From positions 10,075 through 74,074 of the forward strand of contig JAFSDN010000088.1 in assembly GCA_017436245.1 (NCBI GenBank): a DNA stretch of 64,000 nucleotides. Reading direction: 5' to 3'. The DNA comes from Clostridia bacterium. Its GTDB lineage: Bacteria > Bacillota > Clostridia > Monoglobales > Monoglobaceae. The notes below the pieces were generated by a model, which was given only the letters and a program-made list of their open reading frames with translations, was not told the origin of the DNA and made no database searches. Below, piece after piece: positions 1 to 64,000 of this stretch. A program made the translations under genes and the position numbers. Positions within the stretch are counted from its first letter, which is position 1, and every line of letters starts with the position of its first letter.

Positions 1-2
1 AA

Positions 3-284
3 ATGCGTCGTAATATTGAGGTGTTCAGAACAAGGATTATTTCATTGCTCACTTCGCAGATGGATTTTGTCAAGGACTTCAATATGCCCGACAATGTGAA
101 AAGACGGGACATCAAGGTTGAGGTTCCCACAACTGTGCCGAGGACAACAGTTGATGAAGAATATGCAAACGGTGCAAAATCGACTCTTGAACGACTGGAG
201 CAGATGACTCAGGAGCTTCCTAAGATTGTTGTTAACGAAAAGGGAGAATATGTTGAGGCAAAGGAAGATGCTTCGGAGGGTTGA
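3..284 (+). CDS. C-terminal fragment of a DivIVA-like cell-division protein (5' end outside window)
   Basis: The ORF is open to the left edge of the window. The segment VFRTRIISLLTSQMDFV resembles the conserved FRTRFKMLIEAQLDLL helix of Bacillus DivIVA (recalled from memory). It sits upstream of lspA-rluD, as in many Firmicutes. Confidence 0.45.
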   Translation: MRRNIEVFRTRIISLLTSQMDFVKDFNMPDNVKRRDIKVEVPTTVPRTTVDEEYANGAKSTLERLEQMTQELPKIVVNEKGEYVEAKEDASEG

Positions 285-393
285 TGCTACATAACTCTTG
301 AGCAAAGAAAGTTTATATTTTATCTGACTGAGACAGCTTTGTGGATTTTCCGCAGGCTGTTTTCGGTAGATTTGGGTTTTTTCGGGAGAAGAT

Positions 394-867
394 ATGATTT
401 ATATTTGTTTGACAGTTATTATATTTGGTGTTGATATTGCAACAAAATTTCTGGCAAAAAACCATCTGGCAGGCTCACCGTCAATTCCGCTGATTGATGA
501 TGTTTTTCATCTGACTTATGTTGAAAACAGAGGTGCGGCATTTGGAATTTTGCAGGGCGGGCTGCCGTTTTTTATAATTGTTGCTGCTGTGATGGCGGTT
601 GTTGTTGTTTGGCTGCTCAGAACATATAAAATACGGCATCCGCTGATGAAGCTGGGTCTCAGCTTTTTGTGTTCGGGTGCTTTGGGCAACACCGTTGACA
701 GAATTATGCAGGGGTACGTGGTGGATTTTTTTGATTTCAGACTGATTGACTTCCCTGTGTTTAATGTTGCCGATATTTTTGTGTGTCTGGGTGCCGGATT
801 GCTGGCGGTATTTTTTGTTTTTTTTGATGATAAGGATAAAAAAAGAGGCTGTGAAAATGAAGATTAG
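394..867 (+). CDS. lspA: Lipoprotein signal peptidase (signal peptidase II)
   Basis: 157 aa and multi-TM. It carries the signal peptidase II motifs VENRGAAFG and FNVADIFVCLG. RBS GGGAGAAG lies upstream of the ATG. Confidence 0.9.
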   Translation: MIYICLTVIIFGVDIATKFLAKNHLAGSPSIPLIDDVFHLTYVENRGAAFGILQGGLPFFIIVAAVMAVVVVWLLRTYKIRHPLMKLGLSFLCSGALGNTVDRIMQGYVVDFFDFRLIDFPVFNVADIFVCLGAGLLAVFFVFFDDKDKKRGCENED

Positions 868-1765
868 TGCAACGGATGCGGGAAAAAGACTGGATTCATA
901 CCTTGCTGACAGCTTTGAAGAGCTGACCCGTTCACGGGTTCAGAAGCTCATTGTTCAGGGCGAAATCAGGGTCAACGGCAAGGAAGTCCGTGCAAATTAC
1001 AAGCTCAGAGAAGCGGATGATGTTGAGGTCAATATTCCCGATGCCAAAGAGGTTGAAATCACTGCAGAGGAAATTCCCCTTGATATTGTTTTTGAGGATG
1101 AATGTATGCTTGTTGTGAACAAGCCTCAGGGGATGGTTGTTCATCCTGCGGCAGGGAATTACAGCGGAACTTTGGTAAATGCCCTGATGTCCCATTGCGG
1201 TGATAATCTTTCGGGCATAAACGGCGAAATCCGTCCCGGGATTCTGCACAGAATTGACAAGGACACAAGCGGTCTTTTGATGGTTGCAAAAAATGACAGG
1301 GCACATATGGGGCTTTCGGAGCAGATAAAGGAGCACAGCCTCACAAGAGAATACCTTGCTTTGGTTCACGGCAGTCTGAAGGAAGACAGCGGAACAATTG
1401 ATGCTCCAATCGGCCGTGACGAAAAGGACCGTAAAAAAATGACAATAACAACAAAAAACGCCAGAAATGCGGTTACGCATTTTTTTGTGTTGGAGAGGTT
1501 TGATAAGTACACTTTTGTGAGGTGCCGCCTTGAAACGGGTCGGACTCACCAAATCAGAGTTCATATGTCAAAGTCGGGGCATCCCATTGTGGGAGATCCG
1601 GTTTATGGCAGAAAAAAGGAAGAGTTTAAGCTGAACGGTCAGCTTTTGCATGCTCACATGATTGGATTTGTGCATCCTGTGTCGGGCGAATATATGGAGT
1701 TTTCAAGGGCGATTCCCGAATATTTTGAAGCTGTGCTGGAAAAACTGAGGAGGAAAATGCTGTGA
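857..1765 (+). CDS. rluD: 23S rRNA pseudouridine synthase, RluA/RluD family
   Basis: The start was moved to ATG 857 (MKISATDAGKRLDSYLA, S4-like N-terminus) instead of the 746 ORF start, which lies inside lspA. It carries the catalytic motif HRIDKDTSGLLMVAKN and overlaps the lspA end by 11 nt. Confidence 0.9.
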   Translation: MKISATDAGKRLDSYLADSFEELTRSRVQKLIVQGEIRVNGKEVRANYKLREADDVEVNIPDAKEVEITAEEIPLDIVFEDECMLVVNKPQGMVVHPAAGNYSGTLVNALMSHCGDNLSGINGEIRPGILHRIDKDTSGLLMVAKNDRAHMGLSEQIKEHSLTREYLALVHGSLKEDSGTIDAPIGRDEKDRKKMTITTKNARNAVTHFFVLERFDKYTFVRCRLETGRTHQIRVHMSKSGHPIVGDPVYGRKKEEFKLNGQLLHAHMIGFVHPVSGEYMEFSRAIPEYFEAVLEKLRRKML

Positions 1766-2481
1766 GTGTTCACGACGGGCATAGAAAGCGACTTGACAAA
1801 AAGGTTCTTGAACAGAGCTATGAGATGCTTGAAGCACACGAACAGCTGGAGCATCTTTTGTTTGCTGTCATCCCCAGGGGCGACACAAACGCCATTGCCC
1901 ACAGACTTTTGCGCCGTTTCATAACCGTTGGAGCGGTTCTTCATGCTGATGTTGAGGAGCTTATGAAAATTGAGGGCGTTGGACAGCGGACAGCCATGTT
2001 TCTTACCAATCTGCCCAAGCTTTTGGGGATTGTTGAACGAAGCATGGCAAAGGAAAACGCTCCAAAGCTGGATAGCTATGAAAAGATTACGGATTTTGCC
2101 AAGAGCTATTTTTACGGAAAGCTGATTGAAGAGGTTTATGTAATCAGCCTTGATGCATCCTGCAAGCTTCTTGCCATATCCAAAGTTTCCAAGGGTGTGC
2201 AGGGCGAAGCCGGGGTTTCTCCTGCGGTGGTTGTGAGGCAGGCGCTGAACGACAACGCAAGCCAGACGGTTGTTGTACACAACCATCCCTGCGGTGTGCT
2301 GAGTCCATCGGGAGCAGACGTGAATTTGTCGGCAATGCTGAAGGATACTTTTGCCTCCATCGGGATTGACATGATTGACAGCCTGATTGTTTCGGGCGGT
2401 GAGTGTTACAGCATTGCAACCCATTATGACTTGGACAGGATAATTCGTGAAAAGAAGAGACAAGAAATCAAGGAGAAGTGA
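1762..2481 (+). CDS. radC: RadC-family JAB/MPN domain protein (UPF0758)
   Basis: A GTG start overlaps the rluD stop (GTGA). It carries the JAB motif HNHPCGVLSPSGADV and an N-terminal HhH-like region. Confidence 0.85.
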   Translation: MSVHDGHRKRLDKKVLEQSYEMLEAHEQLEHLLFAVIPRGDTNAIAHRLLRRFITVGAVLHADVEELMKIEGVGQRTAMFLTNLPKLLGIVERSMAKENAPKLDSYEKITDFAKSYFYGKLIEEVYVISLDASCKLLAISKVSKGVQGEAGVSPAVVVRQALNDNASQTVVVHNHPCGVLSPSGADVNLSAMLKDTFASIGIDMIDSLIVSGGECYSIATHYDLDRIIREKKRQEIKEK

Positions 2482-2484
2482 CGT

Positions 2485-4455
2485 ATGGATTTTCAGGTTG
2501 TATCTCAATATAAGCCATCGGGCGACCAGCCTCAGGCAATTGAGGCTCTTGCCAAGGGCGTTCTGATGGGCGACAAATTCCAGACCCTTATGGGCGTTAC
2601 GGGCTCGGGAAAGACCTTCACAATGGCAAATGTCATTGAAAAGGTGAACAGACCCACTCTTGTTCTTGCTCACAACAAAACCCTTGCGGCACAGCTTTGC
2701 AGTGAATTTAAGGAGATTTTTCCCAATAATGCGGTGGAGTATTTTGTTTCCTATTATGATTATTATCAGCCCGAAGCGTATATTCCCAATTCGGATACCT
2801 ATATTGAGAAGGATGCCCAGACAAACGAAGATATTGACAAGCTGCGTCACTCTGCGACGGCAGCTCTTTTTGAACGCCGTGATGTTATTATTGTGGCCTC
2901 TGTTTCCTGTATTTACGGTCTTGGCGACCCCATTGACTACAACAACATGGTGATTTCCCTCAGAACGGGTATGGAGCGTGACCGTGACGAGGTTATTGAC
3001 AAGCTGATTGAAATTCAGTATGAAAGAAATGACATAAACTTTACCCGAAACAAATTCCGTGTCCGTGGCGATGTTGTGGACGTTTTCCCCTCCTATTCTT
3101 CAGGAAATGCCATACGGATTGAGTTTTTTGGCGACGAGGTTGACCGCATTGCCGAAATCAGCTCGGTTACGGGCGAGGTAATCAAGGTTTTGAAGCACGT
3201 TGCAATTTACCCGGCTTCCCATTATGTTGCAAGCAAGGACAAGCTGGAGCGTGCAATCGGTCAGATTGAGGCTGAAATGGAGGCTCGGGTTGAAGAATTC
3301 AAGGCAAAGGAGTGTCTCATTGAAGCACAGCGCATAAAGGAAAGAACGAAATATGACATTGAAATGCTTCGTGAAACAGGGTTCTGTCAGGGAATTGAGA
3401 ATTATTCCAGGCACATAAGCGGCAGAGAACCGGGAAGTCCGCCATTCACTCTCCTTGATTATCTTCCAAAGGATTTTTTGCTTATGGTGGATGAATCCCA
3501 CGTTACAATTCCTCAGGTTCGTGCCATGTATGCAGGGGACCGTGCAAGAAAGACAAATCTTGTGGAATACGGCTTTCGTCTGCCCTCGGCTTATGACAAC
3601 AGACCTCTTAATTTTGACGAATTTTATGACCACATCAATCAGGCGATTTTTGTCAGCGCAACTCCTGCGGATTTTGAAAAGGAACGCTCTGCAAGGGTGG
3701 TTGAGCAGGTTATCCGACCCACAGGGCTTCTTGACCCCAAAATTTCGGTACGGCCAATTGAGGGGCAGATTGATGATTTGTATGGCGAGATAAAAACAAG
3801 AATTGCCAAAAATGAAAGGGTTCTTGTCACCACTCTCACAAAGAAAATGGCAGAACGCCTCACCGAATACTTTGAGGAAATGGATTTGAAGGTCAGGTAT
3901 CTTCATTCCGAGGTGGAAACAATTGAGCGTATGGAAATTATCCGTGATTTGCGTCTGGGTGTTTTTGATGTGCTTGTTGGAATCAATCTTCTGCGTGAAG
4001 GTCTTGACATCCCCGAGGTTTCACTTGTGGCAATTCTTGATGCGGACAAGGTGGGCTTTTTGCGAAGCGACACATCCCTGATTCAGACAATCGGGCGTGC
4101 GGCACGTAATGCGGAGGGCACAGTTATAATGTATGCCGACACAGTTACGGGTTCAATGGAAAGAGCCATTTCAGAAACGGAGCGTCGCCGTGAAATTCAG
4201 CAGGCATACAACCAAAAGCACGGAATTGTTCCAAAGACAATCAGAAAAGAAGTTTACGAAATAATTGAAGCAACCGTTGCTGACAGCAAGGTTCCCAAGC
4301 ACGGCAGACGGACATCAGAGAATGCTGCAGCGGATGTAACCAAAAAGACAATTGCTGAGCTAACCATTGAAATGAAAAAGGCTGCAGAATTGCTTCAGTT
4401 TGAATTGGCTGCGAAGTTGCGTGACGAAATACGAAAGTTGGGGGGAGAAATATGA
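2485..4455 (+). CDS. uvrB: Excinuclease ABC subunit B
   Basis: 656 aa. It has Walker A GVTGSGKT, helicase motifs and the C-terminal UVR motif [18 protein letters not shown]. Confidence 0.97.
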
Positions 4456-7295
4456 TTGAAAACAAATACAGTAAATACATTCACGTCAAGGGTGCAAGAG
4501 AGAACAATCTCAAGGGCATTGACGTGAAAATCCCCAGAGACAAGATGGTTGTGCTCACGGGGCTCAGCGGTTCGGGAAAGTCGTCCCTTGCCTTTGAGAC
4601 AATTTATGCCGAGGGTCAGAGGCGCTATGTGGAGTCATTGTCGGCATATGCACGTCAGTTTTTGGGTCAGATGGAAAAGCCCAATGTGGAATCCATTGAC
4701 GGACTTTCGCCTGCAATATCAATTGACCAGAAGACAACAAGCAAAAACCCACGTTCAACGGTGGGAACCGTTACTGAGGTTTATGACTATGTGCGCCTTT
4801 TGTTTGCAAGAATTGGTGTTCCACATTGTCCCAAGTGCGGAAAGGAAATTAAATCACAGAGCATTGACCAGATTGTGGACAGCGTGAAGGCTCTGCCCGA
4901 AAAAACAAAAATCCAGATTCTTGCCCCTGTTATCAGAGGCAGAAAGGGTGAATATACAAAGATTTTTGAAAAAGCCGCAAAGGACGGCTTTGTTCGTGTT
5001 CGTGTTGACGGCGAGATTTTTGACCCGTCGGCGGATGAAATCAAGCTGGACAAACAAAAAAAGCATAGTATTGAAATTGTTGTCGACCGTCTTGTTGTTC
5101 GTGAGGGAATGGACAAGCGCCTAACCGATTCCCTTGAAACAGCTTTGAAAATGGCAAACGGTCTTGTGGTTGTGCAGTTGATTGATGATGAACAGGAAAT
5201 GCTGTTCAGCCAGAATTATGCCTGCGATGACTGTGGAATTAATATTGAGGAGCTGACCCCAAGAATGTTCTCCTTCAACACGCCCTACGGTGCGTGCCCT
5301 CATTGTATGGGTCTGGGTGAGGTGGAGCTTCTTGATGTGGAAAGAATTGTTCCTGACAAGACAAAGAGCATAAATCAGGGGGCAATTGCCTGCTACGGCT
5401 GGACAGGAACCGACAAGGACAGCATTTCGGCAATGTATTACCGTGGCCTTTCAAAAAAATACGGGTTCAGTCTTGACACACCCTTTGAGGAGTTGCCCGA
5501 TGATATTGTGGACATTATCCTTTACGGAACAAAGGGCGAAAAGGTGCATCTCTCGTATGAAAAGACCTATGCAAGAGGCGAGCATTTTGCAAGGTTTGAG
5601 GGGATTGTCAACAATGTTCTGAGGCGTTATCAGGAAACCAATTCCGACTGGGCAAAGCGTGAGATTCAGGAGTTTATGAACACAACTCCCTGCCCTGAAT
5701 GTAAGGGAACACGTTTGAAAAAGGAAAGCCTTGCGGTTACGGTCAAGGACAGGAACATAAATGATGTGTGCAATCTGTCCATTGCGGAGGCAATGACCTT
5801 TTTTGAGGAAATGGAGCTGACCCAAAGAGAGGAGTTCATTGGCAAACAGATTTTGAAGGAAATCAAGGCACGACTTTCGTTTTTGGTTAGTGTTGGGCTT
5901 GAATATCTGACTCTTTCACGTTCAAGCGGAACACTTTCGGGCGGTGAAGCTCAGAGAATTCGTCTTGCCAGCCAGATTGGTTCGGGGCTTATGGGCGTGG
6001 TTTATATCCTTGACGAGCCAAGCATCGGTCTTCATCAGAGGGACAACCACAAGCTCATTGATATGCTGAAAAAGCTCCGTGACTTGGGTAATACACTTAT
6101 TGTGGTTGAGCACGATGAGGATACCATGCGTGCCGCTGACCATATTATTGACATTGGCCCCGGTGCGGGAATTCACGGCGGCTATGTTGTTGCGGAGGGT
6201 ACTGCAGAGGAAATTATGAAGTGCAAAGAGTCGGAAACGGGGCAGTATCTCAGCGGCCGGAAGTTTATACCTGTGCCCTTTGCAAGACGTCAGGGCAACG
6301 GCAGCTTTCTTCGGCTTGAAGGAGCGGCACAGAATAATCTGAAAAATGTTAATGTTGAAATTCCTCTGGGAACATTCACTTGCGTTACGGGTGTTTCGGG
6401 CAGCGGAAAAAGCTCTTTGGTTAATGAAGTGCTGTTTAAGATTCTTGCAAATGACCTGAACCGTGCAAAGCAAAAGCCCGGAAAATACAAAAAAATCAGC
6501 GGTCTTGAGAATCTTGACAAGGTGATTGACATTGACCAGTCACCAATCGGCAGAACGCCACGGTCAAATCCTGCAACCTATACAGGACTTTTTGGGGACA
6601 TAAGGAATCTCTTTGCATCAACGCCCGATGCAAAGTCCCGAGGCTACGGTGCCGGAAGATTCAGCTTTAATGTCAAGGGCGGCAGATGCGAATCCTGTCA
6701 GGGTGACGGAATAATCAAAATTGAAATGCACTTTTTGCCCGATATTTATATGCCCTGTGAGGTTTGTAACGGAAAGCGCTACAACCGTGAGACACTTGAG
6801 GTAAAGTTCAAGGGAAAGAGCATTGCGGATGTTCTTGACATGACCGTTGAGGAGGGAATGTACTTTTTTGAGAGCATTCCCAAAATTGCAAACCGCCTGA
6901 GAACACTTTATGAAGTGGGATTGGGATATATCAAAATCGGGCAGTCTTCAACCACCCTTTCGGGCGGTGAGGCACAGCGTGTCAAGCTGGCAACAGAACT
7001 GAGCAAGCGGAGCACCGGCAAGACAATTTATATCCTTGATGAACCCACAACAGGTCTTCACACGGCGGATGTTCATCGCCTCATTGAGGTTTTGCAGAGG
7101 CTTGTTGATTCGGGGAATACGGTTGTTGTAATTGAACATAATCTTGATGTTATTAAAACAGCGGACTATATAATTGACCTTGGCCCCGAGGGGGGCAACA
7201 AGGGCGGCACGGTTGTTGCCAAGGGTACTCCCGAAGATGTGGTGAAATGCAAGAAATCGTATACGGGAATGTATCTGAAGGACGTACTGAAGTAA
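4452..7295 (+). CDS. uvrA: Excinuclease ABC subunit A
   Basis: 947 aa. It has two ABC modules (GLSGSGKSS and GVSGSGKSS, with LSGGEAQR twice) and Cys4 zinc fingers. An ATGA overlap joins it to the uvrB stop. Confidence 0.97.
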
Positions 7296-7300
7296 CTTAA

Positions 7301-7446
7301 AAGGTTCTTTATCAAATGTTGGGGTTTAGTAAAAAAAGATGTTTCGACTACGCTCAACATGACCTTGTACCGGCAAGTTTTAGTCATTCTGAGCGCAGCG
7401 AAGAATCTTTACAAAGCATTTACCCCAACATTTGTTACAGAACCTT
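7301..7446. repeat. Nested imperfect foldback (palindromic) intergenic element
   Basis: The outer arms, 7301-7325 (aaggttctttatcaaatgttggggt) and 7422-7446 (accccaacatttgttacagaacctt), are reverse complements with a few mismatches. The inner arms, 7338-7363 and 7383-7407 (gtcattctgagcgcagcgaagaatc), are also imperfect reverse complements. The centre contains cttgtaccggcaag. Confidence 0.7.
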
Positions 7447-7454
7447 ATAAAAAG

Positions 7455-7482
7455 CAAAGCCCTGCAGAGTTGCAGGGCTTTG
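7455..7482. terminator. Bidirectional rho-independent terminator between convergent uvrA and the ABC exporter
   Basis: A perfect 12-bp stem caaagccctgca/tgcagggctttg with loop gagt, and T/A-rich flanks on both sides. Confidence 0.8.
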
Positions 7483-7491
7483 TTTGTGTCA

Positions 7492-9219
7492 TTAAAGTGT
7501 GCTGTACATTGAGTACAGTTTTGCATATTCGCCGTTCTTTTCCATAAGCTGGGCGTGGGTGCCTTCCTCGGCAATTCCGTCGTTTGTGAGCACAAAAATT
7601 CTTGATGCATTTTTGATTGTTGTCAGGCGATGGGCAATGGTGAAGGTGGTTTTTCCTTCCGAAAGGCGTTTGAGTGATTTTTGAACAAGAAGCTCGCTTT
7701 CGTTGTCCAGAGCCGAGGTTGCTTCGTCAAGAATCAGTATGGGCGGATTCTTTAAAAACAGTCTGGCAATACTGATTCTTTGCTTCTGACCGCCCGAAAG
7801 CTTGAGCCCTCTTTCGCCCACATAGGTGTCATAGCCGTCTTTTAATTGGCTGATAAAATCGTGAGCACCTGCTGCTTTTGCGGCTTCAATAACCTGGTCA
7901 CGGGTTGCGTCGGGCTTGCCGTAGATTATGTTTTCATATACAGAACCGCTGAAAAGATATACATCCTGCTGAACCATACCGATGTTGTTGCGGAGTGAGT
8001 TGAGCGTTATTTCACGGATGTCGGTGCCGTCGATGAGGATTTTGCCCGATGTCAGGTCATAAAACCTTGGAATCAGGTTGCACATGGTGGTTTTTCCGCC
8101 CCCTGAGGGACCCACAATGGCGATATTCTCGCCGGCTTCAACTGAGATATTCATATTTTCAAGAACATTGTCTGCACCATCGGTATATTTGAAGCTGACA
8201 TTGCAGAAGTCAACTCTGCCCGTAACATTTGTGAGTTCAACTGCATTTTGGGCATCCTTGATGTCAACAGGTTCGTCCATAATTTCCTGAAAGCGTTCAA
8301 TTCCTGTGATTCCGCGCTGAAACTGCTCGGTGAATTCAACAATACGTCTGATTGATGTTATGAGGGTTTGAATGTACAGCAGGTATGCAACAAAGTCGGC
8401 GGCATCAATTTGTCCGTCAACCATGAACCATGAACCAAGTATGATTACGGCTATGTACATAACTCCGTCAAAAAAACGTGTTCCCGACTGAAACCTTGCC
8501 ATATATTTATAGGCGTTTTTCTTTGCTTTGAAAAATCTTTTGTTGCCCTCGGCAAACTTTTCTCTTTCAATATCTTCGTTTGCAAAGCTTTTCACAACTC
8601 TCACGCCAAGGAGACTGTCTTCAAGGTCGGCATTAAGCTCACCAATTTGCCGGCGCTGTTCCTTGAATGCGTTTTTCATGTTCTTGCGGAAAACAAAAAC
8701 CGAAATAAGCATCAAAGGCAGCAACAAAAAAATCAGACAGGTGAGCTTTATGTTGATTGAGCCAAGAATTATAAACGCACCGATGATTTTGATTGCCGCA
8801 ATGAAAAATTCCTCAGGACAGTGGTGGGAAAACTCGGTTATGTCAAAAAGGTCGGAAGTCATTCGTGACATAAGCTGACCTATTTTTGTGTTGTCAAAAT
8901 ATTTGAAGGGGAGCTTTTGAAGATGGTCAAACATATCTCGCCGCATATCGGTTTCAAGCCTTGCCCCCATGACGTGCCCTGCATTTGCCATATAGTAGTT
9001 GGCGGCGGTGTCAATGAGCCTCAGCAACAGATACAGCCCCCCAAGCTTGAGCACCGTTGAAAAAAGAAACTCAAGGGCGGGGTCTGTTGCCATATTGGTG
9101 ATGTGACGAACTATGAGCGGAAAAACAAGCTCGCAGACTGTTGTGAGTGATGCACAAAGCAGGTCGAGGATGATTATTCCGATATATGGTTTGTAGTAAA
9201 CCGAAAATTTTTTAAACAT
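7492..9219 (-). CDS. ABC transporter, fused permease/ATP-binding protein (MsbA/type I exporter-like)
   Basis: 575 aa. It has an N-terminal six-TM domain, Walker A GPSGGGKTT, signature LSGGQKQR and Walker B ILILDEATSALD. Confidence 0.9.
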   Translation of the reverse strand: MFKKFSVYYKPYIGIIILDLLCASLTTVCELVFPLIVRHITNMATDPALEFLFSTVLKLGGLYLLLRLIDTAANYYMANAGHVMGARLETDMRRDMFDHLQKLPFKYFDNTKIGQLMSRMTSDLFDITEFSHHCPEEFFIAAIKIIGAFIILGSINIKLTCLIFLLLPLMLISVFVFRKNMKNAFKEQRRQIGELNADLEDSLLGVRVVKSFANEDIEREKFAEGNKRFFKAKKNAYKYMARFQSGTRFFDGVMYIAVIILGSWFMVDGQIDAADFVAYLLYIQTLITSIRRIVEFTEQFQRGITGIERFQEIMDEPVDIKDAQNAVELTNVTGRVDFCNVSFKYTDGADNVLENMNISVEAGENIAIVGPSGGGKTTMCNLIPRFYDLTSGKILIDGTDIREITLNSLRNNIGMVQQDVYLFSGSVYENIIYGKPDATRDQVIEAAKAAGAHDFISQLKDGYDTYVGERGLKLSGGQKQRISIARLFLKNPPILILDEATSALDNESELLVQKSLKRLSEGKTTFTIAHRLTTIKNASRIFVLTNDGIAEEGTHAQLMEKNGEYAKLYSMYSTL

Positions 9220-9298
9220 TTGATTTCACCTCGGAAAATGGATTAATATTATATGCGGTCTCAGATGTTTTCCGAAACCGCATAATCACTTATTATAG

Positions 9299-9793
9299 TT
9301 ATTCTACTGTATAAATATCAATTATTGTGCCTGAGGTGTTTGCATATTTTGTATTCATATAGAGAGTTGAACCAATATTAACCGACTGATTCGATTCGGT
9401 GAAATAGCCCGAATCGCTGACTTTGCCGTTGAGGGCTATTGTCAGCGTAACATCAAACTGTTCGGGAAATTCAACGTTCTGAACAGTTCCGTCTGTCAGC
9501 TCGGCAGGATGAATTGCAGGTGCGGGGGAAACATTGATGATGTCGCCGCAGTAATCCTTTGTTGTGGTGTTTGTAACTCTTTTTGAGTTTTTGAGTGCGT
9601 CAACTGTTCCCTGACGTACACCTCTCACAAGCACTTTATATTCAATGGCTTTGGTTTCGGTTGCGATTTTTTCTGTTGCGGGAGCAGAAAATTTTGTGTA
9701 AATTCCAAATGCCGCAACAAGTATACCAAGTATAACAATCAAGTCGATTATGCTGATTTTTCCGAATATTTTACCTTTTTCATTTATAAACAT
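9299..9793 (-). CDS. DUF4330-like membrane-anchored protein
   Basis: The start was set at ATG 9793 (MFINEKGKIFGKISIIDLIVILGIL), preceded by RBS GAAAGGTG. The longer ORF start lies inside the repeat element. The N-terminus matches my memory of the DUF4330 family consensus (GKLFGKINIIDL..). Confidence 0.55.
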   Translation of the reverse strand: MFINEKGKIFGKISIIDLIVILGILVAAFGIYTKFSAPATEKIATETKAIEYKVLVRGVRQGTVDALKNSKRVTNTTTKDYCGDIINVSPAPAIHPAELTDGTVQNVEFPEQFDVTLTIALNGKVSDSGYFTESNQSVNIGSTLYMNTKYANTSGTIIDIYTVE

Positions 9794-9816
9794 AATTTTC
9801 ACCTTTCTGACATTCG

Positions 9817-10004
9817 TTATAATTATTGTCGTGGAAACGGCAGAATGCCGTTTTAAGCGGAACACGCTCCGCAACTTTCAAGCATTTGTGCTTGAAAGCC
9901 GCGCATGATTGCAATAGTGTCGGTCTGTGAAAGCCACGGCTTTCACAGTGGTTTGCGATATATCGCAAACAAAAACGTAAATGCGTTTCACCGACTACTA
10001 TTAT
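9817..10004. repeat. 188-bp multi-hairpin intergenic element, copy A
   Basis: By eye it is roughly nine-tenths identical to 25380-25567 in the same orientation. It contains six consecutive hairpins, including aaacggca-gaa-tgccgttt, tttcaagca-tttg-tgcttgaaa, ctgtgaaagc-cacg-gctttcacag and gtttgcgata/tatcgcaaac. It abuts the stop codon of the upstream minus-strand gene. Confidence 0.9.
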
Positions 10005-10502
10005 TTAATTCAATTCAAGTCCGATTATATAGCCGTAGCCTGCACATCTTGGTGCCTTGACTGCAAGACCGTTGCCCACACGGAGGTCGGTTTTTCCGGC
10101 TGTTATGGCATCGTCTGTTTCGGTGACATCGGTTTCAAGAATTAATTTCACATCAAAAAACTGCGGGTCTTCAACCTTGCTTGCTGTTGCTGTGCTGTGG
10201 TCAACGATTGTTCGCTTTGCTTTGGTAACGGAAATATCCTTTATGGTTGAATAAAAACGCTCGGCTTCACCGCAGGTCAGTTTTTCCTTGTTGTCGGCGG
10301 CAAGCTCAAATTCCTTTGCCACAGCTTCGGTAACACGGGTAAGGTCAACGGTGAAGGTTGCCTTTCCTGAGGGGGCAGGCGTTGAATCGGTATTTACGGG
10401 GGCGGATGGCTTCAAAAGCATAAATGCCCCAAGGGCAATTGCTGCCGCAAGAATCAGAATTATGAATGCGTCAAGCAGATTGAATTTTGGCTTAGTTTTC
10501 AT
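10005..10502 (-). CDS. Membrane-anchored hypothetical protein (possibly DUF4330-related)
   Basis: 165 aa with RBS GGAGGT. The N-terminus KFNLLDAFIILILAAAIALGAF forms a single TM anchor, followed by an extracytoplasmic domain. The gene overlaps the upstream GT4 gene by 11 nt. Confidence 0.45.
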   Translation of the reverse strand: MKTKPKFNLLDAFIILILAAAIALGAFMLLKPSAPVNTDSTPAPSGKATFTVDLTRVTEAVAKEFELAADNKEKLTCGEAERFYSTIKDISVTKAKRTIVDHSTATASKVEDPQFFDVKLILETDVTETDDAITAGKTDLRVGNGLAVKAPRCAGYGYIIGLELN

Positions 10503-11616
10503 TTTTTTTACCTCCGAGGTTTTTATATATATTTTCTATGTTTTCAGCATATTTTTGAGCTGTGAATTTGGTTTTGAAAATTTCTTTGCTCTTTTCCGAC
10601 ATACGGGAATAAAGCACGTCATCGGTAAACAGCTCGGTAAGCCTTTGGGCAAGGGCTTTGGGGTCATGGGTGGGAACAATAAATCCGTTTTCACCGTTTT
10701 TGATAACCCCCGGATTACCGCCAAAATCCGACACCACAGCAGGCTTCCCAAGGCTCATGCCTTCAAGAAGTGAAAGGCTTGTTGCCTCAGTGCCGAAGGA
10801 GCAGTTGCATTGAACGTCCATAAGGTTCATAAGGGGTTCAACATTGTTCAAAAAGCCAAGCATAATCACATAATCTTCAAGACCTTTCTCTTTGATTTGT
10901 TTGTGTATGGAGGCCTCCATGTCGCCTGTTCCTGCAATGAAGAATTTTGCTTTTATGCCTTTTGACTTCAGCTCCGATGCCGCCTGAACAAAGTATTTGT
11001 GGCCTTTGACCTCATTGAGCCTTGCAACAATTGCGGCACACTTGGTATCTTCTGTGATGTTGTATTCACTGCGAAGCCCGGCAATCTGCTCGGGAGTATA
11101 TGGCGTGAGGGGTTCAACACCGTTGAGAACCACATCAATTTTTTTCTCTGAGACGCCGATTGCGGTTATGTTGTCCTTTGCCGCTTCTGCCACGGCAATT
11201 ATTTTGTGAGCGGTTGAGTTGTTCACAAATCCGCAGACCGCCTTGCCGATTCCTTTTGTGAGCCTTGGTGACGGCGGAAAAACGCTGTGACGTGTGTAGA
11301 CAATTTTGATTCCGCACAGCTTTGCGGCAATTCGTGCCGACATACTTGCGTGAGTGTGGACAATGTGGGGTTTAAATTCTTTGAACACCTTGCAGAGCTT
11401 TTGGATTGCCTTGAAGTCAAGGGACTTGTCCGCCATGGCGGCAATTTCAAAAACCTTGAAGCCCAGCACCTCAACCTGAGGCTTCAGCAGGCTGTTTTCG
11501 GGAAGAACAACTCCAATGTGAAAATTTTTACGGTCACAGTGTTTCAGATATGTGAGAATGCATTTTCCTGCACCGCCTATATTGGTGTCGGAGCAGACCT
11601 GAAGAACTCTAATCAT
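10492..11616 (-). CDS. Glycosyltransferase family 4 (GT-B fold)
   Basis: 374 aa. The N-terminus is MIRVLQVCSDTNIGGAGK. The C-terminal region has the typical EGMSLGKPAVVSDFGGNPGVI...GENGFIV E-x7-E-type motif. Confidence 0.85.
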   Translation of the reverse strand: MIRVLQVCSDTNIGGAGKCILTYLKHCDRKNFHIGVVLPENSLLKPQVEVLGFKVFEIAAMADKSLDFKAIQKLCKVFKEFKPHIVHTHASMSARIAAKLCGIKIVYTRHSVFPPSPRLTKGIGKAVCGFVNNSTAHKIIAVAEAAKDNITAIGVSEKKIDVVLNGVEPLTPYTPEQIAGLRSEYNITEDTKCAAIVARLNEVKGHKYFVQAASELKSKGIKAKFFIAGTGDMEASIHKQIKEKGLEDYVIMLGFLNNVEPLMNLMDVQCNCSFGTEATSLSLLEGMSLGKPAVVSDFGGNPGVIKNGENGFIVPTHDPKALAQRLTELFTDDVLYSRMSEKSKEIFKTKFTAQKYAENIENIYKNLGGKKNEN

Positions 11617-13507
11617 TTGTTTTTGCCTCCGTTTCCTGCGATTCGGTTTTTGCTATCTGACAGCACGCAATTCCGATGGCGAGATACGACCAAAAGATAG
11701 CAAAGACACGGTAATTATAAAAGCAGTTGTCAAACATTCCCTGAAGAAGAAAGCCTGCAACCGCCGAACCGATTGCCACAATAACTATGGAAAGGGGATG
11801 TCCCTTGCCCATATATTGAAATCCTGCAACCAGCTTTTTGAAGAACAAAAACAGCAAAAGCAGGAATGTGAAAATTCCAAGAACACCCGTTTCGGTCACA
11901 ACCTGCAAAAACAGATTGTGGGGATGGGGGGCAACGATGGCATTGTATGAATAAAAGGGATAAACCTGAGTGAAGGCTTCAGTTCCCAGACCAATGCCCG
12001 AAATCCAGAAATCCTTCAGCATAAGGAGTGTTCCAAGCCAGATATAAACACGGTACGAGGTTGATGAATCGCCCATATCCCCGATGCTTGTGAAACGGTT
12101 GATTATGCTTTCGGGCAGGAGCATTGGAAGGAGCGGCAGTGCAATGAGAGCCAGTCCCCATATTTTTCCTGCGGTGAAGGTAACAAAGATTGCCGCTGAT
12201 GCCATAAAGCCCAGCCAGCAGCCTCTTGAAAATGTGAGAATCAGAGCCAAGCCAAGGACTGCGGAAATTCCCGCAAAAACAAATTTTGAAAATGTTTTTT
12301 TGCTTGTCCATATTAATGCAACCGAGACGGGCAGGGCAAGGAGAATATATTCACCTAAGACATTTGGGTTTTCCAGGGTTGAATATATACGCATTTTTAT
12401 GTCGTCAAACATCTGTTCGTCCATCCATGCCTGACTTACGTTCCAGCCAAAAAGGTACTGGGCAATTCCGTAAAGACATACCGCAAGTGCCGAAAGTGCA
12501 AATACCTTGAGGATTATGAACAGCTGTTTTTTGGTTTTGATTGTGTTGATAATCACAAAGTAAAACAGCATAAATGAAACATAAACCGCCAGAATTTGCA
12601 TACTTTTCATGGGCGCAAATGAGGTTATTGTTGCAAAAAGGTAAACTGCCATCATAATGATAATCAACAGCCCGATTCCTTCTGTGCGGAAGGTGAACTT
12701 TTTTGTGGTGAGTGCTCTGAGCACAAGTGAGAACAGGCAAAGGAGAGATAGCCCCAAAACCGCCATGGTTGGGAGAATGGGGGCAAGGAATACTGTTGTA
12801 TATATCCCGAACTCCACCTTGTAAAGCACAAGGGCAAAGAAGAAAAGTCCGCCAATGAACAGTATTGAAAAGATTGGCGAAAGTGCCACGCCCACTATTC
12901 CTGCAACAACACCGAATATTCCTGCCCACACAAGACGGCTGTTTCCGCCGCATTTTGTCAGGTAGAAAAAGTCAAAGCTGAAATCTTCGTCAAGGGCAGT
13001 CTGGCAAAATCTAACCAGAAACGATTCGGGTAAAAGCTCTGTGAGATTTACGTCAATAAAGTACAGCAGAACTCCAAGCACAGAACAAATTGCAGGGATT
13101 ATAAATCCGTTGCCTCTGGCAACTGCACCCCCGAATAATGTCAATGAGGCGGCGGCAATGAGGATGCCGAGAAACCTCAGATTCAGGGCAAGGAGATTGT
13201 GAAGCAGATAGTTGAATAGTCTCACAATTCCGCTTCGTTCCTTCAGAGCAACAAGTTTTTCACGGTGTTTTTTGCAGATGCTTTCAATCAATCTGAATGG
13301 AGAAAAACATATTTTGCCCCATATGCTGTTGTTCACCGTTTCGTCGGAAAAATAGGTTTTTCTGAAAAGGTTTGTGAAACGGCTTGTCAGCCATTGGCGT
13401 GAAATGAAGCCGTACAGCTTGCAAAGGAGTTTGTAGGTTACGCTGTGTTTGATTATGTTGTGCCACAGAAACAGCCAGAATGTCATGAAATAACCCTTAG
13501 TTTCCAT
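11609..13507 (-). CDS. O-antigen ligase/polymerase-like (Wzy_C domain) polytopic membrane protein
   Basis: The start was set at ATG 13507 (METKGYF), preceded by AGGAGG. The protein has many TM segments and the Wzy_C-like motif TFSRGCWLGF. It overlaps murJ by 11 nt and the GT4 gene by 8 nt. Confidence 0.7.
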   Translation of the reverse strand: METKGYFMTFWLFLWHNIIKHSVTYKLLCKLYGFISRQWLTSRFTNLFRKTYFSDETVNNSIWGKICFSPFRLIESICKKHREKLVALKERSGIVRLFNYLLHNLLALNLRFLGILIAAASLTLFGGAVARGNGFIIPAICSVLGVLLYFIDVNLTELLPESFLVRFCQTALDEDFSFDFFYLTKCGGNSRLVWAGIFGVVAGIVGVALSPIFSILFIGGLFFFALVLYKVEFGIYTTVFLAPILPTMAVLGLSLLCLFSLVLRALTTKKFTFRTEGIGLLIIIMMAVYLFATITSFAPMKSMQILAVYVSFMLFYFVIINTIKTKKQLFIILKVFALSALAVCLYGIAQYLFGWNVSQAWMDEQMFDDIKMRIYSTLENPNVLGEYILLALPVSVALIWTSKKTFSKFVFAGISAVLGLALILTFSRGCWLGFMASAAIFVTFTAGKIWGLALIALPLLPMLLPESIINRFTSIGDMGDSSTSYRVYIWLGTLLMLKDFWISGIGLGTEAFTQVYPFYSYNAIVAPHPHNLFLQVVTETGVLGIFTFLLLLFLFFKKLVAGFQYMGKGHPLSIVIVAIGSAVAGFLLQGMFDNCFYNYRVFAIFWSYLAIGIACCQIAKTESQETEAKTND

Positions 13508-15113
13508 TTTTGAACCTCCTGATTTGCTTGAATTCGTCAACTCTGAGTACAAATGCCGAAAGCAGATATACCAAAAGTCCTGCCAGAGCCGAAATTCCTG
13601 CTCTGATTGATGTGATTATGTTTCCGCCCTCCAAAAAATCAAGAAGCGGATAAATTGCGTAAGTCACAGCACCGCAAAGGATTGCCGCAACAATTATTTT
13701 TGTCATGTTGATTACAAAGGAGAGGGGAATTGTGCCGCCTTTACGCTTGTTTATCATAAAGAGGAGAACAATTGCCATCATCCATGAGCTGATTGCACTT
13801 GCAAGAGCCAGACCGCCGATTCCCATTTTTACGGAGTTTACCAGTATAAATGCCGCCCCGAAATTTACTGCAATACCAAAAATTGAGGCAAACATGGGGG
13901 TTTTTCCGTCACGGATGGCATAAAAACTTTTGTTCAGAATCTCACAAATGGCATAGCCCACCATGCCAAAGGAATAGAAGAAAAGCGCATTTGCAGTAAC
14001 CGAGGTGTCATCCGCCGAGAACTGACCGTATTCAAACACAATTTTGATTATGGGCTCGCTGAGGGCAACAAACAATGCCGAAATCAACGCAATGATAATG
14101 ATTATCCAGCCAAGGGAGGTTCGGGTTGTTTCGGAAAAGCCCTCGTTGTTGTCGCCTGCGTTGAGCCGTGAGAGCTTTGGAAAAATAAAGTTTGTTACGG
14201 CATAGGCAAAAACCCCGACCATTATTATATACAGCTTGTTTGCCCAGTTCAGAGCAATTACGGCACCGTTACCCATAAATGAGCCAAATGCGGTGTTGAT
14301 TGCAACACAAAGGGGCTGAACCCACGAACTGATCAGAACGGGAATTGCCAGCCTTACTGCATCACGGATGCCTTCATCCTTCAAATTAAGCCGTGGACGA
14401 TACCGAAAGCCCTTTTTGAAAAGTGCCGGAATCTGAATGAAAAGCTGTGATGCCCATGCAATCAGCATGGAAACAATAACACCCGTCAGCCCGAATTTGT
14501 TGCCTGCTGCAATCAGATACAAAATCATTATCAGATTTGAAACTGCACTGATGAGGGCGGGAATGTTGAATTCGCCAAAGGACTGAAGTATTCCCACCGA
14601 CGTAAATGCCGCAGCGGTGAAAACAATTGATGGGAACAAAATCCGCAGCAGCTTTGCGGTTTGTGCAACCTTTTCGGGAGAATAGCCCGGAGCCATTAGC
14701 CGCACAAGGGGCTCGGCAAAAATCATACCAAGCACCGCACCTGCTGTTGCAAAGGTTATTACTGCGGTCATAAAGTTGTTTGCAAAGTCCATTGCACGTT
14801 CCTTGCTGTCACGTTCAAGAAACTTGTTGAATACAGGAACAAAGGTTGAAAGTATTGCAACACCCAAGGTCATATCAAAAAACAGCAGAGGAATTTGGGT
14901 TGAGGTGCTGATTATGTCGGCGGCATCCGTTCTGCCGTATACGCTTGCAATCAAAGTTTCACGCAAAAGACCCATTACCTTTGCCATAAATGTTATAACA
15001 GCCATAAAACCGATTATCCGCACGGTTTTTGTCTGTGAGTTATTTTTCAAAAAATCACTTCCTACAATATAATTCTGCTGTGGCAGGATTGTACGGATAT
15101 TATACCACAACAT
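13497..15113 (-). CDS. murJ: Lipid II flippase MurJ (MviN family)
   Basis: 538 aa and polytopic. The N-terminal motif VMGLLRETLIASVYG is typical of MurJ. The true start may be an internal TTG (LKNNSQ...) after GGAAGTG. Confidence 0.8.
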   Translation of the reverse strand: MLWYNIRTILPQQNYIVGSDFLKNNSQTKTVRIIGFMAVITFMAKVMGLLRETLIASVYGRTDAADIISTSTQIPLLFFDMTLGVAILSTFVPVFNKFLERDSKERAMDFANNFMTAVITFATAGAVLGMIFAEPLVRLMAPGYSPEKVAQTAKLLRILFPSIVFTAAAFTSVGILQSFGEFNIPALISAVSNLIMILYLIAAGNKFGLTGVIVSMLIAWASQLFIQIPALFKKGFRYRPRLNLKDEGIRDAVRLAIPVLISSWVQPLCVAINTAFGSFMGNGAVIALNWANKLYIIMVGVFAYAVTNFIFPKLSRLNAGDNNEGFSETTRTSLGWIIIIIALISALFVALSEPIIKIVFEYGQFSADDTSVTANALFFYSFGMVGYAICEILNKSFYAIRDGKTPMFASIFGIAVNFGAAFILVNSVKMGIGGLALASAISSWMMAIVLLFMINKRKGGTIPLSFVINMTKIIVAAILCGAVTYAIYPLLDFLEGGNIITSIRAGISALAGLLVYLLSAFVLRVDEFKQIRRFKNGN

Positions 15114-15132
15114 TTGGCAAAAGTAAAGATAA

Positions 15133-15161
15133 TTGACTGTATTTTATGTTTGTGTTATAAT
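15133..15161 (+). promoter_or_regulatory. Sigma-A type promoter for apbE
   Basis: TTGACT (15133-15138), a 17-nt spacer, then extended -10 TGT-TATAAT (15153-15161), about 30 nt upstream of the apbE RBS. Confidence 0.6.
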
Positions 15162-15191
15162 AAGTTTACAGTATTTTAAAGGAGCGAATTC

Positions 15192-16148
15192 ATGAACAAA
15201 TTGAGATGGGGTATTCTGGCGGTGGTTCTTGTGGTCTGTGCGGCATTGTTTTTCGGATTTGTGCTGCATAATGAGGAGTACACAGGACAGGAGTTTATGT
15301 TTGATACGCTTTGCAGTATTACAGCATACGGTGATGAGGCGCAGAACGCTGTTGAGGCGGCATTAGAGCGTGCCCGTGAGATACACAGCATAACCAACGG
15401 TTTTTCGGGTGATTCGGAGGTTTCGGGGATAAACTCTGCAAAAGCCGGCGAAAAGGTGAAAATCAGCAGAGATATTGCAAAAATTCTCCAAACTGCAAGG
15501 AAAGTTGAGACGGCAAGCAATGGTGCTTTTGATGTGAGCATTGCATCGGTGGTCAGGCTTTGGAATTTTGACGGTGAGGGCAGAGTTCCGTCAGAAAAAG
15601 AAATTGCAGAGGCACTTTCGCGGTCGGGCGGTGAGAAATTTATTATGGATTTTGATGAGGGGCTTGTTATAAAAAAAGAAGATGGCATACTCATTGACCT
15701 TGGGGGTGTTGCAAAGGGCTATGCGGCGGATGAAGCTGTTAAGGTTCTGAAGGAACACGGAGTGCAGGGGGCAATTGTGGATTTTGGCGGAAATATTTTA
15801 TGCTTTGGCAAAAATCCAAATTCTGACGACGGATTGTGGCGTGTGGGTGTTCAAAAGCCATTTGCGCCCTTGGGCGAGGTTGATGAGGAGAATATAATTG
15901 AAGTTTCGGAAGCTGCAGTTGTGACAAGCGGAACATATCAGCGATATTTTGAAAAAAACGGGGAAAAATATCATCATATTATAGATACGGCAACGGGTTA
16001 TCCTGCAAACAGGGAATACAGCAGCGTTACCGTTGTGGCAGAGAACGGTCTTGTTGCCGACTGTCTTTCCACGGCGTGTTTTGTTTTGGGCAAGGAAAAG
16101 GGGACGGAGCTTGCAAAGAGTTTTGGGGCTGAGATTTTTTTCAAATGA
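15192..16148 (+). CDS. apbE: FAD:protein FMN transferase (ApbE family)
   Basis: 318 aa with an N-terminal signal or anchor sequence. It carries the ApbE motifs DLGGVAKGYAADEA and VVTSGTYQRYF...HHIIDTATGYP. Confidence 0.88.
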   Translation: MNKLRWGILAVVLVVCAALFFGFVLHNEEYTGQEFMFDTLCSITAYGDEAQNAVEAALERAREIHSITNGFSGDSEVSGINSAKAGEKVKISRDIAKILQTARKVETASNGAFDVSIASVVRLWNFDGEGRVPSEKEIAEALSRSGGEKFIMDFDEGLVIKKEDGILIDLGGVAKGYAADEAVKVLKEHGVQGAIVDFGGNILCFGKNPNSDDGLWRVGVQKPFAPLGEVDEENIIEVSEAAVVTSGTYQRYFEKNGEKYHHIIDTATGYPANREYSSVTVVAENGLVADCLSTACFVLGKEKGTELAKSFGAEIFFK

Positions 16149-16162
16149 TTATTTGATATGAA

Positions 16163-16307
16163 ATGACAGCAAATGCTTTGCTGTCATGAAAACTATTTCT
16201 CAAAATAGTTTTCGAAGACTTCGTTGCAATGAAGTGTCGGGAATTTGCTATGCAAATTCTTTGTCAAAACAGGGTTTTGACTCAGGAAAACATTAAAAAT
16301 GTTTTCC
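16163..16307. repeat. Array of tandem hairpins in the apbE 3' intergenic region
   Basis: There are five perfect hairpins back to back: 16163-16187 (11-bp stem), 16188-16213 (11 bp), 16241-16259 (8 bp), 16263-16281 (8 bp) and 16285-16307 (10 bp). One imperfect hairpin lies at 16217-16238. All loops are 3-4 nt. Confidence 0.85.
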
Positions 16308-16325
16308 CACACGGCACATTCATTA

Positions 16326-16354
16326 TTGACATTGGTGTGTAAAAACTGTATAAT
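16326..16354 (+). promoter_or_regulatory. Consensus sigma-A promoter
   Basis: TTGACA (16326-16331), an exact 17-nt spacer and TATAAT (16349-16354), 36 nt upstream of the 16390 start codon. Confidence 0.7.
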
Positions 16355-16389
16355 GATAAATAAGAATTTTTCGGGAGAAAAGTGTTATT

Positions 16390-16896
16390 ATGGGATTTTT
16401 TTCTTTTTTATGGAACAATTTTTGGGGTAAAACAATTGTAACCTTTATTCTTTCCATGTCTCCGATACTGGAGTTGCGAGGCTCAATTGCATACGGTTTG
16501 GGTGCGGGACTGGACAGACGGTTTGTTTTTCTTGTTGCAATAATCGGGAACATAATTCCCGTTCCTTTTATTATCTTGTTTATCCGAAAAGTGTTTGAGT
16601 GGATGCGCAAGCACATGAAATGGCTTGGAGGCCTGGTTGAACGGCTTGAAGCAAAGGGCAATGACCCGAAAAATCAGGAAAAAATTAAAAAATACGGTTT
16701 TTGGGGCTTGCTTATGTTTGTTGCAATACCTCTCCCCGGCACGGGTGCGTGGACGGCGGCGTTGGTTGCGGCAATGCTTGGGATGCGGCTGAAGGATGCG
16801 GTTCCAGCCATTTGTATTGGTGTTATCAGTGCGGGAATTATTGTTACTGTGGCGTATTCGGGCATTTTGGGAGCTGTTGGCGAACTTTTGAAATAG
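16390..16896 (+). CDS. Small multidrug-export-like membrane protein (COG2426 family)
   Basis: 168 aa with 4-5 TM segments. The motif SPILELRGSIAYGLGAGL is characteristic of this family, as I recall it. Confidence 0.6.
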   Translation: MGFFSFLWNNFWGKTIVTFILSMSPILELRGSIAYGLGAGLDRRFVFLVAIIGNIIPVPFIILFIRKVFEWMRKHMKWLGGLVERLEAKGNDPKNQEKIKKYGFWGLLMFVAIPLPGTGAWTAALVAAMLGMRLKDAVPAICIGVISAGIIVTVAYSGILGAVGELLK

Positions 16897-16905
16897 GGTG
16901 ATGAT

Positions 16906-17457
16906 TTGCTTTTTGGAACAGAAGCCTTTGAACTGACAATTCTTGAAAAATTACACGGAGCGTTTTCCTGCGGTTTTATGGATTGGCTGATGAAAGCCTT
17001 TTCGACCATTGGGAATGCAGGCATTGTGTGGATTCTGGTTGTGCTGATTATGCTTGCCGTAAAAAAATATCGCAAAACAGGCTTTATGATGGCAGCAGGA
17101 TTGATTCTGGGGCTGATTATAGGAAATCTTGTGCTGAAGAATGTTGTTGCAAGGCCACGACCTTGCTGGCTTGATGACGGGATTCGGTTGCTGATTTCAA
17201 ATCCCACGGACTATTCCTTCCCTTCGGGACATACTCTGGCATCCTTTGTGTCGGCATTTGTCCTTTTGGGGGACAGCAAAAGGCTTGGAATACCTGCCTT
17301 GATTGTTGCGGCATTCATTGCTTTTTCAAGAATGTATCTTTTTGTGCATTTCCCAACCGATATTTTTGGGGGAATATTGCTTGCGTGGCTGATTGTTTTT
17401 GGAATGAAATCCTTTGTGAAGTGGTATAAAAAACTTGCTCAGAATAATGAGAATTAG
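16906..17457 (+). CDS. PAP2-family phosphatase (undecaprenyl-diphosphatase BcrC-like)
   Basis: It carries the acid-phosphatase motifs KNVVARPRP, PSGH and SRMYLFVHFPTD. The start is a TTG and is uncertain. Confidence 0.8.
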   Translation: MLFGTEAFELTILEKLHGAFSCGFMDWLMKAFSTIGNAGIVWILVVLIMLAVKKYRKTGFMMAAGLILGLIIGNLVLKNVVARPRPCWLDDGIRLLISNPTDYSFPSGHTLASFVSAFVLLGDSKRLGIPALIVAAFIAFSRMYLFVHFPTDIFGGILLAWLIVFGMKSFVKWYKKLAQNNEN

Positions 17458-17464
17458 ATTATAT

Positions 17465-17509
17465 AACATAGCAAAACAGGTCTGTGATGCAGACCTGTTT
17501 TGCTATGTT
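17465..17509. terminator. Bidirectional terminator hairpin between the PAP2 gene and lrgB
   Basis: A perfect 20-bp stem aacatagcaaaacaggtctg/cagacctgttttgctatgtt with loop tgatg. Its last nucleotide (17509) overlaps the lrgB stop codon (17509-17511). Confidence 0.85.
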
Positions 17510-18189
17510 TAGATGAATAAGGATAAAAACACGGTAATCAATCCGCAAAGGCCAACGGCAATGCCGCTGAGCGAGCCTTCAACTTCGCCAAGCTCCACCG
17601 CTTTTGAAGTTCCAAGAGCGTGACACGAAGCCCCGATGGCAAGACCTGCCGCAACGGAGTTGTCAAGTCGTGACCACCTTATGAAGTAGGGTGACATAAC
17701 TGCTCCGAAAATTCCCGTGACCGCAACTGCCGCAACGGTGATTGAGGGGATTCCACCAAGCTGTGCCGAGAGGTCGGATGCAATGGCGGTGGTGATTGAT
17801 TTTGGAATCAGACTGGCGGTTATCTCGGCGGTGAGACCAAAGGCTTTGCAAAGTAATGCAATGCTTATTACCGCAACGGCTGAACCAACTGTGCAGCCCA
17901 CGATGATTGGCACAATGTTCTTTTTTATGACCTTCATCTGACGGTACATTGAAAGGGCCAGGGCGGCGGTTGCGGGGGCAAGGAACATTCCCACCGTGCT
18001 TGCACCGGCTTTGAAGTTTTCAAGGGGAATCCCAAATACCAGCAGAACGGCAATGCAGATTACTGCTGACACAATGAGGGGGTTTACAATGGGATAATTG
18101 AACCGTGATTTTAGTTTTACACCTATGCAATATGCTATAACGCAAAGGGTAAACCCGAAAATCGGCTGTGATGTGAATTGGTTAAGCAT
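17509..18189 (-). CDS. lrgB: LrgB/CidB-family membrane protein
   Basis: 226 aa and polytopic. It has an LrgB-like sequence and is paired with an upstream LrgA-like gene, which it overlaps by 8 nt. Confidence 0.8.
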   Translation of the reverse strand: MLNQFTSQPIFGFTLCVIAYCIGVKLKSRFNYPIVNPLIVSAVICIAVLLVFGIPLENFKAGASTVGMFLAPATAALALSMYRQMKVIKKNIVPIIVGCTVGSAVAVISIALLCKAFGLTAEITASLIPKSITTAIASDLSAQLGGIPSITVAAVAVTGIFGAVMSPYFIRWSRLDNSVAAGLAIGASCHALGTSKAVELGEVEGSLSGIAVGLCGLITVFLSLFI

Positions 18190-18562
18190 CTTTGGACTCC
18201 TTTCGGAATTTGTTCATAAGGTATATGGTGAATTTAACCGCATATGCTGTGGCAAAGAAGGTTATCACCGTTGTGATTATGCAAATAAACAAAAATTGCC
18301 ATATTATGCTTTTGAACACATCAATATATGAGATGATTGAAACCGTTGAGGGCAAAAATACAAAAGACATATTTTTCAGCAGAAAGTCGGATACGGTGTT
18401 TATCTGTTCGGTTTTTATGAGTCCTGAAATCAACAGCAGAAAAAGAAGAACCAGGGCTATTACACTTCCCGGAAAGGGAAAGGGCAGCATCAGTGAAATT
18501 AAATCGCCAATGCAGCAAAGTGTAAACAAGCGGATTATCTGACCAAAAATCTTCATTTGCAT
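18182..18562 (-). CDS. lrgA: LrgA/CidA-family holin-like protein
   Basis: 126 aa with four TM segments. It lies immediately upstream of lrgB and overlaps it. Confidence 0.75.
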   Translation of the reverse strand: MQMKIFGQIIRLFTLCCIGDLISLMLPFPFPGSVIALVLLFLLLISGLIKTEQINTVSDFLLKNMSFVFLPSTVSIISYIDVFKSIIWQFLFICIITTVITFFATAYAVKFTIYLMNKFRKESKDA

Positions 18563-18687
18563 ACTCCTTTTGTAAAATCTGTTAACAGTATATCACAAAG
18601 TATGGTTTTTGTATATTTATAATATTGACAAATATTTTTCTTTCGTGGTAAACTATTTGGAGATGTTGATAAAATTGCCGAAAAGGA

Positions 18688-19185
18688 GTGTTGACGGTGA
18701 ATGAAGATAAATCTTTGACAGCTTGTTGCTTTACGGGGCATCGCAGTATTCCTTTTGAGCACAAACAAAAGCTCAGAGCGCTGCTTTCTGTGGCGGTCAG
18801 AGAGCTTTATGAAAGAGGTTGCCGTGAGTTTCTTTCGGGAGGAGCTCTGGGCTTTGATATTCTGGCGGCTGAGGTGGTTTTGAAGCTGAAAGAAACCTGC
18901 TCCGATGCAAGGCTGATTATGGCACTGCCCTGCAAAGAACAGGATAAATTGTGGAATAAAGCCGATAAAATCAGATATAAAACCGTTCTTGCCGCAGCGG
19001 ATGAAAGGGTTTTCCTTTGTGAAGAATACTGCACGGGCTGTATGCATCTGAGGAATAAGTATCTTGTTGAAAACAGCGGTTTTTGTGTTGCTTATTATTC
19101 TCACAGGGGCGGCGGAACGGAGTATACTGTGAACTATGCTCGTGAAAGGGAGCTTGAAATTATAAATCTTGCCTATATGATGTGA
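18688..19185 (+). CDS. DUF1273 / SLOG-superfamily protein (YpsA-like)
   Basis: The motif CCFTGHRSIP...FLSGGALGFDILAAEVV matches the DUF1273 signature. The start is a GTG. A possible promoter is TTGACA (18625-18630) with TGG-TAAACT (18646-18654). Confidence 0.7.
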   Translation: MLTVNEDKSLTACCFTGHRSIPFEHKQKLRALLSVAVRELYERGCREFLSGGALGFDILAAEVVLKLKETCSDARLIMALPCKEQDKLWNKADKIRYKTVLAAADERVFLCEEYCTGCMHLRNKYLVENSGFCVAYYSHRGGGTEYTVNYARERELEIINLAYMM

Positions 19186-19463
19186 GCCGAAAATACAATA
19201 AATGCCGCAATCACTGCCGTTGCCGCAAGAAATTTGAGCCAGCCGGGAATACGGCGGCTCTTTTTTTGCATAAGTGATTTGTGGTGTTCAACCTGACGGA
19301 TATAGTTGTTGATGATGTTTTGGGCTTCGTTTGCAATGCTTATATCTGCTCCTGCGGGCAGAATGTCCGATTTGTCGGATTTCAGAATGAAAATTGCCTG
19401 GTCAATGGTGCCTGACTGGATGTTGTTTATTATTATAACTCGTCTTGATTTTTTGTCTGTCAT
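19173..19463 (-). CDS. Small hypothetical protein with a C-terminal TM anchor
   Basis: 96 aa. The C-terminus is hydrophobic (GWLKFLAATAVIAAFIVFSAHII). I recognise no family. Confidence 0.4.
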   Translation of the reverse strand: MTDKKSRRVIIINNIQSGTIDQAIFILKSDKSDILPAGADISIANEAQNIINNYIRQVEHHKSLMQKKSRRIPGWLKFLAATAVIAAFIVFSAHII

Positions 19464-19532
19464 ATACCTTCCCTGCCTTTTTTAATATATGGAAAGTATT
19501 TACATTAAGGGCGGAGTTTATACAATAAAAAT

Positions 19533-19566
19533 AACAAACCGTCTTGCGTTTGCAAGACGGTTTGTT
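19533..19566 (-). terminator. Rho-independent terminator of the 19585-21408 SLH gene
   Basis: A perfect 15-bp stem aacaaaccgtcttgc/gcaagacggtttgtt with loop gttt, followed on the minus strand by atttttatt. Confidence 0.85.
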
Positions 19567-19584
19567 GGAGTTGGAATTTGTATT

Positions 19585-21408
19585 TTACTGAAGAACAATT
19601 GCGGTTGCTTCAAGTACGCCCGATGCATTTGAGCCTGTTATGATTGCGGAGCGTCCGGTTTCAACACTCTTGAGCGAAACAGTTTTGCCTGTTTTGCTGT
19701 CGATGATGTTTGTGCTCGATTTGCAGAAAACATTGTATTCAACGCCGTCTTCTTCGATAATCAGCAAGCCGTAGTTCAGATTGATTGTTTTGATTGTACC
19801 GGTGAGACTTGATTTTTCGATTGTTGCGGCAGCCTTGATTTGTGTGATTTCGCTGCTTTCAATTGTTATGTTGATGTCTGTGCCGGGACGAAGGTCATAA
19901 ACTGTTGCTTCTTCTGTTGAGTTGATAACAACCTTTGCACTCTTGTTGATTTTGAATTCGGACTTTTTGCCGTCTGCTTCAATTGTCAGCGAAGAGCCTG
20001 TGGTTGTGTGAGTAATTGAACTCATCTTGCCTGCCAGAGTCTGATTCTTGCTTGATGCCGAAATCTTTGTGATTTTTCCGTATGTGAGCTTGAGAACAAT
20101 TTTGTCGCCCTCCATAAGTGCCGCAAGGTTGGAATCCAGACTGTTGCGTGAAACAACAACGCCATCGGCTGAAATTTCGTATGCTTCGGTTTCGCCCGAC
20201 TGAGTTTCGATGTTGAGAGTTGTGTATTCGCCGGTTGCGTCAACCGATTCAAGAGTTCCTGTTACAGTTGAATTCTTGCCGATTACAGAAAGCTCTGTTA
20301 CCAGACCGTCTTCAATTTTCAGTTCAACATAGTCGTTCTTCTTAACCTTTGTGAAAAGGTCGATTGCGCCGTCAATTCTGATTTTTGCATCCTCTGAGAG
20401 AACATATGTGTCAACAATGGATTTGTCGTTTGCGTCGGCAATGGTGATTGATTTTGATTCCTGAGTGGGTTTTGTGCCCGAAACAAGACCGTAAATAACG
20501 GTGTCTTCAAGAACTACATAATTTTCAATCAGGGCAAGTTTGCCTGCAATGAGAGAAATTTTCACGGTCATACCTTCTGAAAGGTCTTCAAATTCAACTG
20601 CTTCGCCGTTTATTTTATATTCCGTGCTCTTGTCAACGGGATAAGCAACGTTTTCACCGTCAATGGCAATTGTAACTGTTTCGTCAAAAGCGTTTGTTTC
20701 AACAATAACGCCCGATGCAGTTGTTACGTCAAGAACGTCAATGAGCATATAGAGCATTTTTGACATCTGTGAACGTGTTACGGGAGTATTGGGCGAAAAT
20801 TCGGGATTACCGTCTGCGTTGTTGCCCATTCCCTGCATGATTCCCTGATCCTTCACATATTCAACATAGGGTCTTGCAAGCTCGGGGATGTCAAGGGTGT
20901 CGGCATATGAAGAAGTAACAAACATATTTGATTCAACCTCTTCAACGGCACCAAGGAGCTTTGTGAGGAGGATTGCTGCCTCATATCTCTTGAGAGGTTC
21001 GTTTTTGTTGGCGTTTGTGAGGTAATCGTCAAGGTCGGAGGGGTGAAGAACGCCTGTGTAAAGAAGGAATGCCACTTCCTGCTTGTAATTTGTGGTATAT
21101 TTTTTCAAAACAACATCAAATTCGTCAAGTGCATATTCAAGGGAATCGGCATAATTTGAATCGTTTAAGCCAATCATACGTGAAAGAAGAATGAGGGCTT
21201 CGGTTTTTGAAATGGGTTTGTTGGGCTGGAAAGTTCCGTCTTCGTAGCCTTTGATATATCCCATTTCTGCCATTTCGTTTATATAGGTTCTTGCCCATGA
21301 TACAGTTGGGTCGTTCTCTACATCAGAGAATGTGAGCTTTGCGGCGGAAACTGTTGAAAACAAAAATGTTGCACACAAAATTCCGCTCAGTATTTTTTTC
21401 TTAATCAT
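19585..21408 (-). CDS. SLH-domain cell-surface protein
   Basis: 607 aa with a signal peptide. N-terminal SLH repeats are present (FSDVENDPTVSWARTYINEMAEMGYIKGYEDGTFQPNKPISKTEALILL and more), followed by a beta-rich repetitive C-terminal region. Confidence 0.85.
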   Translation of the reverse strand: MIKKKILSGILCATFLFSTVSAAKLTFSDVENDPTVSWARTYINEMAEMGYIKGYEDGTFQPNKPISKTEALILLSRMIGLNDSNYADSLEYALDEFDVVLKKYTTNYKQEVAFLLYTGVLHPSDLDDYLTNANKNEPLKRYEAAILLTKLLGAVEEVESNMFVTSSYADTLDIPELARPYVEYVKDQGIMQGMGNNADGNPEFSPNTPVTRSQMSKMLYMLIDVLDVTTASGVIVETNAFDETVTIAIDGENVAYPVDKSTEYKINGEAVEFEDLSEGMTVKISLIAGKLALIENYVVLEDTVIYGLVSGTKPTQESKSITIADANDKSIVDTYVLSEDAKIRIDGAIDLFTKVKKNDYVELKIEDGLVTELSVIGKNSTVTGTLESVDATGEYTTLNIETQSGETEAYEISADGVVVSRNSLDSNLAALMEGDKIVLKLTYGKITKISASSKNQTLAGKMSSITHTTTGSSLTIEADGKKSEFKINKSAKVVINSTEEATVYDLRPGTDINITIESSEITQIKAAATIEKSSLTGTIKTINLNYGLLIIEEDGVEYNVFCKSSTNIIDSKTGKTVSLKSVETGRSAIITGSNASGVLEATAIVLQ

Positions 21409-21683
21409 TTGTTATTCCCCCTTGATTTATATATGGAAATTTAATTATTAACAGGTCAAAACCACAATATATAGTTTTTGTCTATTTTATTCTAACACAA
21501 ATATTTATAAATTTCAACTATATTTATGTAAAATTTCTTTACATATTTGTAACAAAATTATTAAATTTATTGGAAAACAGAAAAAATTTGTTAAAGACTC
21601 CAAAATCTTTGTGTTGTAAATTTATTTTGGTTACACACAATAAACTCGAAACATTTTCAAAAATTTTATAAGGAGGACTAAAA

Positions 21684-24548
21684 ATGTCAAAAAGATTTAT
21701 ATCCTTGTTTCTGACAATTGCCATGCTTTTTGTCTTTGGGGTAAATGTTTTTGCCGCTGATCCGGAGCTTATTCCCGTTTCAGGCGAAACCCCCGGCATG
21801 CTCAATGGCGATGCCGGCAAGGAAAACACATCTGAACAAAAGGGACAGACTTCCGATAATACGGATATGTCCATGCAGGCTTCGCCCCGAACAACCAATA
21901 CTGTTGACAACAGCGAAGCAATTGTTGAACAGAACAGAACAAAACGAAATGCGATGATGAATGAGGAACTCCCCGCAGGAAATGCTCTTTCAAGATACAG
22001 CCACAGCCGTGTGGCACTTCCCCCGGATATTGCAGGTACAAAATATGAAGAAGCTGCAGAGGTTCTTGGGGCGTTGGGTATCATGATTGGCGACGATACA
22101 GGTGCATTCCGACCCGATGACAACATCAAGCGTTCCGAAATGGCAAAGGTTGCCGTATATTCGGTTGGTCTTGAGGATGTTGCAAACAGCTCAAATGTTC
22201 CCACTGCTTTCCCTGATGTGGCAAAAAACCACTGGGCAAACGGCGCAATCAATGTTGCACATCAGCAGGGTATGGTTATTGGTGATGAAAGAGGCAGATT
22301 CCGTCCCGATGATGCAGTTTTGTTTCAGGAAGCGGTAACAATTATGGTAAGAGCTCTTGGTTATGAGCCCGTTGCAACTCAAAAGGGTGGCTATCCCGCA
22401 GGATATATGGCGGTTGCATCCGAAAACCAGCTTCTCAAGGGCGTTTCGTCTGCAGGCTCAACTCCCGCAAAGCGTGGCGATGTTGCACAGCTTGTTTTCA
22501 ACTCTCTTACGGTAAATATGATGGAACAGACGGGCTTTGGAAGCAATGTGGTTTATGAAGTTGTTGACAAAACACTCCTGTCCGACAGACTTAATGTTGA
22601 AAAGGCATACGGCCAGATTAAAGGAACAAGCGAAACAACACTCACAGGCGGCGGTGCCGCATCGGAAGGACAAATAATAATCAACGACAGCGTTTTTGAG
22701 GAAGGTAACACCAATGCGGTATCATATCTTGGCTACAACGTGGTTTATTATGCAAGAGTGGATTCCACAACCGATGAAAAAACATTGCTTCTTGTACGGC
22801 CCCAGAACACCAAAAATAAGGAGCTTACAATAAACGCAAAGGATATTGTTTCGGTGACGGGTGATGAAGGTGCCAACAAAACAGTAACCTACTGGAGAGC
22901 CAACACAAACGACCAGACAACAAAAACTGCATCCATTGTTGCAAAGCCTGTTTATATTTATAACGGAAAGTTCATTGAAACTCTGGCAAACGACCAGCTT
23001 ATTCCCAAAACAGGTAATCTGATTCTCCTTGACACAGATGTGAACAATGTGTATGATATTGTTTTTGTCAACCACTTCACAAACCTTGTTGTTGAAACAG
23101 TTTCAAGCGTAACGGGCAGAGTAACGGATAAGTACAATAATGGTTCATTACTTCTTGACCCCGAAAACACCGAGGTTATGTTCACACTTGTTAAAAACGG
23201 CGAAAAGATTAAGCCCTCCGACCTTGAGGAATGGAATGTTATTTCCTATACTGTCAGTCAGGATAAGCTGCTCATCAAGGCATATGTAACCACCGAAAGC
23301 ATCCTTGGCAGAGTTACTCAGGTTTCGGACGATGGCTTCAGAATAAATAATTCGGACACTTTCTACAAAAAGGCAAGCAATTATCCCAACGACATTGCAC
23401 TTCGTGACGAAGGCAGATTCTATCTTGACGTTGAAGGCAACGTTGCCGCTGTTGACACAACTGCTTCAACAACCGGAACTGCAATCCGCGGTGCTTACGG
23501 TTATCTGACAAATGCGGCAATCACAGGAACAATTGACGAAACAATCCAGTTCAAGATATTCACAGCAAAGGGCGAAAGTCAGGTATTTGACGGTGCAACA
23601 AAAATCCGTGTTAATGACACCTACGGCCTCACGGCTGAGGAAGTCCTCTCAAAATTCGGCAAGGACGGTCAGGTATCGCCTCAGCTCATCACCTATGAAA
23701 CAAACTCTGCAGGAAAGCTCACGGGTCTTGATATTGCAGTTGACAACACAGGAACAGGAGCGGTGAACAAGGGCGTATTCACAAAGAACTTTGCCGCAGC
23801 TGACCAGGTGTACAAGAGTGCATCGGGAATGCTTGGGGATATAAGAGTGAATACCGATACGGTTGTCTTTGATATTCCTGCCGATGCCGGAACAGACACA
23901 ACACGTTATGCCGTGAGAGACTACAAGATGTTCTCCAACAACACACCTTATGATATTGTGGTTTATGACCTTCAGGAGGACTTCTCTGCAAGAGCAATTG
24001 TTGTAACAAGTGCAACAGGTATTGCCGAGGCAAAATCACCCATTGTCCTTGTTGACGAAATTGCAACAGCACAGAACGAGGATTATGACACAGTTGATGT
24101 TATTTACGGTATTGAAAACGGTAAGGAAGTTGAACTGATGGCAACAGATACAACTGTATTCATCAAGGGCGACAACAAAAAGCTCAAGCAGGGTGACGTA
24201 TTCCAGTACAGCACCAATGCTCAGGGCGAGGTTGACAATATCACACTTCTCTTTGACAGCGATGCCATGACAACAGAATTTGTCAATGAAATCACCACAG
24301 ACCTCACAACTGTTTACGGACGTGTAACAAAGAAATTCGGTGATTCAATCAACGTCAGCGTCAACGGAAGCGTAAGAAACTATTCCACAGCAGATGCATT
24401 GGTTTACGAATATAACTCACAGAGAAAGCAGGGTAATGTTTCGGTTGTAACAGCCGGTGACATTGAAGTATATGAAGAAGGCAACGAAGTGAGAGTATTT
24501 GTAAAGATTTATGAAGATAAGGTTTCTGAAATTGTTATTGTGAGATAA
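21684..24548 (+). CDS. SLH-domain surface (S-layer-type) protein
   Basis: 954 aa with a signal peptide and strong RBS AAGGAGG. It has three SLH repeats (FRPDDNIKRSEMAKVAV..., FPDVAKNHWANGAINVAHQQGMVIGDERGRFRPDD...). It is a paralog of the 31453-34095 product. Confidence 0.85.
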   Translation: MSKRFISLFLTIAMLFVFGVNVFAADPELIPVSGETPGMLNGDAGKENTSEQKGQTSDNTDMSMQASPRTTNTVDNSEAIVEQNRTKRNAMMNEELPAGNALSRYSHSRVALPPDIAGTKYEEAAEVLGALGIMIGDDTGAFRPDDNIKRSEMAKVAVYSVGLEDVANSSNVPTAFPDVAKNHWANGAINVAHQQGMVIGDERGRFRPDDAVLFQEAVTIMVRALGYEPVATQKGGYPAGYMAVASENQLLKGVSSAGSTPAKRGDVAQLVFNSLTVNMMEQTGFGSNVVYEVVDKTLLSDRLNVEKAYGQIKGTSETTLTGGGAASEGQIIINDSVFEEGNTNAVSYLGYNVVYYARVDSTTDEKTLLLVRPQNTKNKELTINAKDIVSVTGDEGANKTVTYWRANTNDQTTKTASIVAKPVYIYNGKFIETLANDQLIPKTGNLILLDTDVNNVYDIVFVNHFTNLVVETVSSVTGRVTDKYNNGSLLLDPENTEVMFTLVKNGEKIKPSDLEEWNVISYTVSQDKLLIKAYVTTESILGRVTQVSDDGFRINNSDTFYKKASNYPNDIALRDEGRFYLDVEGNVAAVDTTASTTGTAIRGAYGYLTNAAITGTIDETIQFKIFTAKGESQVFDGATKIRVNDTYGLTAEEVLSKFGKDGQVSPQLITYETNSAGKLTGLDIAVDNTGTGAVNKGVFTKNFAAADQVYKSASGMLGDIRVNTDTVVFDIPADAGTDTTRYAVRDYKMFSNNTPYDIVVYDLQEDFSARAIVVTSATGIAEAKSPIVLVDEIATAQNEDYDTVDVIYGIENGKEVELMATDTTVFIKGDNKKLKQGDVFQYSTNAQGEVDNITLLFDSDAMTTEFVNEITTDLTTVYGRVTKKFGDSINVSVNGSVRNYSTADALVYEYNSQRKQGNVSVVTAGDIEVYEEGNEVRVFVKIYEDKVSEIVIVR

Positions 24549-24560
24549 CAAAAAGTATTC

Positions 24561-24592
24561 AAGGAGCTGTCGCAAAAATGCGGCAGCTCCTT
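24561..24592. terminator. Bidirectional terminator between the SLH gene and mtnN
   Basis: A 13-bp stem aaggagctgtcgc/gcggcagctcctt with one mismatch and loop aaaaat. Confidence 0.75.
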
Positions 24593-24640
24593 TGGGATGG
24601 ACGCAAAATAGTGCCTGGTCTGTACATTTTGCGACATCCC

Positions 24641-25327
24641 CTATATTTTATTGAAAAATACTTCCATAACCCTCACAAGGTTCTTTGCGGCGGCGTCAAC
24701 AAATTCCGTGTAGGAAAGGTGCGAGCTGCCGTCTGCATTGTCGGAAACGGAGCGGAGAATACAGAAGGGGATATTGTTCTTATATGCAACGTGGCCGATT
24801 GATGCGGCTTCCATTTCGCAGGCATATGCACCAAAGGTATCAACCAGATATTTCTTTTTTTCTGCACTGTTGATAAACTGGTCGCCCGAAACAATCTTTC
24901 CCGTAAGGGTGTGAATTCCGTTTTCTGCCGATGCAGATGCAAGTTTGGCGGAAAGAAGCTCATCTGACGGAATATCAACCATGTTGATTCCCGAAATAAA
25001 ACCCACGGGGTCGCCTAAGGGCGATGTGTCCATGTCGTGCTGAATTACAGACGTTGCAACCACAACATCACAAATGTTCAGTGACTTTTCAAGACCGCCT
25101 GCAACACCGCTGTTAATTATAAAATCGGGGTTGTATTTCAGGCACATGGTTTGTGTGCATATTGCCGCATTAACCTTGCCCACACCGCTGACTGCAACAA
25201 CAGCGGGCTTTCCCCACAAATTTCCGCTGACAAATTCCGTTCCGCTTACCGTTTCTGTACTTTTGTCAGTCATCAGCTCTTTAAAACTGTTGACCTCTAT
25301 GTCCATTGCTCCGATAATTCCTACCAT
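24641..25327 (-). CDS. mtnN: 5'-methylthioadenosine/S-adenosylhomocysteine nucleosidase
   Basis: The start was set at ATG 25327 (MVGIIGAMDIEV), after RBS AAGGAGA. The longer ORF start lies inside the repeat element. The protein carries the typical Pfs motifs GVGKVNAA, SGDQF and CEMEAASIGHVA. Confidence 0.88.
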   Translation of the reverse strand: MVGIIGAMDIEVNSFKELMTDKSTETVSGTEFVSGNLWGKPAVVAVSGVGKVNAAICTQTMCLKYNPDFIINSGVAGGLEKSLNICDVVVATSVIQHDMDTSPLGDPVGFISGINMVDIPSDELLSAKLASASAENGIHTLTGKIVSGDQFINSAEKKKYLVDTFGAYACEMEAASIGHVAYKNNIPFCILRSVSDNADGSSHLSYTEFVDAAAKNLVRVMEVFFNKI

Positions 25328-25379
25328 TTGTATTTTCTCCTTACATAATGTAGATATTTTTATATTTACGCTATCTGAA

Positions 25380-25567
25380 TTATAATCATTGTCGTGGAAA
25401 CGGCAAAATGCCGTTTTAAGCGGAACGCGTTCCGCAACTTTCAAGCTGTCGGCTTGAAAGCCACGCATGATTGCAATAGTGTCGGTCTTTGAAAACCATA
25501 GTTTTCAAAGGAGTTTGCGATGTATCGCAAACAAAAAACGCAAATGCGTTTCACCGACTACTATTAT
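25380..25567. repeat. 188-bp multi-hairpin intergenic element, copy B
   Basis: Same length, orientation and hairpin order as 9817-10004. The stem differences are compensatory (ctttgaaaac-cata-gttttcaaag versus ctgtgaaagc-cacg-gctttcacag). Confidence 0.9.
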
Positions 25568-25799
25568 AGCAAAAAATACATCCCAAAGTCAACAATTTTA
25601 CCAATTTTCAGCAAAGTGTTCTGTTGTCATAAGCTCCGAAATTGATACAATTTCGCAAAAGTCAAAATTTTTGACGAAACAATGGGGGTTCGAAAAGTGT
25701 GCAATGAACCAAATAAAGTCTTTTTTGCTGCAAATTAAGTTTTGTATAACAAAAAACTGTCTGTAATAGAATACGAGGGGTTCAGATTGAGACATCTTT

Positions 25800-27494
25800 T
25801 TAGTTTCTGGGAAGCCTTAAAGTGACCTCGGTATACTCATTTTCCTTACTTTCTATGTATAGACCATAAGCGTTTCCGTAGTTGAGACGTATGCGGTTCT
25901 GAATGTTTATAAGCCCGATTTTTGCGTTGTCTTTAACCGGTATTGGTGATGAACTGTCTACGGAGGCAAGCTCCAGATTAATTCTATCAAGTTTTTCCTT
26001 GGGTATACCTCTGCCGGTATCTGAAATTTTTATTGTAAGGACATTTTTTTCTGTTGTGGCAGAGATGTTGATGTTGACCCCTTTTTCGTCATAACCCTCA
26101 ACACCGTGCTTGAAAGCGTTTTCAACAATGGGCTGAAGCAACATTTTGAGGCACAGAATTTCTTCTACGTCTTCGGAAATATCAAAAGTGACGGTGAATT
26201 GCTTGGGATAACGGAAAGCCATAATGTTCAGATAGTTTTCAACAATTTCAATTTCATAAAACAACGGAACATTTTTTGCAGCAGATGTGCTGTAACGAAG
26301 CATTTTTGCAAGGGAAACTGCAATTTTGGTAACTTCGGGTGTATTTGATGTGTTGGCAATTCCGCAAATACAATCCAGAGTATTGTATATAAAGTGTGGA
26401 TTAACCTGTGCCTGCAATGCATATAATGCGGCATCCTTCTGGGCGATTTCGCTTTCGTACAGCCTTTGTTGGGTTTGAAAAATATGTCTTGAAAGTTTTT
26501 CGATGTTATCCACCATCTGGTCGATTTGAACTGCAATTATTCCGATTTCGGTCTGACTTTGCAGATTAATTCGTTCGCCCTTGTTGGTCAGAGAGTAGTT
26601 ATTCAAAAATTTCAGAATTTTTTGAATGGGAATATGTATGTTGGTTGTTATGCGGCGATGAGTAAAAATAAACATCAGCGGTATCAGAACAATTTCCAAC
26701 AAAAGAAGCGCAAGAACAATGGAAATGGGAAAGCTGAACGGCATACTGCTGTGAATAGCCCAGTTACCTCCGGGCAGGCTTCTTTTTTCGGAAAAATATT
26801 CCTTGTTTTTATAGTTTTTTGGAGTCAGCACAATGTCGTTTTTGTCACTGCTTTCCTCCCTGAGAAAAAAGTAGGTTTTCTTGTTGGTTGAACCGGGGTT
26901 CATAATCAGCTTGGCTGTGTTTATATTTCCCACCACGATGCAGGTTCCTATGGGTTTTATGTCTACGGCATCGGTTGAGGGGATTTTAATGTCACGACTA
27001 AGGAAAAAATAAACCTCATTGTATAGAGCGTTTGATACAGTAAAAAAAGTGAGAGCATCATTCTTTTCATGGCATGATGAATGGGTTTCACGGATGCTTT
27101 CCAAAAGCTGTGGGCTAATTTCATCGGACATATAGCTTATGTTGTTGTTTTTGTCAATGCAAACGGCAAAAAAATGCTCCTGAGATATATCACGGGTATT
27201 CTGAACCAGATTGGTGAATGATTGTTGTGTTTCGCGGCGATTTTCGGAATTTGGGTTAAGAAAATATGCTGTTGTTTTGGGGGATTTGGAAATGGAATCC
27301 AAAAGAGTGTTGCCGATTTTGATTTTTTGCTCCAGATTACGGTGAACATATGTGAGCTCATTTGAAAATTCGATTTGTTCACGGTCAATGCTTTGAAGGT
27401 ACAAGATGCAAATACAGATGATTTCTATAATGAATATTATAAGCCATGTGCTTATGGTGGAAAGATTTACGATGTTTCTTAAATTGGGTTTCAT
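25800..27494 (-). CDS. Sensor histidine kinase, YesM/LytS-type
   Basis: 564 aa. It has an N-terminal TM segment, a periplasmic-type domain and a second TM segment. It carries the His_kinase motif VNPHFIYNTLDCI and the HATPase motif ISDTGRGIP. Confidence 0.85.
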   Translation of the reverse strand: MKPNLRNIVNLSTISTWLIIFIIEIICICILYLQSIDREQIEFSNELTYVHRNLEQKIKIGNTLLDSISKSPKTTAYFLNPNSENRRETQQSFTNLVQNTRDISQEHFFAVCIDKNNNISYMSDEISPQLLESIRETHSSCHEKNDALTFFTVSNALYNEVYFFLSRDIKIPSTDAVDIKPIGTCIVVGNINTAKLIMNPGSTNKKTYFFLREESSDKNDIVLTPKNYKNKEYFSEKRSLPGGNWAIHSSMPFSFPISIVLALLLLEIVLIPLMFIFTHRRITTNIHIPIQKILKFLNNYSLTNKGERINLQSQTEIGIIAVQIDQMVDNIEKLSRHIFQTQQRLYESEIAQKDAALYALQAQVNPHFIYNTLDCICGIANTSNTPEVTKIAVSLAKMLRYSTSAAKNVPLFYEIEIVENYLNIMAFRYPKQFTVTFDISEDVEEILCLKMLLQPIVENAFKHGVEGYDEKGVNINISATTEKNVLTIKISDTGRGIPKEKLDRINLELASVDSSSPIPVKDNAKIGLINIQNRIRLNYGNAYGLYIESKENEYTEVTLRLPRN

Positions 27495-28237
27495 TCAGAA
27501 ACTCCCCCTTGTTGACGATACAGCTTTGGCGTAACTCCAAAATGCTTTTTGAAAATCTTATTGAAATATACATAATCATAATGCAGAAAATCTGCAATTT
27601 CGCTTATCCACATATCACTTTTCAGCAATAGCTCAGATGCTTTTTGCATCTTTAACTTTACAACGTATTCCGAAAAGTTACAATCAAAATGCTTTACAAA
27701 AAGCTGACTGCAATATGAAGCGTTTATCTGAAACTGTTCTGCAAGCTCGGACAACTGAAGTTTTTCTATATAATGTTTGTCAACATACTGAACCAGTTTT
27801 TTGAATGCCTGACTTGAAAAGTTCTGATAATCCGTTGCCTGATGTGCAGGGCTTTGTTCCTGATCCAATGAGTTTTTCAAATCCAGCATCAGCTTTTTTG
27901 CCGCATTGCTGTCAACCGGCTTGAGCAGATAGCTGAAAACACCGTATTTTATGGATTCCTGAGCGTAAGAAAAGTCGGCATATCCGCTTATTACAACAAT
28001 TTTTATTTTAAGTCCCCGCTGGCGGATTGCTTTGATTAGGTCAAGTCCGCTGAAGCCGGGCATTTTTATGTCTGTGAACAGCACGTCAGGCTGGTTTTCG
28101 ATAATGAATTCCAGAGCGCTGCGCACGTTGGTTGTGCAAAAAGGAGTTTCAAAGTCGAATTGCTCCCAGGGAAAAACGCTTTTTGTGTTTGCAACAGACC
28201 ATACTTCATCATCTACAATTATTGCACGATATGACAT
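27491..28237 (-). CDS. Response regulator with AraC-type HTH output (YesN-like)
   Basis: It has a receiver domain (IVDDE...LFTDIKMPGFSG) and a C-terminal AraC HTH. It overlaps the kinase gene by 4 nt. Confidence 0.88.
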   Translation of the reverse strand: MSYRAIIVDDEVWSVANTKSVFPWEQFDFETPFCTTNVRSALEFIIENQPDVLFTDIKMPGFSGLDLIKAIRQRGLKIKIVVISGYADFSYAQESIKYGVFSYLLKPVDSNAAKKLMLDLKNSLDQEQSPAHQATDYQNFSSQAFKKLVQYVDKHYIEKLQLSELAEQFQINASYCSQLFVKHFDCNFSEYVVKLKMQKASELLLKSDMWISEIADFLHYDYVYFNKIFKKHFGVTPKLYRQQGGVSE

Positions 28238-28441
28238 AAAAACCCCCGTTCTGCCGCTGTGGACATTCGTCCAAACGACTCTTTGATGAAATAATTATAC
28301 AATCATTTTTTGAATTTAGCAAGCCAAAAGTGCGAATAACCAATATTTAGACATAAATTCCAAACTGGCGACTATTGCCTTTTAAAATTGGGACATTTAT
28401 AATTATATTATGAAAAAAGATGATTACAGGGAGGTAATTAT

Positions 28442-31400
28442 ATGAAAAAGGCACAATATTTTTTGATGACATTGGTATTTGTAATAAACCTGATTACTTT
28501 TCCGGTTTTTGCAGATGATTCGTTTTCGGGCAGAGAGGTGCTTTTCGGGAGCGAGTTTGACAGCTCGGATGAAGTGGACTCTCAGCGAGGTTACACTTCG
28601 GTTGAGGTAAGCGATGGAGTTGCTCAGTTTGTTTACAATCAGAACGCTTCAAATTATATGTATTCAAAAACCTTTGAGGTTGCTGCCGAAGAATGTGATA
28701 TGGTTGCAATAAGAATCAAAAGTCAGGTTGATATGGATACGGTGAAGTTCTATTACACGACAGATGCAGAGCCCGATGCCAGCTCGGACAAGGTTATTAA
28801 CTTTTCGGTTGCGGCATCGGAAGAATGGCAGACCGTGACATTGAATCCTTCCAATGAAGAAAAATGGACAGGAACCGTAAACCGTTACAGACTTACATTT
28901 GATAAGCAAGCGGCAAATACTGTGGAAATAGATTATGTGAGATTCTACGGTGCTGATTCAGAAAATGCAGACAGTGTAATCTGGCCTCAGGCTGATGAGC
29001 TGTACCCCGAACGTAAGCTGCTCAGAAGCAACGAGTTCAACAGTATGTCGGAGCTTGATGTATGGCGTGACGGCTATACATCGGTTACGGTGAAGGACGG
29101 ATATGCACAGTTTAGCTATAAACAGGGGACTTCAAACTATACATATTCGGGAACCTTCAGTATTCCTGCCGATGATTGCGACACAGTTGCAATAAAAATA
29201 AAAAGCGTAGTTGATTTGAGTGCGGTGAATTTTTATTATATGACCGATTCAGAACCCAATGCAAGCGAAACAAAGGTAATTAACTTTGCTGTGCCCGCAT
29301 CGGAGGACTGGCAGCTTATAACCCTTGATACATCGGACGAAGCAAGATGGAAGGGAAATATCACACGTTATCGCTTCAGCTTTGCGGCACCGGGCGACAA
29401 TACTGTGAAAATTGATTTTGTGAGATTTTACAGCAAGGTTTTTCCTGCCTACACCGAAGACGAAAGACAGATTTCCTATGACTTTGATGCGATTAATGAA
29501 GCAGACGGATTTTTGGGAAATGAGAATGTTTCGGACGTTGTGGCATCTGAAGGCGAGCTTTGGGCGAGAGTTATCGGTGCGGATTCCTGTTTTACGGCAT
29601 TGGCTGATTATGAAGCAAAATGTGAGGACATTCCGAGACTTCATATTGCGTATGAAAACAACACCAACGGAACTGCGGGAAAACTGTATTTCACCACCGA
29701 AGAAAATCCCGATTTCAGCGAAGAATGTTTCTTTGCCTTTGAAATATCGGAGAACTCACCGGTTGACTGTGTGATTGATACGGTTGAAAATCCCAACTGG
29801 AAAGGCAAAATCACAGGCTTGCGCTTTGTACCTACTGACGGTGAAGGCTATGTGAAAATTGACTTTTTGCGCCTTGAAAAATTCCCGTGCCAGATTGTTG
29901 TCAGAAACGGTAATGTTGAAATAAGCGGCAATCTTTACGGTATGGCAGGAAAGAACATCGGCTTCTCGGTAAATGATGAAGAAGGGGAAGTTTACAGCGG
30001 AACAGCTCAGACCGATGCTGACGGTGCATACACACTTTCCTTTTCACTTGATAATGCACCCTTTGAACCAATTGTATATAACCTTGAAATCATCGGAGAC
30101 GAGATTGACGGAATATATAAAAGGAAGATTCTGTATGTTTCAGAAGATTATGTGAGCCACGTGATTGAAAAAATAAATGAGGCAAAGAGCAATGAGGATT
30201 GGGAAGAATTGCAGAGTCTCATTGAAGATAATTACGGTGTTTTGTCGCTGAAATGTGAGTTTTTTGAAGATTTTTCTGCAAAGGGCTTGTACCTTGACGA
30301 GCTGTATGCTCTTGTGGTAAGTGACGAAGCCGTGGAGGGCTTGACAGACATTGAAGACCAGCTTGATGAGGCTGTGGTTGGAGTCCGGATAAACCACATG
30401 ACTCCGGAGGAATGGATAGCTGCCGTTGATGAATATGACGAGTATCTGAACTTCAAGACCTTGGTAATATATGAGGTGTACAGCAAGGCAACGGATTCTG
30501 TCAAAGCAGAAATTGCAAAAAGAATGGCTGACAGCAGTTACAATGATTTTGAAGAGGCAAGATTTGAGTTCCGTGAACAGAACATTCTTGTGGGACTTCG
30601 CCGTGCTGTTGGCTGGAAGGATGTAAAAGAAATTATTGATGCCAATGCAGACTTCATTGGAATTGATTTGGATAAGCTGGACAAGGTGAAGAGCGAATCG
30701 GACGTATACCGACGCCTGACAGAAAAGAACTTCTCAAAAATTGAGGAGGTTGAAACAGCCTTTGATGATGCAATTGAGGCTCAGATTGACAAGGAAAAAC
30801 CGTCGGGCTCAGGCGGCTCAGGTGGCTCAGGCGGTTCGGGCGGCAGAGGCTTTGGCGGCGGAGCGGCTTCTGTAAATGCTCCTGTGACGAATCTGAACAA
30901 TTCCCAAAAGGAAGAGGCATCGGCTGATGTGTTTACAGACCTGAACGGCTATGACTGGGCAAAAGAGGCAGTTGGTGCATTGTATGCCCAAAAGATTATC
31001 AACGGCATGGGCAACGGACGTTTTGCACCGTCTGACAGCGTCACCCGTGAAGAATTTGTGAAGATGCTTGTTTTGAAAAGGAAATTAACACTTTCAAATG
31101 ACGCTTCATTTGGCGACGTGGCAAGAGATATGTGGTATGCGCCGTATATCGGTGCTGCGGTGAAAGCCGGAATAACAAAGGGTCAGGGAACTGCCTTTGG
31201 TGTTGGACAGCTTTTGACCCGTCAGGATGCGGCAGTTATGCTTGCAAGAGCCTTTGGAATAAGCGGAGCTGAAAGCTCAATGAATTTCACTGACAATGCT
31301 GAAATTGAGGATTATGCCACAGAGGCGGTGAACCTTTTGACTCAGGCAGGAGTCTTTACGGGCTATGAGGACGGTTCGTTCCGACCCGATGCAAGCCTCA

Positions 31401-31450
31401 GCAGAGCAGAAGCTGCTGTGATTATATTCAGAATTAACGAAAGGATGTAA
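28442..31450 (+). CDS. Secreted SLH-anchored protein with three copies of an unassigned beta-sandwich-like module
   Basis: 1002 aa with signal peptide ...FPVFA/DD. It has three tandem ~150-aa modules ending WTGTVNRYRLTFD..VEIDYVRFYG, WKGNITRYRFSF..VKIDFVRFYS and WKGKITGLRFVP..VKIDFLRLE. These are followed by an Ig/CarboxypepD_reg-like segment, an acidic helical region, a GSGGSGGSGGSGG linker and a C-terminal SLH triad (FTDLNGYDWAKEAVGALYAQKIINGMGNGRFAP...). Confidence 0.8.
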   Translation: MKKAQYFLMTLVFVINLITFPVFADDSFSGREVLFGSEFDSSDEVDSQRGYTSVEVSDGVAQFVYNQNASNYMYSKTFEVAAEECDMVAIRIKSQVDMDTVKFYYTTDAEPDASSDKVINFSVAASEEWQTVTLNPSNEEKWTGTVNRYRLTFDKQAANTVEIDYVRFYGADSENADSVIWPQADELYPERKLLRSNEFNSMSELDVWRDGYTSVTVKDGYAQFSYKQGTSNYTYSGTFSIPADDCDTVAIKIKSVVDLSAVNFYYMTDSEPNASETKVINFAVPASEDWQLITLDTSDEARWKGNITRYRFSFAAPGDNTVKIDFVRFYSKVFPAYTEDERQISYDFDAINEADGFLGNENVSDVVASEGELWARVIGADSCFTALADYEAKCEDIPRLHIAYENNTNGTAGKLYFTTEENPDFSEECFFAFEISENSPVDCVIDTVENPNWKGKITGLRFVPTDGEGYVKIDFLRLEKFPCQIVVRNGNVEISGNLYGMAGKNIGFSVNDEEGEVYSGTAQTDADGAYTLSFSLDNAPFEPIVYNLEIIGDEIDGIYKRKILYVSEDYVSHVIEKINEAKSNEDWEELQSLIEDNYGVLSLKCEFFEDFSAKGLYLDELYALVVSDEAVEGLTDIEDQLDEAVVGVRINHMTPEEWIAAVDEYDEYLNFKTLVIYEVYSKATDSVKAEIAKRMADSSYNDFEEARFEFREQNILVGLRRAVGWKDVKEIIDANADFIGIDLDKLDKVKSESDVYRRLTEKNFSKIEEVETAFDDAIEAQIDKEKPSGSGGSGGSGGSGGRGFGGGAASVNAPVTNLNNSQKEEASADVFTDLNGYDWAKEAVGALYAQKIINGMGNGRFAPSDSVTREEFVKMLVLKRKLTLSNDASFGDVARDMWYAPYIGAAVKAGITKGQGTAFGVGQLLTRQDAAVMLARAFGISGAESSMNFTDNAEIEDYATEAVNLLTQAGVFTGYEDGSFRPDASLSRAEAAVIIFRINERM

Positions 31451-31452
31451 GT

Positions 31453-34095
31453 GTGATGCGAATGAGTTTTGGTATGAGAATTGTTGCTTCGGTTTTGGTT
31501 TTTGTGCTTTTTGTATCTTGTTTGGGCGTTATGGCAGAGGATATTTATACCGAATCTGATTTGTCCGACTTCAAGGAGAATGTTCGGTTTTTGACTGCCT
31601 TTGATTTGGTTGACAGTAAGGGCAGAGAGGCGGCAACAACCGTTAAACGTGCTGACTTTGCCGAAATTATGATTAAGTATCTGGGTTATGACAACATGAT
31701 ATATGACGGAGAGCTTTTTTCGGATGTTGCTGACAGAAAAAGTGCTGTGTATACCATGGTTCAGCTTGGCTTGATAAACGGATACCCCGACGGGAGCTTT
31801 CGTCCCGACGACAATGTGATGTATGAAGAAGTGGTCAAGGTTTTGGTTACGGCATTGGGCTATCATATGAAGGCAGAGGCTGAAGGCGGTTATCCCCACG
31901 GTTATCTGATGTGTGCATCCACAACCAAGCTCACAGAGGACACCGACGGAGGACTTGGCTCAATTCTTACATATTTTGATTTTGTGCAAATGCTGGTTAA
32001 TGGAATGTCGGTTGACCTGATGGAGCAAAGCATCAGCTCGGACAACGTGACATACACCGTGACACCCGGCAACACATGGCTGAAACAACGTTTTATGGCG
32101 GAAAAACGCCGTGGAATTGTTACCGGAACAAAGGGTGTGGACCTGAACGAGCAGAGCAAGACATGGGAAACGACAATCACTGTTGATAATGTTATTTATA
32201 AAATTGAAGAAGATTGTGAGCATCTTGTTGGCTGTTATGTTGAGTTTTATCCTGATAACGAAAACTATATCAGATATATAAAGGAGCTGGACAACACAAA
32301 ATTTGTGTTTACGGCAGAAGAAATTCAGAGTTATTCGGACAAAACCTATGAGGTGTATGACATTGCGGCAAACAAGGAACGCAAGTATACGCTGGCATCG
32401 GATGCGTATGTCGTATTCAACGGCAGTTCGGCAGAAAGCCTGACCATTGAGGACATGATTCCAAAGTACGGAACCGTGACCCTCATCAACAACGATAAGG
32501 AAAGTGCTTTTGACGTTGTTATTATTGAGAGTTACGACATTTATGTGGTAAAAAATGTGGATGCTGAGGACAAAAGAATTTATTATGAAAATTCGGACGG
32601 AGAATTTCTTGACTTTGCAAAGGCAGAGAGATTGAGTATTGCAGATTCAACGGGCAAGGAGATTCTCTTTGAAAAGATTCCTGCATCAGCGGTTCTGAGA
32701 GTTAGTTTTTCAAAGGACGGCACAGCGGCAAAAATAATTATCAGCCAGAGTCGTGTTAACGGCACGGTTACAAAGATTGTAAGCGACGGTGCGGACAGCA
32801 GTGTGTTTATTGATGATGTGCCGTATAAAATTGCACAAACCGTGTTCCCATTGGAAAAATGCAAAATCGGCATGAGCGGAACATTCAGACTGGATTCGGA
32901 AGGTCTCATTGTTAAGTTTGAGGAATCAGCAGACAAATATTCGGTTGGCTGGTTGCTTTCGGCAGGGATTGAGGAGGGCTTTAATCAGCCCTTAAAGCTG
33001 AGAGTGTTTGATGTTTCGGGACAGATTCTTGTTCTGAATACGGCAAAAAAGGTTAACATTGACGGATTAAAGGGCAGAAATTATGCAGAAGTTCAGGAAA
33101 TTCTGAAAAAAGGCACAAACAGCATTATGCAGCAGATGATACGCTTCAAGCAAAATGCTTCGGGCGAGGTTTATGAAATTGACACGCCATATAACAATGC
33201 TCCTGCTCTGGGCGACGGTTATCTGTCGGCAAAGCCCGAAAACGGCGAAAGTGAGTATGGCTTCAGACTCATTTATTCGGGAAGTCTGGGTTATTATGCA
33301 AGGCTCAATACCTTGGGCGGAAGAATAAATGTTTCAGGCAATACACCGATTATAAATATTTTTGGCGATGATGAAAGAGACTGGAAAGCAACAACCGTTG
33401 CAGGACTTACCGACACCAGAGGCTACAACATCAAGGCATATTCATTTGGTACTGACGAAAGATTTGCAAGTGTGATTTTTATTAGCGAAAGTATGTCGGG
33501 CGGAAATGCAAGAGGCGTTATTTCAGGTGTTGAAACCGTCCTTGATATTGACGGAATTCCTGAATATGAATTTGTTGTTCAAACACAAACACACGGCACT
33601 TTGCATTTGCGTTCCAAAGAAAATGTTGCAAAACCTTATAAAGCCGATGCAAGTAACACAAAGAAGTATGCAATTGAAGTCGGCGACATTGTTGAGTGTA
33701 CATTTACGGGCAACAATGCAGATTCCTTTGCGATGATTTACAAGTATAGTACGGGTGAGCTTCCTGCAGGATATACAAGTTCGCCGGGAATAGGTCCGGG
33801 AGAAGCTCATGAAAGATATTCCTTTGGTACAGTATACTCTCAGGAAAAAGGCTATATCAATATCACAAATGTGGATTTGGCAGGCGGAGCTGTTCCCACG
33901 CAGGAACAGCTTGAGTCACATTGCTGGTCGGCATTTACGATGATGAAGGTTGAAGAGGTCCGTGGCGAAGTTAAGGTGACAAATTCGGTGACAGCGGCGG
34001 ATATTCTGGATTATAAAGCTGCCGGAAGTGCGGCATCAAAAGCATTTGTTGTGACAAACTGGGAATTCCCGAGATTTATTGTTATTTATGAATAG
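31453..34095 (+). CDS. SLH-domain surface protein, paralog of the 21684-24548 product
   Basis: 880 aa with a signal peptide and N-terminal SLH repeats (FSDVADRKSAVYTMVQLGLINGYPDGSFRPDD). It shares a GGYPxGY motif and colinear downstream blocks with the other protein (e.g. AYVVFNGSS...KYGTVTLINNDKESAFDVVII versus PVYIYNGKF...KTGNLILLDTDVNNVYDIVFV). The start is GTG 31453 or ATG 31456. Confidence 0.8.
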   Translation: MMRMSFGMRIVASVLVFVLFVSCLGVMAEDIYTESDLSDFKENVRFLTAFDLVDSKGREAATTVKRADFAEIMIKYLGYDNMIYDGELFSDVADRKSAVYTMVQLGLINGYPDGSFRPDDNVMYEEVVKVLVTALGYHMKAEAEGGYPHGYLMCASTTKLTEDTDGGLGSILTYFDFVQMLVNGMSVDLMEQSISSDNVTYTVTPGNTWLKQRFMAEKRRGIVTGTKGVDLNEQSKTWETTITVDNVIYKIEEDCEHLVGCYVEFYPDNENYIRYIKELDNTKFVFTAEEIQSYSDKTYEVYDIAANKERKYTLASDAYVVFNGSSAESLTIEDMIPKYGTVTLINNDKESAFDVVIIESYDIYVVKNVDAEDKRIYYENSDGEFLDFAKAERLSIADSTGKEILFEKIPASAVLRVSFSKDGTAAKIIISQSRVNGTVTKIVSDGADSSVFIDDVPYKIAQTVFPLEKCKIGMSGTFRLDSEGLIVKFEESADKYSVGWLLSAGIEEGFNQPLKLRVFDVSGQILVLNTAKKVNIDGLKGRNYAEVQEILKKGTNSIMQQMIRFKQNASGEVYEIDTPYNNAPALGDGYLSAKPENGESEYGFRLIYSGSLGYYARLNTLGGRINVSGNTPIINIFGDDERDWKATTVAGLTDTRGYNIKAYSFGTDERFASVIFISESMSGGNARGVISGVETVLDIDGIPEYEFVVQTQTHGTLHLRSKENVAKPYKADASNTKKYAIEVGDIVECTFTGNNADSFAMIYKYSTGELPAGYTSSPGIGPGEAHERYSFGTVYSQEKGYINITNVDLAGGAVPTQEQLESHCWSAFTMMKVEEVRGEVKVTNSVTAADILDYKAAGSAASKAFVVTNWEFPRFIVIYE

Positions 34096-34105
34096 GAGGA
34101 ATAAG

Positions 34106-37100
34106 ATGAAAAGGCTTTTCAAAAAGATAGTTTTATTTTGTTTGACAGCGTTGCTCCTGATTGAAAATCTGCCTGTTTTTGCGGATATCCAAATCAGCGG
34201 CGAACAGGATGATATGACGGTTAAAACCTATATTTATGACAGTTTTACCTTCCCCATTTCTTTGAACGGAGATGTACGCTATTCGGGTTGGGATTTGAAC
34301 CGAATCGGAGGCGAATCTGTTGAGGGAGTTCCAATGCGTTTGAAGGACACAAGTCCCATTTTGCCCGTTGAGGCAAAGCGTGAGCTGGAACCTATTACCT
34401 TTGGTGAGGTTGAACTTGATTTTCATATTTCGGCAATCAGCCTGATGAATGATTCGTATTTCGGATTACGTACAGGAACAGACTGTGCCATAAATTTTGG
34501 TTTTGACAAGGAATATCTCTGGACGGAGGGTTCGGGAGAACGTCAGAACCTGCTTCGCTACAAAACAGGTGTTACCTATGCAGTAAAAACGCTTATTCAT
34601 ATGGAAAAAAAGACCTTTGATGTGAGTGTTGACGGCAAGCTGTGTGCGGAGGGAGTGCCCTTTGATGAGGAGTTTTTTGATAACTTCTTTGTGAGCACAG
34701 GCAACGAAACCGTGGGACAGCTTAATCTGGAGTACATATATATTACCCGCGGTTACTGGGTTAATGAGCTGTTTAATATGAGCCATTCCTGCCTGCCCCA
34801 TGACTGGAGCCTGAAAACTGTGGATGCTTTGGGCAGACCCATTGCGTCGGACGAAGGCGTGCAGGGCAAGGGCTACTTTGAGGTGGTGAGTCGAAACGGC
34901 AATACGGTGCTTTCAAAGAGCTTTGATGCACAAAGTGATGACTTCACCTTTGATTTTCAGATGAATATTCCAAAGTTCCGTGACGGTATTGAAATTGCGT
35001 TGAAGGGCGGCGATGAAGAAGTCCTGAAAATCTCAGCCGACAAAACAAGCTTTTATTATACCGACAAAGCAGGTAACCCTGTGAGCTTTTATGATTATAA
35101 GGACAACATTTGGTATACCTTCAAGGCAAAGGTGAATTTCAGCAGAAAAACCTTTGATTTGAAGCTCAACGGAAAGGTGATCAAGGAGAATATTCCTCTC
35201 AATGCATCGGCGGCTTCGGTTGATACCCTTGAAGTATCAAGCAAAAAGTCTGAAAACTCATTCTTCTTTGACAATGCAAAGCTTTATCCTCAGGAGCATT
35301 TTGAGGATTATGTTCCCGAACCCAAGGTTGCCGAGAGCAAGGGCGTTGACATTGGTATGCAGCATTGTCCTTTGTGGTGGAACGGCTATCATGCAGGATG
35401 GGACTGGGTTAATGATTCGGATTACCGTGTTCCTGTAAACGGCTTTTATGATGAGTCAAGCCCCGAGCTTTGGGACTGGGATCTCAAGTATATGTCCGAG
35501 CATGGTGTGGACTTTATCTGGTACTGCTGGTATAAGATGGCAAATGAGGGTGACCCCATTCACCCTGCTGATGACCAGCCTGCTTTGCAGGAGGGATATT
35601 TTGAAGCAAAGTATTCCGACAAGGTGAAGTTTGCCCTGATGTTTGAAAACGGTTATGTTAAAGACCCCTTTGGCATTGACCAGGCACTTAACACGGAAAG
35701 GTTTTTGGAGGATGTTGCACGTTACTGGCTTGAATATTTCTTCAAGGACCCCCGCTATTATACAGTTGAGGGCAGACCCTTAATCAGCTTCTATGACCCG
35801 TGGAATTTCAGTGCATATTTTGGCGGTCATGGAAAACAGTTTATAGAAAGTCTTGGGGATATGTGTGAGGCAGAAGGCATCGGCAGACCCCTTGTTGTGT
35901 TCTCTCACAGAGGAATGGCGTATTCCGATATGGCGGCAATGAATCCCGACAGCGCGGTGTACTGGTACAGCATGGGTTCATGGCCCAACGATGCAATAGA
36001 TGCAAGTCTTACCAATTACAAAAATGTAACAGGCGCAGGCTTGGGTTATATTCCCACAATCTCCAACGGCTTTGACAGATATGCATGGAATCAGCATGAA
36101 ACAGGTGTATTTTATGATAACGACGACATGAAGCGTGCTCTGGAAAGATACCGTGATGAGATTCTGACCTTGCCCAACAAGTTCAAAACTCCCATTGTGA
36201 TGCTTAGTACATGGAACGAATACGGCGAGGGGCATATCTTTGCACCCACAACATGGAACGGCTTTGGTTATCTTGACGCTGTGCGTGAGGTCTTCACCGA
36301 TGCAGGCGAGCATGATGATATTACTCCAACTGAGCATCAGCTTGACCGTTTCAACAACAACTATCCCCACAACAGAAATACTCTTGACCGTGAGGTGGAT
36401 GTGGGCAGAGTTCCCGATGAAAATGCCTATGAAAAATATAAATGGGATTTTGATGATTCAAATAAACCCGGCTGGAAGGTAACGGTTGCAAATGATTCGT
36501 CCATTACGGACGGGGTGCTGAAGATGACTGCAGGAGGCGGTCAGGTTCAGCTTTCACTCACCGACAGCGGCATTGACACAGCAGAGGTAACTCACATAAA
36601 GCTGAGAGTGAAAAACAGCGGTTCATGCGACAACACAAAGGTTCAGATTGCAACTAATTTTGAAAAGGTTCATGCGGGACACGCAATTAACAACGGCATT
36701 ACTCCCAACATGGAGGATTTCACGGATTATTACATTTCAGTGGGCAAGTATCCTGCTTTCTGGCGAGGAATCCTTGAAAGCCTGACAATTGATTTCAATG
36801 CAACAAAAAAGGGCGATACCGTTGAAATTGATTCCATTGCATTTATGGCGTTGCCTCAAGAGGGTGATGTGACCCTTTCAATAAACAAGTATACCGAAAA
36901 GGTTAATGCAGTTTTCCGAGACGGCTTGCCAATGCTTCATCTCCGCAAGGCTGTTGATGCACACGGAACCTTCAGCGAGGCAGACCCCAAAATCCATTGG
37001 GAGGCTGAAACTAACAAGGTGTATGTGCGAAAGGGTGCATCTGTCCTTGAATTTGTGCCGGGTGAGGCAGAGGTAATCTGCAACGGCAAAGCGTATAATC

Positions 37101-38173
37101 TGCCCAACTCTTCCGAGCTTATTGACGGAGTTACATATGTTAATGCAGAAATAATCTCTCTTGCATTCAGCGAAAATGTTGTCTGGGATGAGGAGCAAAA
37201 GATTATGACTCTAACCGACAACACAAAGGAAGTGGAGCTGGTTCGTCCCGTAAGCGAGCGCAAGCTCCTCTGGTCGCATGAGATGGACAGCATGACAGGA
37301 ATAACATATTATCTGAATATGAATTCAGCAGGTATGTCTGACGGCGTATGGAACTATGTTACAACAACGGGCGATCCGCAGTTTTATACATCTATTACTC
37401 CAAACCTTAAGTGTGAGGAAGCAAAGTACATAGCAATTGGTTTGAAGGTTGATAAATCATCCATGATGGACTTCTACTTTGAAACTGTTGAAAACCCCGG
37501 CTGGTCGGAGGGCAAGGTGTTCAATTTGGGAGGTTCGGTTTCATCTGATATTGTGGAGTATGTCATTGATACATCACTTTCCAACTCGTGGACAGGAAAC
37601 CTAAAGACCATAAGATTTGATGCATCTTCTATGCGTGACACAAACTGTTCGGTTGACTATATCAGAATATATGGTGATTATGAATATGAGCTGACTCAGG
37701 AGGACATTATTCAGCGTTACGACACACGTGTGACTGCAGGTGATGAAATTATCTGGAATTTTGACCTGAACAATAACCGTGACGGCTGGGTTGGCAGCAA
37801 ATCCTTGGCAAATCTCACAACCGCTGCAGGGCGACTTAATGCGGATATAATCGACAAAAAGCCTTTCTTTGAAACAGCGGCTCAGAGCCTTGAACTTTCG
37901 GCGGATGAGTACAAAACTCTGGAAATCTGTTTGAAGAACACAAGCGGCGGCAAGACGGCAAAGGTATATTTCATAACAGAAGATTCAAAGGATTGGTCGG
38001 AAGACAAGAGCTTTGAAATTTCACTTTTGCAGAACGATATTGCAGGGGTTGTTTACAAGATAAATGCTTTTGAAAACGAGGCATGGAAAGGCGGCCTGAA
38101 AGGACTGAGAATTGTTCCCACAGATGTTACGGAAGGTTCGGTGTGTATTGATTTTGTAAAGCTGAAAAAGTGA
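34106..38173 (+). CDS. Giant secreted multidomain protein with a WbsX/GH99-like TIM-barrel domain
   Basis: The start was set at ATG 34106 (MKRLFKKIVLFCLTALLL..VFA/D) after AGGAGGA. The N-terminal region of about 400 aa looks beta-sandwich-like (LamG/ConA-like, low confidence). The central domain, about nt 35340-36300, has the motif order CPLWWNGYHAGWDW...GFYDESSPE...EHGVDFIWYCWY...STWNEYGEGHIF...GFGYLDAV, which matches my recollection of PF14307 (WbsX)/GH99-like proteins. Three copies of the W-x-G...ID-[YF]-[IV]-R module and one Cu-amine-oxidase-N-like stalk segment follow. Confidence 0.75.
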   Translation: MKRLFKKIVLFCLTALLLIENLPVFADIQISGEQDDMTVKTYIYDSFTFPISLNGDVRYSGWDLNRIGGESVEGVPMRLKDTSPILPVEAKRELEPITFGEVELDFHISAISLMNDSYFGLRTGTDCAINFGFDKEYLWTEGSGERQNLLRYKTGVTYAVKTLIHMEKKTFDVSVDGKLCAEGVPFDEEFFDNFFVSTGNETVGQLNLEYIYITRGYWVNELFNMSHSCLPHDWSLKTVDALGRPIASDEGVQGKGYFEVVSRNGNTVLSKSFDAQSDDFTFDFQMNIPKFRDGIEIALKGGDEEVLKISADKTSFYYTDKAGNPVSFYDYKDNIWYTFKAKVNFSRKTFDLKLNGKVIKENIPLNASAASVDTLEVSSKKSENSFFFDNAKLYPQEHFEDYVPEPKVAESKGVDIGMQHCPLWWNGYHAGWDWVNDSDYRVPVNGFYDESSPELWDWDLKYMSEHGVDFIWYCWYKMANEGDPIHPADDQPALQEGYFEAKYSDKVKFALMFENGYVKDPFGIDQALNTERFLEDVARYWLEYFFKDPRYYTVEGRPLISFYDPWNFSAYFGGHGKQFIESLGDMCEAEGIGRPLVVFSHRGMAYSDMAAMNPDSAVYWYSMGSWPNDAIDASLTNYKNVTGAGLGYIPTISNGFDRYAWNQHETGVFYDNDDMKRALERYRDEILTLPNKFKTPIVMLSTWNEYGEGHIFAPTTWNGFGYLDAVREVFTDAGEHDDITPTEHQLDRFNNNYPHNRNTLDREVDVGRVPDENAYEKYKWDFDDSNKPGWKVTVANDSSITDGVLKMTAGGGQVQLSLTDSGIDTAEVTHIKLRVKNSGSCDNTKVQIATNFEKVHAGHAINNGITPNMEDFTDYYISVGKYPAFWRGILESLTIDFNATKKGDTVEIDSIAFMALPQEGDVTLSINKYTEKVNAVFRDGLPMLHLRKAVDAHGTFSEADPKIHWEAETNKVYVRKGASVLEFVPGEAEVICNGKAYNLPNSSELIDGVTYVNAEIISLAFSENVVWDEEQKIMTLTDNTKEVELVRPVSERKLLWSHEMDSMTGITYYLNMNSAGMSDGVWNYVTTTGDPQFYTSITPNLKCEEAKYIAIGLKVDKSSMMDFYFETVENPGWSEGKVFNLGGSVSSDIVEYVIDTSLSNSWTGNLKTIRFDASSMRDTNCSVDYIRIYGDYEYELTQEDIIQRYDTRVTAGDEIIWNFDLNNNRDGWVGSKSLANLTTAAGRLNADIIDKKPFFETAAQSLELSADEYKTLEICLKNTSGGKTAKVYFITEDSKDWSEDKSFEISLLQNDIAGVVYKINAFENEAWKGGLKGLRIVPTDVTEGSVCIDFVKLKK

Positions 38174-38190
38174 GTGTTAAGATTTAAAAG

Positions 38191-38330
38191 GACTACCCCT
38201 CAGTCACCTTGCGGTGACAGCTCCCCTGACAAGGGGAGCCGGGAGGACTTACGGTGTTTCAGCTTGCCTCCCCTTGTAAGGGGAGGTGGGTTGCGGAGCA
38301 ACTCGGAGGGTCTTGACGTAACTGAGGGAG
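38191..38330. repeat. GC-rich multi-stem intergenic element
   Basis: An outer 8-bp pairing, ccctcagt (38196-38203) with actgaggg (38321-38328), encloses four hairpins. These are gtcacc-ttgc-ggtgac (38203-38218), gctcccct-gaca-aggggagc (38220-38239), cctcccct-tgta-aggggagg (38267-38286) and gttgc-gga-gcaac (38290-38302). Confidence 0.7.
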
Positions 38331-38396
38331 TTCGCAATAAATAAGCAAAAAAATAAAATAAATATAAAAATTTTATACAAAAAGGAGTAGAAATTT

Positions 38397-40094
38397 ATGA
38401 AAAAACGTATTATTTCTCTAACCCTGACACTTTTGATGGTGTGCAGCTTGTTCACCATCGCACCCGTATCTGCGGCTGCTGGTGTAACGGCAACCTTGCC
38501 TGACGGCACAGTTGTTGAAAACTTCACCAAGGATTACAGCAGACACAACAATGTTCTCAATTTCTCCTTTGAAAAGAACATTGACACTGAAGAGCTTTCG
38601 AACGAAAGCGTAACCGTAAACGGCGTTGCTGCGGCAAAGGTAATTGCCACAGGAAATAACTCCATTCAGGTTGACATGGGAACACTCAGAAACATCACAC
38701 GTTACCGTGTTGAATTCCCCGGTGTTCTGGACATGGAATGGAATCCTGTTGGCGGACAGTTTGTGTTCACAACCGGAACAGGCGTTATCCGCGGAATGGA
38801 ATTCACATGGGATTCTATGCCAATAAATCCTGCCTATAATACGGTTGACTACGGTATTGAATCCTGTGAGCATAATAAGGCTGACGGAACAGTTACCTTT
38901 AAAACAACAAAAGGAACATGGGGAACTTTGTTTGAAACATATGTTAACGCATTTGGCGAAAATATTGCAACAAATGACATCAAGCAGATTGTTATGCGTG
39001 CGAAGACAAACGTTACGGGTAACTTCTATACTTACTTTGTTCTGGGCGACAAGACATATGTTACAGGCGACCATGACAGAGAGGTTCGTGCAGGTTGGAC
39101 AATTCAGGCAAGTGATGAATATCAGGAATATATCCTTGATGCAAGTGCTTTGAATCAGGAGGTTTGGCCCAATCAGACCTTAAATCTTATAAGAATGCAG
39201 ATGCCCGAAAATGCAACGGTTGACATTGACTACATCAGACTTGTTACTTATGATTATGAAACAAACGGCTATCTTGCAGACTGGGATTTCACCAACTTCC
39301 AGAACCCGATAGGCTTGGGTACTGTTAAAAACAGCAATGTACCTGAAGGTATACTGAGAGAAGACGGTATTTATTTTGAAGCAGCAACATGGGGCGGCCC
39401 CATTGGTACTGCAAACGCATATCAGATGAATATCAATCCTGTAACCGTTGCTAAGTTTGAATATCATGCACTTGATACATTCGGTATTGAAAATCTGGGA
39501 ATATATATTGTGAGAGCCGGTGAATTGACAGCTCCGCCTCCTGTTAACGAAAATCAGCGCTTCCAGCTTCAGCAGTTGGGCGGTGGCGGAAACTGGCACA
39601 CTTATAATCTGACACCTGAACACGCAACATACCCCAACAATGACTGTAACTGGCTGTTCTTCTTTACAAATAAAGTACCGGATATGCCGGCATGGGATTT
39701 TCTTATCAAGTACATAAAGATGTACCCCGAAAACTGGGTTGAAAATCCTGTGAATGTTCCTGTTACAACATATGAGCTTGTGAGCGGATTTGAAACAGCA
39801 GATGAAGCTGTACTTTCAGGAAGCGTTCCTGCAGGCAGTGTAACAGCAGTTACAGGCGGTTTCTATAACACCGATTCTGCAAAAAAGGATGTAACATTAG
39901 TTGTTGCGCTTTACAAGGATAATGCACTTGTAGACGTAAAAATGAACAAACAGTCAATCACGGGTCATGGATACCTCTCTCAGCTTGACGCAACAGTTGA
40001 AGTACCCGACGAGGGTTATGAGGTTAAGGCATTCCTCTGGGACGGCGCAACACCCATGTATGATGTACTTACAAAGGACAACAGCAGTTTGTAA
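38397..40094 (+). CDS. Secreted protein, paralog of the C-terminal third of the 43737-48332 product
   Basis: 565 aa with signal peptide ..TIAPVSA/AAG. It is colinear, with no indels detectable by eye, with the last ~533 aa of the 1531-aa protein. It contains an Ig-like segment (VTVNG...RYRVEFPG), the W...VDIDYIRLVTY module, a second variant module and a C-terminal Ig-like domain (VTLVVALYKDNALVDVKM...VKAFLWDG). Confidence 0.8.
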   Translation: MKKRIISLTLTLLMVCSLFTIAPVSAAAGVTATLPDGTVVENFTKDYSRHNNVLNFSFEKNIDTEELSNESVTVNGVAAAKVIATGNNSIQVDMGTLRNITRYRVEFPGVLDMEWNPVGGQFVFTTGTGVIRGMEFTWDSMPINPAYNTVDYGIESCEHNKADGTVTFKTTKGTWGTLFETYVNAFGENIATNDIKQIVMRAKTNVTGNFYTYFVLGDKTYVTGDHDREVRAGWTIQASDEYQEYILDASALNQEVWPNQTLNLIRMQMPENATVDIDYIRLVTYDYETNGYLADWDFTNFQNPIGLGTVKNSNVPEGILREDGIYFEAATWGGPIGTANAYQMNINPVTVAKFEYHALDTFGIENLGIYIVRAGELTAPPPVNENQRFQLQQLGGGGNWHTYNLTPEHATYPNNDCNWLFFFTNKVPDMPAWDFLIKYIKMYPENWVENPVNVPVTTYELVSGFETADEAVLSGSVPAGSVTAVTGGFYNTDSAKKDVTLVVALYKDNALVDVKMNKQSITGHGYLSQLDATVEVPDEGYEVKAFLWDGATPMYDVLTKDNSSL

Positions 40095-40228
40095 GAACAG
40101 AGTGTGGAATGACTACCCCTTCTCCTCAAGGAGAAGACTACAAAGAAATGTAAAGTTTAAATTGTTACAAAGGAGTAGGGGTAGTTGATAACAAATTTTA
40201 AATTTTATGATTAAGGAGGAGACAAACC

Positions 40229-41701
40229 ATGAAAAGAATACTCACAACAATTGTTTCACTTCTTTTGTCAATGGCGCTGGTTTTGACAATGACATCCTGC
40301 GGTGGACGTAACAAAAATCAGGAAAATCAGGAAATCACATGGCATATGATGAAGCCCAGCGATAATTTGTCGTCACAAAACTTAGTTGAAGAAGAAGCAA
40401 ACAGAATCATTCAGGAAGAAATCGGTGCAAAACTCAAGTTCGACTTTATTGATGCAGGTTCATGGGCAGAAAAAATGAATGTTATGATTAATTCCGGTGA
40501 GGAATTTGATATTTTCCAGACATCGTCCGATTCTGCCGCAACATCAATTGTTATGAATGCAAAAAAAGGCACTTTTATGGACCTTACCGAGCTTCTTGAC
40601 AAGTACGGTCAGGACATCAAAGCAAAGGTTGACCCCCGTGCATGGGATGCAGTTACCTTTGACGGCAAAATTCTTGCAATTCCGTCACAGGCAAAATGGG
40701 TTCCTGAGCTTGGCTATGTATTCAAAAAGGATTTGGTTGAAAAATATAATTTTGATTACAAGAGCGTAAAATCCCTGAAGGATCTTGAACCTTACTTTGA
40801 TATTCTTCTTGAAAATGAGCCTGACATTATTCCGGCTTATGTTGTTGGTGCAGGCAACGGCAGCGGACTTGAGGAATCATATCATGGCAAGTACACACCC
40901 TGTGATGTTCCGGGCGTGTTGTTCGATGAGGACAAGGAAGAATTTGTTGATTTCCTTTCGGCAAAGCTTGACGAATATAAGCTCAAGCATGAATGGTATA
41001 AAAAGGGATATATTGCGGCTGATGCCCTTTCAAGAACCGACTCGGCTGAGTCCAAAACAGGCAAATATGCGGTTCTCACACAGGCAGGTGCAATAACTCT
41101 TGACGGTTCAAAGTCCACAGCGGTATACGGCTATCCCTGTGTTGAAATTTATGTGGGTATGGACAAAATTCCGCCACAGAACATTATGAACGGTAATGCA
41201 ATCAGCGCAACCTGCAAAAATCCCGAAAAGGCAATGCAGCTGCTTAACCTCATCTGGAAGGATGATTATCTGATTAACACTCTTGCTTATGGTGTTGAAG
41301 GCGTTAACTATGCATATGAATCGGGCAAGGGCACAGATTCTCCCACAGTTGTTCCCAAAACTGGTTCTGAGAGAACATGGGCTGTTTGGCACAACTGGAT
41401 GGGTCCCCTTTGGGCACAATGGAATTCTTCATGGAACTCAACCGAGGCTTTGCAGGAAATGAAAAAGGCAAACGAAACAGCCGAAATGAGCAAGACTGTT
41501 GGCGTTATGTTTGATATGGAGTCTATCCTGACAGAGGTTGCGGCACTCACAGGTGTTGTGAATGCTTCTTCACCGGTTCTTTTCTGCGGTGCAATGGATG
41601 ACTTTGACAAATATACTGCTGAGGTTGCAGAAAAGTTGAAGGAAGCGGGAATCGAAAAGGTTCTTGAAGAACTGAACAGACAGTACCAAGAACAGAAATA
41701 A
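40229..41701 (+). CDS. ABC transporter extracellular solute-binding lipoprotein (family 1, LplA-like)
   Basis: 490 aa with lipobox LTMTSC and RBS AAGGAGGAG. Its size and sequence are typical of sugar or oligosaccharide SBPs paired with LplB/LplC-type permeases. Confidence 0.85.
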   Translation: MKRILTTIVSLLLSMALVLTMTSCGGRNKNQENQEITWHMMKPSDNLSSQNLVEEEANRIIQEEIGAKLKFDFIDAGSWAEKMNVMINSGEEFDIFQTSSDSAATSIVMNAKKGTFMDLTELLDKYGQDIKAKVDPRAWDAVTFDGKILAIPSQAKWVPELGYVFKKDLVEKYNFDYKSVKSLKDLEPYFDILLENEPDIIPAYVVGAGNGSGLEESYHGKYTPCDVPGVLFDEDKEEFVDFLSAKLDEYKLKHEWYKKGYIAADALSRTDSAESKTGKYAVLTQAGAITLDGSKSTAVYGYPCVEIYVGMDKIPPQNIMNGNAISATCKNPEKAMQLLNLIWKDDYLINTLAYGVEGVNYAYESGKGTDSPTVVPKTGSERTWAVWHNWMGPLWAQWNSSWNSTEALQEMKKANETAEMSKTVGVMFDMESILTEVAALTGVVNASSPVLFCGAMDDFDKYTAEVAEKLKEAGIEKVLEELNRQYQEQK

Positions 41702-41724
41702 ACAGTATTGATTTTGGAATAGGG

Positions 41725-42696
41725 ATGCATGATATGAACAAAAATTATGATACAACATTGAAAAAGAATGGTTTTTTCAGTAAATTCAAGTTAGAACTGA
41801 AGCTATTTAAAAAGAACGGACAGCTTACCCTGATTGCGCTTCCGGCCATAATCGCAATTCTGGTTTTCAACTATCTGCCCCTTTACGGTCTGATTCTGCC
41901 CTTTAAACGGTACTATCCGGCACAGGGCATTATCGGAAGTCCGTGGGTTGGATTAAAAAACTTTGAGTTTTTATTCAAAACAGGGGATATATGGAATGCA
42001 CTTGGCAACACGATTTTTTACAATTTGATTTTTATTTTCATAGGCACGGCTGTTTCTGTTCTTATTGCTCTGATGCTTTATGAATTTAAAAACCGTTTTG
42101 TGAAAACATATCAAACAGCGTTGCTTATTCCGTACTTTATGTCATGGGTTGTTGTTGCGTATGTGTTCAATACACTTCTGGATATGGAGCATGGGCTTTT
42201 TAACCAGATACTCGCCCTTTTCGGCAAGGATGCGGTTAACTGGTATAATGAGGCAAAGCAATGGCCTGCAATTCTGAGCCTTGCGGGCATATGGAAAAAT
42301 GCGGGTTATAACGCCGTGGTTTATTTTGCGGCACTTATGGGCCTTGATTCGGAGTATTTTGAAGCGGCAAGAATTGACGGAGCATCAAAATTCCGTCAGA
42401 TGTGGAGTATTTCCATACCGCTTATAAGATCCGTTATCACCATTATGATTATTCTCAATATCGGCAAGATTTTCTATGGTGATTTTGGTTTGTTCTATAA
42501 CGTTACAATGAATTCGCCGCTGCTTTATTCAACAACGGACATTATTGATACATATGTTTACAGAACCCTTACGTCAATCGGTGATATAGGTATGGCTTCA
42601 ACAACAGGCTTTGCACAGTCTGTTTGCGGATTTGTGCTGGTGCTTCTCACCAACTGGATTGTAAAGAAAAAAGATCCTGAAAGTGCATTATTTTAG
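41725..42696 (+). CDS. ABC sugar transporter permease (LplB/MalF-like)
   Basis: 323 aa with six TM segments and EAA loop FEAARIDGASKFRQMWSISIPL. The start may instead be ATG 41734. Confidence 0.85.
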   Translation: MHDMNKNYDTTLKKNGFFSKFKLELKLFKKNGQLTLIALPAIIAILVFNYLPLYGLILPFKRYYPAQGIIGSPWVGLKNFEFLFKTGDIWNALGNTIFYNLIFIFIGTAVSVLIALMLYEFKNRFVKTYQTALLIPYFMSWVVVAYVFNTLLDMEHGLFNQILALFGKDAVNWYNEAKQWPAILSLAGIWKNAGYNAVVYFAALMGLDSEYFEAARIDGASKFRQMWSISIPLIRSVITIMIILNIGKIFYGDFGLFYNVTMNSPLLYSTTDIIDTYVYRTLTSIGDIGMASTTGFAQSVCGFVLVLLTNWIVKKKDPESALF

Positions 42697-42711
42697 AAAG
42701 GAGAGAATGTT

Positions 42712-43635
42712 TTGAACAGTAAAAAAATCAAGGGACATTTAATTCAAAAATCAGCAAGTGAAAGGTTTTTTTCTATCATTTCGCACATTTTTTTGATTAT
42801 TGTCAGTTTGTTGTGCGTTTGTGCCTTTTTAATAGTGCTTGGGTCATCCTTTCAAAGTCAGAGGGAAATTATGGAGAGAGGTTATGCCATAATTCCAAGG
42901 CAGTTTTCCCTGGAAGCATACAAAATGGTTTTGACCTTCCCGAAACAAATTATTGACGCATATATTGTCACAGCCGTGACAACCCTTTTGGGAACATTTA
43001 TCGGAGTTTGTATTTCGGCAGGGGCAGGCTATGTTCTGTCCCGACAAACTTACAGATACAAAAATATTATTGCGTTTTTGGTGTTCTTTTCCATGCTGTT
43101 TAACGGTGGTCTTGTTCCCAGTTATATTCTGATTACTCAGTGGCTTGGGCTCAAGGACAGCATATGGGCTTTGATTCTGCCACTTGTGACAAGCGGCTGG
43201 TACATTATTCTCATGAGGGGATTCTTTCAGAGCGTACCGGGTGCAATGATTGAGTCGGCAAGAATTGATGGGGCTTCGGAATTCAAAACCTTCTTTCAGA
43301 TTGTTTTGCCTGTTTCAAAGCCGGTTCTTGCAACAATATCACTCTTTTATGTGCTTGCTTATTGGAACGACTGGTATTTGTCCCTTTTGTATGCAACTGA
43401 TGAAAGCCTTTACAAGCTGCAGTATTTGCTGATGCAGATATTGAAAAAGGCAGAATTTTTGAATTCAGAGGCAGGAAAGCTGTTGCAGGGAACAGGTGTG
43501 GAACAAATGGAAGCTCCAACGCTCAATGTGCGTATGGCGGTCTGTGTTCTCGCTGCAGGACCCGTTCTGGTTATTTTCCCATTCTTCCAGAAGTATTTTG
43601 TCAAGGGAATAACCGTGGGCTCTGTAAAGGGTTAA
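42712..43635 (+). CDS. ABC sugar transporter permease (LplC/MalG-like)
   Basis: 307 aa. A TTG start follows RBS AAAGGAGAG. The EAA loop is IESARIDGASEFKTFFQIVLP. Confidence 0.85.
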   Translation: MNSKKIKGHLIQKSASERFFSIISHIFLIIVSLLCVCAFLIVLGSSFQSQREIMERGYAIIPRQFSLEAYKMVLTFPKQIIDAYIVTAVTTLLGTFIGVCISAGAGYVLSRQTYRYKNIIAFLVFFSMLFNGGLVPSYILITQWLGLKDSIWALILPLVTSGWYIILMRGFFQSVPGAMIESARIDGASEFKTFFQIVLPVSKPVLATISLFYVLAYWNDWYLSLLYATDESLYKLQYLLMQILKKAEFLNSEAGKLLQGTGVEQMEAPTLNVRMAVCVLAAGPVLVIFPFFQKYFVKGITVGSVKG

Positions 43636-43646
43636 ACCAAATAAAA

Positions 43647-43706
43647 TCGCTTATAGCATTATGTTGTTATCCGGCCATAACATTTATTGCTATAAGCGAA
43701 TTTTTT
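43647..43706 (+). terminator. Long hairpin plus T-tract downstream of the ABC permease genes
   Basis: The outer perfect 12-bp arms are tcgcttatagca/tgctataagcga. The inner region pairs imperfectly around ccggcc. The hairpin is followed by ttttttacattttt. Confidence 0.7.
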
Positions 43707-43736
43707 ACATTTTTATACAAAGAAGGGAATAAAAAT

Positions 43737-46700
43737 ATGAAAAAATTCGTTGCACTTTGCTTACTAATATCAATGTTCGCCTGCTTTTTGCCAATGAATG
43801 TGGCGGCTGATGTGGACGATGACCCTTGTGCCAAAACCTTTCTGGATACCTCCATGCTTGTGAATCAGGCTGACAAAAACGGTAATACTGTTATTTCGGG
43901 CTGGGACCTTAACACGGCAGGGGGAACAATTCATCCAAGAGCCTTTTTGCAGATGGTTGACACAAGCACAGAGTTCCCTGTTGAGGCTGTTCGTGCAATA
44001 GATGATATTGAATGTGGCGAGGTTACTTTTGAATTTTATGTTTATCTGGACAAAAGTATGCCGGGGCTTTCCATTCGTCTTGCAAAAGGTTTTTCAAAAC
44101 AGATGTCATTTGATTTTGAAGCGGAAGGACTGTATTTATCGGGCAACAATGGTGAACGGGTCTTTGTTGCTGAAACGCCAATAGGTTCTTTGTTTGGGGT
44201 GAAAGCCATTGTTGATATGGACAACGGCTGCGCAACTGTGTATGTGGACGGAATACGTGCGGTGACGGATGCTCCGATTTCGGTGGGTACTATTAATAAG
44301 GTTATTGTGAGCACAGGTGCGGAAACGGTTGGTGCTTTTATACTGCAGACAATCCGTATTTATCGGGGTTATGCATTGAACGAGTTTTTTACCGCAAATA
44401 ACGGTCAGTTCCCTTCGGAATGGGATATTGATGTACCCTCGGGAGTAATTGCAAAGCCTGCTCTTGACTCAACAAGCGGCGACATAACTCTGTCAAAGAG
44501 CTTTGACCCGCAAAGGGGAAATCTTGTTTTTGAATTTCAGACACGTCTGCCAAAAAAGCGGAGCGGTGTTTCATTTACGCTGAAAAACGGAAGTGATTCG
44601 GTGCTTTCGTTAAAAGCCAAAGAAAACGGATTTTATTTTGGAGATTCTATATTTTTAGGTGCGTACAAAGAGGATATATGGCAGCATTTCAGAGTGAAAA
44701 TTGATACGGAATCAGGAAATGCCGATATACAGATAAACGGTAAGCTTGTGAAAGAAAATGTCAGTATTCCAAAGAACAAAGCGGTTGACTCCTTTGAAAT
44801 ATATGTTGCCAAGGCAACAAACGGAAAGGTTTTTGCAACAGACTTTTTGCTGTATGAGGAGGAAATACCCGCTGATTATCCATCATCGCCCGTAAAGGCT
44901 GATTCGGAGGGGGTTGCAGTTGGTGTTCAGACCTGTCCTTTGTGGACTGAAGGACGGCATGTTGGCTGGGACTGGATTAATTCTGCCGAGCCAAGGATTC
45001 CGCTGCTGGGCTTTTATGACGAGTCATCACCTGAGGCGGTTGACTGGCAAATGAAGTATATGGCAGAGCACGGCATTGACTTTCAGTGGTGCTGTTGGTT
45101 TATGCCGGGCACACCGGGAAATCCCATAAAGGATATTGATGCGTCAAGATATTTGCACAACGGTTATTTTAATGCAAGGTATTCGGATGCTGTGAAGTTT
45201 GCAATCATGTGGGAAAATGCAGGAACGTACACATGGACGACCGACCCTGCATATAACCGCGAAATGTTCCTCAAGCACATTGCTCCCTTCTGGATTGAAT
45301 ATTATTTCAAGGATTCGCGGTATTTCAAGTCGGGCGGACATCCCATTGTGGGTATATACAGCTATGATAAGTTTATGACAGCCTTCAAGGACAGCACAAG
45401 CGGTTATTCGGAAATACTCAGTATGATGAATGAGTTCAAGCAGATGTGCGTTGATGCAGGTGTTGGCGCTCCCTTTGTGGTTTTGCAGGAATATCCCATT
45501 GCCTCTGACTTCGGCAACGAGGGAGCACATTATGCAAAACGGAATCAAATGGGCTTTGACGGGTTTTATACATATGGTTATAACACAAGCTGCTGGACTG
45601 AACGTCAAAAAGAGGCTCACCTGATGGGACGGGACAATGCATCGCAGCTGCGGTTTATTCCCACCTATCACAGCGGCTTTGACACAAAGGCATGGGACGG
45701 AGCTTCGGGCATAACGCTGACACCACAGCAGTTTGAAGACCTGCTCCGTGACGGCAAGGAGAACTTTTTGCCAACGTTGTCCTATACGAATCTTGACGAA
45801 CCCATTGTTATGCTGGCATCCTGGGACGAGCATGGCGAAGGTCACGCAATTATGCCAAACAAGGGATACGGTTTTGGGTATCTTGATGCGGTGAAAAATG
45901 TTTTTGCACCCGGTGAGCATACCCATGCAGAGCCAACAGAACAACAAAAGGAACGTATTTCCACGGCATATCCCACAGGACGCAAGGTGCCTTTGCGTGA
46001 GAAAATCACAGACCTTGGAGACGAGCAGAATCATACAGTTGTAAAGGGGTGGTATTTTGATTCGGACTCGGAGGGGTGGACAGGCGCTTCTTGGGAAAAT
46101 GGTTGCCTGAAAGCCACATCGACCATTGGGTTAAATAATGCAGATGTGGAAGCAATTGATGCGGATTACATTCGCTTCAAAGTGAAAAACCAATCCGATT
46201 CGTACTCGGCAACATTTACATACACAACTAACTTTTCTGAAAATAACAGCTCAAGGATGATATATATTGGCGGAAAAAGCTCTGATTTCACAGAAATATC
46301 GGTGCCTGTTTCAAAGCACGCTGACGATTGGCGGGGCAATATAGAAAAACTTAATGTTGTATTTAACGGTATTGGTGATGGGCAATGCGTGCTTATAGAT
46401 TCGATTGAATTTTTGAAAACATCACAAAATGGCAATATGATTGGTGTTGACGGTGTTTGGCTGGAAAGCGGCCTGATTCAAAGGCACGAAAAAAAATATC
46501 TGCCATTTGCGGAAGCTAAAAGTCTTTTTGGATTCAAGCATTACATAACCGAGGACGGAACATTTTGCTTTGAGGGCAAAAACGCTGTGGGAAAAGAAGC
46601 CCTTGCGGAAAGTGAGGCATTATTTGAGAACGAGGGGATTTTGTACTTGAGTGAAGATGTGTTTATGTCGCTGACTGATGAAAAGCCGCTGTTTCAGTTG

Positions 46701-48332
46701 GATTTAACCAATTTGGAAGCAGGGGGAGCATATCTGCCCGACGGCACGCAGATTGAGAATTTTGCAAAGAATTACAGCCGACACAACAATGTTCTTATCT
46801 TTGCATTTGACCAAAATTTAGATGGCCAATCCTTTGAACCTCAAAGTGTGACATTGAACGGTTCACCTGTTGCTTCGGTTGAGGCTTTTGGAAATAACGG
46901 AATCAAGGTTGATTTGGGTGTGCTTTCAAACATCACACGTTACCGTGTTGAATTCCCCGGGATTAAAACGGCTGATTTTGAACCAGTGGGCGGACAGTTT
47001 GTGTTCACAACAGGAACGGGTATTGTTGGAGGAATGGAATTTACAAACAACACTTCTCCGTTGAATTCTGCTTATATGACAGGCGATTACGGTATTGAAT
47101 CATGTGAACACAATGCCGCAAACGGAACAATAACAATAAAAACAACAAAAGGTACATATGGCACAGCAATTCAGACATATGCCAATGCCTTTGGCAAAAA
47201 AATTCCCACAAATGATATTAAGCAGATTATTATGCGTGCAAAAACAAATGTGACAGGAAACTTCTATACATATTTTATGCTTGATGACAAGGAAATCCCT
47301 GTGGGAAACAACGACCGGGAGGTTCGGGCAGGCTGGACAATTCAGGCAAGTGACGAGTATCAGGAATATATCCTTGATGCAAGTGCTTTGAATCAGAGTG
47401 TATGGCAGGACAAAGCGTTGAATGTAATCAGAATGCAGCTTCCTGAAAACGCAACGGTTGACATTGACTACATCAGATTGGTTACCTATGACTACGAAAC
47501 AAAGGGCTATCTTGCAGACTGGGATTTCACAAATAAGCAGAATCCAATTGGCTTGGGAACAATCAGAAATGTGAATGTTCCTGAACCGGAATTGAGAGAT
47601 GACGGTATATATTTTGAAGCCGCAACATGGGGCGGACCAATGGGAATTGCCAATGGAAATCAAATGCTTTTCAATCCTTCAAGCATAGGAAAGTTCGAGT
47701 ATACTGCGCTGGATACTTACGGCATAGAAAACTTTGGAATATATCTTTTGAAAAGAGGAGATATAATAACACCGCCGAGTGTTTCTGTGAATGAGCGTTT
47801 TCAGCTGCAACAGCTATCGGGTGGCGGCAGATGGAACACATACACTCTCACACCCGAACATGAAGAATACCCAAACAATGACTGCAACTGGTTGTTTTTC
47901 TTTACAAACAGAAAGTCCGGTCAGACCTACTGGGATTTCCTTCTTCAGGACATAAAGATTTATCCCATAAACTGGGTTGAAAATCCTGTGAACGTTCCTG
48001 TGGCAACATATGAGCTTGTGAGCGGATTTGAAACCGTGGACGAGGCTGTTCTTGACGGATGTGTGCCTATGGGTGACGTGACAGCAGTTGCAGGCGGATT
48101 TTATAACACAGGCTCAGCACCCAAGGACGTAACTTTGGTTGTTGCTCTTTACAAGGACAATGCCCTTGTGGACGTCAAAATGAATAAGCAGACAATCATG
48201 GGCAAGGGCTATCTTTCTCAGCTTGATGTAACCATAACCGTGCCCGGCGAGGGCTATGGGGTGAAGGCGTTCCTTTGGGACGGTGCAATGCCTATGTGTG
48301 ACGTGCTTACAAAGGACAACAGCAGTTTGTAA
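43737..48332 (+). CDS. Giant secreted multidomain protein with a WbsX/GH99-like TIM-barrel domain (paralog of the 34106-38173 product, with an extra C-terminal block)
   Basis: 1531 aa with signal peptide ..PMNVAA/D. The N-terminal region is colinear with the 34106 protein (ISGWDLNTAGGT versus YSGWDLNRIGGES). The central domain, about nt 44910-45910, has CPLWTEGRHVGWDW...GFYDESSPE...EHGIDFQWCCWF...ASWDEHGEGHAI...GFGYLDAV. Next come a W-x-G module (WRGNIEKLNVVF..VLIDSIEFLK), a stalk-like segment and a C-terminal ~533 aa duplicated from or to 38397-40094. Confidence 0.75.
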   Translation: MKKFVALCLLISMFACFLPMNVAADVDDDPCAKTFLDTSMLVNQADKNGNTVISGWDLNTAGGTIHPRAFLQMVDTSTEFPVEAVRAIDDIECGEVTFEFYVYLDKSMPGLSIRLAKGFSKQMSFDFEAEGLYLSGNNGERVFVAETPIGSLFGVKAIVDMDNGCATVYVDGIRAVTDAPISVGTINKVIVSTGAETVGAFILQTIRIYRGYALNEFFTANNGQFPSEWDIDVPSGVIAKPALDSTSGDITLSKSFDPQRGNLVFEFQTRLPKKRSGVSFTLKNGSDSVLSLKAKENGFYFGDSIFLGAYKEDIWQHFRVKIDTESGNADIQINGKLVKENVSIPKNKAVDSFEIYVAKATNGKVFATDFLLYEEEIPADYPSSPVKADSEGVAVGVQTCPLWTEGRHVGWDWINSAEPRIPLLGFYDESSPEAVDWQMKYMAEHGIDFQWCCWFMPGTPGNPIKDIDASRYLHNGYFNARYSDAVKFAIMWENAGTYTWTTDPAYNREMFLKHIAPFWIEYYFKDSRYFKSGGHPIVGIYSYDKFMTAFKDSTSGYSEILSMMNEFKQMCVDAGVGAPFVVLQEYPIASDFGNEGAHYAKRNQMGFDGFYTYGYNTSCWTERQKEAHLMGRDNASQLRFIPTYHSGFDTKAWDGASGITLTPQQFEDLLRDGKENFLPTLSYTNLDEPIVMLASWDEHGEGHAIMPNKGYGFGYLDAVKNVFAPGEHTHAEPTEQQKERISTAYPTGRKVPLREKITDLGDEQNHTVVKGWYFDSDSEGWTGASWENGCLKATSTIGLNNADVEAIDADYIRFKVKNQSDSYSATFTYTTNFSENNSSRMIYIGGKSSDFTEISVPVSKHADDWRGNIEKLNVVFNGIGDGQCVLIDSIEFLKTSQNGNMIGVDGVWLESGLIQRHEKKYLPFAEAKSLFGFKHYITEDGTFCFEGKNAVGKEALAESEALFENEGILYLSEDVFMSLTDEKPLFQLDLTNLEAGGAYLPDGTQIENFAKNYSRHNNVLIFAFDQNLDGQSFEPQSVTLNGSPVASVEAFGNNGIKVDLGVLSNITRYRVEFPGIKTADFEPVGGQFVFTTGTGIVGGMEFTNNTSPLNSAYMTGDYGIESCEHNAANGTITIKTTKGTYGTAIQTYANAFGKKIPTNDIKQIIMRAKTNVTGNFYTYFMLDDKEIPVGNNDREVRAGWTIQASDEYQEYILDASALNQSVWQDKALNVIRMQLPENATVDIDYIRLVTYDYETKGYLADWDFTNKQNPIGLGTIRNVNVPEPELRDDGIYFEAATWGGPMGIANGNQMLFNPSSIGKFEYTALDTYGIENFGIYLLKRGDIITPPSVSVNERFQLQQLSGGGRWNTYTLTPEHEEYPNNDCNWLFFFTNRKSGQTYWDFLLQDIKIYPINWVENPVNVPVATYELVSGFETVDEAVLDGCVPMGDVTAVAGGFYNTGSAPKDVTLVVALYKDNALVDVKMNKQTIMGKGYLSQLDVTITVPGEGYGVKAFLWDGAMPMCDVLTKDNSSL

Positions 48333-48369
48333 GTGCAAAATTGAGAAAATATATTCAGGAGGAATAAAA

Positions 48370-49818
48370 ATGAACGCAACAATAGGAAAAAACAAAAGAA
48401 TTGTACTTTGGGATGATTATTATATTGACAGCGACAAAACAACGGCAAAGCTGTGCCTCAATCATCCGCAGAAGCGGGAGATTGTGATGCGTCATGACGA
48501 AGCATGGGAGGGCGATTGCTGTGCATATCACAACTTCTTCCGTGACGGTGATATTTTTCGTATGTATTACCTTGCTCGTGACACAAAAACCGAGGTTATA
48601 TGGCCAATACAGCCCGGAATTGTCTGTTATGCCGAAAGCAAGGACGGTATTCACTGGAAAAAGCCAAGCCTTGGGCTTCGTGAGTGTGAGGGTACAACCG
48701 ACAACAACATAATTCTTGATTTGTCGGACGATATGTTTGATAACTTCTATGTTTTCAAGGACGAGAATCCTGCCTGCCCCGATGACGAAAAATATAAGGG
48801 CATTGCTGTGTCGTACGCGAATTTTGACGAAGCAATCGGTGAGGTGCTTTGGTGCTGGACAAGTGCTGACGGAATACACTTCAAAAAGGCTTGGATTATA
48901 ACCCAGAGCGGTCATTTTGATTCCTTGAACATTGCTTCGTGGGAAGAGAAAAAGGGTGAATATATTTGCTACATCCGTGACTATCACAACAACGAGGAAG
49001 GAAAGCTCACCCGCGACATCCGTTATATAACTTCAAAGGACTTTAAAAACTGGACTACTCCCGAAATGATTGAATTTGACAGCGATGTTGAATTTCAGCT
49101 CTACACCAACACAATCTCGCCCTATTACAGAGCGGAAGGCGTTTATGTGGGCTTTCCTGTGAGATATACCGAGCGTACCGTTTGGACCGAGAATTTTGAT
49201 GAGCTTTGCAATCGGGAACGAAGAAGGTTTATGGTTGAAAAGGAAGAACCACGCTCGGGGCTTGCTCTCACCGATGCACTTTTTATGTCGTCCCATGACG
49301 GAAAAAAGTGGCACAGATTTGACGAAGCCTTTGCCGATGCGGGGCTTGAACGGAAATATAACTGGGTTTACGGCGATTGCTACTTTGGAAAGGGCCTGCT
49401 TGAAACAGCCATTGACGATGAGGATTCAGAGGAGACCGAGATTTCACTTTTTGCCAATGACGGTCATCATTCAATGAGACCCACAAGGCTTTACAGATAT
49501 ACAATCCGAAAGGACGGCTTTGCCTGCTACCGTGCCCCATACAGCGGAGGGAATATTGTCACAAAGCCCTTTGTTTTTGAGGGCGGTGAGCTTGAAATGA
49601 ATTTTGCCACTTCGGCAGGAGGATATATGCGTGTGTCATTGCTTGACGAAAAGGGCGAAAGACTTGAAGGCTATGAAACCTGCGATATTATCGGTAATTC
49701 CATGGCACGCAAGGTTAAAATTGCGGATGAGGAGAATATGGAAAAGCTGAACGGAAAAATTGTCCGCCTGAAATTTGAAATGAGAGATGCGGCGGTGTAT
49801 TCGTTTATCATCAGATAA
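48370..49818 (+). CDS. Cytoplasmic beta-propeller glycosidase-like protein with a C-terminal beta-sandwich (family unassigned)
   Basis: The start was set at ATG 48370 (MNATIGKNK) after CAGGAGGA. It has repeated DG(I)HW/F-type blade motifs (AESKDGIHWKKP, TSADGIHFKKA, SKDFKNWTTP). The C-terminal segment ...KIVRLKFEMRDAAVYSFII resembles the beta-sandwich tail of GH32/GH43-clan enzymes. No signal peptide. Confidence 0.4.
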   Translation: MNATIGKNKRIVLWDDYYIDSDKTTAKLCLNHPQKREIVMRHDEAWEGDCCAYHNFFRDGDIFRMYYLARDTKTEVIWPIQPGIVCYAESKDGIHWKKPSLGLRECEGTTDNNIILDLSDDMFDNFYVFKDENPACPDDEKYKGIAVSYANFDEAIGEVLWCWTSADGIHFKKAWIITQSGHFDSLNIASWEEKKGEYICYIRDYHNNEEGKLTRDIRYITSKDFKNWTTPEMIEFDSDVEFQLYTNTISPYYRAEGVYVGFPVRYTERTVWTENFDELCNRERRRFMVEKEEPRSGLALTDALFMSSHDGKKWHRFDEAFADAGLERKYNWVYGDCYFGKGLLETAIDDEDSEETEISLFANDGHHSMRPTRLYRYTIRKDGFACYRAPYSGGNIVTKPFVFEGGELEMNFATSAGGYMRVSLLDEKGERLEGYETCDIIGNSMARKVKIADEENMEKLNGKIVRLKFEMRDAAVYSFIIR

Positions 49819-49837
49819 CAAGAAAGGAATGACGAAA

Positions 49838-52594
49838 ATGAAGATGCACGTAATATCAAACACACATTGGGACAGAGAACACAGACATTCCTTCCCTGCA
49901 ACCCAATTTATGCTCACAGAGCTTATGGACGAGCTGATTGAGATAATGGAAAATGACGAAAATTACAGGTTTTTCACCCTTGACGGTCAGAGCATAATGA
50001 TTGACGATTATCTTGAAGTAAAGCCTCATATGAAGGAAAGATTGGAAAAACTCATAAAGGACGGACGAATTCTAATTGGTCCGTGGTACAGCCTTGTGGA
50101 CTGTTACAGCGTAAATCAGGAAAGTATCGTAAGAAATCTGCTCACGGGCAAGAAAAAATGCGAGAGTATTTCGGATGCAATGAAAATCGGCTATTCAATT
50201 TTCTCATTTGGTCAGATTGCTCAGCTTCCGCAGATATATTCGGGCTTTGGAATTAAGGATGTGTTGTTCTATAAAGGCTCAAACGCAAGGGTATTTCCAA
50301 AGAGCGAATTTATATGGAATGCCCCTGACGGAACAGCGGTTCTTGCCAACAGACTTGGCAACTACAAGCGTTGGAACTTCTCGTTTTGCTTTACTATGCC
50401 TGTGATTTTTGGCGGAACACCAACAAAGCTCGGCTGGGATTCAAAATTCAGTGAGAATTACCGTTTGTGCCATATGATTGATGAGGGCAAAAAGCATTTT
50501 TATGCCAACGAAGCATCCCCCGACAGAAGAATCAGAACAGAAGAAATTGATGGGGCAATTGATGCGCTGATTGAGGATACCGCGGCAAGTAATTCGGAGA
50601 ATGTTCGTATTGGCTTTGACGGAACAGACTTCATTCCTCCCACAAGGGAAGTGCCCGAAGCAATAAGAATTGCAAACTCAATGCAGGACAAACTGGAGCT
50701 TGTTCATTCAAACCCCGTGCTGTATTTTGAGGATTTCAGGAAGGACGTTAATTTGGACGGACTTCAAAAGTATTGCGGTGAGCTTCGCTATGGCCCCGTT
50801 GACCACTTGCACAGCGAAACAATGGGAAGCAATATTGAGCTTAAAATTGCAGACTTCAAGGCGGAAAACAAGCTGATTAACATTCTTGAACCCCTTAATG
50901 CATTCTCAATGCTTTCGGGGGGTGCATACGACAAGGAACAGCTTGAACACGTGTGGAAGAACCTTTTCAAGACCCACGCCCACGACTCAATCCACGGTTC
51001 GGGCGACCCCCATATAAAGACGGATAATTTGAATAGACTTGAACAGATTAACGAGATGGAGGATTACCTCATTCGCAGAGCTTGCGAAAATGTGTGCAGA
51101 GAAATCAACGTTGAGGGATTGGCTGATAATGAAACGGGTCTTGTGGTGTTCAATACCTGCCCCTATGAAAAGAGTCAGGTTGTGACGGTTTATGCTGACC
51201 TTCCACTTGAGGATATTCCCGAAAACCCCGTGATTTATGACGGTGACGAGAGGGTTGAGGTTTATTACAGCTCTCAGGAACAGTTCACCATGGCAATGAT
51301 AAACCGTTCAAACCGTCCCAAGAGCGTGAGATGCGTAAGGGTGAAAATGACGGCATATGTAAAGAATATTCCTGCAATGGGCTACAAATTGCTGAAATTA
51401 TCGTGGACAAAGGGCGACCCAACAAAGAATCCTGCACCCTTCCCTCCGGGAGTGTTCCCCTATAACCCAATCGGCAAGGGGGCAGATGTTCTTGACAACG
51501 GACTGTTGAGAGTGAGCGCAAATGCTGACGGAACACTCTCTGTATACGATTATTCTGCAAAGAGAGAGTATAACAATCTTCACTATTTCACAGACGAGGG
51601 CTGTAGCGGCGACTTCTGGGTTCACAGACAGCCGAGAGACAACAGCGCATATTCCTCAAAAACATCGGTGAAGAGCATTTCAATAAAGGAAAATTCGGGA
51701 CTTAAAGCAACTCTTGAAATTCAGTACGAAATGGAAATTCCAAAGGGAGTTTCAGCCGACGGCAACAAACGTTCAGAAGTTTTTGAAAAGCTGATAATTA
51801 CAACGGACGTTACTCTTGAAAAGGATTCAAGACGCCTTGACTTCAAAACACAAATACAGAACAATTCAAACAATCATCTGCTCACAATGGTTATTCCCAC
51901 GGGAGTGCAGACAGACGAGGTTTTGTGTGACAGTGCATTTGAGCAGAGAAGAAGAGCAATCGGCAATATTTCGGACAACAACGGCAGACGTGGTGACGAG
52001 CTTTTGAGATTTGCTGTTCAGACCTTTGCGGATGCGTCTGATGAAAAGGGCGGCGTTACCCTCATAACACAGGGCAACAAGGAGATGTATGCAGAGGACA
52101 GCGGCGGATGTAGCTTTAATGTGACAATGCTCAGAGCCGTTTCGGGCAAGTTCCCTGTTCATGATGATTGTTTCCTGACCTTTGATAACGAAAACGCAGA
52201 TTGCAAGGGCACTTTTGATACGCAGTATGCAATTTATTTCCACGATGCAGAGGCGAACGTTTCAAAGGAGAGCAAAAAATATCTCACAAGCCTTTCTGTT
52301 ATGCAGTTGGGTCACGGCATGGGCGGAAGTCTCCCCGCAGAATGTAGCTTTGTTGGCACAGACTTTGAGCTTTCCTGCGTGAAACGTGCAGAGAATAAAA
52401 ATGCAGTTGTTCTGAGATTGTATAACCCCACAGACAAAGCTCAAAAGGGCTGTGCCTGGGTGAGAGAAGCAAAGAGTGCGAGTCTTTGTTCTCTTGGGGA
52501 GGATGTGCTTGAAGCATTGACGGTTGAAAACGGAAAAACACAGCTTGAAATAGAGCCGTTTAAGATTGTGACGGTTATGTTTGATATGGAATAA
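49838..52594 (+). CDS. Glycoside hydrolase family 38 alpha-mannosidase-like protein
   Basis: It carries the GH38 N-terminal metal-site motif HVISNTHWDREHR, followed by GPWYSLVDCYSVNQESIVRNLLTG. It is about 918 aa and has no signal peptide. The start was chosen among three in-frame ATGs (49829, 49838, 49844) by spacing from GAAAGGA. Confidence 0.8.
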   Translation: MKMHVISNTHWDREHRHSFPATQFMLTELMDELIEIMENDENYRFFTLDGQSIMIDDYLEVKPHMKERLEKLIKDGRILIGPWYSLVDCYSVNQESIVRNLLTGKKKCESISDAMKIGYSIFSFGQIAQLPQIYSGFGIKDVLFYKGSNARVFPKSEFIWNAPDGTAVLANRLGNYKRWNFSFCFTMPVIFGGTPTKLGWDSKFSENYRLCHMIDEGKKHFYANEASPDRRIRTEEIDGAIDALIEDTAASNSENVRIGFDGTDFIPPTREVPEAIRIANSMQDKLELVHSNPVLYFEDFRKDVNLDGLQKYCGELRYGPVDHLHSETMGSNIELKIADFKAENKLINILEPLNAFSMLSGGAYDKEQLEHVWKNLFKTHAHDSIHGSGDPHIKTDNLNRLEQINEMEDYLIRRACENVCREINVEGLADNETGLVVFNTCPYEKSQVVTVYADLPLEDIPENPVIYDGDERVEVYYSSQEQFTMAMINRSNRPKSVRCVRVKMTAYVKNIPAMGYKLLKLSWTKGDPTKNPAPFPPGVFPYNPIGKGADVLDNGLLRVSANADGTLSVYDYSAKREYNNLHYFTDEGCSGDFWVHRQPRDNSAYSSKTSVKSISIKENSGLKATLEIQYEMEIPKGVSADGNKRSEVFEKLIITTDVTLEKDSRRLDFKTQIQNNSNNHLLTMVIPTGVQTDEVLCDSAFEQRRRAIGNISDNNGRRGDELLRFAVQTFADASDEKGGVTLITQGNKEMYAEDSGGCSFNVTMLRAVSGKFPVHDDCFLTFDNENADCKGTFDTQYAIYFHDAEANVSKESKKYLTSLSVMQLGHGMGGSLPAECSFVGTDFELSCVKRAENKNAVVLRLYNPTDKAQKGCAWVREAKSASLCSLGEDVLEALTVENGKTQLEIEPFKIVTVMFDME

Positions 52595-52608
52595 AGGTGA
52601 AAAGCACT

Positions 52609-53535
52609 ATGAATGAAATACTTAAAAATGAATACTTTGAAAGCGGAAAGGACGGGGTCAGAAGAATACTGACCCCCGACGACAAAAAGATTGACATAGT
52701 TGAGTTTGATGACAAAACCCTTTGCTATGTGAAAAGCGGTATGGGTTATCCTGCAATCTATCCCATGCACGAGACACATTTTGAGCCCAAGGCAGAAGCA
52801 GTTTTAATGGACCTTGACGGAACATCAGTACACAGCGAGAGCTTTTGGATGTGGGTCATTGAACAGACGACCGCACGTCTTTTGGGAAAAAGTGATTTCA
52901 GATACGAAAAAGAGGACGAGCCCTTTATTTCGGGGCACTCCGTTTCGGAGCATCTGCAGTATATGATTAATAAGTACGCCAAGGGCGGAAGTCTTGAACT
53001 TGCACGACAGTATTATTTTGAGATTGTGAATCACCAAATGGACGAGATAATGAAAGGCAGAGGCAAGCAGGATGCTTTCACTCCTGCGCCAAACCTCAAA
53101 GAATTTTTGCTCACATTAAAGTCAGAGGGCATAAAAATCGGGCTTGTTACATCGGGACTCTATGAAAAGGCGATGCCGGAAATTATCTCGGCATTCAAAC
53201 AGCTTGATATGGGCGACCCAACAGAGTTTTATGACGCAATAATCACAGCAGGTCAGGCACTCCGAAAAGGTCAGACGGGAACTTTGGGCGAGCTTGCTCC
53301 AAAGCCCCATCCGTGGCTCTATGCGGAGACCGCAAGGGTTGGTCTTGGAATACCCTTTGAAAGACGGCACAAGGTAATTGGTATTGAGGACAGCTCCGCA
53401 GGAGTTGTTTCAATTAAGCTTGCAGGCTTCAGCTGTGTTGGCATTTCCGGCGGAAATATTGATAATGCCGGAGTGGACGAGCTGTGTGATTACCGTGCAG
53501 ATGGGCTTTTGGATATTCTTGATGTGGTTTTATAA
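52609..53535 (+). CDS. HAD-superfamily hydrolase (subfamily IA, beta-phosphoglucomutase/phosphatase-like) with an N-terminal extension
   Basis: It carries HAD motif I LMDLDGTSVHSE, motif II GLVTSG and motif IV GIEDSSAGVVS. About 60 aa precede motif I. The start ATG 52609 follows AAGGTG; an alternative GTG start lies at 52597. Confidence 0.75.
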   Translation: MNEILKNEYFESGKDGVRRILTPDDKKIDIVEFDDKTLCYVKSGMGYPAIYPMHETHFEPKAEAVLMDLDGTSVHSESFWMWVIEQTTARLLGKSDFRYEKEDEPFISGHSVSEHLQYMINKYAKGGSLELARQYYFEIVNHQMDEIMKGRGKQDAFTPAPNLKEFLLTLKSEGIKIGLVTSGLYEKAMPEIISAFKQLDMGDPTEFYDAIITAGQALRKGQTGTLGELAPKPHPWLYAETARVGLGIPFERRHKVIGIEDSSAGVVSIKLAGFSCVGISGGNIDNAGVDELCDYRADGLLDILDVVL

Positions 53536-53572
53536 GCTAAAATATTAAATTACATAATTTGAGGTGAAATGA

Positions 53573-54331
53573 ATGTTGTTGCAGGCAATTGATATGCATA
53601 TGCACATCAATCACGGAAGTATATACGATACACAGGTCAGTGAAGTGTATACCGCCGACCTTGATGAGCTCAGAAAAATAAGCAAGGGTACAGGGATTGA
53701 AAAAATGTTCTGTTCAACCTTTGCATCGGTTATCACCAACGAGGCAATTGAACAGGAAAATGAGTATCTGATGAATATTGTCAAATCCACAGACGACCTT
53801 TATTAGTGGGTTGTTATTGACCCCAGATGCGACGGAACCTTTGAACAGGCAAGGAAAATATTAAAGTCAGGGAAGTGTGTGGGTATAAAGCTACATCCCT
53901 ATATGCACAAATATGACCTCATGGAGTTTGGCGACAAAATATTTTCCTTTGCTGCAGAGCTTGAGACAATTGTGTTGACGCATCCGATGACCGAGTTTTT
54001 GACTGACTGAAAAATTCTGACTTTTGCGGATAAATATCCTGAAATGACCTTAATTATTGCTCATCTGGGGAGCAAAGAATTTGTTGATGCGGTTGAATTT
54101 GCAAAGCATGGAAATGTTTATACCGATACGTCGGGAATTGCAAGCTCAAATAATAAAATAATTGAGTATGCGGTGAACCGCATCGGTTCTGAGAAAATTC
54201 TCTTTGGTACAGATACATATTCTGCGGCGTTTCAGCGGGGAAGAATTGAATTTGCTTTGATTTCCGAGGAAGACAAGGCGAATATTCTCAGATATAATGC
54301 AGAGAGGCTTTTTGGTAAGGTTTTGAAATAA
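53573..54331 (+). pseudogene. Amidohydrolase-2 (PF04909-like, TIM-barrel metal hydrolase) gene interrupted by two in-frame stop codons
   Basis: A single reading frame runs from the metal motif IDMHMHINHG to ...TLIIAHLG...FGTDT...LRYNAERLF. It is broken only by TAG at 53804-53806 and TGA at 54008-54010, and has no frameshift. Confidence 0.7.
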
Positions 54332-54360
54332 ATAGAATTAAAAAAGGAGAATCAATTATT

Positions 54361-55794
54361 ATGGCACACAAGAAACAGTTATTACCATTCAGAAATGCAA
54401 TCAGAGCGGAAGAAGTTCCTGAATATATGAAGCGATGGGAAGAAAGACTTTCGGGTTTTGTAAGAATTGAGGAAATTGGAAATTGCAGCGGATTTCCAAT
54501 TTTTGCGGCATTCTTCACTGACCCGTCCGTTGATGACAAGCATAAACAGATTGCGCTCTTTACGGCGCAGCATTCCGGAATGGAAATCACGGGAATGACC
54601 ACACTTCTCAGCCTTGGCAACTATCTGGCATCGGGTGCAGATGATGCAAGGGAAATTATGAAAAAACAGATTGTGGTTATTGTGCCCTGCTCAAATCCAT
54701 ATTCCTATTCAAAGCTCTCTCCTGAATATCATTTTAAAAATGAAGCAGGAGTGGACGAATATATTTCCTTTAAATATGACGGAGTGAAAGACCCTGAAAT
54801 AGCACCTGCGGCTTATGCAACACAAATGCTCATTGACAGACTGAAGCCTGAGCTTCTCATTGACTGTCACGGTGTTAATTATGAACATCAGATGGTGCTG
54901 GAATCCCTTGGATATTCTGCGTTTGTTCTGAATCGTATGCACGACAGACGTTTTTGTGATGCAATTCAGCAAGGAGCGGTTGACAGAGGCTTTGGCGTTA
55001 TGAATGAAGACTTGATGCAAAAGCTCATTCCATCAGAGGAAATGTGCAAAACATCTCCGTATCGGGCACGGTTCCGACCCGGTGCAGAGGGAGGACCTTC
55101 AACGGTTTATGCCTATATAAAATATCATACTGTTGCCGCAACAATGGAAATTCATTGGGAGGAAAGCGGACTCTATCGCTTGCTTGCTGCCTTGAAGCAT
55201 GGCAACGAGGAATATCCTGTGAACATCATTGCATATCCTCAGGGACACCATGCCGTTTGTGTTGGGGGTGAAAATGCGGCAAAGACAAGAGAAAACAGAA
55301 TACGCCTGTGGCAGAATGCCGACAAAATCAGCACGGCAATTATACATCCCGAGTTAATCGGAGTCGGTGGATTGCTTGTTACAACATCAAAGGACAAAAT
55401 CCAAAGATATTTCAGGGAGCATCAGGAGGGACTTCCCATTGAAAGTCTTCTTGAAGATTTGAAGGATGAACCCAATATGGATATGGAGGGGTTAAATAGG
55501 TTTTTTGAAGAAAATCCCAATCAGCACGCCGCTCTGCATGATATGCAGGCAAGCGAAGAATCGGTATCCATGGGTGGAATGGTTATCAGGCTTGTTGCAC
55601 CCTTTGAGGATGCAAAGGAAACAAAGGTTCTGCTCAACGGCAGAGCGCTTTCAAAGGACGAATACAGCACAAAACTTGTGGAAAGTAATTATTATGTTGA
55701 AATATTGCTTCCTGACGATTATGAATATGACACGGCTCTTGCCCTGTTTACATATGACTGCAAGCATCCATACGAGGGAATACTTGAATTTTGA
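54361..55794 (+). CDS. Hypothetical cytoplasmic protein with an M14 carboxypeptidase-like N-terminal region
   Basis: 477 aa. The segments IALFTAQHSGMEITGMT...IVVIVPCSNPYSY...LLIDCHGV parallel the M14 layout (H-x-x-E, ..P..NPDG.., ..H..). The first motif, however, reads H-S-G-M-E. Confidence 0.35.
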   Translation: MAHKKQLLPFRNAIRAEEVPEYMKRWEERLSGFVRIEEIGNCSGFPIFAAFFTDPSVDDKHKQIALFTAQHSGMEITGMTTLLSLGNYLASGADDAREIMKKQIVVIVPCSNPYSYSKLSPEYHFKNEAGVDEYISFKYDGVKDPEIAPAAYATQMLIDRLKPELLIDCHGVNYEHQMVLESLGYSAFVLNRMHDRRFCDAIQQGAVDRGFGVMNEDLMQKLIPSEEMCKTSPYRARFRPGAEGGPSTVYAYIKYHTVAATMEIHWEESGLYRLLAALKHGNEEYPVNIIAYPQGHHAVCVGGENAAKTRENRIRLWQNADKISTAIIHPELIGVGGLLVTTSKDKIQRYFREHQEGLPIESLLEDLKDEPNMDMEGLNRFFEENPNQHAALHDMQASEESVSMGGMVIRLVAPFEDAKETKVLLNGRALSKDEYSTKLVESNYYVEILLPDDYEYDTALALFTYDCKHPYEGILEF

Positions 55795-55805
55795 GGAGGG
55801 CAAAA

Positions 55806-57125
55806 ATGGAAGTCAAGGTAATAAAAACTGTGAGCGGCAAAACCCCAATGACGGAATGTTCGGATATTTTGGTATGTGATGATGCGGAAAGGGAACACCC
55901 TCTTATTAATATATTTCCTGAAATTGAATTTCAGGAAATAAAGGGGTTTGGGGGAGCGTTTACCGAGGCAGCATCAACAACAATTGATAAGCTGAGCAAG
56001 GAAAACAGAGACAGAATTTTGAAGCTATATTTTGACAAGAATGAAGGGATTGGCTATAATTTCGGACGTGTGCATATGAACAGCTGCGATTTTTCGCTGG
56101 GAAATTATTCGTATGTTGAAGAAAACGACAAAACTCTTGAAAGTTTTGATATATCAAGGGATGAGCAATCTGTTATCCCCATGATAAAGGATGCAATGGA
56201 ATACGGCGAAATAACAATGTTCGCATCTCCCTGGAGTCCGCCTGCTTACATGAAAACAAACGGTCAAATGAATCAAGGGGGAAAGTTGAAAAAAGAGTTT
56301 TATGAGTTGTGGTCTGAATATTTTGCTAAATATATCAAAGAATATAAAAAAAGAGGTATAGACATTAGCATGGTTTCTGTTCAGAATGAACCAAAAGCCG
56401 TTCAGAAATGGGATTCGTGCGTATATACAGCCGAGGAAGAACGGGATTTTATCAAAGATTTTCTTGGCAAAAAAATGGCGGACATGGGCGTGAAACTTCT
56501 GTTTTGGGACCATAATAAGGAACGTGTTTTAGAAAGGGCTAAAATTGTTCTCGATGATGAAACCGAGAAATATGTTTATGGCATTGCTATGCATTGGTAC
56601 AGCGGTGACCATTTTGAACAGCTGGATATGTTCAGCAGATTATACCCTGACAAAGACATTGTTTTTTCCGAGGGATGCTATGAATACAGTCTGGGAGAAT
56701 CGGACACCGTAAAAATCGGCGAAAAATATGCACATGATATGATTGGAAACTTTAATAACGGTTGCAATATTTTCTGCGACTGGAATCTTGTTCTGAACGA
56801 AAAGGGCGGCCCTAACCATGTTGGAAATTTTTGTGATGCTCCAATTATGGCAGATACCGCAAATGATAAAGTTTATATACACGATTCTTATTATTATATC
56901 GGTCATTTCAGCAAGTATGTGCAAAAGGGCGCAAAGCGAATCGGAAGCAGCAAGTGGACATCTGAAATTGATACTGTATCATTTAAAAATCCTGACGGAA
57001 CCATTGTGTCGGTTGTGCTCAATTCAACAGATAACGAAAAAAGTTTTTGTTTTTATGTTGATGGAAAAATGTTTGAAACCAACGTGGAAGCTCATTCAAT
57101 TGCAACGTATATTTTTAGACCGTAA
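55806..57125 (+). CDS. Glycoside hydrolase family 30 (glucosylceramidase-like)
   Basis: The start ATG 55806 follows GAGGAGG. It carries the GH30 motifs GFGGAFTEAA, FASPWSPPAYMKTNG and VSVQNEP (acid/base Glu), with a nucleophile-region candidate IVFSEGC. No signal peptide. Confidence 0.85.
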   Translation: MEVKVIKTVSGKTPMTECSDILVCDDAEREHPLINIFPEIEFQEIKGFGGAFTEAASTTIDKLSKENRDRILKLYFDKNEGIGYNFGRVHMNSCDFSLGNYSYVEENDKTLESFDISRDEQSVIPMIKDAMEYGEITMFASPWSPPAYMKTNGQMNQGGKLKKEFYELWSEYFAKYIKEYKKRGIDISMVSVQNEPKAVQKWDSCVYTAEEERDFIKDFLGKKMADMGVKLLFWDHNKERVLERAKIVLDDETEKYVYGIAMHWYSGDHFEQLDMFSRLYPDKDIVFSEGCYEYSLGESDTVKIGEKYAHDMIGNFNNGCNIFCDWNLVLNEKGGPNHVGNFCDAPIMADTANDKVYIHDSYYYIGHFSKYVQKGAKRIGSSKWTSEIDTVSFKNPDGTIVSVVLNSTDNEKSFCFYVDGKMFETNVEAHSIATYIFRP

Positions 57126-57172
57126 ACAGGGTTTTGAAGCGGGGGATTATGTTGAAAAAAACGAAAACGGGA

Positions 57173-58372
57173 ATGGAGTCAATAAAAGAACTTTACAAAA
57201 TTGGCAGAGGCCCTTCCAGCTCTCATACCATAGGTCCTGAAAAAGCATGCTTGGTCTTTAAAGAGAGGAATTCTGATGCGGATTTTTTTAAAGTAACTCT
57301 TTACGGGTCGCTTGCAAAAACAGGAAAAGGTCATGGGACGGATGTTGTAATTCAAAAAGCATTTGCACCATGCAACTGTGAGGTTGAGTTTAATTGTGTT
57401 GAAACGGTACTTCCGCATCCGAATACTCTGGAGTTGCTTGCATTTACAGAGGGGGAAGTGGTAGATTCTGCCAGAGTTTTTAGTATAGGCGGCGGCAGTA
57501 TTGTATTTGAAGATTCAGAGGAAATACAAAAAGAAAAAATTTATAATCTGTGTAAATTTGCAGATATTGCAGCCTATTGCGAGCAGAAGTCAATCAGGCT
57601 TTGGGAATATGCTCTTGAAGTTGAAGATGATGACTTTTTTAAGTATATGCTGTATGTATGGGAAGCAATGAAGAATTCCATAAAAAGTGGACTTGCGGAT
57701 TCGGGAACATTGCCCGGAGGACTTGAAGTTCAGAAAAAAGCGCAGTACTTGTTCAGCAGTCAGCATATTGATGAATCTGCGGAAACTCGTGAACACAGAA
57801 TGGTCTGTTCCTATGCTTTTGCCGTGGGAGAACAAAATGCTTCGGGCGAAAGAATTGTCACAGCGCCAACCTGCGGAGCGGCAGGGGTCGTGCCTGCTGT
57901 ACTGTTATATCAACAAGAAAAGCACAGGTTTAGTGATGAAAGAATTGTGCAGGCGTTAATCACAGCAGGAATTATCGGGAACATAATTAAAACAAATGGG
58001 TCAATTTCAGGTGCAGAATGTGGTTGCCAGGCGGAAATAGGAAGTGCCTGTGCAATGGCTGCGGCAGCGCTTGCGGAGTTGTTCGGACTCTCTTTGGACA
58101 AAATAGAATATGCTGCCGAAATTGCCATTGAGCATCATCTTGGTCTGACCTGCGATCCGATTTGCGGACTTGTGCAGATTCCTTGCATTGAGAGAAATGC
58201 TGTGGCTGCAATGCGTGCAATCAATGCTGTCAGCCTTGCAAGTTTTTTGTGGAATACCCGAAAAATTTCCTTTGACAGCATTGTAAAAACCATGAAGGAA
58301 ACAGGCAGGGATATTCATACTTCCTATAAAGAAACGTCGGAAGCAGGACTTGCAAAAATTAATATTCAATAA
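57173..58372 (+). CDS. sdaA: L-serine ammonia-lyase (iron-sulfur type, fused beta+alpha chains)
   Basis: The N-terminus MESIKELYKIGRGPSSSHTIGP matches the canonical SdaA start. The alpha-domain motifs TAPTCGAAGVVPAVL and ISGAECGCQAEIGSACAMAA are present. In-frame alternative starts exist at 57149 and 57134. Confidence 0.85.
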   Translation: MESIKELYKIGRGPSSSHTIGPEKACLVFKERNSDADFFKVTLYGSLAKTGKGHGTDVVIQKAFAPCNCEVEFNCVETVLPHPNTLELLAFTEGEVVDSARVFSIGGGSIVFEDSEEIQKEKIYNLCKFADIAAYCEQKSIRLWEYALEVEDDDFFKYMLYVWEAMKNSIKSGLADSGTLPGGLEVQKKAQYLFSSQHIDESAETREHRMVCSYAFAVGEQNASGERIVTAPTCGAAGVVPAVLLYQQEKHRFSDERIVQALITAGIIGNIIKTNGSISGAECGCQAEIGSACAMAAAALAELFGLSLDKIEYAAEIAIEHHLGLTCDPICGLVQIPCIERNAVAAMRAINAVSLASFLWNTRKISFDSIVKTMKETGRDIHTSYKETSEAGLAKINIQ

Positions 58373-58402
58373 TGCTATTGTGAAAAAAATATATATTGAG
58401 TG

Positions 58403-58447
58403 AAGGAAGCTGTATCAAGTAAAGCTGATTCAGCTTCCTTTTACTTT
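58403..58447. terminator. Terminator hairpin between convergent sdaA and the amidase gene
   Basis: A 10-bp stem aaggaagctg/cagcttcctt with an 18-nt loop, followed by ttactttt. Confidence 0.6.
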
Positions 58448-58467
58448 TGGGGTCAAAGGCGTTTTTT

Positions 58468-59031
58468 TCAGCGTGGTCGGGGAAGTCCCACGGCGTTTAC
58501 AATTCCGTTGAAAATTGCGGCTGCAACGGCTCTTTGCCATGCGGGGCTGTTCAGGTTCAGGGCTTCGGTGCTGTTGGTCAGGTAGCCCAACTCAACAAGG
58601 ACGGCGGGCATATTTGTCCGGCGCAGGACGGCAAAGTTTGCCTGCATAACTCCACGGTTTCTTGAACCCAGCTCATTGGAAATTGAATTGACAATTGACT
58701 GAGCAAGACGTTCGGAAGTTCCTCCAAGGCGGTAGACGTAGGCTTCAACTCCCTGCGCATCAGGGCGGACAGAGCTGTTTGTGTGGATGCTGATGAAGTA
58801 GTCGGCATTCCAGTTATTTGCCATTTGCGCCCTATTACGCAGGTCTGCATTTTTGTTTTCCAGAACATTTTCATCGCTTGTGGTTCGGTAAATCATTGTT
58901 TCGTAACCTGCTTCACGAAGAAGTCTTTCAAGCTCAAGAGCAACGTTGAGGTTCACGAATTCTTCGGTTACGCCGTTGCCCACGGCACCCGGGTCAGGCC
59001 CGCCGTGTCCGGGGTCGATAAATATTTTCAT
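58468..59031 (-). CDS. N-acetylmuramoyl-L-alanine amidase (Amidase_3, CwlD-like catalytic domain only)
   Basis: The start was set at ATG 59031 (MKIFIDPGHGGPDPGAVG) after AGGAGTG. It carries the motifs ISIHTNS and VLVELGYLTN. It is 187 aa and has no signal peptide or wall-binding domain. Confidence 0.85.
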   Translation of the reverse strand: MKIFIDPGHGGPDPGAVGNGVTEEFVNLNVALELERLLREAGYETMIYRTTSDENVLENKNADLRNRAQMANNWNADYFISIHTNSSVRPDAQGVEAYVYRLGGTSERLAQSIVNSISNELGSRNRGVMQANFAVLRRTNMPAVLVELGYLTNSTEALNLNSPAWQRAVAAAIFNGIVNAVGLPRPR

Positions 59032-59293
59032 TGTAATCACACTCCTGTTATAATTTCCTGTTATCAGTATATTTTTTGAGGAACATAATGTTACAAAAAA
59101 GGCTTTTTTTGACGAAAAATAAGTTTTAGAAAAATGTAATGCGGCTGTAATGCCTTTGTAACAATTGTGTGTTATAATCAAATTAGCAAGATTGGAAAAG
59201 TCTTGGTTTGAGAGTGTTTGACAATGCTCTTTGATGAAGGTTTTACATATCCGGTTGTACATCGGAAAAGATTTTTTGACAAGGAGGCTGTTT

Positions 59294-59776
59294 ATGAAAA
59301 AAATATTTTCGTTTTTTTTGGTAGCGATGATTTTGTTGGTATGCAGCATTGGTGTTTTTGCATCGCCTGAAACCATTTCGGCTGATGTGACAGGAACCAC
59401 CTCGGATCTTATCAGTATAACAAAGCCTGAAAACCAAAAGGATTCAACGTTTAATTCAACCTATATTATTTCGGGTTACGGAATGGGCGGCACGGTGGTG
59501 ACACTGTACGGCTACAATCCTCAAACGGGGCTTTATGAAAAGGTCTATAATGCAACCGAGTTTGTTGATGTGAACGGTGCATCACAGAATGTTCAGACCA
59601 GTGCGGAGGTTACCATAGGCACTTCGGGACTTTTTATGGGTTCGGTGAATCTTGATGACGGAGAAAACACCATTCTGGTGCGCGCAGCGAACGGTGATAA
59701 GGTACAGCTTATGAAGCTGTCTCTGACAAAATATAATTACAATATCATTGACTTGATTAAGTCCTTGTCGGCATAA
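59294..59776 (+). CDS. Small secreted hypothetical protein (Ig-like?)
   Basis: The start was set at ATG 59294 after AAGGAGG. The signal peptide is MKKIFSFFLVAMILLVCSIGVFA/SP. 160 aa, with no family recognised. Confidence 0.5.
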   Translation: MKKIFSFFLVAMILLVCSIGVFASPETISADVTGTTSDLISITKPENQKDSTFNSTYIISGYGMGGTVVTLYGYNPQTGLYEKVYNATEFVDVNGASQNVQTSAEVTIGTSGLFMGSVNLDDGENTILVRAANGDKVQLMKLSLTKYNYNIIDLIKSLSA

Positions 59777-59824
59777 TTGCGGTTTGGATTGCAGGTCGTG
59801 ATGTATAACGGATTTGCAGTTTTT

Positions 59825-59852
59825 CAAGGGCGACCAAAGGTCGTCCTTGTTT
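59825..59852 (+). terminator. Rho-independent terminator
   Basis: A stem caagggcgacc/ggtcgtccttg containing one G-T pair, with loop aaa, followed by ttt. Confidence 0.55.
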
Positions 59853-59907
59853 GCATAACAGGAAGTCGGCTGCAAAATCTTAGTTTTGGGAAAGGGAGGC
59901 TTGTGCA

Positions 59908-61338
59908 GTGAAATTTCTTACACGCAGTCAAAAAAAGATGTTGATTGAAAGGATAAAAACTGTTTTGATTATTGTCCTTTGTGTTTGCTGTGTTCAGTGT
60001 ATGCTGAGAGTTATTGAGCTGTACAGGGGTGAAAGTGCACCCAACGGAGTTTTTTGGGGCAGTGATACGTCAAAAGCTCAGCCGGATGCCGAAAAAGAGA
60101 ATGTTGAAAACAAATACTGGCGGTTGACTGCACCCGAACTTGTTATGCTGAAGCATTCGCAGGGCAGATATGTTTTTGGGGCTTCTGAGGAGGGCTACGG
60201 CGAGCTTCTCAAAATGATTGAAATGGGAATCAAGGACATGCACGCAAAATCTGCATCGAGCTATGCGAAAAATACCGAGGAGGAATGGAAAAAAGCTCTT
60301 GACGGAAACGGATTGTACGTGAAGTTTGGATGTGCACGGAATTCGGCATTTGAAGCGCAGCTTTTGAATGTTTTGGCAAGCGGTCTGGAAGCAAATGCAA
60401 AAAAATATTCGGAGCTCATTTTTGTTCCCGATGCAAAGAGTGACAATGTGAAGGCTTTTTTGCGTGCTGATGATACAAAGGACGTTTTTTCGGTTATGTG
60501 CAAGGTGCCGCATAGGATTTTTGATGAGGTTGCAAAGAAAATTACCGACAGCGCAAAAAAGAATTCGGTTTTTGCATATGAACTTAACCTTGACATAGAA
60601 GGGGGACACAGCTTGCTTCTTGATTCAATGATAATGCTCCCTGTTGGTGAAAGAAAAGCAAATCTTGTGGTATCGGGAATTCCTGTGAAGTACAAGGAAG
60701 GAATTAAGTTTAATCAGACAAGCGAGTTTTCGGTTAATCTGATTACCGCCTTTGGCTATAATCCAAACACAATCAGACGTTATGCTGACAGCGAAGGAAA
60801 GCTGATTCTTGTCAGCGAGACGGGAACCATAAGTGTTCGGCCTGACGGACAGATTGAATACAAAGCATTGAGTGAAAACGACGGTGTTTCCATGCTGGTG
60901 TCGGGAAAGACCCAAATGGATGCATATTCTGTTATTGAGAGTGTTTCAACCCTTAATCAGAACATTCTTGCGGTGAGCGGTGTGGGTAGTGAAAAGAATT
61001 ATGCAACACTGCGGATTGTTGAATACCCTGATTTGAACGATTTGTCGGAAATCCGAATAAGCATGGATTATTTTATTGACAATGTGCGTGTGAAGCTTGG
61101 CAACAGGGCGGCGGTTGAAGCTGTTATCAAGAATGGGATTCTTGCGGAGTACAGAATAAACGTGAGGGCGGTTGAAAAGCTGAATGAGGAATCGGTTTGT
61201 GATGATGTTTTGACAGCGGTTGATGATTTTTGCGAAAAAAACAAAGCCTGCAAAAAAATAACCGGAAGCCGTCTTGTTTATGAAATCAAGGAAGACGTAA
61301 ACGAGACTCCGGCAGTCTGGGAAATCAGGGGGGAATAG
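59908..61338 (+). CDS. YycH-like membrane-anchored extracytoplasmic protein
   Basis: 476 aa. A GTG start follows AGGGAGG. It has a single N-terminal TM segment (IERIKTVLIIVLCV), like Bacillus YycH (ENIKTILLTVLVV, recalled from memory). It lies immediately upstream of a YycI-like gene. Confidence 0.45.
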   Translation: MKFLTRSQKKMLIERIKTVLIIVLCVCCVQCMLRVIELYRGESAPNGVFWGSDTSKAQPDAEKENVENKYWRLTAPELVMLKHSQGRYVFGASEEGYGELLKMIEMGIKDMHAKSASSYAKNTEEEWKKALDGNGLYVKFGCARNSAFEAQLLNVLASGLEANAKKYSELIFVPDAKSDNVKAFLRADDTKDVFSVMCKVPHRIFDEVAKKITDSAKKNSVFAYELNLDIEGGHSLLLDSMIMLPVGERKANLVVSGIPVKYKEGIKFNQTSEFSVNLITAFGYNPNTIRRYADSEGKLILVSETGTISVRPDGQIEYKALSENDGVSMLVSGKTQMDAYSVIESVSTLNQNILAVSGVGSEKNYATLRIVEYPDLNDLSEIRISMDYFIDNVRVKLGNRAAVEAVIKNGILAEYRINVRAVEKLNEESVCDDVLTAVDDFCEKNKACKKITGSRLVYEIKEDVNETPAVWEIRGE

Positions 61339-61340
61339 CC

Positions 61341-62183
61341 ATGGATTTGAGCAGACTGAAAACGGTTTTTATTGTCATACTGATGATTGCGAATATTTTT
61401 ATGGGATATATGATTTATAATGCGGAGATACATGAGCGGGAAGAACGTCTTGCCATGACCGCTGATGTTTCGCATATTCTTGAAAAGGAAAGAATTTTTC
61501 TTCCTGATGATTTTGAGATTCCCGAAACACCTGATGCCAACAACTATTATCTGGAAAAAATGTTTGGAAGCTCGGATGAAATGCTTCTGGTTTTTCTTGG
61601 CGAGGGTTATGTTGAGGCGGGCGACAGAATGTTTGAGAGCGACATGGGAACGCTTTTTATCAACGGTGATGAGTTTGTGTACAGAAAAAAGAATGTTGGA
61701 GCCTCGGTTGGGGATTATTCAACCGAGAAAATTGAAAGCATGTGCCGTGAAGAAATGAACCGACTTGGGATTATGGAAGAGGCTTATTCCTTTAACGGCG
61801 TTAATCAGATTCCCGATGGCAAAAAAGCAATATTCACGGTTAAACACAATGATGCGGAGTTTTTTGATGCATATATGTCTTTTGACGTGACAAAGAACGG
61901 AGTTACGGCAATTGGCGGAAAAAACATTATTTCGGCATTGGAGGTTGCGGAAAGCTCGGAGATTTACCCAAATGTTGAGGGAGTTCTTGTGGGGTTGATA
62001 AAAAGCCGTAATCTTGCTGAGAATATGGTTCACAGAATTATCAGCGTCAAGCACGGGTATTATATAGGAAGAACGGAAGAAAGCTATCGGAATATTCTTG
62101 CCATTCCTGTGTGGCAGATTGCCCTTGAGTCGGGACAGATTCTTCATTTTGATGCCAGAAACGGCAGAGAGCTTGAAGAATAG
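61341..62183 (+). CDS. YycI-like membrane-anchored extracytoplasmic protein
   Basis: 280 aa. The N-terminus MDLSRLKTVFIVILMIANIFMGYMIY closely resembles the YycI N-terminus (MDWNKTKTIFIIAFLILNVFL, recalled from memory). Confidence 0.5.
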   Translation: MDLSRLKTVFIVILMIANIFMGYMIYNAEIHEREERLAMTADVSHILEKERIFLPDDFEIPETPDANNYYLEKMFGSSDEMLLVFLGEGYVEAGDRMFESDMGTLFINGDEFVYRKKNVGASVGDYSTEKIESMCREEMNRLGIMEEAYSFNGVNQIPDGKKAIFTVKHNDAEFFDAYMSFDVTKNGVTAIGGKNIISALEVAESSEIYPNVEGVLVGLIKSRNLAENMVHRIISVKHGYYIGRTEESYRNILAIPVWQIALESGQILHFDARNGRELEE

Positions 62184-62195
62184 GAGGAAAAGGCT

Positions 62196-63056
62196 ATGGC
62201 GAAGATTTCGGACTGGAAGCCTGATACATTTGATATAAATATCGGAGATATGATGCTTTCGGTTATTGATTCAAATGAACATATTGAGGACAGCAGATGC
62301 GAAATGCATTTTCATTCTGTTTATGAGCTGCAGTATGTGCGGAGCGGGTCAATGCCCATAAGAACGGCAGGTGACTCGGATACTGTCGGTGAGGGTGAAT
62401 ATATTATTATTCCGCCCAACTGTCTTCATTCAACGGAAAATTCCGATGCAGAAAAATACGCTTTTTTGTTTTCGCTGAATTTTTTGCCGAAAGTAAATTC
62501 GGAAACGTCGGAATATCGGTATTATAACGGAATATTAGGCGGTATGGACGGGGTTCTGATACACAACAATAATACGGTGACTGACTGTGTTAACCGCATA
62601 ATCGGGGTAAGGCAGTCGGGAATTTCGGGACATAAACTGAAAATCCTTTTTGGAATGTTGCTTCTTGCTGTTGCCGAAGAGGTTTCGGAAAATGAGAATG
62701 ATGTTGCAAAGGAAAATATTTGTGATGTGAACGAAACCCTTTACAAACAAAAGCTCAGAGGGGTTGTTGGGGATTATATATCACGTTTTTGTAATGAAAA
62801 TGATATTCTTGCCTCTGTTGCGGGAATTCTGCATATGAGCGAGCGAAATACTGCGCGCATTATCAAGGATGTTTTTGGTGTTTCCCTGTCGACCCTTGTG
62901 CTTAATCAGCGTATGGTGTATGCAAAGGAACTGATTATGAATTCGGAACGGTCTTTGACTGAAATTGCCGAAAAGGTGGGATACAGGGAGTATAATACCT
63001 TTTACAAGGCTTTTAAAAAGCATTACGGGATTTCGCCTGAGAATATGCGAGTGTGA
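62196..63056 (+). CDS. AraC-family transcriptional regulator (cupin sensor + HTH)
   Basis: 286 aa with RBS AGGAGGA. It has an N-terminal cupin-like region (HFHSVYELQYV...IIIPPNCLHS) and a C-terminal AraC HTH (LTEIAEKVGYREYNTFYKAFKKHYGISP). Confidence 0.85.
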   Translation: MAKISDWKPDTFDINIGDMMLSVIDSNEHIEDSRCEMHFHSVYELQYVRSGSMPIRTAGDSDTVGEGEYIIIPPNCLHSTENSDAEKYAFLFSLNFLPKVNSETSEYRYYNGILGGMDGVLIHNNNTVTDCVNRIIGVRQSGISGHKLKILFGMLLLAVAEEVSENENDVAKENICDVNETLYKQKLRGVVGDYISRFCNENDILASVAGILHMSERNTARIIKDVFGVSLSTLVLNQRMVYAKELIMNSERSLTEIAEKVGYREYNTFYKAFKKHYGISPENMRV

Positions 63057-63151
63057 ATTTTCGGACAGTTTTTGAAAAATATCAGCAAAAAATTCAGTTT
63101 ACTCAGACCTTGCTGTGTGATAAGATAAACATACAGAAAGGTTGTGAAAAC

Positions 63152-64000
63152 ATGAAAGTTAAAAATTATTCGATAGTATATGAAAATCCTTTGCCGCAGC
63201 TCAAAAGCCGTCAGAGTGCATTTCCTTTTGTTTGTGAGCTGAAAAACGGGGAATTGGCTGTGGTTTATTGTATTGGCGAGGCCTTTGAAAGCGTTGACAA
63301 GATAACTTTTATTTCTTTCAGTAAGGATGGCGGTAAAACGTGGAGTGAGCCACAGCAAATGTTTGATTTCAGCAAAGAGGGTATGCCAATCAGCAATTGT
63401 GCCAAGGCAGTGTCATTGCCTGACGGCAGACTGGTTTCTGTGGGATATGCTTTTTACAGAGGGAATCCCGCTTTGCCCCTTGGCAATCCTGAAACCGGCG
63501 GACTTCTGGACGATTTTGTGTTCTGGTCGGTGTCGGAGGATGACGGAAAGACATGGAGCGAGCCCGAAAAGATTGAATGTGCGTGGGGGCCTCATGTTGA
63601 AGCATCGGCGCCGATTACCGTGCTTGCAGACGGAACATGGATTACGCCCATTACGGGATTTCCCGACTGGGAGGGCAAATCGCACGGCAGAATGTGTGGA
63701 AGAGCGCTTCGTTCGGAGGATGAAGGCAAAACATGGAATGATGATTCGGTTTGTATGGAATTTGATGGCGATAATGTTACCTGCTATGAGCAGAGAATGT
63801 GCCAGCTTGAATCGGGTACGATAATTAATATTGGCTGGAATGAAAATGTTGAGACAGGGGAAAGATACGAAAACCATTATACCGCATCATTTGACAACGG
63901 CAGAACATGGACAAAGCCCCAAAGCACGGGTATTGTGGGTCAGGTATCATCGGTTTGTGCCATAGGCGGCGAAAGGCTTCTTGCTTTGCACGCTATCCGT
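63152..64000 (+). CDS. BNR/Asp-box repeat (sialidase-fold) protein, 3' end outside window
   Basis: The frame is open from ATG 63152 to the window end, so it is absent from the supplied ORF track because it has no stop. It has four Asp-box motifs: SKDGGKTW, SEDDGKTW, SEDEGKTW and FDNGRTW. No signal peptide. Confidence 0.8.
   Translation, partial: MKVKNYSIVYENPLPQLKSRQSAFPFVCELKNGELAVVYCIGEAFESVDKITFISFSKDGGKTWSEPQQMFDFSKEGMPISNCAKAVSLPDGRLVSVGYAFYRGNPALPLGNPETGGLLDDFVFWSVSEDDGKTWSEPEKIECAWGPHVEASAPITVLADGTWITPITGFPDWEGKSHGRMCGRALRSEDEGKTWNDDSVCMEFDGDNVTCYEQRMCQLESGTIINIGWNENVETGERYENHYTASFDNGRTWTKPQSTGIVGQVSSVCAIGGERLLALHAIR

Follow-up and report, generated by a model that had tools for sequence, protein, structure and literature searches.

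What is the strongly folding intergenic element that stands twice in a 64-kb stretch of DNA (the window: the whole 64,000 nucleotides analysed) from a Clostridia bacterium, and why is its fold kept? We conclude that it is most probably (probability about 0.72) a small (~186 nt), non-coding and non-autonomous mobile element of the MITE or BOX kind. An earlier note on this DNA had reported two 188-nt copies on the same strand, at 9817–10004 and 25380–25567; coordinates, length and orientation were all correct, and its estimate of about 20 differences between the copies agreed with our count of 20 (18 substitutions and one single-base indel each way; 89.4% identity). Alignment with further copies showed that the conserved unit begins at ATAAT (9819 and 25382) and that the two T's before it are flank. 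The element, which we call family 1, is 186 nt long with A/T-rich ends (ATAAT...ATTAT), and is placed in the window as follows:

9819–10004, plus strand: family-1 copy A, from ATAAT to ATTAT, 207 bits with covariance model R1
25382–25567, plus strand: family-1 copy B, 219 bits with covariance model R1
24641–25327, minus strand: mtnN, neighbour of copy B
9908–9915, no strand: central palindrome ATTGCAAT, the dyad centre, whose TTGCAAT core is common to a second family (family 2)

The ends that bound the element (AATCATTGTCG... and ...CGACTACTATT) carry imperfect terminal inverted repeats, ATAATCATTGTCGTGG and ATAATAGTAGTCGGTG (11/16 matches by eye), as had been noticed before. Each arm is a diverged, inverted copy of the other, with 63 of 96 positions identical, and the family-1 covariance model also matches the opposite strand of every family-1 copy over its full length (68–84 bits). 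Copy A separates two DUF4330 genes of the same orientation and is antisense to both, and copy B lies antisense between a histidine-kinase gene and mtnN, 54 nt upstream of the latter. No reading frame is open in both copies. The idea of frequent mis-annotation as a hypothetical protein was dropped: the public contigs of the same species that were retrieved have no gene call across the element, and its translated frames found no match among 5.8 billion proteins.

How does the element fold? In MFE folds, each arm forms a closing stem with three hairpins, and the whole element consists of two three-hairpin domains. In copy A these are:

9820–9911, plus strand: domain 1, closed by a stem of 9820–9834 with 9899–9911
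9835–9853, 9857–9872 and 9875–9898, plus strand: hairpins 1–3, enclosed by the domain 1 closing stem
9913–10002, plus strand: domain 2, closed by a stem of 9913–9924 with 9990–10002
9925–9948, 9951–9970 and 9973–9988, plus strand: hairpins 4–6, enclosed by the domain 2 closing stem

Copies A and B reach an MFE of about −80 to −82 kcal/mol, whereas dinucleotide shuffles stay at about −43 to −46. On the plus strand the two copies have z-scores of −9.9 and −9.5, on the minus strand −8.7 and −10.3, and none of 200 shuffles folded as well. Family 1 folds far beyond chance. A consensus of 12 sequences computed with RNAalifold recovered all six hairpins along with the second closing stem; the first closing stem was absent from this consensus and is therefore less certain. 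Hairpin 1 is almost identical to hairpin 6 (AAACGGCA..TGCCGTTT and AAACGCA..TGCGTTT) and each lies about 16 nt from an end. The tetranucleotide GTAG occurs in the reverse complement of the family-1 3′ end (ATAATAGTAGTCGG), and is absent at the other end and in family 2.

Is the structure itself constrained? The differences that the earlier note had read in the hairpins are all present: in hairpin 4, CTGTGAAAGC-CACG-GCTTTCACAG in copy A stands against CTTTGAAAAC-CATA-GTTTTCAAAG in copy B, with both partners changed in two pairs; hairpin 2 reads GCGGAACACGCTCCGC in one copy and GCGGAACGCGTTCCGC in the other; and hairpin 3 has the same stem in both copies around a different loop. For copies A and B alone, the two compensated pairs are modestly unlikely (P ~0.03 by simulation). 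The stronger signal is the asymmetry between stems and loops: substitutions affect 8 of 144 paired columns as against 10 of 45 unpaired columns (Fisher p = 0.0014), and are about four times denser in loops than in stems. In a structure alignment of family 1 (12 sequences, 72 pairs), 98.4% of the 730 pair cells are paired, a figure that falls to 35–41% when the partners are slid by 1–3 columns. Four pairs carry double-sided changes, one position of hairpin 4 shows three pair types, and covariation scores 0.049, where shuffles score 0.031 ± 0.003. In family 2, with 58 pairs in three sequences, the picture is alike: 97.1% of cells are paired and three pairs are compensated. This covariation comes from few independent events (about five in family 1 and three in family 2), variation in the closing stems is one-sided only, and in two variants of the same species (L016 and L017), SNPs in hairpin 5 disrupt pairs without compensation. 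Where a palindrome is perfect, hairpin-templated repair can also produce compensated changes, without selection. Taken together, pairing, compensation and the stem/loop counts show that the stems are constrained and that the fold is conserved more strongly than the sequence. The proposal of selection on structure thus holds insofar as the fold is kept beyond sequence identity, with a small number of independent events behind it.

Which molecule folds is a separate matter. One-sided changes to G·U and to A·C number about 6 and 4–5 in family 1, and 3 and 1 in family 2, where the equivalent orientation is the opposite one, so that there is no overall bias. As G·U is about as frequent as A·C on either strand, the counts name neither an RNA strand nor DNA. 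The element had been presented as an RNA or single-stranded DNA structure; the fold is constrained, RNA and DNA are not told apart, and the element is foremost a mobile interspersed repeat.

Copies are indeed dispersed, which the earlier note had proposed to count. The central 19-mer, searched in one genome per species, occurred in three metagenome-assembled genomes (MAGs). The Oscillospiraceae MAG SIG451 has one complete copy and six contigs that end inside the element; these half-copies overlap by about 55 nt, as happens when an assembler breaks on a repeat, which argues for at least four copies. The Clostridia MAGs SGB_7029 and HGM11511 have two copies and one copy, respectively. The flanks in these MAGs are unlike those in the window, and the sites are non-orthologous. 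The copy number looks low, with two copies in ~81 kb of the source genome and no further copy in the ~17-kb extension of it. Copies lie in an operon spacer, in a 5′ UTR and directly after stop codons, and their orientation to neighbouring genes is variable: both window copies are antisense, and sense copies occur directly after the infB stop codon (L007) and 43 nt upstream of a permease gene (L011). The flanking genes (DUF4330, mtnN, infB, the permease gene and pnuC) are functionally unrelated. A gene-specific cis-regulatory RNA would keep one position and orientation upstream of genes with related functions, which was not observed.

Empty and interrupted sites point to movement. All same-species contigs have copy A. 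In a relative (L024) that is 88–90% identical over ~1.3 kb of flank holding two genes, the copy A site is empty: the gap between the two DUF4330 genes measures 16 nt there as against 211 nt in the window. Relatives in which the flanking protein is 58–71% identical have gaps of 48–55 nt and no element. In SIG451, the DNA to the left of one broken copy (L001) encodes positions 2–57 of the PF04973 (PnuC) profile, and the DNA to the right of another broken copy (L009) encodes positions 63–175. When the two flanks were joined with 2 nt, they gave one uninterrupted 101.5-bit match to positions 2–175, which places the element inside the pnuC reading frame. Family-2 copies are 87–94% identical between genomes whose syntenic genes are 64–84% identical, and their sites differ from genome to genome. 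On this comparative evidence, the element is mobile now or was so recently. Two further features were seen around the split pnuC of L001. The gene (117–500, minus strand) has an apparent frameshift near its start, with the ATG out of frame in a CAAAACAAAACCCC run, which may be an assembly error because the SIG451 MAG has only 2x coverage; and upstream of it lies a structured leader, about 90 nt long, without an Rfam match.

What does the element insert into? Each of three independently reconstructed pre-insertion sites has a single AT preceded by T. The pnuC target, ...CCCATAGCT-AT-GATGTCGG..., is dictated by the reading frame. At the family-2 site, relatives read GATTAT directly followed by TGACAAG, with TTGACA as the −35 box, and the window reads TGATTAT, then the element (16153–16326), then TGACAT. 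For copy B, removal of the element and one AT leaves, on the minus strand, TTGACT, 18 nt and TGCTATAAT, which together make an extended −10 promoter, close to consensus, 5′ of mtnN. Excision of this kind would probably restore the same mtnN promoter that is now present at the distal junction:

25563–25592, minus strand: promoter-like TTGACT-18-TGcTATAAT, 11/12 matches with the TG present, its −10 box completed by the element's ATTAT

Of 12 sites, ten have T at position −1 and six have A at position +1. The target preference is symmetric, T-AT-A, without a conserved one-sided target, and we rejected a one-sided target of the IS200/IS605 type on the grounds that none is conserved at the flanks. 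The AT (or TAT) is present once in the three reconstructed targets and at both junctions after insertion. Since the junction AT is invariant, a duplication of 2 bp (or of 3 bp, TAT) looks the same as recombination of a terminal dinucleotide of the element with a target AT. Duplication of TA, as by mariner and IS630 elements, was rejected, for it breaks the pnuC frame and gives a poor mtnN promoter. The pnuC target is near-palindromic (arms matching at 11/15 positions by eye, with the insertion point off-centre) and resembles the element's own centre at 12/15 positions (GCTATGATGTCGGTC and GCAATAGTGTCGGTC).

The copy A junction bears the trace of an additional event:

9809–9820, plus strand: 10-nt solo family-2-type terminus GACATTCGTT plus AT, abutting the 5′ end of copy A and absent in L024

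This GACATTCGTT-AT is the reverse complement of ATAACGAATGTC. The 11 extra nucleotides beside copy A are a family-2-type end, and copy A therefore adjoins an old end; the empty-site comparison for copy A needs this second event, a solo family-2 end, to account for them. The A/T-rich ends can, to judge from the junctions, rebuild a hexamer that insertion interrupts, as in the mtnN −10 box and in the −35 box at 16326–16331.

What is family 2? The members that we placed are:

16153–16326, plus strand: 5′-truncated family-2 element at GATT-AT-TGACA, just upstream of a −35 box
531–737 of L001 and 1106–1313 of L021: full-length family-2 copies

The window copy adjoins the promoter (−35 box 16326–16331) of the gene at 16390–16896, and the L021 copy, at a non-orthologous site, is 87% identical to it. 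Full-length family 2 folds at −89.7 kcal/mol (z = −12.8) on the plan of family 1, in two domains of a closing stem and three hairpins each, with different hairpin sequences. A covariance model built from family 1 alone fits family 2 over its whole length, all eight helices included, with scores of 53.6 and 38.5 bits in the two orientations. The families have little sequence in common beyond UAUAAU.A.UG ... UUAU at the ends, AUUGCAA at the centre and the GUC/GAC of the closing stems; as DNA, the ends read ATAAY...ATTAT and the centre TTGCAAT. One hairpin core, GCGATATATCGC, recurs in both families, and the first and last hairpins of family 2 are unrelated to those of family 1.

Other repeats and structured stretches were noted in passing. 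A third multi-hairpin element (L006 187–365, z = −6.7) is closed by AATGAAG...CTTCATT stems, has a GCAATGAAGTG motif resembling the family-2 centre, and lies 45 nt downstream of a tRNA gene (71–142). In the window, the ~150-nt intergenic element at 7297–7450, between the convergent uvrA and ABC-transporter genes, is bounded by a ~25-bp inverted repeat (AAGGTTCTTTATCAAATGTTGGGGT ... ACCCCAACATTTGTTACAGAACCTT) and resembles a MITE of another kind; beyond it, at about 7458–7482, lies a strong terminator hairpin. The most stable local fold of the window (38180–38335, −65.7 kcal/mol per 120 nt, no Rfam match) is a G+C-rich hairpin cluster (e.g., CTCCCCTGACAAGGGGAG and CCTCCCCTTGTAAGGGGAGG) upstream of the gene that starts at 38397. 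That 565-aa gene (38397–40094) is linked to the C-terminal part of a 1531-aa gene (43737–48332) by a diverged ~1.5-kb duplication (38497–39992 and 46735–48230, 74–80% identity, with the offset steady at 8238 nt). Between copy B and the histidine-kinase gene, a non-coding stretch of ~60–80 nt (25646–25726, minus strand; ...GACTTTATTTG..CACACTTT.CGAACCCCCATTGTTTCG...) is conserved at 79% identity in L005 of SIG451 (5646–5726), again with no Rfam match. The region 53536–54360 is an apparent amidohydrolase (PF04909) pseudogene with in-frame stops, which public gene calls give as fragments of 77 and 95 aa.

Does the element belong to a known family? As the earlier note had proposed, Rfam was searched; it returned no match at gathering score for the window and seven loci, no tRNA or other family at that score anywhere in the 64 kb, and at a permissive E-value only short chance matches (best E-values 0.9–6). 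Blastn found no match among plasmids and phages. A scan of JGI metagenomes with the 3′-end pattern gave one match (L012), a chance one inside a GC-rich ORF, and a scan of viral contigs gave five chance 17-mers in coding sequence and nothing real. We found no description of the element in Rfam or in the literature searched. Among the loci examined, neither solo ends attached to an ORF, as an autonomous partner would have, nor a transposase partner or matching IS ends were found, and no integron integrase is present among the called genes of the region. Like a MITE, the element is shorter than 300 bp and non-coding, with A/T-rich ends and terminal inverted repeats, and it occurs in multiple dispersed copies that are present in some genomes and absent from the same site in others. 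It lacks what defines several other classes: there are six different hairpins where REP/BIME/REPIN sequences have one repeated 20–40 bp palindrome with a GTAG/CGTC tag, its inverted repeats and symmetric T-AT-A target do not fit the PATEs of IS200/IS605, and its closing stems are without the R″/R′ core (RYYYAAC ... GTTRRRY) of attC sites. As far as these data show, the superfamily is confined to a few uncultured gut Oscillospiraceae/Clostridia.

What is the mechanism of its spread? In the mobile-element reading that we prefer, a transposase or recombinase acting in trans would insert the element at A/T-rich T-AT-(A) sites, among them the surroundings of stop codons, promoter hexamers (−10 and −35) and, in one case, a coding sequence. 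Such sites are common near stop codons and in promoter hexamers. AT (possibly TAT) would remain on both sides, and insertion may sometimes occur beside the end of a related element. The fold could be kept for either of two reasons: (i) the transposition machinery may read folded DNA; or (ii) the element may be transcribed in either direction in operons and 5′ UTRs, where copies with compact hairpins would be tolerated by, or useful to, the host. We find the second somewhat more likely. The mobile-element account as a whole overlaps with a reading of different emphasis, in which function comes first and mobility second: a cis-acting RNA module (a stabiliser, processing site, attenuator or insulator) that serves the host and is occasionally transposed. 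Such a module would form whichever way it is transcribed, given that the fold is equally strong on both strands; its locations between the genes of an operon, in a 5′ UTR and just behind stop codons suit it, as do a cross-genome identity (87–94%) above that of the neighbouring genes and one weak terminator-like hairpin on the minus strand of copy B, and BOX, ERIC and Correia repeats are reported to act in this way (PMC3049150). We nevertheless regard it as only tentatively possible, for its position and orientation to genes are inconsistent, one copy destroys pnuC, G·U is in excess on neither strand, and neither copy has more terminator-like sites (none at copy A, one at copy B) than shuffled sequences would give. 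A free-standing small RNA gene, or a cis-regulatory leader tied to particular genes (riboswitch, T-box or protein-binding leader), would likewise be strongly structured and intergenic, and copy B does lie in the mtnN 5′ region; unrelated flanking genes, both orientations, empty orthologous sites and the lack of any Rfam match make this extremely unlikely. The search for a conserved internal promoter or terminator also failed, as the −35 boxes lie in the flanks and the single terminator-like site is weak.

Could the hairpins instead be read as single-stranded DNA? In REP/BIME/REPIN-like systems, palindromes act as folded single-stranded DNA on which a single-copy domesticated HUH tyrosine transposase (RAYT) works, and the clustered palindromes and dyad recall REPINs, as does GTAG in the reverse complement of the 3′ end; a clear long target duplication is absent, as expected. 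We consider such a system quite improbable, because the six hairpins differ from one another instead of repeating one 20–40 bp REP, the copy number is low, GTAG is missing at the other end and in family 2, and the AT reconstructed at both junctions is not a RAYT signature. The missing long duplication would also suit an IS200/IS605-type PATE that moves as single-stranded DNA, with the near-identical hairpins 1 and 6, each ~16 nt from an end, as its recognition hairpins. Yet the first and last hairpins of family 2 are unrelated to these, the terminal inverted repeats and dyad symmetry are lacking in IS200/IS605 ends, and the symmetric T-AT-A target stands in place of 4–5 nt conserved on one flank only, so that a PATE seems very improbable. 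There is a bolder reading, in which the fold and not the sequence is what is inherited, either through structure-specific or site-mimicking recombination or as a mobile structured RNA module with its own function. The element has two four-way junctions (a closing stem and three hairpins each) around the TTGCAAT centre; the two families have all eight helices and almost no hairpin sequence in common; the unit boundaries look like recombination sites, with apparent inverted half-sites (..CCGAC / GTCGG..) around AT; and with its 12/15 matches the pnuC target imitates a boundary inside the element. In loose analogy to attC, an unknown recombinase might read the folded DNA or the boundary-like sites. 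We judge this reading unlikely. A mobile element of the MITE or BOX kind remains our preferred account.

How does such an element compare with repeats already described? The bcr1 repeat of the Bacillus cereus group is a Firmicute-specific repeat of ~150 nt with a conserved predicted fold, reported compensatory changes and signs of mobility; it duplicates TTTAT and occurs in cultured Bacilli. The present element is likewise a Firmicute repeat with a conserved fold, compensation and signs of mobility, but it differs in fold and sequence, and its host belongs to the Oscillospiraceae and not to the Bacilli. REP/BIME/REPIN sequences with their RAYT are also extragenic palindrome clusters with a dyad arrangement and conserved hairpins; here, in contrast, heterogeneous hairpins form a defined 186-nt unit with terminal repeats and a low copy number. 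IS30 makes a 2–3 bp repeat, prefers near-palindromic hot spots and inserts next to inverted-repeat ends (PMC9333248). The AT at both junctions, possibly a 2-bp direct repeat, the near-palindromic pnuC target and the end/2-bp/end junction at 9809–9820 recall it. In the present element every junction dinucleotide is AT, insertion into the pnuC palindrome was off-centre, and neither an IS30-type transposase nor matching IS ends were found in the loci examined, so that IS30 may serve as a lead, by a likeness in behaviour only.

The closest comparison is with pneumococcal BOX (boxA-boxB(n)-boxC; Croucher et al. 2011, PMC3049150). [quoted passage not shown] BOX and the RUP, Correia, ERIC and Nezha repeats are, like the present element, short and non-coding with A/T-rich ends. 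Further BOX-like features are terminal inverted repeats that pair and close a tight fold around internal hairpins, interspersion in intergenic regions and operons with transcription alongside the neighbours, and proposed mobilisation in trans within a narrow clade (PMC3049150), all of which the element shares, with transcription and mobilisation in trans as predicted features. The resemblance is one of architecture (PMC3049150), with no apparent sequence similarity, and sequence identity with BOX is implausible because of the host clade and the sequence itself. The differences are as plain. The present element is a dyad of two closed three-hairpin domains, whereas BOX has one stem with repeated boxB units; unlike in BOX, its six hairpins differ from one another, a sister family has the same architecture with other hairpin sequences, and only AT is found at the junctions. 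BOX has more than 100 copies (PMC3049150), and the copy number here looks much lower.

The kind of element is well known, and what is unusual is the double three-hairpin dyad and the existence of two families that exchange hairpin sequences but keep the architecture. Only if the structure-specific recombination reading were true would this be a new class of biology. These elements add a previously undescribed repeat superfamily for uncultured gut Oscillospiraceae, and as they break MAG assemblies they are a useful marker of fragmentation. By inserting into promoters, operon spacers and genes, they are plausible modifiers of gene expression in these bacteria. They also offer an unusually clean case of an architecture that is kept while its hairpin sequences are replaced, which bears on why interspersed bacterial repeats conserve structure.

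Follow-up and report, generated by a model that had tools for sequence, protein, structure and literature searches.

A Gram-positive polysaccharide-utilisation locus built from uncharacterised protein families in a gut Clostridia bacterium

We describe a Gram-positive polysaccharide-utilisation locus built from uncharacterised families, whose front end, judging from sequence comparison among relatives, is a recurrent, unstudied gene cassette and not a one-off. It lies in a window (the whole analysed stretch of 64,000 nucleotides) from a metagenome-assembled genome (MAG) of an uncultured ruminant-gut "Clostridia bacterium". By published definition, such a locus comprises at least a degrading enzyme, a transporter and a regulator (PMC5320581), and all three are present here. 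A preliminary description had read into the locus the Gram-positive logic of extracellular cleavage, ABC import and cytoplasmic exo-degradation. This is supported by the domain content and by the finding that, in 40 of the 78 related loci, a GH99-like gene is accompanied by permeases sharing 50-66% identity with the ones described here. We consider it likely that the genes form one catabolic glycan-utilisation locus of this monoderm bacterium, working by the steps proposed below.

Layout and extent of the locus

All elements of the preliminary description were recovered by ORF calls and Pfam searches, in the following arrangement:

21684..24548, +, SLH954, SLH protein (Pfam), paralogue of SLH880, just upstream of the range first described
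25800..27494, -, sensor histidine kinase of YesM/LytS type, 564 aa (PF06580, E=4e-21, and HATPase_c)
27491..28237, -, response regulator of only 248 aa, receiver and AraC-type HTH (PF00072 and PF12833)
28442..31450, +, SLH1002, signal peptide, three C-terminal SLH repeats (Pfam, SLH E=2.7e-34)
31453..34095, +, SLH880, signal peptide, N-terminal SLH (Pfam), then ~680 aa without recognisable domain
34106..38173, +, G1364, signal peptide, PF14307 (WbsX), E=1.3e-12
38185..38330, +, GC-rich multi-hairpin RNA element after G1364 (MFE -75.2 kcal/mol, z=-5.8)
38397..40094, +, P565, signal peptide, 565 aa, no Pfam match
40229..41701, +, LplA-type lipoprotein solute-binding protein, DUF3502 (PF12010)
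41725..43635, +, two LplB/LplC-type ABC permeases, BPD_transp_1 (Pfam)
43647..43705, +, stem-loop with U6 run in the importer/G1531 gap (MFE -21.8 kcal/mol, z=-5.5)
43737..48332, +, G1531, signal peptide, PF14307, E=2e-14
48370..49818, +, BP483, no signal peptide, five-bladed beta-propeller and beta-sandwich (AF2 pLDDT 91)
49838..52594, +, GH38 alpha-mannosidase, no signal peptide, all four GH38 Pfam domains
52597..53535, +, HAD-IA hydrolase, HAD_2 (Pfam), ~65-aa N-terminal extension
53573..54331, +, Amidohydro_2 pseudogene, two in-frame stops, PF04909 on the last fragment
54361..55794, +, divergent M14-like metallohydrolase, no signal peptide
55791..57125, +, GH30 of SrfJ/glucosylceramidase type, no signal peptide, PF02055, E=8e-73
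57152..58372, +, L-serine dehydratase, SDH_alpha and SDH_beta (Pfam), starting 27 bp past GH30

The block opens, as described before, with a divergent YesM/YesN-like two-component system, the kinase and the receiver/AraC regulator both being encoded on the minus strand. On the plus strand, the two SLH proteins are followed by G1364, P565, the importer, G1531 and the cytoplasmic genes, on one strand throughout and with very short gaps (at most 35 bp from G1531 through the serine dehydratase). The 3' end probably lies beyond GH30 and reaches the L-serine dehydratase gene, which is probably co-transcribed with the locus; its functional membership is uncertain.

Signal peptides could be read in the translations of all five proteins for which they had been claimed, but the 565-aa protein, taken earlier for a paralogue fragment, is an intact, secreted ORF. 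P565 shares 72% protein and 76% DNA identity with the last 548 residues of G1531 and consists of an Ig-like domain, two beta-sandwich modules and a ~120-aa C-terminal domain, the latter being 43% identical to same-position proteins of two related loci (L010 and L020). Amid the secreted-protein genes sits the expected LplABC-type importer, represented by the two permeases and the DUF3502 lipoprotein, in which the lipobox ...LTMTSCGG is readable; no ATPase gene was found within the locus. The stem-loop behind it appears terminator- or attenuator-like from its sequence.

Secreted giants and surface proteins

For the extracellular proteins, Pfam, NCBIfam and PDB sequence searches yielded SLH, PF14307, a faint Sialidase-like CBM and nothing else. 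Cohesins, dockerins and canonical CBMs were absent from the matches, and the earlier placement of these proteins outside established families holds. In G1364, two LamG/sialidase-CBM-like domains precede PF14307, which is followed by one X module, Cu_amine_oxidN1 and two further X modules. G1531 carries two LamG-like domains, the GH99-like PF14307 domain, an X module and a P565-like C-terminal region. The two giants are 34% identical over 940 aa, and full-length orthologues of G1364 in relatives show 38-42% identity.

The GH99-like domain suggested earlier for both giants is borne out by the Pfam matches, the predicted fold and the alignment of catalytic motifs. The AF2 model of G1531 residues 385-770 (pLDDT 75.5, pTM 0.81) found 5NGW, bacterial GH99 and human MANEA as its best Foldseek matches, with TM 0.51-0.67 to GH99 structures at probability 1.0. 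A profile of the PF14307 family matched GH99 PDB chains (E=5e-6 to 2e-4), its NEWxEG aligning with the NEWHEG of GH99, and the motif W-N-E-Y-G-E-G-H of G1364 is invariant in alignment A5. Among 30 PF14307 family members, the first GH99-type glutamate never varies and conservation of the second is 90% or more; across six giants, both are invariant. As modelled, the PF14307 domain folds as a GH99-like (beta/alpha)8 barrel, and it keeps both catalytic glutamates. The giants are predicted to be secreted endo-glycanases, and would act by hydrolysis within the chain.

SLH1002 is composed of a signal peptide, three ~140-aa X modules, Ig-like and helical regions, a Gly/Ser linker and three SLH repeats. 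X modules are common to SLH1002 and both giants (31% identity between those of SLH1002 and those at the G1364 C-terminus), and their profile matches the carbohydrate-binding domain of the roseophage R4C megatron protein (E=4.6e-7). By this profile match, the X module is a remote homologue of a CBM11-like carbohydrate-binding domain, and SLH1002 is a predicted cell-surface glycan-binding protein. As for SLH880, its family profile matches Sap/SpaA in the SLH region only. Just 19 homologues were found, each of ~870 aa and all from uncultured Clostridia, and the SLH880-like gene always adjoins an SLH1002-like gene, as conserved partners; a binding role can be presumed for both. SLH880 and its upstream paralogue SLH954 are 24% identical over 549 aa (E=8e-39). 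No cell-wall anchor could be recognised in the giants, so any association between them and the SLH proteins is conjecture.

Cytoplasmic enzymes and conservation in relatives

The closing run of enzymes without signal peptides is present in full as first listed. BP483 belongs to a new, large family without Pfam or PDB entry: it has more than 1130 homologues, the 120 listed ones lack Pfam matches apart from two fusion proteins (P0065 and P0142), and its Foldseek matches are GH43, GH32, GH130 and GH137 at 9-14% identity. The closest PDB relatives of the GH38 enzyme are 2WYH of Streptococcus pyogenes and 3LVT of Enterococcus (E~1e-70), and GH30 matches 2WNW (E=1.5e-110) and human GBA (E~1e-74). 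The HAD hydrolase, a candidate sugar-phosphate phosphatase or mutase, matches beta-phosphoglucomutase-family models at scores far under their cut-offs. The M14-like family profile matches M14 carboxypeptidases (E=7.7e-14), PF00246 is found in 26 of 28 homologues, and the gene adjoins a BP483 homologue again in L091. The amidohydrolase gene is indeed disrupted; a frameshift was ruled out as the cause, as the break consists of two in-frame stops (TAG 53804 and TGA 54008), both also seen in a second sample.

Gene order is conserved in relatives for the front end, but not for the back end. In loci L010, L011, L013, L015-L017 and L020, the cassette is collinear from the kinase and regulator through SLH1002, SLH880, G1364, the P565-like protein and the binding protein to the two permeases, with identities of 35-66%; it recurs in many gut Clostridia MAGs, several single genomes having more than one copy. 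The kinase has orthologues of 37-43% identity at the corresponding place in L010, L011, L013, L015 and L017, and the response regulator is 48-56% identical to its counterparts in the related cassettes. Solute-binding protein homologues beside GH99-like genes in Clostridia and Paenibacillus show 41-53% identity, and a giant with the same importer occurs in many Paenibacillus and Cohnella genomes, the 50-66% permease identity applying to Clostridia, Paenibacillus and Cohnella alike. As for the back end, 77 of the 78 related loci have no BP483, GH38, GH30, HAD or M14-like gene less than 10 kb away from the GH99-like gene.

As had been stated before, the enzymes present do not allow the target glycan to be deduced. 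The neighbouring enzymes in relatives (GH3, GH1, GH2, GH36-like, GH88) are heterogeneous and indicate no single substrate. The alpha-mannoside hint of the preliminary description gains from GH38 with mannose/lyxose isomerase or GH2 mannosidase-like neighbours in some relatives and loses from GH3, GH1, GH88 or GH36-like ones in others, and it is still speculation. Mannose-containing glycans are thus hinted at, and we would name a mannose- and beta-glucoside-containing heteroglycan only very tentatively.

Proposed mechanism, alternatives and known systems

According to our model, the YesM/YesN-type two-component system would turn on the plus-strand genes, whose co-regulation is assumed. Two non-catalytic SLH-anchored proteins would sit on the cell wall, SLH1002 with its three CBM-like modules and SLH880, while the secreted multi-modular G1364 and G1531, bearing the same binding modules as SLH1002, would cleave extracellular polysaccharide internally via their GH99-like PF14307 domain. 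The oligosaccharides would be taken up by the LplABC-type importer, energised by an ATPase encoded elsewhere, and dismantled in the cytoplasm by GH38 alpha-mannosidase, GH30 beta-glycosidase, BP483 (as glycosidase or phosphorylase), the HAD sugar-phosphate enzyme and the M14-like amidase.

Counted against a single catabolic system are the gene that is already a pseudogene, the U-tract hairpin between importer and G1531, and the cytoplasmic enzymes, which are not conserved along with the cassette in other loci. Two units might be present instead, a possibility that we regard as appreciable though clearly the less probable: a self-sufficient conserved front cassette (two-component system, two SLH proteins, GH99-like enzyme and importer) and a lineage-specific operon (G1531, BP483, GH38, HAD, M14-like, GH30 and serine dehydratase) for another or partly overlapping substrate. 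Besides the 77 loci lacking the back-end enzymes and the stem-loop 3' of the last permease gene, this division would account for the joint occurrence of BP483 and the M14-like protein in unrelated contexts, and for L003, where identity to the proteins here is 75-78% for the serine dehydratase and BP483, the latter present twice, and only 25-36% for the front-end proteins. However, L003 too has a GH99-like gene directly 5' of BP483, with the serine dehydratase (75% identity) as its last gene, and L019 carries further GH99-like genes past the importer. The halves are also tied together by the paralogy of G1531 to G1364 and by P565, which copies the G1531 C-terminus. All genes share one strand with very short gaps, and only ~37 nt separate the hairpin from the G1531 start, leaving little space for a separate promoter.

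Two further explanations concern what the proteins act on. That the cassette remodels or recycles glycans of the cell's own envelope (secondary cell-wall polymer, S-layer glycan or exopolysaccharide) instead of harvesting external polysaccharide seems improbable to us. SLH proteins bind secondary cell-wall polymers, SLH880 with its N-terminal SLH region is built like genuine S-layer proteins, for example Sap, the M14-like enzyme and an amidase are close by, and envelope-glycan synthesis genes (MurJ-like, Wzy_C and GT4) lie 13-19 kb upstream. Nevertheless, Paenibacillus has the enzyme-importer pair with no SLH partners, and in Planctomycetes and Verrucomicrobia the enzyme is found on its own; divergent cassette copies per genome suggest diversification to different external substrates; and the AraC-output two-component regulator, the importer and cytoplasmic exo-glycosidases are a catabolic signature (PMC5320581). 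Least probable of all, and very unlikely, are non-hydrolytic PF14307 domains (glycosyltransferases or inactive binding domains) with the true depolymerase located elsewhere. The family takes its name from WbsX, a putative O-antigen glycosyltransferase, its nearest PDB fold match, 5NGW, was deposited only as 'glycoside hydrolase-like', and we found no demonstrated activity of any PF14307 member in the literature. Yet the giants are secreted, which puts nucleotide sugars out of their reach, and they are fused to CBM-like modules, keep both GH99-type catalytic glutamates and are genomically coupled to importers and exo-glycosidases.

The preferred reading, a single catabolic locus, resembles the gpPULs of Roseburia and Eubacterium rectale (PMC5320581), which likewise combine degrading enzymes, ABC importer and regulator, include the type with histidine kinase and AraC response regulator, and proceed by the same logic from cleavage outside the cell through import to degradation in the cytoplasm. 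In contrast to them, the extracellular enzymes here are in no characterised glycoside hydrolase family, a conserved SLH-anchored non-catalytic pair lies outside the gpPUL definition, and the enzyme set does not reveal the substrate. The xylan system of Paenibacillus sp. JDR-2 has a surface-anchored multimodular GH10 xylanase, an aldouronate cluster with ABC transporter, and intracellular GH67, GH10 and GH43 enzymes (PMC4765114). It similarly couples cell-surface polymer hydrolysis to ABC import and intracellular glycoside hydrolases ("vectorial processing", PMC4765114), but its anchored protein is an enzyme of known family, whereas in the present locus the proteins bearing SLH anchors are separate and non-catalytic, the enzymes have no recognisable anchor, and the catalytic family, PF14307, is uncharacterised.

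With CAZy family GH99 (Bacteroides BtGH99/BxGH99 and human MANEA; endo-alpha-1,2-mannosidases/mannanases), the giants share the (beta/alpha)8 fold and N-E-W-x-E-G with its two catalytic glutamates, but they are only ~15% identical, match PF14307 instead of the GH99 Pfam model, and carry the domain in multi-modular secreted proteins of 1350-2600 aa; alpha-mannan specificity is not to be assumed for them. The yeast alpha-mannan PULs of Bacteroides thetaiotaomicron, which Cuskin et al. reportedly described in 2015, are said to comprise GH99, GH38, GH130 and a phosphatase along with GH76, GH92 and GH125. Here, a GH99-type endo-enzyme, GH38, a GH130-like propeller and a phosphatase may be their counterparts, but the SusC/SusD pair, GH76, GH92 and GH125 are missing and the GH99-like and propeller proteins are fold-level relatives only; the likeness may serve as a lead but does not amount to a test. 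The GH38 enzymes of S. pyogenes and Enterococcus faecalis (2WYH, 3LVT) are, like the one here, signal-peptide-less, and act after ABC import, as is proposed for it; the upstream endo-enzyme in their systems is a GH18 or GH85 endo-beta-N-acetylglucosaminidase and is not known to be a PF14307 protein. The predicted PF14307 cutting enzyme together with the same importer extends from gut Clostridia to soil Paenibacillus.

Gene content and class of the locus

ORF listing together with Pfam and NCBIfam scans recovered all elements of the locus named in the preliminary description: a divergent two-component system, five plus-strand proteins with clear signal peptides, an ABC importer among them, and a closing run of six genes for signal-peptide-less proteins, one of them disrupted. 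The arrangement is as follows:

25800-28237, minus strand: His_kinase/HATPase_c sensor and 248-aa receiver/AraC regulator (Pfam)
28442-31450, plus strand: SLH1002, SLH-anchored protein with signal peptide
31453-34095, plus strand: SLH880, second SLH-anchored protein with signal peptide
34106-38173, plus strand: G1364, first giant secreted protein
38397-40094, plus strand: P565, secreted paralogue of the G1531 C-terminus
40229-43635: LplABC-type importer (DUF3502 lipoprotein, two BPD_transp_1 permeases), between P565 and G1531
43737-48332, plus strand: G1531, second giant secreted protein
48370-49818: BP483, cytoplasmic beta-propeller protein
after BP483, to 57125: GH38, HAD, Amidohydro_2 remnant (53573-54331), M14-like protein (54361-55794), GH30
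57152-58372: L-serine dehydratase, beginning 27 bp after GH30

A Gram-positive polysaccharide-utilisation locus (PUL) has been defined by the presence of one or more enzymes that degrade polysaccharides, a system for carbohydrate transport and a regulator of transcription (PMC5320581). Here, transport is represented by the importer and regulation by the histidine kinase with its receiver/AraC response regulator. As for degradation, GH38 and GH30 are secure glycosidases, while the presumed depolymerases are predicted from fold and motif only. No Pfam domains of a SusC/SusD pair, the mark of Bacteroidetes-type PULs, occurred in any ORF of the region, and with thresholds relaxed to E=5, Pfam matched no cohesin or dockerin indicative of a cellulosome-type assembly, whether in whole proteins or in their sub-modules. 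The assignment to Gram-positive PULs, proposed earlier, is supported, with depolymerases predicted: the domain content fits both the definition and the precedent of Paenibacillus sp. JDR-2 (PMC4765114), where surface hydrolysis, ABC import and intracellular hydrolases are likewise combined. In contrast to JDR-2 and known Gram-positive PULs, the present locus employs the uncharacterised PF14307 enzyme family, a conserved pair of separate SLH-anchored non-catalytic proteins, and propeller and M14-like enzymes that lack annotation. As a kind, such a system is already known; this variant of it is new and recurrent.

NCBI lists G1531 under "MAG: Clostridia bacterium" (MBQ70976xx, locus tags IJN96_), and a 139-kb scaffold from an ENA assembly of a ruminant gastrointestinal metagenome (XIEF21-1, SAMN15829931) encodes an identical protein. 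UvrB from this source falls into a 90%-identity cluster with proteins bearing Ruminococcaceae/Oscillospiraceae labels. A scaffold from a second animal sample (L002, ENA ERZ28653886 scaffold_1958) is 99.8-100% identical to the locus; it was rejected as an independent relative, since such identity indicates the same population in another sample. Two genes are interrupted on this scaffold, G1531 giving pieces of 170 and 1356 aa and GH38 pieces of 473 and 434 aa, either by strain-level gene decay or by assembly error.

The locus is flanked by ordinary chromosomal genes (uvrB, uvrA, a MurJ-like gene, ApbE, amidase). Two more SLH proteins lie directly upstream (19585-24548), namely a 607-aa protein on the minus strand and SLH954, an SLH880 paralogue (24% identical) situated just before the locus, which points to a broader SLH-protein neighbourhood. 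Located 13-19 kb upstream is an envelope-glycan block:

9299-15113, minus strand: two DUF4330 proteins, GT4 glycosyltransferase, Wzy_C/O-antigen-ligase-like protein, MurJ-type flippase

Giant proteins and their secreted partners

Both giants match PF14307 (Glyco_tran_WbsX), G1364 with 48.3 and G1531 with 54.3 bits against a Pfam gathering cut-off of 25.1 bits. Over their first ~900 residues they are 34% identical; this part comprises a pair of LamG-like domains, the catalytic domain and a single copy of a ~140-aa repeated module (X module). In a search of 5.8 billion proteins, all matches of the G1531 domain were PF14307 proteins, named "GH99-like domain-containing" by NCBI, and the closest outside homologue was only 37% identical. 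An alignment of 30 sequences revealed the motif N-W-N-E-W-G-E-G-H, with one Glu invariant and the second kept in at least 90%; the corresponding stretches are WDEHGEGH (G1531) and WNEYGEGH (G1364).

Searches of the PDB with single sequences were empty for G1531, BP483 and the M14-like protein, and profiles were needed. The PF14307 family profile reached GH99 chains (E=5e-6 to 2e-3, ~15% identity), placing the motif on the N-E-W-H-E-G segment, where the two GH99 catalytic glutamates are located. With an AlphaFold model of the G1531 catalytic domain (pLDDT 75.5, pTM 0.81), Foldseek returned GH99 structures first (5NGW, Bacteroides GH99, human MANEA) and GH71 well behind; matches to 4AD0, 4AD1, 6ZFA and 5NGW had probability 1.0 and TM 0.51-0.67 at ~15% identity. 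The domain is accordingly modelled as a (beta/alpha)8 barrel of GH99 type. By sequence it did not fall into the GH99 family, as neither a GH99 Pfam match nor a single-sequence PDB match was obtained, and PF14307 itself has no solved structure, while our literature search found no paper on its activity. Secretion of the giants and their fusion to binding-type modules make it far more plausible that they act as hydrolases than as the glycosyltransferases suggested by the Pfam name.

X modules occur in three copies in SLH1002 and three in G1364, one copy lying in the region common to both giants:

28532-29884, plus strand: X module region in SLH1002
36431-38170, plus strand: X module region in G1364
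46041-46420, plus strand: X module region in G1531

With a local profile, 176 copies were collected from the SLH1002-like proteins and giants in the loci retrieved (the window and L010-L079), none of them with a Pfam match. Sub-module Pfam scans at relaxed thresholds gave a weak Sialidase-like CBM signal only. The profile matched the megatron protein of roseophage R4C (8GTC, E=4.6e-7) at residues 489-626, a region described by its authors as a carbohydrate-binding domain with CBM11-like topology (PMC10276861). By this match, X modules are remotely homologous to the CBM11-like domain and probably carbohydrate-binding. The earlier statement that no canonical CBM, cohesin or dockerin can be recognised therefore holds, but repeated modules of probable binding function are present.

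SLH1002 carries three C-terminal SLH stretches (Pfam). SLH880 has its SLH region at the N-terminus, where the family profile matches the SLH regions of Sap and SpaA over positions 31-178, and nothing was recognisable outside it. The SLH880 family is small (19 matches), all its members being ~870 aa long and from uncultured Clostridia. The final 548 residues of G1531 have a 72%-identical counterpart in P565.

Cytoplasmic enzymes

The AF2 model of BP483 (pLDDT 91) consists of a five-bladed propeller and a beta-sandwich. Foldseek matched it with probability 1.0 to GH43, GH32, GH130 and GH137 at 9-14% identity, the best TM being 0.70 (GH130 structure 7FIP). Sequence comparison did not place BP483 in GH130, GH43 or GH32, with no Pfam or NCBIfam match above threshold, and its profile reached the PDB at E=0.003-0.02 only, on one blade. 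The family has more than 1130 homologues and spans Clostridia, Paenibacillus and Armatimonadetes; of the 120 matches listed, only two, both fusion proteins, had a Pfam domain. One listed homologue, P0065 (720 aa, from an 8-kb ENA contig), combines a GH99-like PF14307 domain with the C-terminal 300 residues of a BP483 homologue (83% identity). We rejected it as a functional fusion, since the join cuts short both domains; it is probably a deletion or a chimeric assembly.

GH38 possesses N-terminal, middle and C-terminal domains, with PF01074, PF09261, PF07748 and PF17677 all above cut-offs, and its nearest relatives are cytoplasmic streptococcal and enterococcal enzymes. GH30 (PF02055, 245.8 bits; PF17189, 60 bits) combines a TIM barrel with a beta-sandwich and is nearest to SrfJ and human glucosylceramidase.

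The M14-like protein scored 16.7 bits, below the Pfam cut-off of 21.6 bits that 26 of 28 homologues pass, and its family profile matched M14 structures (E=7.7e-14). In the family alignment, the first zinc His of HxxE aligns with Ser, a His being found one residue earlier (HSGME), and H170 (second His) and E263 (candidate catalytic Glu) are invariant. Judged from sequence, this protein is probably a true but divergent M14 relative.

The disruption of the amidohydrolase consists of two in-frame stops without a frameshift, and both recur in the L002 assembly from another sample:

53804-53806: TAG
54008-54010: TGA

Recoding by selenocysteine or pyrrolysine was rejected, as the two stops differ in an otherwise standard-code genome. 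The L-serine dehydratase ends the locus here and also in a related species (L003, 13136-14347, 75% identical), though the front-end genes of the two differ strongly. This may represent flank synteny, or the gene may be linked in function, for instance to glycans that bear amino acids, along with the M14-like enzyme.

Conservation, transcript structure and meaning

A genome scan with G1531 alone returned no relative, whereas an alignment of giants used as query found 547 matching places in species-representative genomes. Gut Clostridia MAGs of ruminant, mouse and human origin carry full-length relatives (38-42% identity), and so does Lachnospiraceae bacterium MD329, a cultured strain that belongs to the GM15 mouse consortium (PMC7453283). 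More distant ones (27-31% identity) are found in many soil Paenibacillus and Cohnella, and the core of LamG and GH99-like domains extends to Planctomycetes, Verrucomicrobia and Actinobacteria.

To the question raised earlier, whether the gene order is conserved in relatives, the front end (regulators to importer) and the back end (cytoplasmic genes) gave opposite answers. Contigs with SLH880 homologues share the order kinase, regulator, SLH1002-like, SLH880-like, G1364-like, small secreted protein, binding protein and two permeases, at 35-66% identity and in differing chromosomal contexts. Homologous permeases were present in 40 of 78 kept loci (50-66% identity in close Clostridia and Paenibacillus/Cohnella loci), and the SLH pair in 15-20 of the 78, all from Clostridia. 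Some genomes harbour two or three divergent cassettes (L020 and L046; L019, L061 and L062; L015 and L024; L048, L066 and L070), and multi-copy GH99-like cassettes follow two gene orders, with regulators first or regulators last on the same strand. As for the back end, the expected co-conservation of cytoplasmic enzymes was rejected by the 78-locus comparison: BP483, GH38, GH30, HAD and M14-like genes essentially never lie near giants in other genomes. There the giants' neighbours are GH3, GH1, GH2 (beta-mannosidase type), GH36-like, GH88 and oxidoreductase genes. BP483 has its own varied partners:

L003: tandem second BP483 copy and GH99-like gene
L006: GH38 and lyxose/mannose isomerase
L091: M14-like protein and GDSL esterase
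L008: HpcH-type aldolase
Paenibacillus cymbidii: ABC importer, GDSL esterase and dehydrogenases

Gene spacing is tight across the locus. Consensus promoter and terminator scans inside it were uninformative, and Rfam and tRNA scans of the 64-kb window found nothing. Folding revealed four intergenic elements:

38185-38330, after G1364: strong GC-rich multi-hairpin, z=-5.8
40095-40200, after P565: weaker element, z=-3.2
43647-43705, last permease to G1531: hairpin followed by U6, z=-5.5
58398-58445, after serine dehydratase: terminator-like hairpin, z=-2.7

Both G1364 and P565 have the 10-mer GACTACCCCT 17-18 nt past their stop codons, so that similar elements flank P565. Given the hairpin after the importer and the comparative data, it is reasonable to regard the locus as two modules, the front cassette being conserved and the back end lineage-specific. 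However, this hairpin is only ~37 nt away from the G1531 start, and read-through or attenuation thus seems more likely at this point than an independent promoter.

Regarding the substrate, mannose is hinted at by GH38 here, by GH38 with mannose/lyxose isomerase in L006 and by GH2 mannosidase-like genes in Cohnella. Other pointers are the GH3, GH1, GH30, GH88 and GH36-like neighbours elsewhere, because of which members of the cassette family probably target different heteroglycans.

On present evidence, the locus is a good lead for enzyme discovery with cultured carriers, not a new biological principle. We put forward tentatively, as a possibility less probable than its opposite, that SLH pair, PF14307 giant and dedicated importer constitute an undescribed apparatus, modular and repeatedly duplicated, by which S-layer-bearing gut Clostridia capture glycans at their surface, and that the locus defines up to three new carbohydrate-active families. 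If so, the apparatus would correspond in function to the Sus paradigm of Bacteroidetes, the SLH pair serving as its hallmark in genomes, and the new families would be secreted PF14307 endo-glycanases, the BP483 beta-propeller family and an M14-derived enzyme whose target is a glycan-linked amide. That the secreted PF14307 proteins form a new enzyme family is likely; once their target was shown, a new glycoside hydrolase family would be named, and many loci that at present defy interpretation would gain a substrate. The BP483 family is a second large unannotated candidate enzyme family. The conserved SLH pair may serve as a search handle for PULs in monoderm gut bacteria, which are without the SusC/SusD marker, and cultured carriers (Lachnospiraceae bacterium MD329, many Paenibacillus) make these questions directly testable.

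Follow-up and report, generated by a model that had tools for sequence, protein, structure and literature searches.

Several described carbohydrate-binding modules (CBMs) can be compared with the repeated module reported here. CBM29 of Piromyces equi NCP1 (1GWK, 1GWL, 1GWM) is a jelly-roll of similar size that occurs in tandem, and the CBM4/CBM22-type and CBM86 modules (1GUI, 4MGS/4QPW, 6SGF) are in each case fused to glycanases secreted by gut or soil bacteria. In roseophage R4C (vB_DshS-R4C), a region of the baseplate protein megatron was called a carbohydrate-binding domain by its authors, who proposed a role in capsule attachment (PMC10276861). This name was given from the resemblance to CtCBM11 (1V0A, 6R31) alone, the fold cited by these authors (PMC10276861). 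On the catalytic side, the nearest family to the enzymes carrying the module is that of the GH99 endo-alpha-1,2-mannosidases/mannanases (4ACY, 4AD1, 6ZDC).

The locus studied here, a sugar degradation locus of gut Clostridia, lies in a 64-kb window, i.e., the whole stretch of DNA analyzed. An ABC transporter is found in its neighborhood, and a histidine kinase and an AraC-type response regulator adjoin it.

Nine copies of the module in four proteins

A first-pass annotation had proposed at least eight copies of a module in four secreted proteins. All the motifs that it quoted were located in four + strand open reading frames (ORFs), and regex and HMM searches raised the number of copies to nine, with a 3+3+1+2 distribution among these proteins and a length of ~135-165 aa (~145 typical). 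The carriers are indeed likely secreted, with signal-peptide-like N-termini in 4/4. They are the following:

Carrier 1: 28442..31450, + strand, non-catalytic surface protein with a signal peptide, three modules, a region without domain assignment, a G/S linker and three SLH (~30932-31447)
Carrier 2: 34079..38173 (likely true start ATG 34106), + strand, GH99-like enzyme with catalytic (WbsX) domain at 35264-36403
Carrier 3: 38397..40094, + strand, secreted protein of 565 aa with one module
Carrier 4: 43737..48332, + strand, second GH99-like enzyme with catalytic domain at 44904-46031 (Pfam WbsX, E 2e-14)

No catalytic domain was found in the 28442 protein by Pfam search. Its SLH match (Pfam, E 2.7e-34) covers three stretches, and SLH (PF00395) has no match within the modules, which end at residue 482, the best SLH stretch being residues 831-872. 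The 34079 protein, named [quoted passage not shown] by NCBI, is organized as a signal peptide, a LamG/sialidase-like CBM region, the GH99-like (WbsX) domain, a module, Cu_amine_oxidN1 and two further modules (Pfam matches: WbsX, Cu_amine_oxidN1 and Sialidase-like_CBM). The 43737 protein shares 34% identity with it over 941 aligned positions, and its C-terminal half, which holds copy D2, resembles the 38397 protein. The latter, labeled hypothetical by NCBI, shares 72% identity with the last 547 aa of the 43737 protein. It has no assignable domain beyond its module, and searches of Pfam, NCBIfam and PDB sequences gave no match to it. The nine copies are listed below, with their scores against an independent family HMM:

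A1: 28523..28957, + strand, 28442 protein residues 28-172, subtype I, 106.5 bits, 54.5% identity to A2
A2: 28997..29440, + strand, 28442 protein residues 186-333, subtype I, 109.8 bits
A3: 29453..29887, + strand, 28442 protein residues 338-482, subtype II, 109.3 bits, 36.9% identity to B3
B1: 36401..36862, + strand, 34079 protein residues 775-928, subtype III, 86.2 bits, 31% identity to D1
B2: 37241..37687, + strand, 34079 protein residues 1055-1203, subtype I, 102.9 bits, 27-29% identity to A1 and A2
B3: 37721..38170, + strand, 34079 protein residues 1215-1364 (C-terminus), subtype II, 119.1 bits
C1: 38769..39266, + strand, 38397 protein residues 125-290, subtype IV, most divergent copy, 45.2 bits
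D1: 46029..46430, + strand, 43737 protein residues 765-898, subtype III, 68.1 bits
D2: 47007..47504, + strand, 43737 protein residues 1091-1256, subtype IV, 46.7 bits

Pairwise identity between copies is 13-55%, except for C1/D2 (76%), and four subtypes can be discerned: I (A1, A2, B2), II (A3, B3), III (B1, D1) and IV (C1, D2). Residues 190-480 of the 28442 protein align by BLAST with residues 1060-1364 of the 34079 protein (31% identity over 307 aa). B1 and D1 sit directly after the GH99-like catalytic domains of their respective proteins.

The repeat is thus genuine, and its nine copies are members of a single family, as the following tests show. The combined W-x-G...R / V-x-ID regex matched exactly the nine sites among 379 six-frame ORFs (52.7k residues) and had no match in 200 shuffles. 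The alignment of the copies extends well past the C-terminal motif, spanning ~140 columns, and takes in the D..I.I(K/R).K and (F/Y)(Y/F).T(D/E) patterns, in line with the shared upstream pattern noticed in the first-pass annotation. An HMM made of five copies recovered the four held-out copies at 12.6-26.9 bits, the top decoy reaching 3.5 bits. The independent family HMM, made of 337 instances from other organisms only, none of which exceeds 39% identity to a window copy, scored the nine copies at 45-119 bits over HMM positions ~2-148, vs. 6.8 bits for the top decoy of the 379 six-frame ORFs. The low identity between subtypes (13-25%) could suggest that a short C-terminal motif recurs by chance, with no homologous module. 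However, the left-out-copy HMM, the full-length scores of the independent HMM and the shuffle test refute this reading, against which the confident fold prediction of copy A2 (see below) also speaks, and its probability is negligible.

Predicted fold and database identity

The AlphaFold2 model of copy A2 (pLDDT 91.8, pTM 0.88) is a beta-jelly-roll of 11 strands. The top PDB folds returned by Foldseek for this model were all CBMs, i.e., CBM29, CBM11, CBM4, CBM86, CBM8 and CBM6 (E 2.5e-6 to 1e-4, TM 0.5-0.64), which is the outcome that a glycan-binding beta-sandwich or jelly-roll, as envisaged in the first-pass annotation, would give. There were 128 PDB matches at E ≤0.001, and the best 50 of these 128 were mostly CBMs; ephrin ligand-binding domains and one MAM domain were also among them. 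Copy C1 was modeled with pLDDT 69.7 and pTM 0.72; CBM29, the CBM from xylanase BiXyn10A, CBM86 and CBM30 were retrieved, with Cry toxins also among the matches. According to these models, the module is predicted to adopt a CBM-type beta-jelly-roll, a two-sheet fold superposable on members of the galactose-binding-domain-like/beta-jelly-roll CBM class. The predicted likeness to known CBMs appears generic, ephrin-receptor, MAM and Cry-toxin domains being returned as well. Taken singly, family members give weak Pfam matches to Endotoxin_C, GBD_ELAPOR1, CBM_11 and Mann_GBD_bact, which are members of the galactose-binding-domain (GBD) clan.

The module had initially been left without assignment to a named family, and this was borne out: none was found in Pfam (2025 copy) or NCBIfam, and the phage R4C domain was the sole match among PDB sequences. 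Indeed, hmmsearch with a 61-instance module profile detected residues 488-626 of the R4C megatron (8GTC chain M) at E 2.5e-10 and 43.8 bits, a significant sequence-profile relationship. All nine copies match the family profile over its full length, well above decoys. From this library search (Pfam, NCBIfam and PDB sequences), the module appears to be an uncurated large family.

The best fold matches (CBM29, CBM11 and CBM4) could instead point to a highly diverged offshoot of a described CAZy family (for example CBM11, CBM29, CBM4/22 or a recent one without a Pfam model), which would then be already known in kind and name. One of the 61 family instances tested does touch Pfam CBM_11 (PF03425), at E 0.014, well short of the cut-off, and none of the nine window copies exceeded the gathering score of this model. 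CBM_4_9 (PF02018) and CBM6 (PF03422) were listed for none of the nine copies at E up to 10. For the 61 instances (E up to 1), 25 of 38 matching families were listed, neither of these two among them, and no Pfam CBM model reached significance on either set. Furthermore, the PDB sequence-profile search yielded the phage domain and no solved CBM, and the structural alignments of A2 gave 10-16% identity and TM ~0.6 to several CBM families equally, none standing out. Judged from these Pfam and PDB searches and structural alignments, an existing CAZy family is quite improbable.

Family distribution and genomic context

The family profile search retrieved no fewer than 3,316 clusters (50% identity), of which 1,278 had E ≤1e-10. 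The 150 top matches hold 2-8 copies per protein by the search's own count, and 1-8 according to a stricter local HMM, half of the copies being adjacent; a signal-peptide-like N-terminus was present in 114 of them. Of 35 other carriers sampled, 15 contain a GH99-like/WbsX domain, and the remainder comprise other enzymes including sulfatase, GH5, GDSL esterase, SASA and heparinase II/III. Anchoring domains were also found in this sample (SLH in 8/35, Por_Secre_tail in 1/35). CBM_4_9 occurs in 2/35 full-length carriers, most likely as a separate domain because no isolated module instance matches it. One tblastn match is located on a haloarchaeal megaplasmid. Many carbohydrate-active enzymes bear the module, which is therefore not what defines this locus. 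The earlier proposal that it “defines the system” is thus abandoned, given the number of clusters, the varied enzyme partners and the phage baseplate relative. Being common elsewhere, the module represents a candidate for a new family of binding modules rather than a novel type of system.

The domain architecture is conserved across related loci. A module comes after the GH99-like catalytic domain in 56/56 Bacillota loci vs. 0/24 loci of other phyla, whose module-free enzymes belong to PVC bacteria, Armatimonadota and Bacteroidota. Its start lies at most 40 aa after the catalytic domain in 63/65 cases (median 15 aa). The kinase, the regulator, the SLH-module protein and the GH99-like enzyme occur together in loci L001-L005, and the ABC transporter accompanies the GH99-like gene in 18-22 loci. 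The genes further downstream, GH38 and GH30 among them, showed no conservation beside related enzymes and provide little guidance on the ligand.

This invariable abutment in Bacillota would suit a structural or spacer beta-sandwich (“X module”) without a ligand of its own, stabilizing or spacing the catalytic domain and pushing functional parts off the cell wall. The module adjoining the catalytic domain could be a structural extension of the enzyme instead of a CBM. The best-conserved family residues (W-x-G, R-x-D-P and I-D-Y-I) may be structural or belong to the core, and in the window copies the G-x-D-P and R-x-D-P motifs of the loops are largely absent or degenerate. However, GH99-like enzymes lack the module in all 24 non-Bacillota loci, and the catalytic fold therefore does not depend on it. 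The association with many unrelated enzyme classes, the triplicate on an enzyme-free SLH protein and the peripheral insertion in a phage baseplate protein also argue against a spacer, which we regard as rather unlikely.

The anchoring domains bring in another possibility, i.e., surface association or protein-protein assembly, in which the module would bind polymers of the producer's envelope, or a partner in the S-layer, instead of a nutrient glycan. SLH accompanies the module in 8 of the 35 sampled carriers and is found in two proteins of the locus, and fusion to GH99-like enzymes is limited to monoderm Bacillota. The 28442 protein is nevertheless already anchored by separate SLH domains, and modules occur without SLH in both enzymes and in the 38397 protein. 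Moreover, the Por_Secre_tail member, the haloarchaeal megaplasmid match and the match in a phage of a Gram-negative host fit poorly with this proposal, which has a low probability. Surface association is therefore unlikely to be the module's own job.

Proposed role of the module

Because the four carriers have signal-peptide-like N-termini and the predicted fold is a CBM-type jelly-roll, a putative glycan-binding role is the most reasonable reading. We consider, with moderate confidence, that the module is a genuine, autonomously folding beta-jelly-roll of ~145 residues from a large family of the GBD-like/CBM fold class, most likely a non-catalytic carbohydrate-binding module. We infer that it binds a glycan and that one ligand is common to the enzymes and the SLH protein. 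The copy after each GH99-like catalytic domain, together with the downstream copies (such as the C-terminal pair of the 34079 protein), would hold two secreted endo-glycanases on a polymeric glycan. The three copies of the SLH-anchored, enzyme-free 28442 protein, of which A2 and A3 match the C-terminal pair of the 34079 enzyme, would capture this glycan on the cell surface, and several copies per protein could provide avidity. The released oligosaccharides would be imported by the neighboring ABC transporter, with expression possibly controlled by the adjacent histidine kinase and AraC-type response regulator.

A broader proposal is put forward tentatively, as a possibility falling somewhat short of even chances: the module would found a new large CBM family, be an obligate partner of GH99-like endo-glycanases in Bacillota, have been horizontally shared with the roseophage baseplate protein and the haloarchaeal megaplasmid, and recognize the substrate glycan of an uncharacterized GH99-related family.

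Comparison with known systems

Among solved CBMs, CBM29 is the best Foldseek match (E 2.5e-6, TM 0.61-0.64 over ~145 residues) and resembles the module in its size, jelly-roll and tandem occurrence; however, structural-alignment identity is 11-14% and the PDB sequence-profile search did not return it. CtCBM11 comes second (E 2.9e-6, TM 0.61, identity 15-16%), and the CBM4/CBM22-type and CBM86 structures match at E 4e-6 to 2e-4.

As for the enzymes, the profile of the locus catalytic domains matches the GH99 endo-alpha-mannosidase 4ACY (BtGH99) at E 2.9e-6, with an alignment to GH99 structures covering the C-terminal half only. The N-E-W-x-E-G region is alike: the WNEYGEGH motif, invariant in 12 homologues, aligns with FNEWHEGT of 4ACY. 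In Pfam the domain is WbsX (PF14307) and not Glyco_hydro_99, and the characterized GH99 structures matched are without such a module, unlike the locus enzymes.

The R4C domain, whose structure is a backbone cryo-EM model only, differs from the module in being a single copy within the tail (baseplate) protein of a phage with a Gram-negative host, and in having His in place of the invariant Asp of I-D-Y-I. Yet within this domain (megatron residues 482-629), over the matched residues 488-626, the starting F and the EGW, DP, YxxT and W...R-x-D motifs line up with the module, and the two are of equal size, peripheral and non-catalytic, the phage domain lying beside a glycosidase-like (mannanase-like) domain.

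Nine copies of a homologous module on four secreted proteins

The module, a repeat of about 145 residues, was carried in the window by four proteins named here after the starts of their open reading frames (ORFs).

Carrier ORFs of the module
28442..31450, + strand: 1002 aa, signal-peptide-like N-terminus
34079..38173, + strand: 1364 aa, signal-peptide-like N-terminus, likely true start at ATG 34106
38397..40094, + strand: 565 aa, signal-peptide-like N-terminus
43737..48332, + strand: 1531 aa, signal-peptide-like N-terminus

The mechanical 34079 ORF begins at a TTG overlapping the end of the preceding gene, so that translation more likely begins at the ATG at 34106, which opens a signal-peptide-like sequence (MKRLFKK...); in NCBI's annotation this protein (1343 aa) starts 21 residues inside the ORF. 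In the records of this metagenome-assembled Clostridia bacterium genome (MBQ7097679, MBQ7097680, MBQ7097684; locus tags IJN96_), the carriers are named [quoted passage not shown] or “hypothetical protein”. In the 28442 protein, which has no enzyme domain, a Gly/Ser-rich linker, GSGGSGGSGGSGGRGFGGG (30800-30880, residues ~787-812), lies between a long domain-free region and the three SLH domains.

Every motif quoted in the first-pass annotation was found in the window ORFs. The C-terminal motif V-x-[IV]-D-[YFS]-[IVL] occurred nine times among the 19 window proteins searched, in the four carriers only, and the joint W-x-G...R plus V-x-ID pattern retrieved the same nine sites from the 379 six-frame ORFs with a minimum length of 60 aa (52.7k residues), with no match in 200 residue shuffles. 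The earlier estimate of at least 8 copies in 4 proteins becomes a count of nine (3+3+1+2), as in that annotation's own list: A1-A3 in the 28442 protein, B1-B3 in the 34079 protein, C1 in the 38397 protein and D1-D2 in the 43737 protein.

Sequence comparison indicates that the repeat is real and that its copies are homologous along their whole length. By BLAST, residues 190-480 of the 28442 protein matched residues 1060-1364 of the 34079 protein with 31% identity over 307 aa, and weaker matches linked the 28442 protein to residues 779-892 of the 43737 protein. The nine copies were aligned with MAFFT across ~140 columns, sharing an F-[DN] start, an invariant Gly, a D..I.I(K/R).K strand and a (F/Y)(Y/F).T(D/E) motif, while the Trp of W-x-G and the Asp of I-D-Y-I were invariant. 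A hidden Markov model (HMM) built from A1-A3, B2 and B3 retrieved the left-out copies D1 (26.9 bits), C1 (20.5), D2 (16.5) and B1 (12.6), the top decoy scoring 3.5 bits. With an HMM of 337 instances drawn from other organisms only (≤39% identity to any window copy), the nine copies scored 45-119 bits and the top decoy 6.8 bits. The concern that the copies might not align past the short C-terminal motif is answered by the full-length alignment and by both HMM tests.

Four subtypes were distinguished: I (A1, A2, B2), II (A3, B3), III (B1, D1) and IV (C1, D2; 76% identity between the two). The subtype I+II pair at the C-terminus of the 34079 enzyme is also present on the enzyme-free, SLH-anchored 28442 surface protein. 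The 43737 protein shares 72% identity with the 38397 protein (38397-40094) in its C-terminal 547 aa (46689-48332) and 34% with the 34079 protein in its N-terminal 900 aa. It therefore seems to have arisen by fusion of a 34079-type enzyme with a 38397-type protein, unless the 38397 protein is a split-off copy. The stretch past C1 and D2 (39267-39731, residues 291-445 of the 38397 protein, with a counterpart in the 43737 protein from residue 1257) starts with LADWDFTN, ends with FLIKYIKMYP and is in register with the family profile. This match is weak, with an hhalign P of 0.007 but a probability of 5.6%, and makes the stretch at most a possible tenth, degenerate copy.

Predicted fold and relation to described families

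The absence of a named CBM or DUF assignment, already noted in the first-pass annotation, was borne out by the library searches. None of the 24,736 Pfam models (2025 copy) matched significantly, whether the query was the module regions of the carriers, the nine copies or a set of 61 family instances, and the NCBIfam search gave no match to the module. Weak Pfam touches were scattered singletons among the 61 instances: Endotoxin_C in two of them (best E 5e-4), GBD_ELAPOR1 (E 9e-4), CBM_11 (E 0.014) and Mann_GBD_bact (E 0.024), all of which belong to the galactose-binding-domain-like clan. Membership of DUF5766 was rejected, with 1/61 instances reaching 18.8 bits against a cut-off of 27.4. PDB sequences yielded no match to the nine-copy profile or to the full 34079 and 38397 proteins, nor did homologous-protein searches with the nine-copy alignment, the 61-instance alignment or the 28442 triple-module region. 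The related-locus search with that same region gave no confirmed relative, and a consensus-like module had no tblastn match at E ≤0.001 among INPHARED phages.

The structure of A2 was predicted with AlphaFold2 from an alignment of the nine window copies only, giving eleven beta strands (pLDDT 91.8, pTM 0.88). Foldseek returned 128 PDB matches to this model at E ≤0.001, the best being CBM29 (1GWL; E 2.5e-6, TM 0.61-0.64), CBM11 (1V0A), CBM4 (1GUI), CBM86 (6SGF), CBM8 and CBM6; ephrin-receptor ligand-binding domains, a MAM domain and phage tailspike accessory domains were also retrieved. Identities were 8-16% and no one CBM family was prominent. The model of C1, the most divergent copy, was weaker (pLDDT 69.7, pTM 0.72) but kept the strand order of A2 and the same group of CBM matches, with Cry-toxin domains among its further matches. 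Among predicted viral structures, the nearest domains belonged to tail-fibre and tip-attachment proteins of phages (TM 0.72-0.76). The β-sandwich or jelly-roll CBM fold put forward for checking was recovered as a confident jelly-roll with CBMs as top matches. On these models, the fold class is settled as a β-jelly-roll of the CBM/galactose-binding-domain type; fold similarity does not place the module in any existing CBM family.

The 61-instance profile identified one solved relative among PDB sequences, residues 488-626 of the baseplate megatron protein of roseophage vB_DshS-R4C (8GTC chain M; E 2.5e-10, 43.8 bits), in which the motifs of the module family are in register. This domain is the only visualised relative of the family. 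Residues 482-629 were named a “carbohydrate-binding domain” on the basis of a topology shared with CtCBM11 in a backbone-only model, and capsule attachment was proposed, with no binding experiment reported (PMC10276861).

A large family with varied partner domains

A profile scan of 1.84 billion representative proteins found 3,316 clusters at E ≤0.001, 1,278 at 1e-10 and 191 at 1e-30. In all but one of the best 150 of the 3,316 matches, 2-8 stretches were matched per protein, and a stricter local HMM counted 1-8 copies in each of these 150, half of the neighbouring copies being ≤20 aa apart. The module formed the protein end in 92 of the same 150, and a simple heuristic assigned a signal-peptide-like N-terminus to 114. 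Partner domains in 35 sampled carriers were WbsX/GH99-like (15), Cu_amine_oxidN1 (14), SLH (8), Big_2 (5) and sialidase-like CBM (4), besides F5/8 type C, GDSL esterase, CBM_4_9, sulfatase, SASA, GH5, heparinase II/III, CE2 and Por_Secre_tail. The family also extends to Archaea, since a consensus-like instance matched by tblastn, at E 8e-12 and 32% identity, a megaplasmid of the haloarchaeon Natrinema gelatinilyticum (NZ_CP100757.1, 95107-95496, a record with no annotation). Given this size and this variety of partners, the module does not define the window locus.

Two loop motifs are the best conserved across the family, G-x-D-P (D 68%, P 75%; HMM columns 42-45) and R-x-D-P (D 79%, P 76%; columns 125-128). 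Both are mostly missing in the nine window copies, which may therefore differ from most family members in the role of these loops.

Association with GH99-like enzymes

Two of the carriers contain WbsX-type catalytic domains.

Catalytic domains of the carriers
35264-36403, + strand: WbsX-type catalytic domain, 34079 protein
44904-46031, + strand: WbsX-type catalytic domain, 43737 protein

A profile of these domains and ten homologues matched GH99 endo-α-mannosidases (4ACY, E 2.9e-6; 4AD1; human MANEA, 6ZDC). The N-E-W-x-E-G region, the site of the GH99 catalytic glutamates, lies inside the alignment and reads WNEYGEGH here, invariant in 12/12 sequences. The window domains are distant relatives of GH99 endo-α-mannosidases. 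This branch has no member among PDB sequences, and no characterised member was found in the literature on PF14307/WbsX and “GH99-like”.

With the catalytic-domain alignment, 80 loci encoding related domains (denoted L) were collected from GTDB species genomes. The module was present in all 56 Bacillota loci, which come from Clostridia metagenome-assembled genomes (human, mouse and deer gut), Lachnospiraceae, Oscillospiraceae, Paenibacillus and Cohnella, whereas it was present in none of the 24 others, most of them from Planctomycetota, Verrucomicrobiota, Armatimonadota and Bacteroidota.

Module-free loci
L009, L024, L028-L031, L033, L036-L039, L045, L047-L049, L052, L056, L060, L064, L072-L075, L077

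Across the 80 loci, the split between Bacillota and the other phyla is clean. A downstream module was encoded in the same ORF for 65 of 94 catalytic domains, starting ≤40 aa away in 63 of these 65 (median 15 aa). In module-free loci little follows the catalytic domain before the ORF stops (in most, no more than about 15 aa); the barrel can therefore do without the module. Copies of subtype III may be a structural extension of the enzyme.

A recurrent set in L001-L005 comprises a histidine kinase, an AraC-type regulator, an SLH-anchored triple-module protein, a 31453-like SLH protein and the GH99-like enzyme; an ABC transporter lies beside the enzyme in 18-22 loci, Paenibacillus included. Within 10 kb of related enzymes, GH38, GH30, a HAD hydrolase and two uncharacterised downstream proteins were not conserved. 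The SLH-bearing proteins at 31453-34095 and 21684-24548 are paralogous (24% identity over 674 aa), and a 31453 homologue adjoins a GH99-like enzyme in L003-L005, L053 and L080. Two proteins of ~480 aa inside the sugar-utilisation locus (48367-49818 and 54361-55794) had no Pfam or PDB relative, their only traces being sub-threshold matches to a BT_1020-like β-propeller and an M14 peptidase.

Proposed role and comparison with known systems

The module is a repeated, independently folding jelly-roll unit of a large family, borne by secreted carbohydrate-active proteins and, in Bacillota, constantly fused to GH99-like enzymes. The modules probably bind polysaccharide, as their predicted fold suggests, and several copies per protein would confer avidity. 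In such a scheme, the SLH-anchored 28442 protein would capture a glycan at the wall, the two GH99-like enzymes would cut it, the ABC transporter (40229-43635) would import the cleavage products and the two-component pair (25800-28237) would control the system. An α-mannan ligand drawn from the GH38 neighbour was set aside because GH38 is not conserved near related enzymes, the distant GH99 link being left as a hint; together with the neighbouring GH38, whose linkage is not conserved, it hints at a mannose-containing glycan as candidate ligand.

Secreted proteins that bear the module unannotated number in the thousands across gut Clostridia, Paenibacillus and other bacteria, NCBI labelling family carriers “hypothetical” or by another domain, and one curated model would annotate them in a single step. 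Demonstrated binding would turn the module into a new CAZy CBM family. The module would also offer a handle on what the GH99-like (WbsX) enzymes, which always bear it in Bacillota, act upon, and would make the label of the R4C “carbohydrate-binding domain” testable. The first-pass interpretation is thus partly supported: the module is unassigned, has a CBM-type fold and is a candidate glycan binder, but it is not specific to this system. A CAZyme specialist would expect no surprise here, the value lying in annotation and in access to the substrate on which the GH99-like enzymes act. Accessory β-sandwich modules on glycanases are routine and no new kind of system is revealed; the module is best classed as a new family, still uncurated, inside a well-known kind, the β-jelly-roll modules that serve glycan-degrading proteins as accessory or binding units.

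Follow-up and report, generated by a model that had tools for sequence, protein, structure and literature searches.

The activity of glycoside hydrolase family GH99 is that of an endo-alpha-1,2-mannosidase/mannanase, in which configuration is retained via a 1,2-anhydro-sugar intermediate. The utilisation of fungal alpha-mannan and mannoprotein is attributed mainly to Bacteroides. Bacterial GH99 enzymes are exported and open yeast mannan for uptake; PMC6001782 assigns E333 of BxGH99 as the general base acting on O2 and E336 as the general acid. The Pfam name of PF14307 is still 'glycosyltransferase WbsX' (Glyco_tran_WbsX), and a 2026 paper handles wbsX as an O-antigen glycosyltransferase, wbsX mutants of Burkholderia gladioli having an altered O-antigen. 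A classical representative, the plasmid-borne Desulfolutivibrio protein WP_163303035.1, lacks a signal peptide and carries GT2 and RgpF domains in the same chain, and its gene is surrounded by ABC-exporter, sulfotransferase and aminotransferase genes in an O-antigen-type cluster. In the searchable literature, no biochemical characterisation of any PF14307 or GH99-like member was found.

The gene considered here, WbsX1, occupies positions 34106-38173 of a 64,000-nt window, the whole stretch of Clostridia bacterium DNA that was analysed (GCA_017436245.1 JAFSDN010000088.1:10075-74074); all coordinates refer to this window, and features lie on the plus strand unless stated otherwise. The open frame runs from 34079 to 38173, and the start has been placed at the ATG at 34106, which has an AGGAGG ribosome-binding site 6 nt to its 5' side. 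An ENA metagenome contig of 139 kb has a public gene call with an identical 1355-aa product. As had been claimed, the first 26 residues of the translation (MKRLFKKIVLFCLTALLLIENLPVFA/D; 34106-34183) read as a signal peptide of Sec type; they pass a crude test for a hydrophobic h-region, so that the protein is predicted to be secreted. There follow two tandem beta-sandwich modules of lectin/LamG-like type (34196-35287), matched in two stretches by PF22585 (Sialidase-like_CBM, E 9.8e-9), and then the putative catalytic domain, a GH99-like (beta/alpha)8 barrel assigned to PF14307 (aa 395-775; 35288-36430). The tail consists of a CBM-like beta-sandwich module A (aa 775-920; 36428-36865), a domain of Cu_amine_oxidN1 type (aa 928-1034; 36887-37207; PF07833, E 1.7e-13) and, at 37244-38170, two further modules of CBM-like character, B, covering aa 1047-1190, and C, covering aa 1208-1355. 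Module A aligns with B and C and with modules of SLH proteins, and B and C show 31% identity to repeats near the N-terminus of the SLH protein encoded at 28442-31450. The AF2 model of the CBM-like tail is all-beta (pLDDT 86.2), and the best PDB matches of the tail module are CBM8, CBM86, CBM4, CBM29 and CBM11 (E 4e-5 to 1e-3). Of 80 related genome loci, 47 have the lectin-like modules ahead of the barrel; as a query these modules recovered no homologue at E <= 1e-5. An NCBIfam scan of the whole protein assigned no family and a Pfam scan revealed no GT domain. The view of WbsX1 as a 1355-aa multidomain protein holds, the modules around the core being of lectin-like, Cu_amine_oxidN1 and CBM-like type.

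The original prediction had rested on a series of seven motifs, all of which are found, in the order claimed, between 35366 and 36283: CPLWWNGYHAGWDW (35366-35407, from aa 421), GFYDESSPE (35441-35467, from aa 446), EHGVDFIWYCWY (35498-35533, from aa 465), KFALMFEN (35627-35650, from aa 508), GRPLISFYDP (35771-35800, from aa 556), STWNEYGEGHIF (36206-36241, from aa 701) and GFGYLDAV (36260-36283, from aa 719). The PF14307 series, including the terminal W-N-E-x-x-E-G and F-G-Y-L-D, is complete in WbsX1 and conserved in 47 homologues, and the proposed likeness to PF14307 is borne out by a score of 48.3 bits (E 1.3e-12), well over the family's gathering cut-off of 25.1. The homologues retrieved by a database search were of PF14307 type throughout (76/76), the nearest with 36% identity. 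Several positions that hardly vary in the subfamily are altered in WbsX1, among them aa 539 (P to R) and aa 594 (G to R). The core at 35288-36430 is assigned to a divergent, mostly exported PF14307 subfamily. Secretion and a multidomain build are usual in this subfamily: among the top cluster representatives starting with Met, 95 of 140 have a signal-peptide-like N-terminus, with a median length of 997 aa. Such proteins already go under the NCBI name 'glycoside hydrolase family 99-like domain-containing protein'. WbsX1 thus adds one more member to a family that is already recognised; the recognition of proteins of its type as GH99-like is not new, being present in the databases, and the glycan-cleaving reading is supported but less surprising than had been implied.

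The relationship to GH99 becomes visible at the level of profile and fold. When the domain was compared with the PDB by single-sequence phmmer no match was obtained, and a family profile was therefore needed; this retrieves BtGH99 with an E of 5.5e-4, NWNEyGEGh being aligned on SFNEWHEGT. An hhalign comparison of the homologue profile with 30 GH99 sequences gave a probability of 97.6% (E 4e-12) over 256 columns, pairing the beta3 Glu and the beta6 G-x-D...Y, beta7 G-aromatic and beta8 NExxEG motifs with their GH99 counterparts. The AF2 model of the domain (pLDDT 83.7, pTM 0.89) has the alternating beta and alpha elements of a TIM barrel, and in a Foldseek search of the PDB with this model ranks 1-33 are all GH99 (E 6e-12 to 2e-8), so that model and ranking together identify a GH99-type (beta/alpha)8 fold. 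BtGH99 (4acy), BxGH99 (4ad1) and human MANEA (6zfq), which are among the top matches, share with WbsX1 the fold, N-E-x-x-E-G after strand 8 and a conserved Glu after strand 3, albeit at 13-16% identity and TM-scores of about 0.50-0.63. The GH99 Pfam model PF16317 gave no match to WbsX1 at E <= 1; true membership of GH99 was rejected on this ground, and sequence homology was detected at the profile level only. The PF14307 subfamily barrel is a distant homologue of CAZy family GH99, and the fold relationship originally proposed is upheld by the Pfam score above threshold, by hhalign and by Foldseek alike. WbsX1 also departs from the characterised GH99 enzymes in being some 1000 residues larger, with its lectin-like, Cu_amine_oxidN1 and CBM-like modules, and in residing in a Gram-positive host with import by an ABC system instead of SusC/D.

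A second tier of structural matches is formed by GH71 alpha-1,3-glucanases (Agn1p, 8yfh/9m6l) at Foldseek ranks 34-35 (E 4e-7 to 1.5e-6), with GH113 beta-mannanase also next-best. The GH71 match is weaker than that of GH99 (TM 0.44-0.47), and although weak precomputed PF03659 matches exist on some members of the WbsX1 subfamily, a PF03659 (GH71) scan of WbsX1 itself gave none. An assignment to GH71 was rejected on the strength of that scan and of the low Foldseek ranks.

The candidate catalytic pair is E705 and E708 of WNEYGEG (36218-36229); E514 of KFALMFEN, at the end of strand 3 (35645-35647), is a further conserved acidic residue. The E-x-x-E of NEYGEG had been put forward as a catalytic candidate subject to its conservation, and both glutamates are invariant in 47/47 homologues, W[ND]ExxEG being present in 141 of 148 cluster representatives; in profile alignments they fall on the catalytic pair of GH99 in NEWHEG. 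The position of E514 is occupied by Glu in 45 of 46 homologues and is matched in GH99 by the Glu of 'HIEPY', a conserved motif there. By analogy, E705 and E708 would most likely be the two catalytic carboxylates, one serving as general base on the 2-OH and the other as general acid, with E514 helping. A MAFFT alignment sets WbsX1 out of register at the conserved beta6 G-x-D...Y, giving the appearance that the Asp and Tyr have been lost; a pairwise alignment with the paralogue WbsX2, the only one in which they are in register, restores D615 and Y619, and no loss is assumed. The best single structural match of all is 5ngw (OpGH99A, 'glycoside hydrolase-like protein'; E 5.9e-12, TM 0.59-0.61), which the family profile also retrieves (E 0.004). 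In the profile alignment the two catalytic Glu are replaced by N and I in 5ngw, whereas WbsX1 has both; a literature search found no paper describing 5ngw or OpGH99A.

Classical WbsX, as exemplified by WP_163303035.1, shares PF14307, the motif order and AWNEWAEG with WbsX1. It scores 412 bits on PF14307, however, as against 48 bits for WbsX1, and whereas the classical protein is signal-less, GT-fused and encoded in a biosynthetic cluster, WbsX1 is GT-free, predicted to be exported and encoded in a catabolic locus. The contrast that had been drawn with the cytoplasmic O-antigen type is therefore real, WbsX1 being neither cytoplasmic by prediction, nor GT-linked, nor placed among biosynthetic genes. 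The cytoplasmic GT2/RgpF-fused protein nevertheless keeps the E-x-x-E in its biosynthetic setting, and the catalytic pair alone is thus no proof of hydrolysis.

A two-component regulator is encoded on the minus strand at 25800-28237, comprising a histidine kinase (25800-27494; His_kinase/HATPase_c) and a response regulator with an AraC-type HTH (27491-28237; Response_reg/HTH_18), and is transcribed divergently from the block containing WbsX1. Every gene from 28442 to 57125 lies on the plus strand. Directly upstream of WbsX1 are two predicted secreted, SLH-anchored surface proteins of 1002 and 880 aa (28442-34095), both with signal-peptide-like N-termini, the former carrying the CBM-like module that is common to the WbsX1 tail. 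Downstream lies a 565-aa protein (38397-40094) with a signal-peptide-like N-terminus, for which a Pfam scan gave no family and which shares 72% identity with the last 548 aa of WbsX2. It is followed by an ABC importer (40229-43635) made up of a lipoprotein-like DUF3502 binding protein (40229-41701) and two permeases (41725-43635), with no ATPase gene among the importer genes. The importer said to adjoin WbsX1 is accordingly present 2 kb downstream, with the single gene for the 565-aa protein in between. The paralogue WbsX2 (43737-48332; 1531 aa; PF14307, 54.3 bits) repeats the N-terminal and catalytic layout of WbsX1, including the lectin-like modules; the two are 34% identical over 940 aa, and WbsX2 retains KFAIMWEN and WDEHGEG.

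The block continues from 48367 to 57125 with genes whose products have no signal-peptide-like N-terminus: a 483-aa protein (from 48367), a GH38 alpha-mannosidase (49835-52594), a HAD protein (52597-53535), an M14-like 477-aa protein (54361-55794) and a GH30 protein (55791-57125). The nearest solved relative of the GH38 protein is the S. pyogenes alpha-mannosidase SpGH38 (2wyh), and those of the GH30 protein are SrfJ and glucosylceramidase; the 483-aa protein had no relatives in a metagenome scan and only noise in a PDB search. By the crude test, a signal-peptide-like N-terminus is present in both WbsX paralogues, in three SLH proteins, in the 565-aa protein and in the binding protein, whilst GH38, GH30, the HAD protein and two unknown proteins are negative. 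A terminator scan found no convincing terminators within 28000-47900, the 16 found comparing with 17.9 expected from shuffled controls; promoter-like sites numbered 60 against 39.5 expected, which means little beyond a block without obvious terminators. No nucleotide-sugar, flippase or polymerase genes occur in the co-directional block. Genes for envelope glycans (GT4, Wzy_C-like, MurJ) lie some 20 kb upstream.

Among the main ORFs of more than 200 aa, no SusC or SusD domains were detected by Pfam. The closest relatives are Lachnospiraceae and Clostridia MAGs, which together with the SLH domains indicates that the host is Gram-positive, and a polysaccharide utilisation locus (PUL) of the Bacteroidetes type was rejected on both counts. 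The idea of a PUL-embedded protein thus stands in part: the locus, with its regulator, ABC importer with lipoprotein, secreted enzymes and predicted cytoplasmic glycosidases, conforms in gene content and layout to the utilisation loci of Gram-positive bacteria, but not to a SusC/D PUL. It differs from other Gram-positive loci in that its depolymerase candidates come from a family for which the literature search found no characterised member.

Related loci share several of these elements. Orthologues of the kinase and regulator adjoin the closest homologues in loci L002, L003 and L005, the 1002-aa SLH protein has a counterpart in L002-L005, and the 880-aa protein has a full-length one only in L004 and L005. 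An importer of the same type stands beside homologues in 13-19 of 80 loci, among them gut Clostridia and Paenibacillus, where identity reaches 46-58%. ABC permeases (15), AraC regulators (9), DUF3502 binding proteins (8) and Gfo/Idh/MocA oxidoreductases (6) are found among the 119 neighbours of homologues, as are GH2, GH78 and DUF2961 proteins. The set of neighbouring glycosidases changes between loci (GH1-like, GH2, GH78, DUF2961), phosphodiesterases and glycyl-radical enzymes also occur, and neither GH38 nor GH30 is found within 10 kb in the 80 loci. The neighbours of the homologues are catabolic throughout, yet too diverse for a glycan to be named.

Taken with a probability of roughly 65%, the core of WbsX1 is the catalytic barrel of a secreted glycoside hydrolase feeding the importer. 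Its position beside an importer and intracellular glycosidases means that it most likely cuts an external polysaccharide for food, and the extracellular glycan-cleaving role first suggested, though inferential, is coherent with the distribution of signal peptides, the regulator and the ABC importer. According to the model, the divergent sensor kinase and AraC-type response regulator would switch on the block from 28442 to at least 57125, and both paralogues (34106-38173 and 43737-48332) would be exported. Their lectin-like and CBM-like modules may hold them on the polysaccharide, beside the SLH-anchored proteins which share the CBM-like module. There the two enzymes would cut the polymer to oligosaccharides, probably within the chain. 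The chemistry of WbsX1 would most likely be that of GH99, employing the E705/E708 pair with E514 assisting and presumably retaining configuration. The lipoprotein binding protein and two permeases would then take up the fragments, whose breakdown could be completed in the cytoplasm by accessory enzymes together with the GH38 alpha-mannosidase and the GH30 beta-glycosidase, all of them signal-less. The leading guess for the substrate, and a tentative one, is a glycan of alpha-manno configuration, for instance fungal mannan or mannoprotein. The GH38 gene in the block, with SpGH38 as the nearest solved relative of its product, points towards mannose, whereas the failure of GH38 and GH30 to recur near the homologues and the variability of the neighbouring glycosidases weaken the case for it.

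Other readings of the domain can be set against that of a secreted depolymerase. Retaining chemistry of the GH99 type is in principle capable of transglycosylation, and WbsX1 might accordingly build or remodel the organism's own surface glycan, an S-layer glycan or an SLH-bound secondary cell-wall polymer, by transglycosylation, by trimming the chains to length or in the manner of a glycosyltransferase, in keeping with the name 'WbsX'. The occurrence of classical, GT2/RgpF-fused PF14307 proteins with an intact E-x-x-E in O-antigen-type clusters would fit such a role, as would the literature view of wbsX, the abundance of SLH proteins in the locus and the envelope-glycan genes upstream. We nevertheless consider it decidedly unlikely, since WbsX1 scores so much lower on PF14307 than the biosynthetic type, has no GT domain, is predicted to be exported and has an inducible two-component system of AraC type on one side and an ABC importer on the other, exo-glycosidases without signal peptides being encoded further downstream; the co-directional block is devoid of nucleotide-sugar, flippase and polymerase genes, and the importer and regulator types recur beside homologues. 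A domain that merely binds glycan at the surface, as a non-catalytic pseudo-enzyme, is very improbable. The Asn and Ile of 5ngw and the departures of WbsX1 from the subfamily consensus could be taken in its favour, but E514, E705, E708 and the WNE...EG context are intact in WbsX1 and its paralogue, the E-x-x-E pair is invariant across the subfamily, and the reading was rejected on account of these glutamates.

A less radical departure would leave WbsX1 secreted and catabolic with a chemistry or mode of action unlike that of GH99, be it exo-acting, inverting or directed at a non-manno sugar such as rhamnose, glucose or a phosphodiester-linked glycan. The mixed content of related loci is compatible with this: GH78 rhamnosidase, GH2 beta-mannosidase-like, DUF2961 and Gfo/Idh/MocA proteins are found there together with GDPD, His_Phos and Metallophos phosphoesterases, and a GH1-like gene lies 3' of the closest homologues. 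The GH30 of glucosylceramidase/SrfJ type in the WbsX1 locus and the next-best folds, GH71 alpha-1,3-glucanase and GH113 beta-mannanase, point the same way. This too appears unlikely, however. The alignment with GH99 takes in not only the E-x-x-E but also the beta3 Glu and the motifs of beta6 and beta7, which argues for a shared chemistry, and a GH38 alpha-mannosidase is encoded within the block. Numerous binding modules on very large proteins are, moreover, commoner in endo-acting depolymerases.

If the secreted hydrolase reading is extended to the subfamily, a bolder and rather doubtful proposal is that the exported PF14307 proteins may constitute an unclassified glycoside hydrolase family which uses the GH99 epoxide mechanism on substrates beyond Glc/Man-alpha-1,3-Man-alpha-1,2, with the present locus serving as a route into alpha-mannan/mannoprotein. 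Were this so, two paralogues and a GH38 enzyme would give a gut Clostridia bacterium access to fungal alpha-mannan or mannoprotein. The locus offers a well-defined test case, having two paralogues, intact GH99-type residues, an importer, a regulator, an alpha-mannosidase and a beta-glycosidase. Identification of the substrate would give thousands of 'GH99-like' proteins a function and would tell whether the rare epoxide mechanism of GH99 extends past mannosidases; it might also reveal a route by which gut Clostridia reach a glycan class outside their known range. The exported PF14307 branch is large and recurs beside sugar importers in gut and soil bacteria. The profile search returned 9486 clusters at E <= 1e-3, a count which includes classical WbsX and GH99 proteins, and the exported subfamily comprises at least 1283 clusters (50% identity, E <= 1e-30), with hosts among gut Clostridia, Paenibacillus, Planctomycetota and Verrucomicrobiota.

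WbsX1, the PF14307 protein under study, lies within an ORF at 34079..38173 on the plus strand and starts at the ATG at 34106, with an AGGAGG ribosome-binding site 6 nt upstream. The product (34106-38173) has the 1355 aa originally quoted, and gene calling on a public metagenome contig of 139 kb gives an identical one. The seven motifs of the original prediction are all found in their stated order, from C421 (35366) to V726 (36283). The predicted signal peptide is likewise borne out: the N-terminus, MKRLFKKIVLFCLTALLLIENLPVFA|D, has a basic n-region followed by a hydrophobic core, with small residues around the cleavage site, and passes a crude hydrophobicity test. Neither an SLH domain nor a sortase motif was found on WbsX1. 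Pfam returns three matches, PF14307 Glyco_tran_WbsX (E 1.3e-12, 48.3 bits; cut-off 25.1), PF22585 Sialidase-like CBM in the N-terminal part and PF07833 Cu_amine_oxidN1 at aa 928-1034, and NCBIfam gave no model.

Four independent lines say that the catalytic domain (aa 395-775) is GH99-like. A profile of 47 WbsX1 homologues retrieved B. thetaiotaomicron GH99 from the PDB (E 5.5e-4), placing NWNEyGEGh on SFNEWHEGT; the single domain sequence gave no PDB matches. In hhalign the same profile matched collected GH99 sequences with 97.6% probability (E 4e-12) over 256 columns, from GFYDESSPE/GAYSSRDP through to FGYLDA/YLDY. The AlphaFold2 model of the domain (pLDDT 83.7, pTM 0.89) shows alternating strands and helices, and in a Foldseek search of the PDB with this model ranks 1-33 are all GH99 (E 6e-12 to 2e-8, TM 0.50-0.63), followed by GH71 Agn1p and GH113. 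The PF14307/GH99-like match that had been proposed is thereby upheld. The GH99 Pfam model, PF16317, has no match on WbsX1, which is therefore a distant GH99 homologue and not a GH99 member. Though divergent, it genuinely belongs to a family already recognised by Pfam and NCBI, which Pfam places in its TIM-barrel glycosidase clan. Among 5.8 billion proteins the domain had 76 matches, essentially all PF14307, with a top identity of only 36%; named homologues carry the NCBI label 'glycoside hydrolase family 99-like domain-containing protein'. By sequence, no PF14307 members were found in the PDB copy. In the top structural match to the model, OpGH99A (5ngw, 'glycoside hydrolase-like protein'), the profile alignment shows Asn and Ile where GH99 and the WbsX1 family carry the catalytic Glu; going by these residues it may be a non-catalytic relative, and a literature search found no paper on it.

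Invariant columns of the 47-homologue alignment comprise H466, G467, C474, W703, E705, E708 and G709 in WbsX1 numbering. Thus the glutamates of NEYGEG, put forward earlier as candidate catalytic residues, are conserved throughout and align with the GH99 catalytic pair. For BxGH99, PMC6001782 assigns the role of general base acting on the 2-OH to E333 and that of general acid to E336, and gives a proposed mechanism via a 1,2-anhydro-sugar; E333Q and E336Q variants are named in PDB titles among the Foldseek matches. A further residue, E514 of KFALMFEN, is conserved as Glu in 45 of 46 aligned sequences, and its GH99 counterpart in the alignment is the Glu of the conserved HIEPY motif. Of the best 148 cluster representatives of a profile search, 141 have W[ND]ExxEG, and WbsX2, the second PF14307 protein of the locus, retains KFAIMWEN and WDEHGEG. 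At the conserved strand-6 G-x-D...Y, WbsX1 is out of register in the MAFFT alignment; pairwise alignment with WbsX2, with a one-residue gap, restores D615 and Y619 as the candidate residues of this motif.

The E-x-x-E pair also occurs in a WbsX protein of the classical type. Distant WbsX1 relatives, all named GH99-like in RefSeq, came up when plasmids were searched by tblastn. One of these, a 1385-aa protein on Desulfolutivibrio plasmid NZ_CP045505.1 (L085, 5805-9962), lacks a signal peptide, in contrast to the exported WbsX1, and carries GT2, RgpF and PF14307 (412 bits) domains. It lies in an O-antigen-type cluster with ABC-exporter, sulfotransferase, aminotransferase and WbqC genes, and retains a GH99-type AWNEWAEG. 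Burkholderia wbsX is treated as an O-antigen glycosyltransferase in a 2026 paper. The distinction originally drawn between cytoplasmic, biosynthetic WbsX and an exported, catabolic WbsX1 therefore holds. Since the catalytic pair is common to both, E-x-x-E alone is shown to be no proof of a degradative role.

Around the barrel WbsX1 carries binding-type modules. Two lectin/LamG-like beta-sandwich modules follow the signal peptide (aa ~30-394), and 47 of 80 related genome loci have such a unit upstream of the catalytic domain. The barrel is followed by a ~145-aa module (aa 775-920), Cu_amine_oxidN1 and two further module copies (aa 1047-1190 and 1208-1355), the three copies being encoded at 36428-36865, 37244-37675 and 37727-38170 (+). 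The SLH protein encoded by 28442-31450 has three more at its N-terminus (28526-29881, +), and WbsX2 has a single one (46050-46439, +). The module has no Pfam family. Its AF2 model is an all-beta sandwich (pLDDT 86.2) whose top PDB matches are CBM8, CBM86, CBM4, CBM29, CBM28 and CBM11 (E 4e-5 to 1e-3), which makes it a possible carbohydrate-binding module of no classified family.

A histidine kinase (25800-27494, -) and a response regulator with an AraC-type HTH (27491-28237, -) diverge from a block of genes at 28442-57125, all on the plus strand. The block opens with SLH proteins of 1002 aa (28442-31450) and 880 aa (31453-34095), followed by WbsX1, a 565-aa secreted protein without a Pfam family (38397-40094), a lipoprotein-like DUF3502 binding protein (40229-41701), two permeases (41725-43635) and WbsX2 (43737-48332; 1531 aa, 54 bits), which is 34% identical to WbsX1 over 940 aa and shares its N-terminal and catalytic architecture. 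All proteins up to and including WbsX2, the two membrane permeases left out, have signal-peptide-like N-termini; the hydrophobicity test found none downstream of it. There follow a 483-aa protein (48367-49818), a GH38 alpha-mannosidase (49835-52594) closest to S. pyogenes SpGH38 and an E. faecalis GH38, a HAD hydrolase (52597-53535), a 477-aa protein that lacks a signal peptide and has a weak match of M14 carboxypeptidase type (54361-55794; E 0.006) and a GH30 (55791-57125) closest to SrfJ and glucosylceramidases, with an L-serine dehydratase at the block end (57134-58372, +). The end of the 483-aa protein overlaps the longest GH38 ORF, so the GH38 probably starts at the ATG at 49835. The 483-aa protein has no above-threshold Pfam match, a weak BT_1020-like beta-propeller match (E 0.002) and no relatives in the PDB or the metagenome scan. 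The importer has no ATPase gene in the locus and presumably relies on a shared one located elsewhere. The 565-aa protein shares 72% identity with the C-terminal 548 aa of WbsX2 (aa 985-1531; 46689-48332), which looks like a recent duplication freeing a non-catalytic tail as a separate protein.

The layout is the standard Gram-positive one: sense, cut outside, import, finish inside. The proposed PUL context holds in the Gram-positive sense only; a Bacteroidetes PUL is rejected because Pfam scans of the main ORFs found no SusC/D pair. The source DNA has 43% GC and encodes SLH domains, and the closest WbsX1 homologues come from Lachnospiraceae bacterium MD329 and from mouse, human and ruminant gut Clostridia MAGs, which together make a gut member of the Clostridia the probable host. 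Outside the block, a 954-aa SLH protein (21684-24548, +) is paralogous to the 880-aa one (24% identity over 549 aa), Pfam recognising in both no domain besides SLH repeats. GT4 glycosyltransferase, Wzy_C/O-antigen-ligase-like and MurJ flippase genes at 10492-15113 (-) make up a group for envelope-glycan biosynthesis that stands apart from the catabolic locus.

Homology, fold, carboxylates, export signals, binding-type modules and gene order together favour secreted glycan degradation, with a probability of about 0.65. WbsX1 and WbsX2 would be extracellular, endo-acting and probably retaining hydrolases, the oligosaccharides they release would enter through the ABC importer, to be broken down fully by GH38, GH30 and the other signal-less enzymes. 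The original extracellular, glycan-cleaving interpretation is supported, its surprise being modest given an NCBI name that is already 'GH99-like'. A catabolic enzyme of some other chemistry or mode, in keeping with the varied neighbouring enzymes of related loci, is unlikely given residues that align with those of GH99. Improbable, and ranked below this, is a part in building or remodelling envelope glycan of the cell itself, a role to be weighed between the pair shared with biosynthetic WbsX and the regulator-importer-glycosidase gene order. A non-catalytic binding protein, with OpGH99A as a possible precedent, is very hard to credit beside the invariant E705 and E708.

If WbsX1 keeps it, GH99 chemistry would require a -1 sugar with its 2-OH positioned to attack C1, as in alpha-mannosides. 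With a GH38 in the locus, an alpha-mannose-containing glycan is consequently the leading, if tentative, guess for the substrate, with fungal mannan or mannoprotein and N-glycans as candidates. The M14-like protein and L-serine dehydratase might, as pure speculation, hint at a glycopeptide.

A family profile matched 9486 of 1.84 billion cluster representatives at E <= 1e-3, with 4100 at <= 1e-10 and 1283 at <= 1e-30. Median length among the best 148 is 997 aa, and 95 of the 140 that start with Met have signal-peptide-like N-termini. At least 539 relatives came out of a genome scan, from gut Clostridia, Paenibacillus, Planctomycetota, Verrucomicrobiota and other groups, and single genomes often have several copies. 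Literature and PDB searches found no paper or solved structure for members of this large exported PF14307 branch. Among 119 neighbours at 23 loci the top Pfam families are ABC permeases (15), AraC regulators (9), DUF3502 binding proteins (8), Gfo/Idh/MocA (6) and GDSL esterases (4); GH2, GH78, DUF2961 and additional PF14307 proteins also occur. The context of WbsX1 is thus not very unusual within its branch. The 1002-aa SLH protein has a counterpart in all four closest loci, and the kinase/regulator pair is kept in three (L002, L003 and L005). No GH38 or GH30 was seen within 10 kb of the 80 related loci, and further contexts include glycyl-radical enzymes and phosphoesterases. Importer and regulator neighbours recur while glycosidases vary; therefore the catabolic role is conserved across the branch and the partner enzymes are not, nor, probably, are the substrates. 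Homologues of ~1000 aa from gut Eubacteriales MAGs (L010, L020, L022, L024, L030, L043, L048, L054, L055, L059, L063, L066 and L077-L080) start without a signal-peptide-like segment, so cytoplasmic members seem to exist in the WbsX1 subfamily too. Three to five copies are present in several MAGs.
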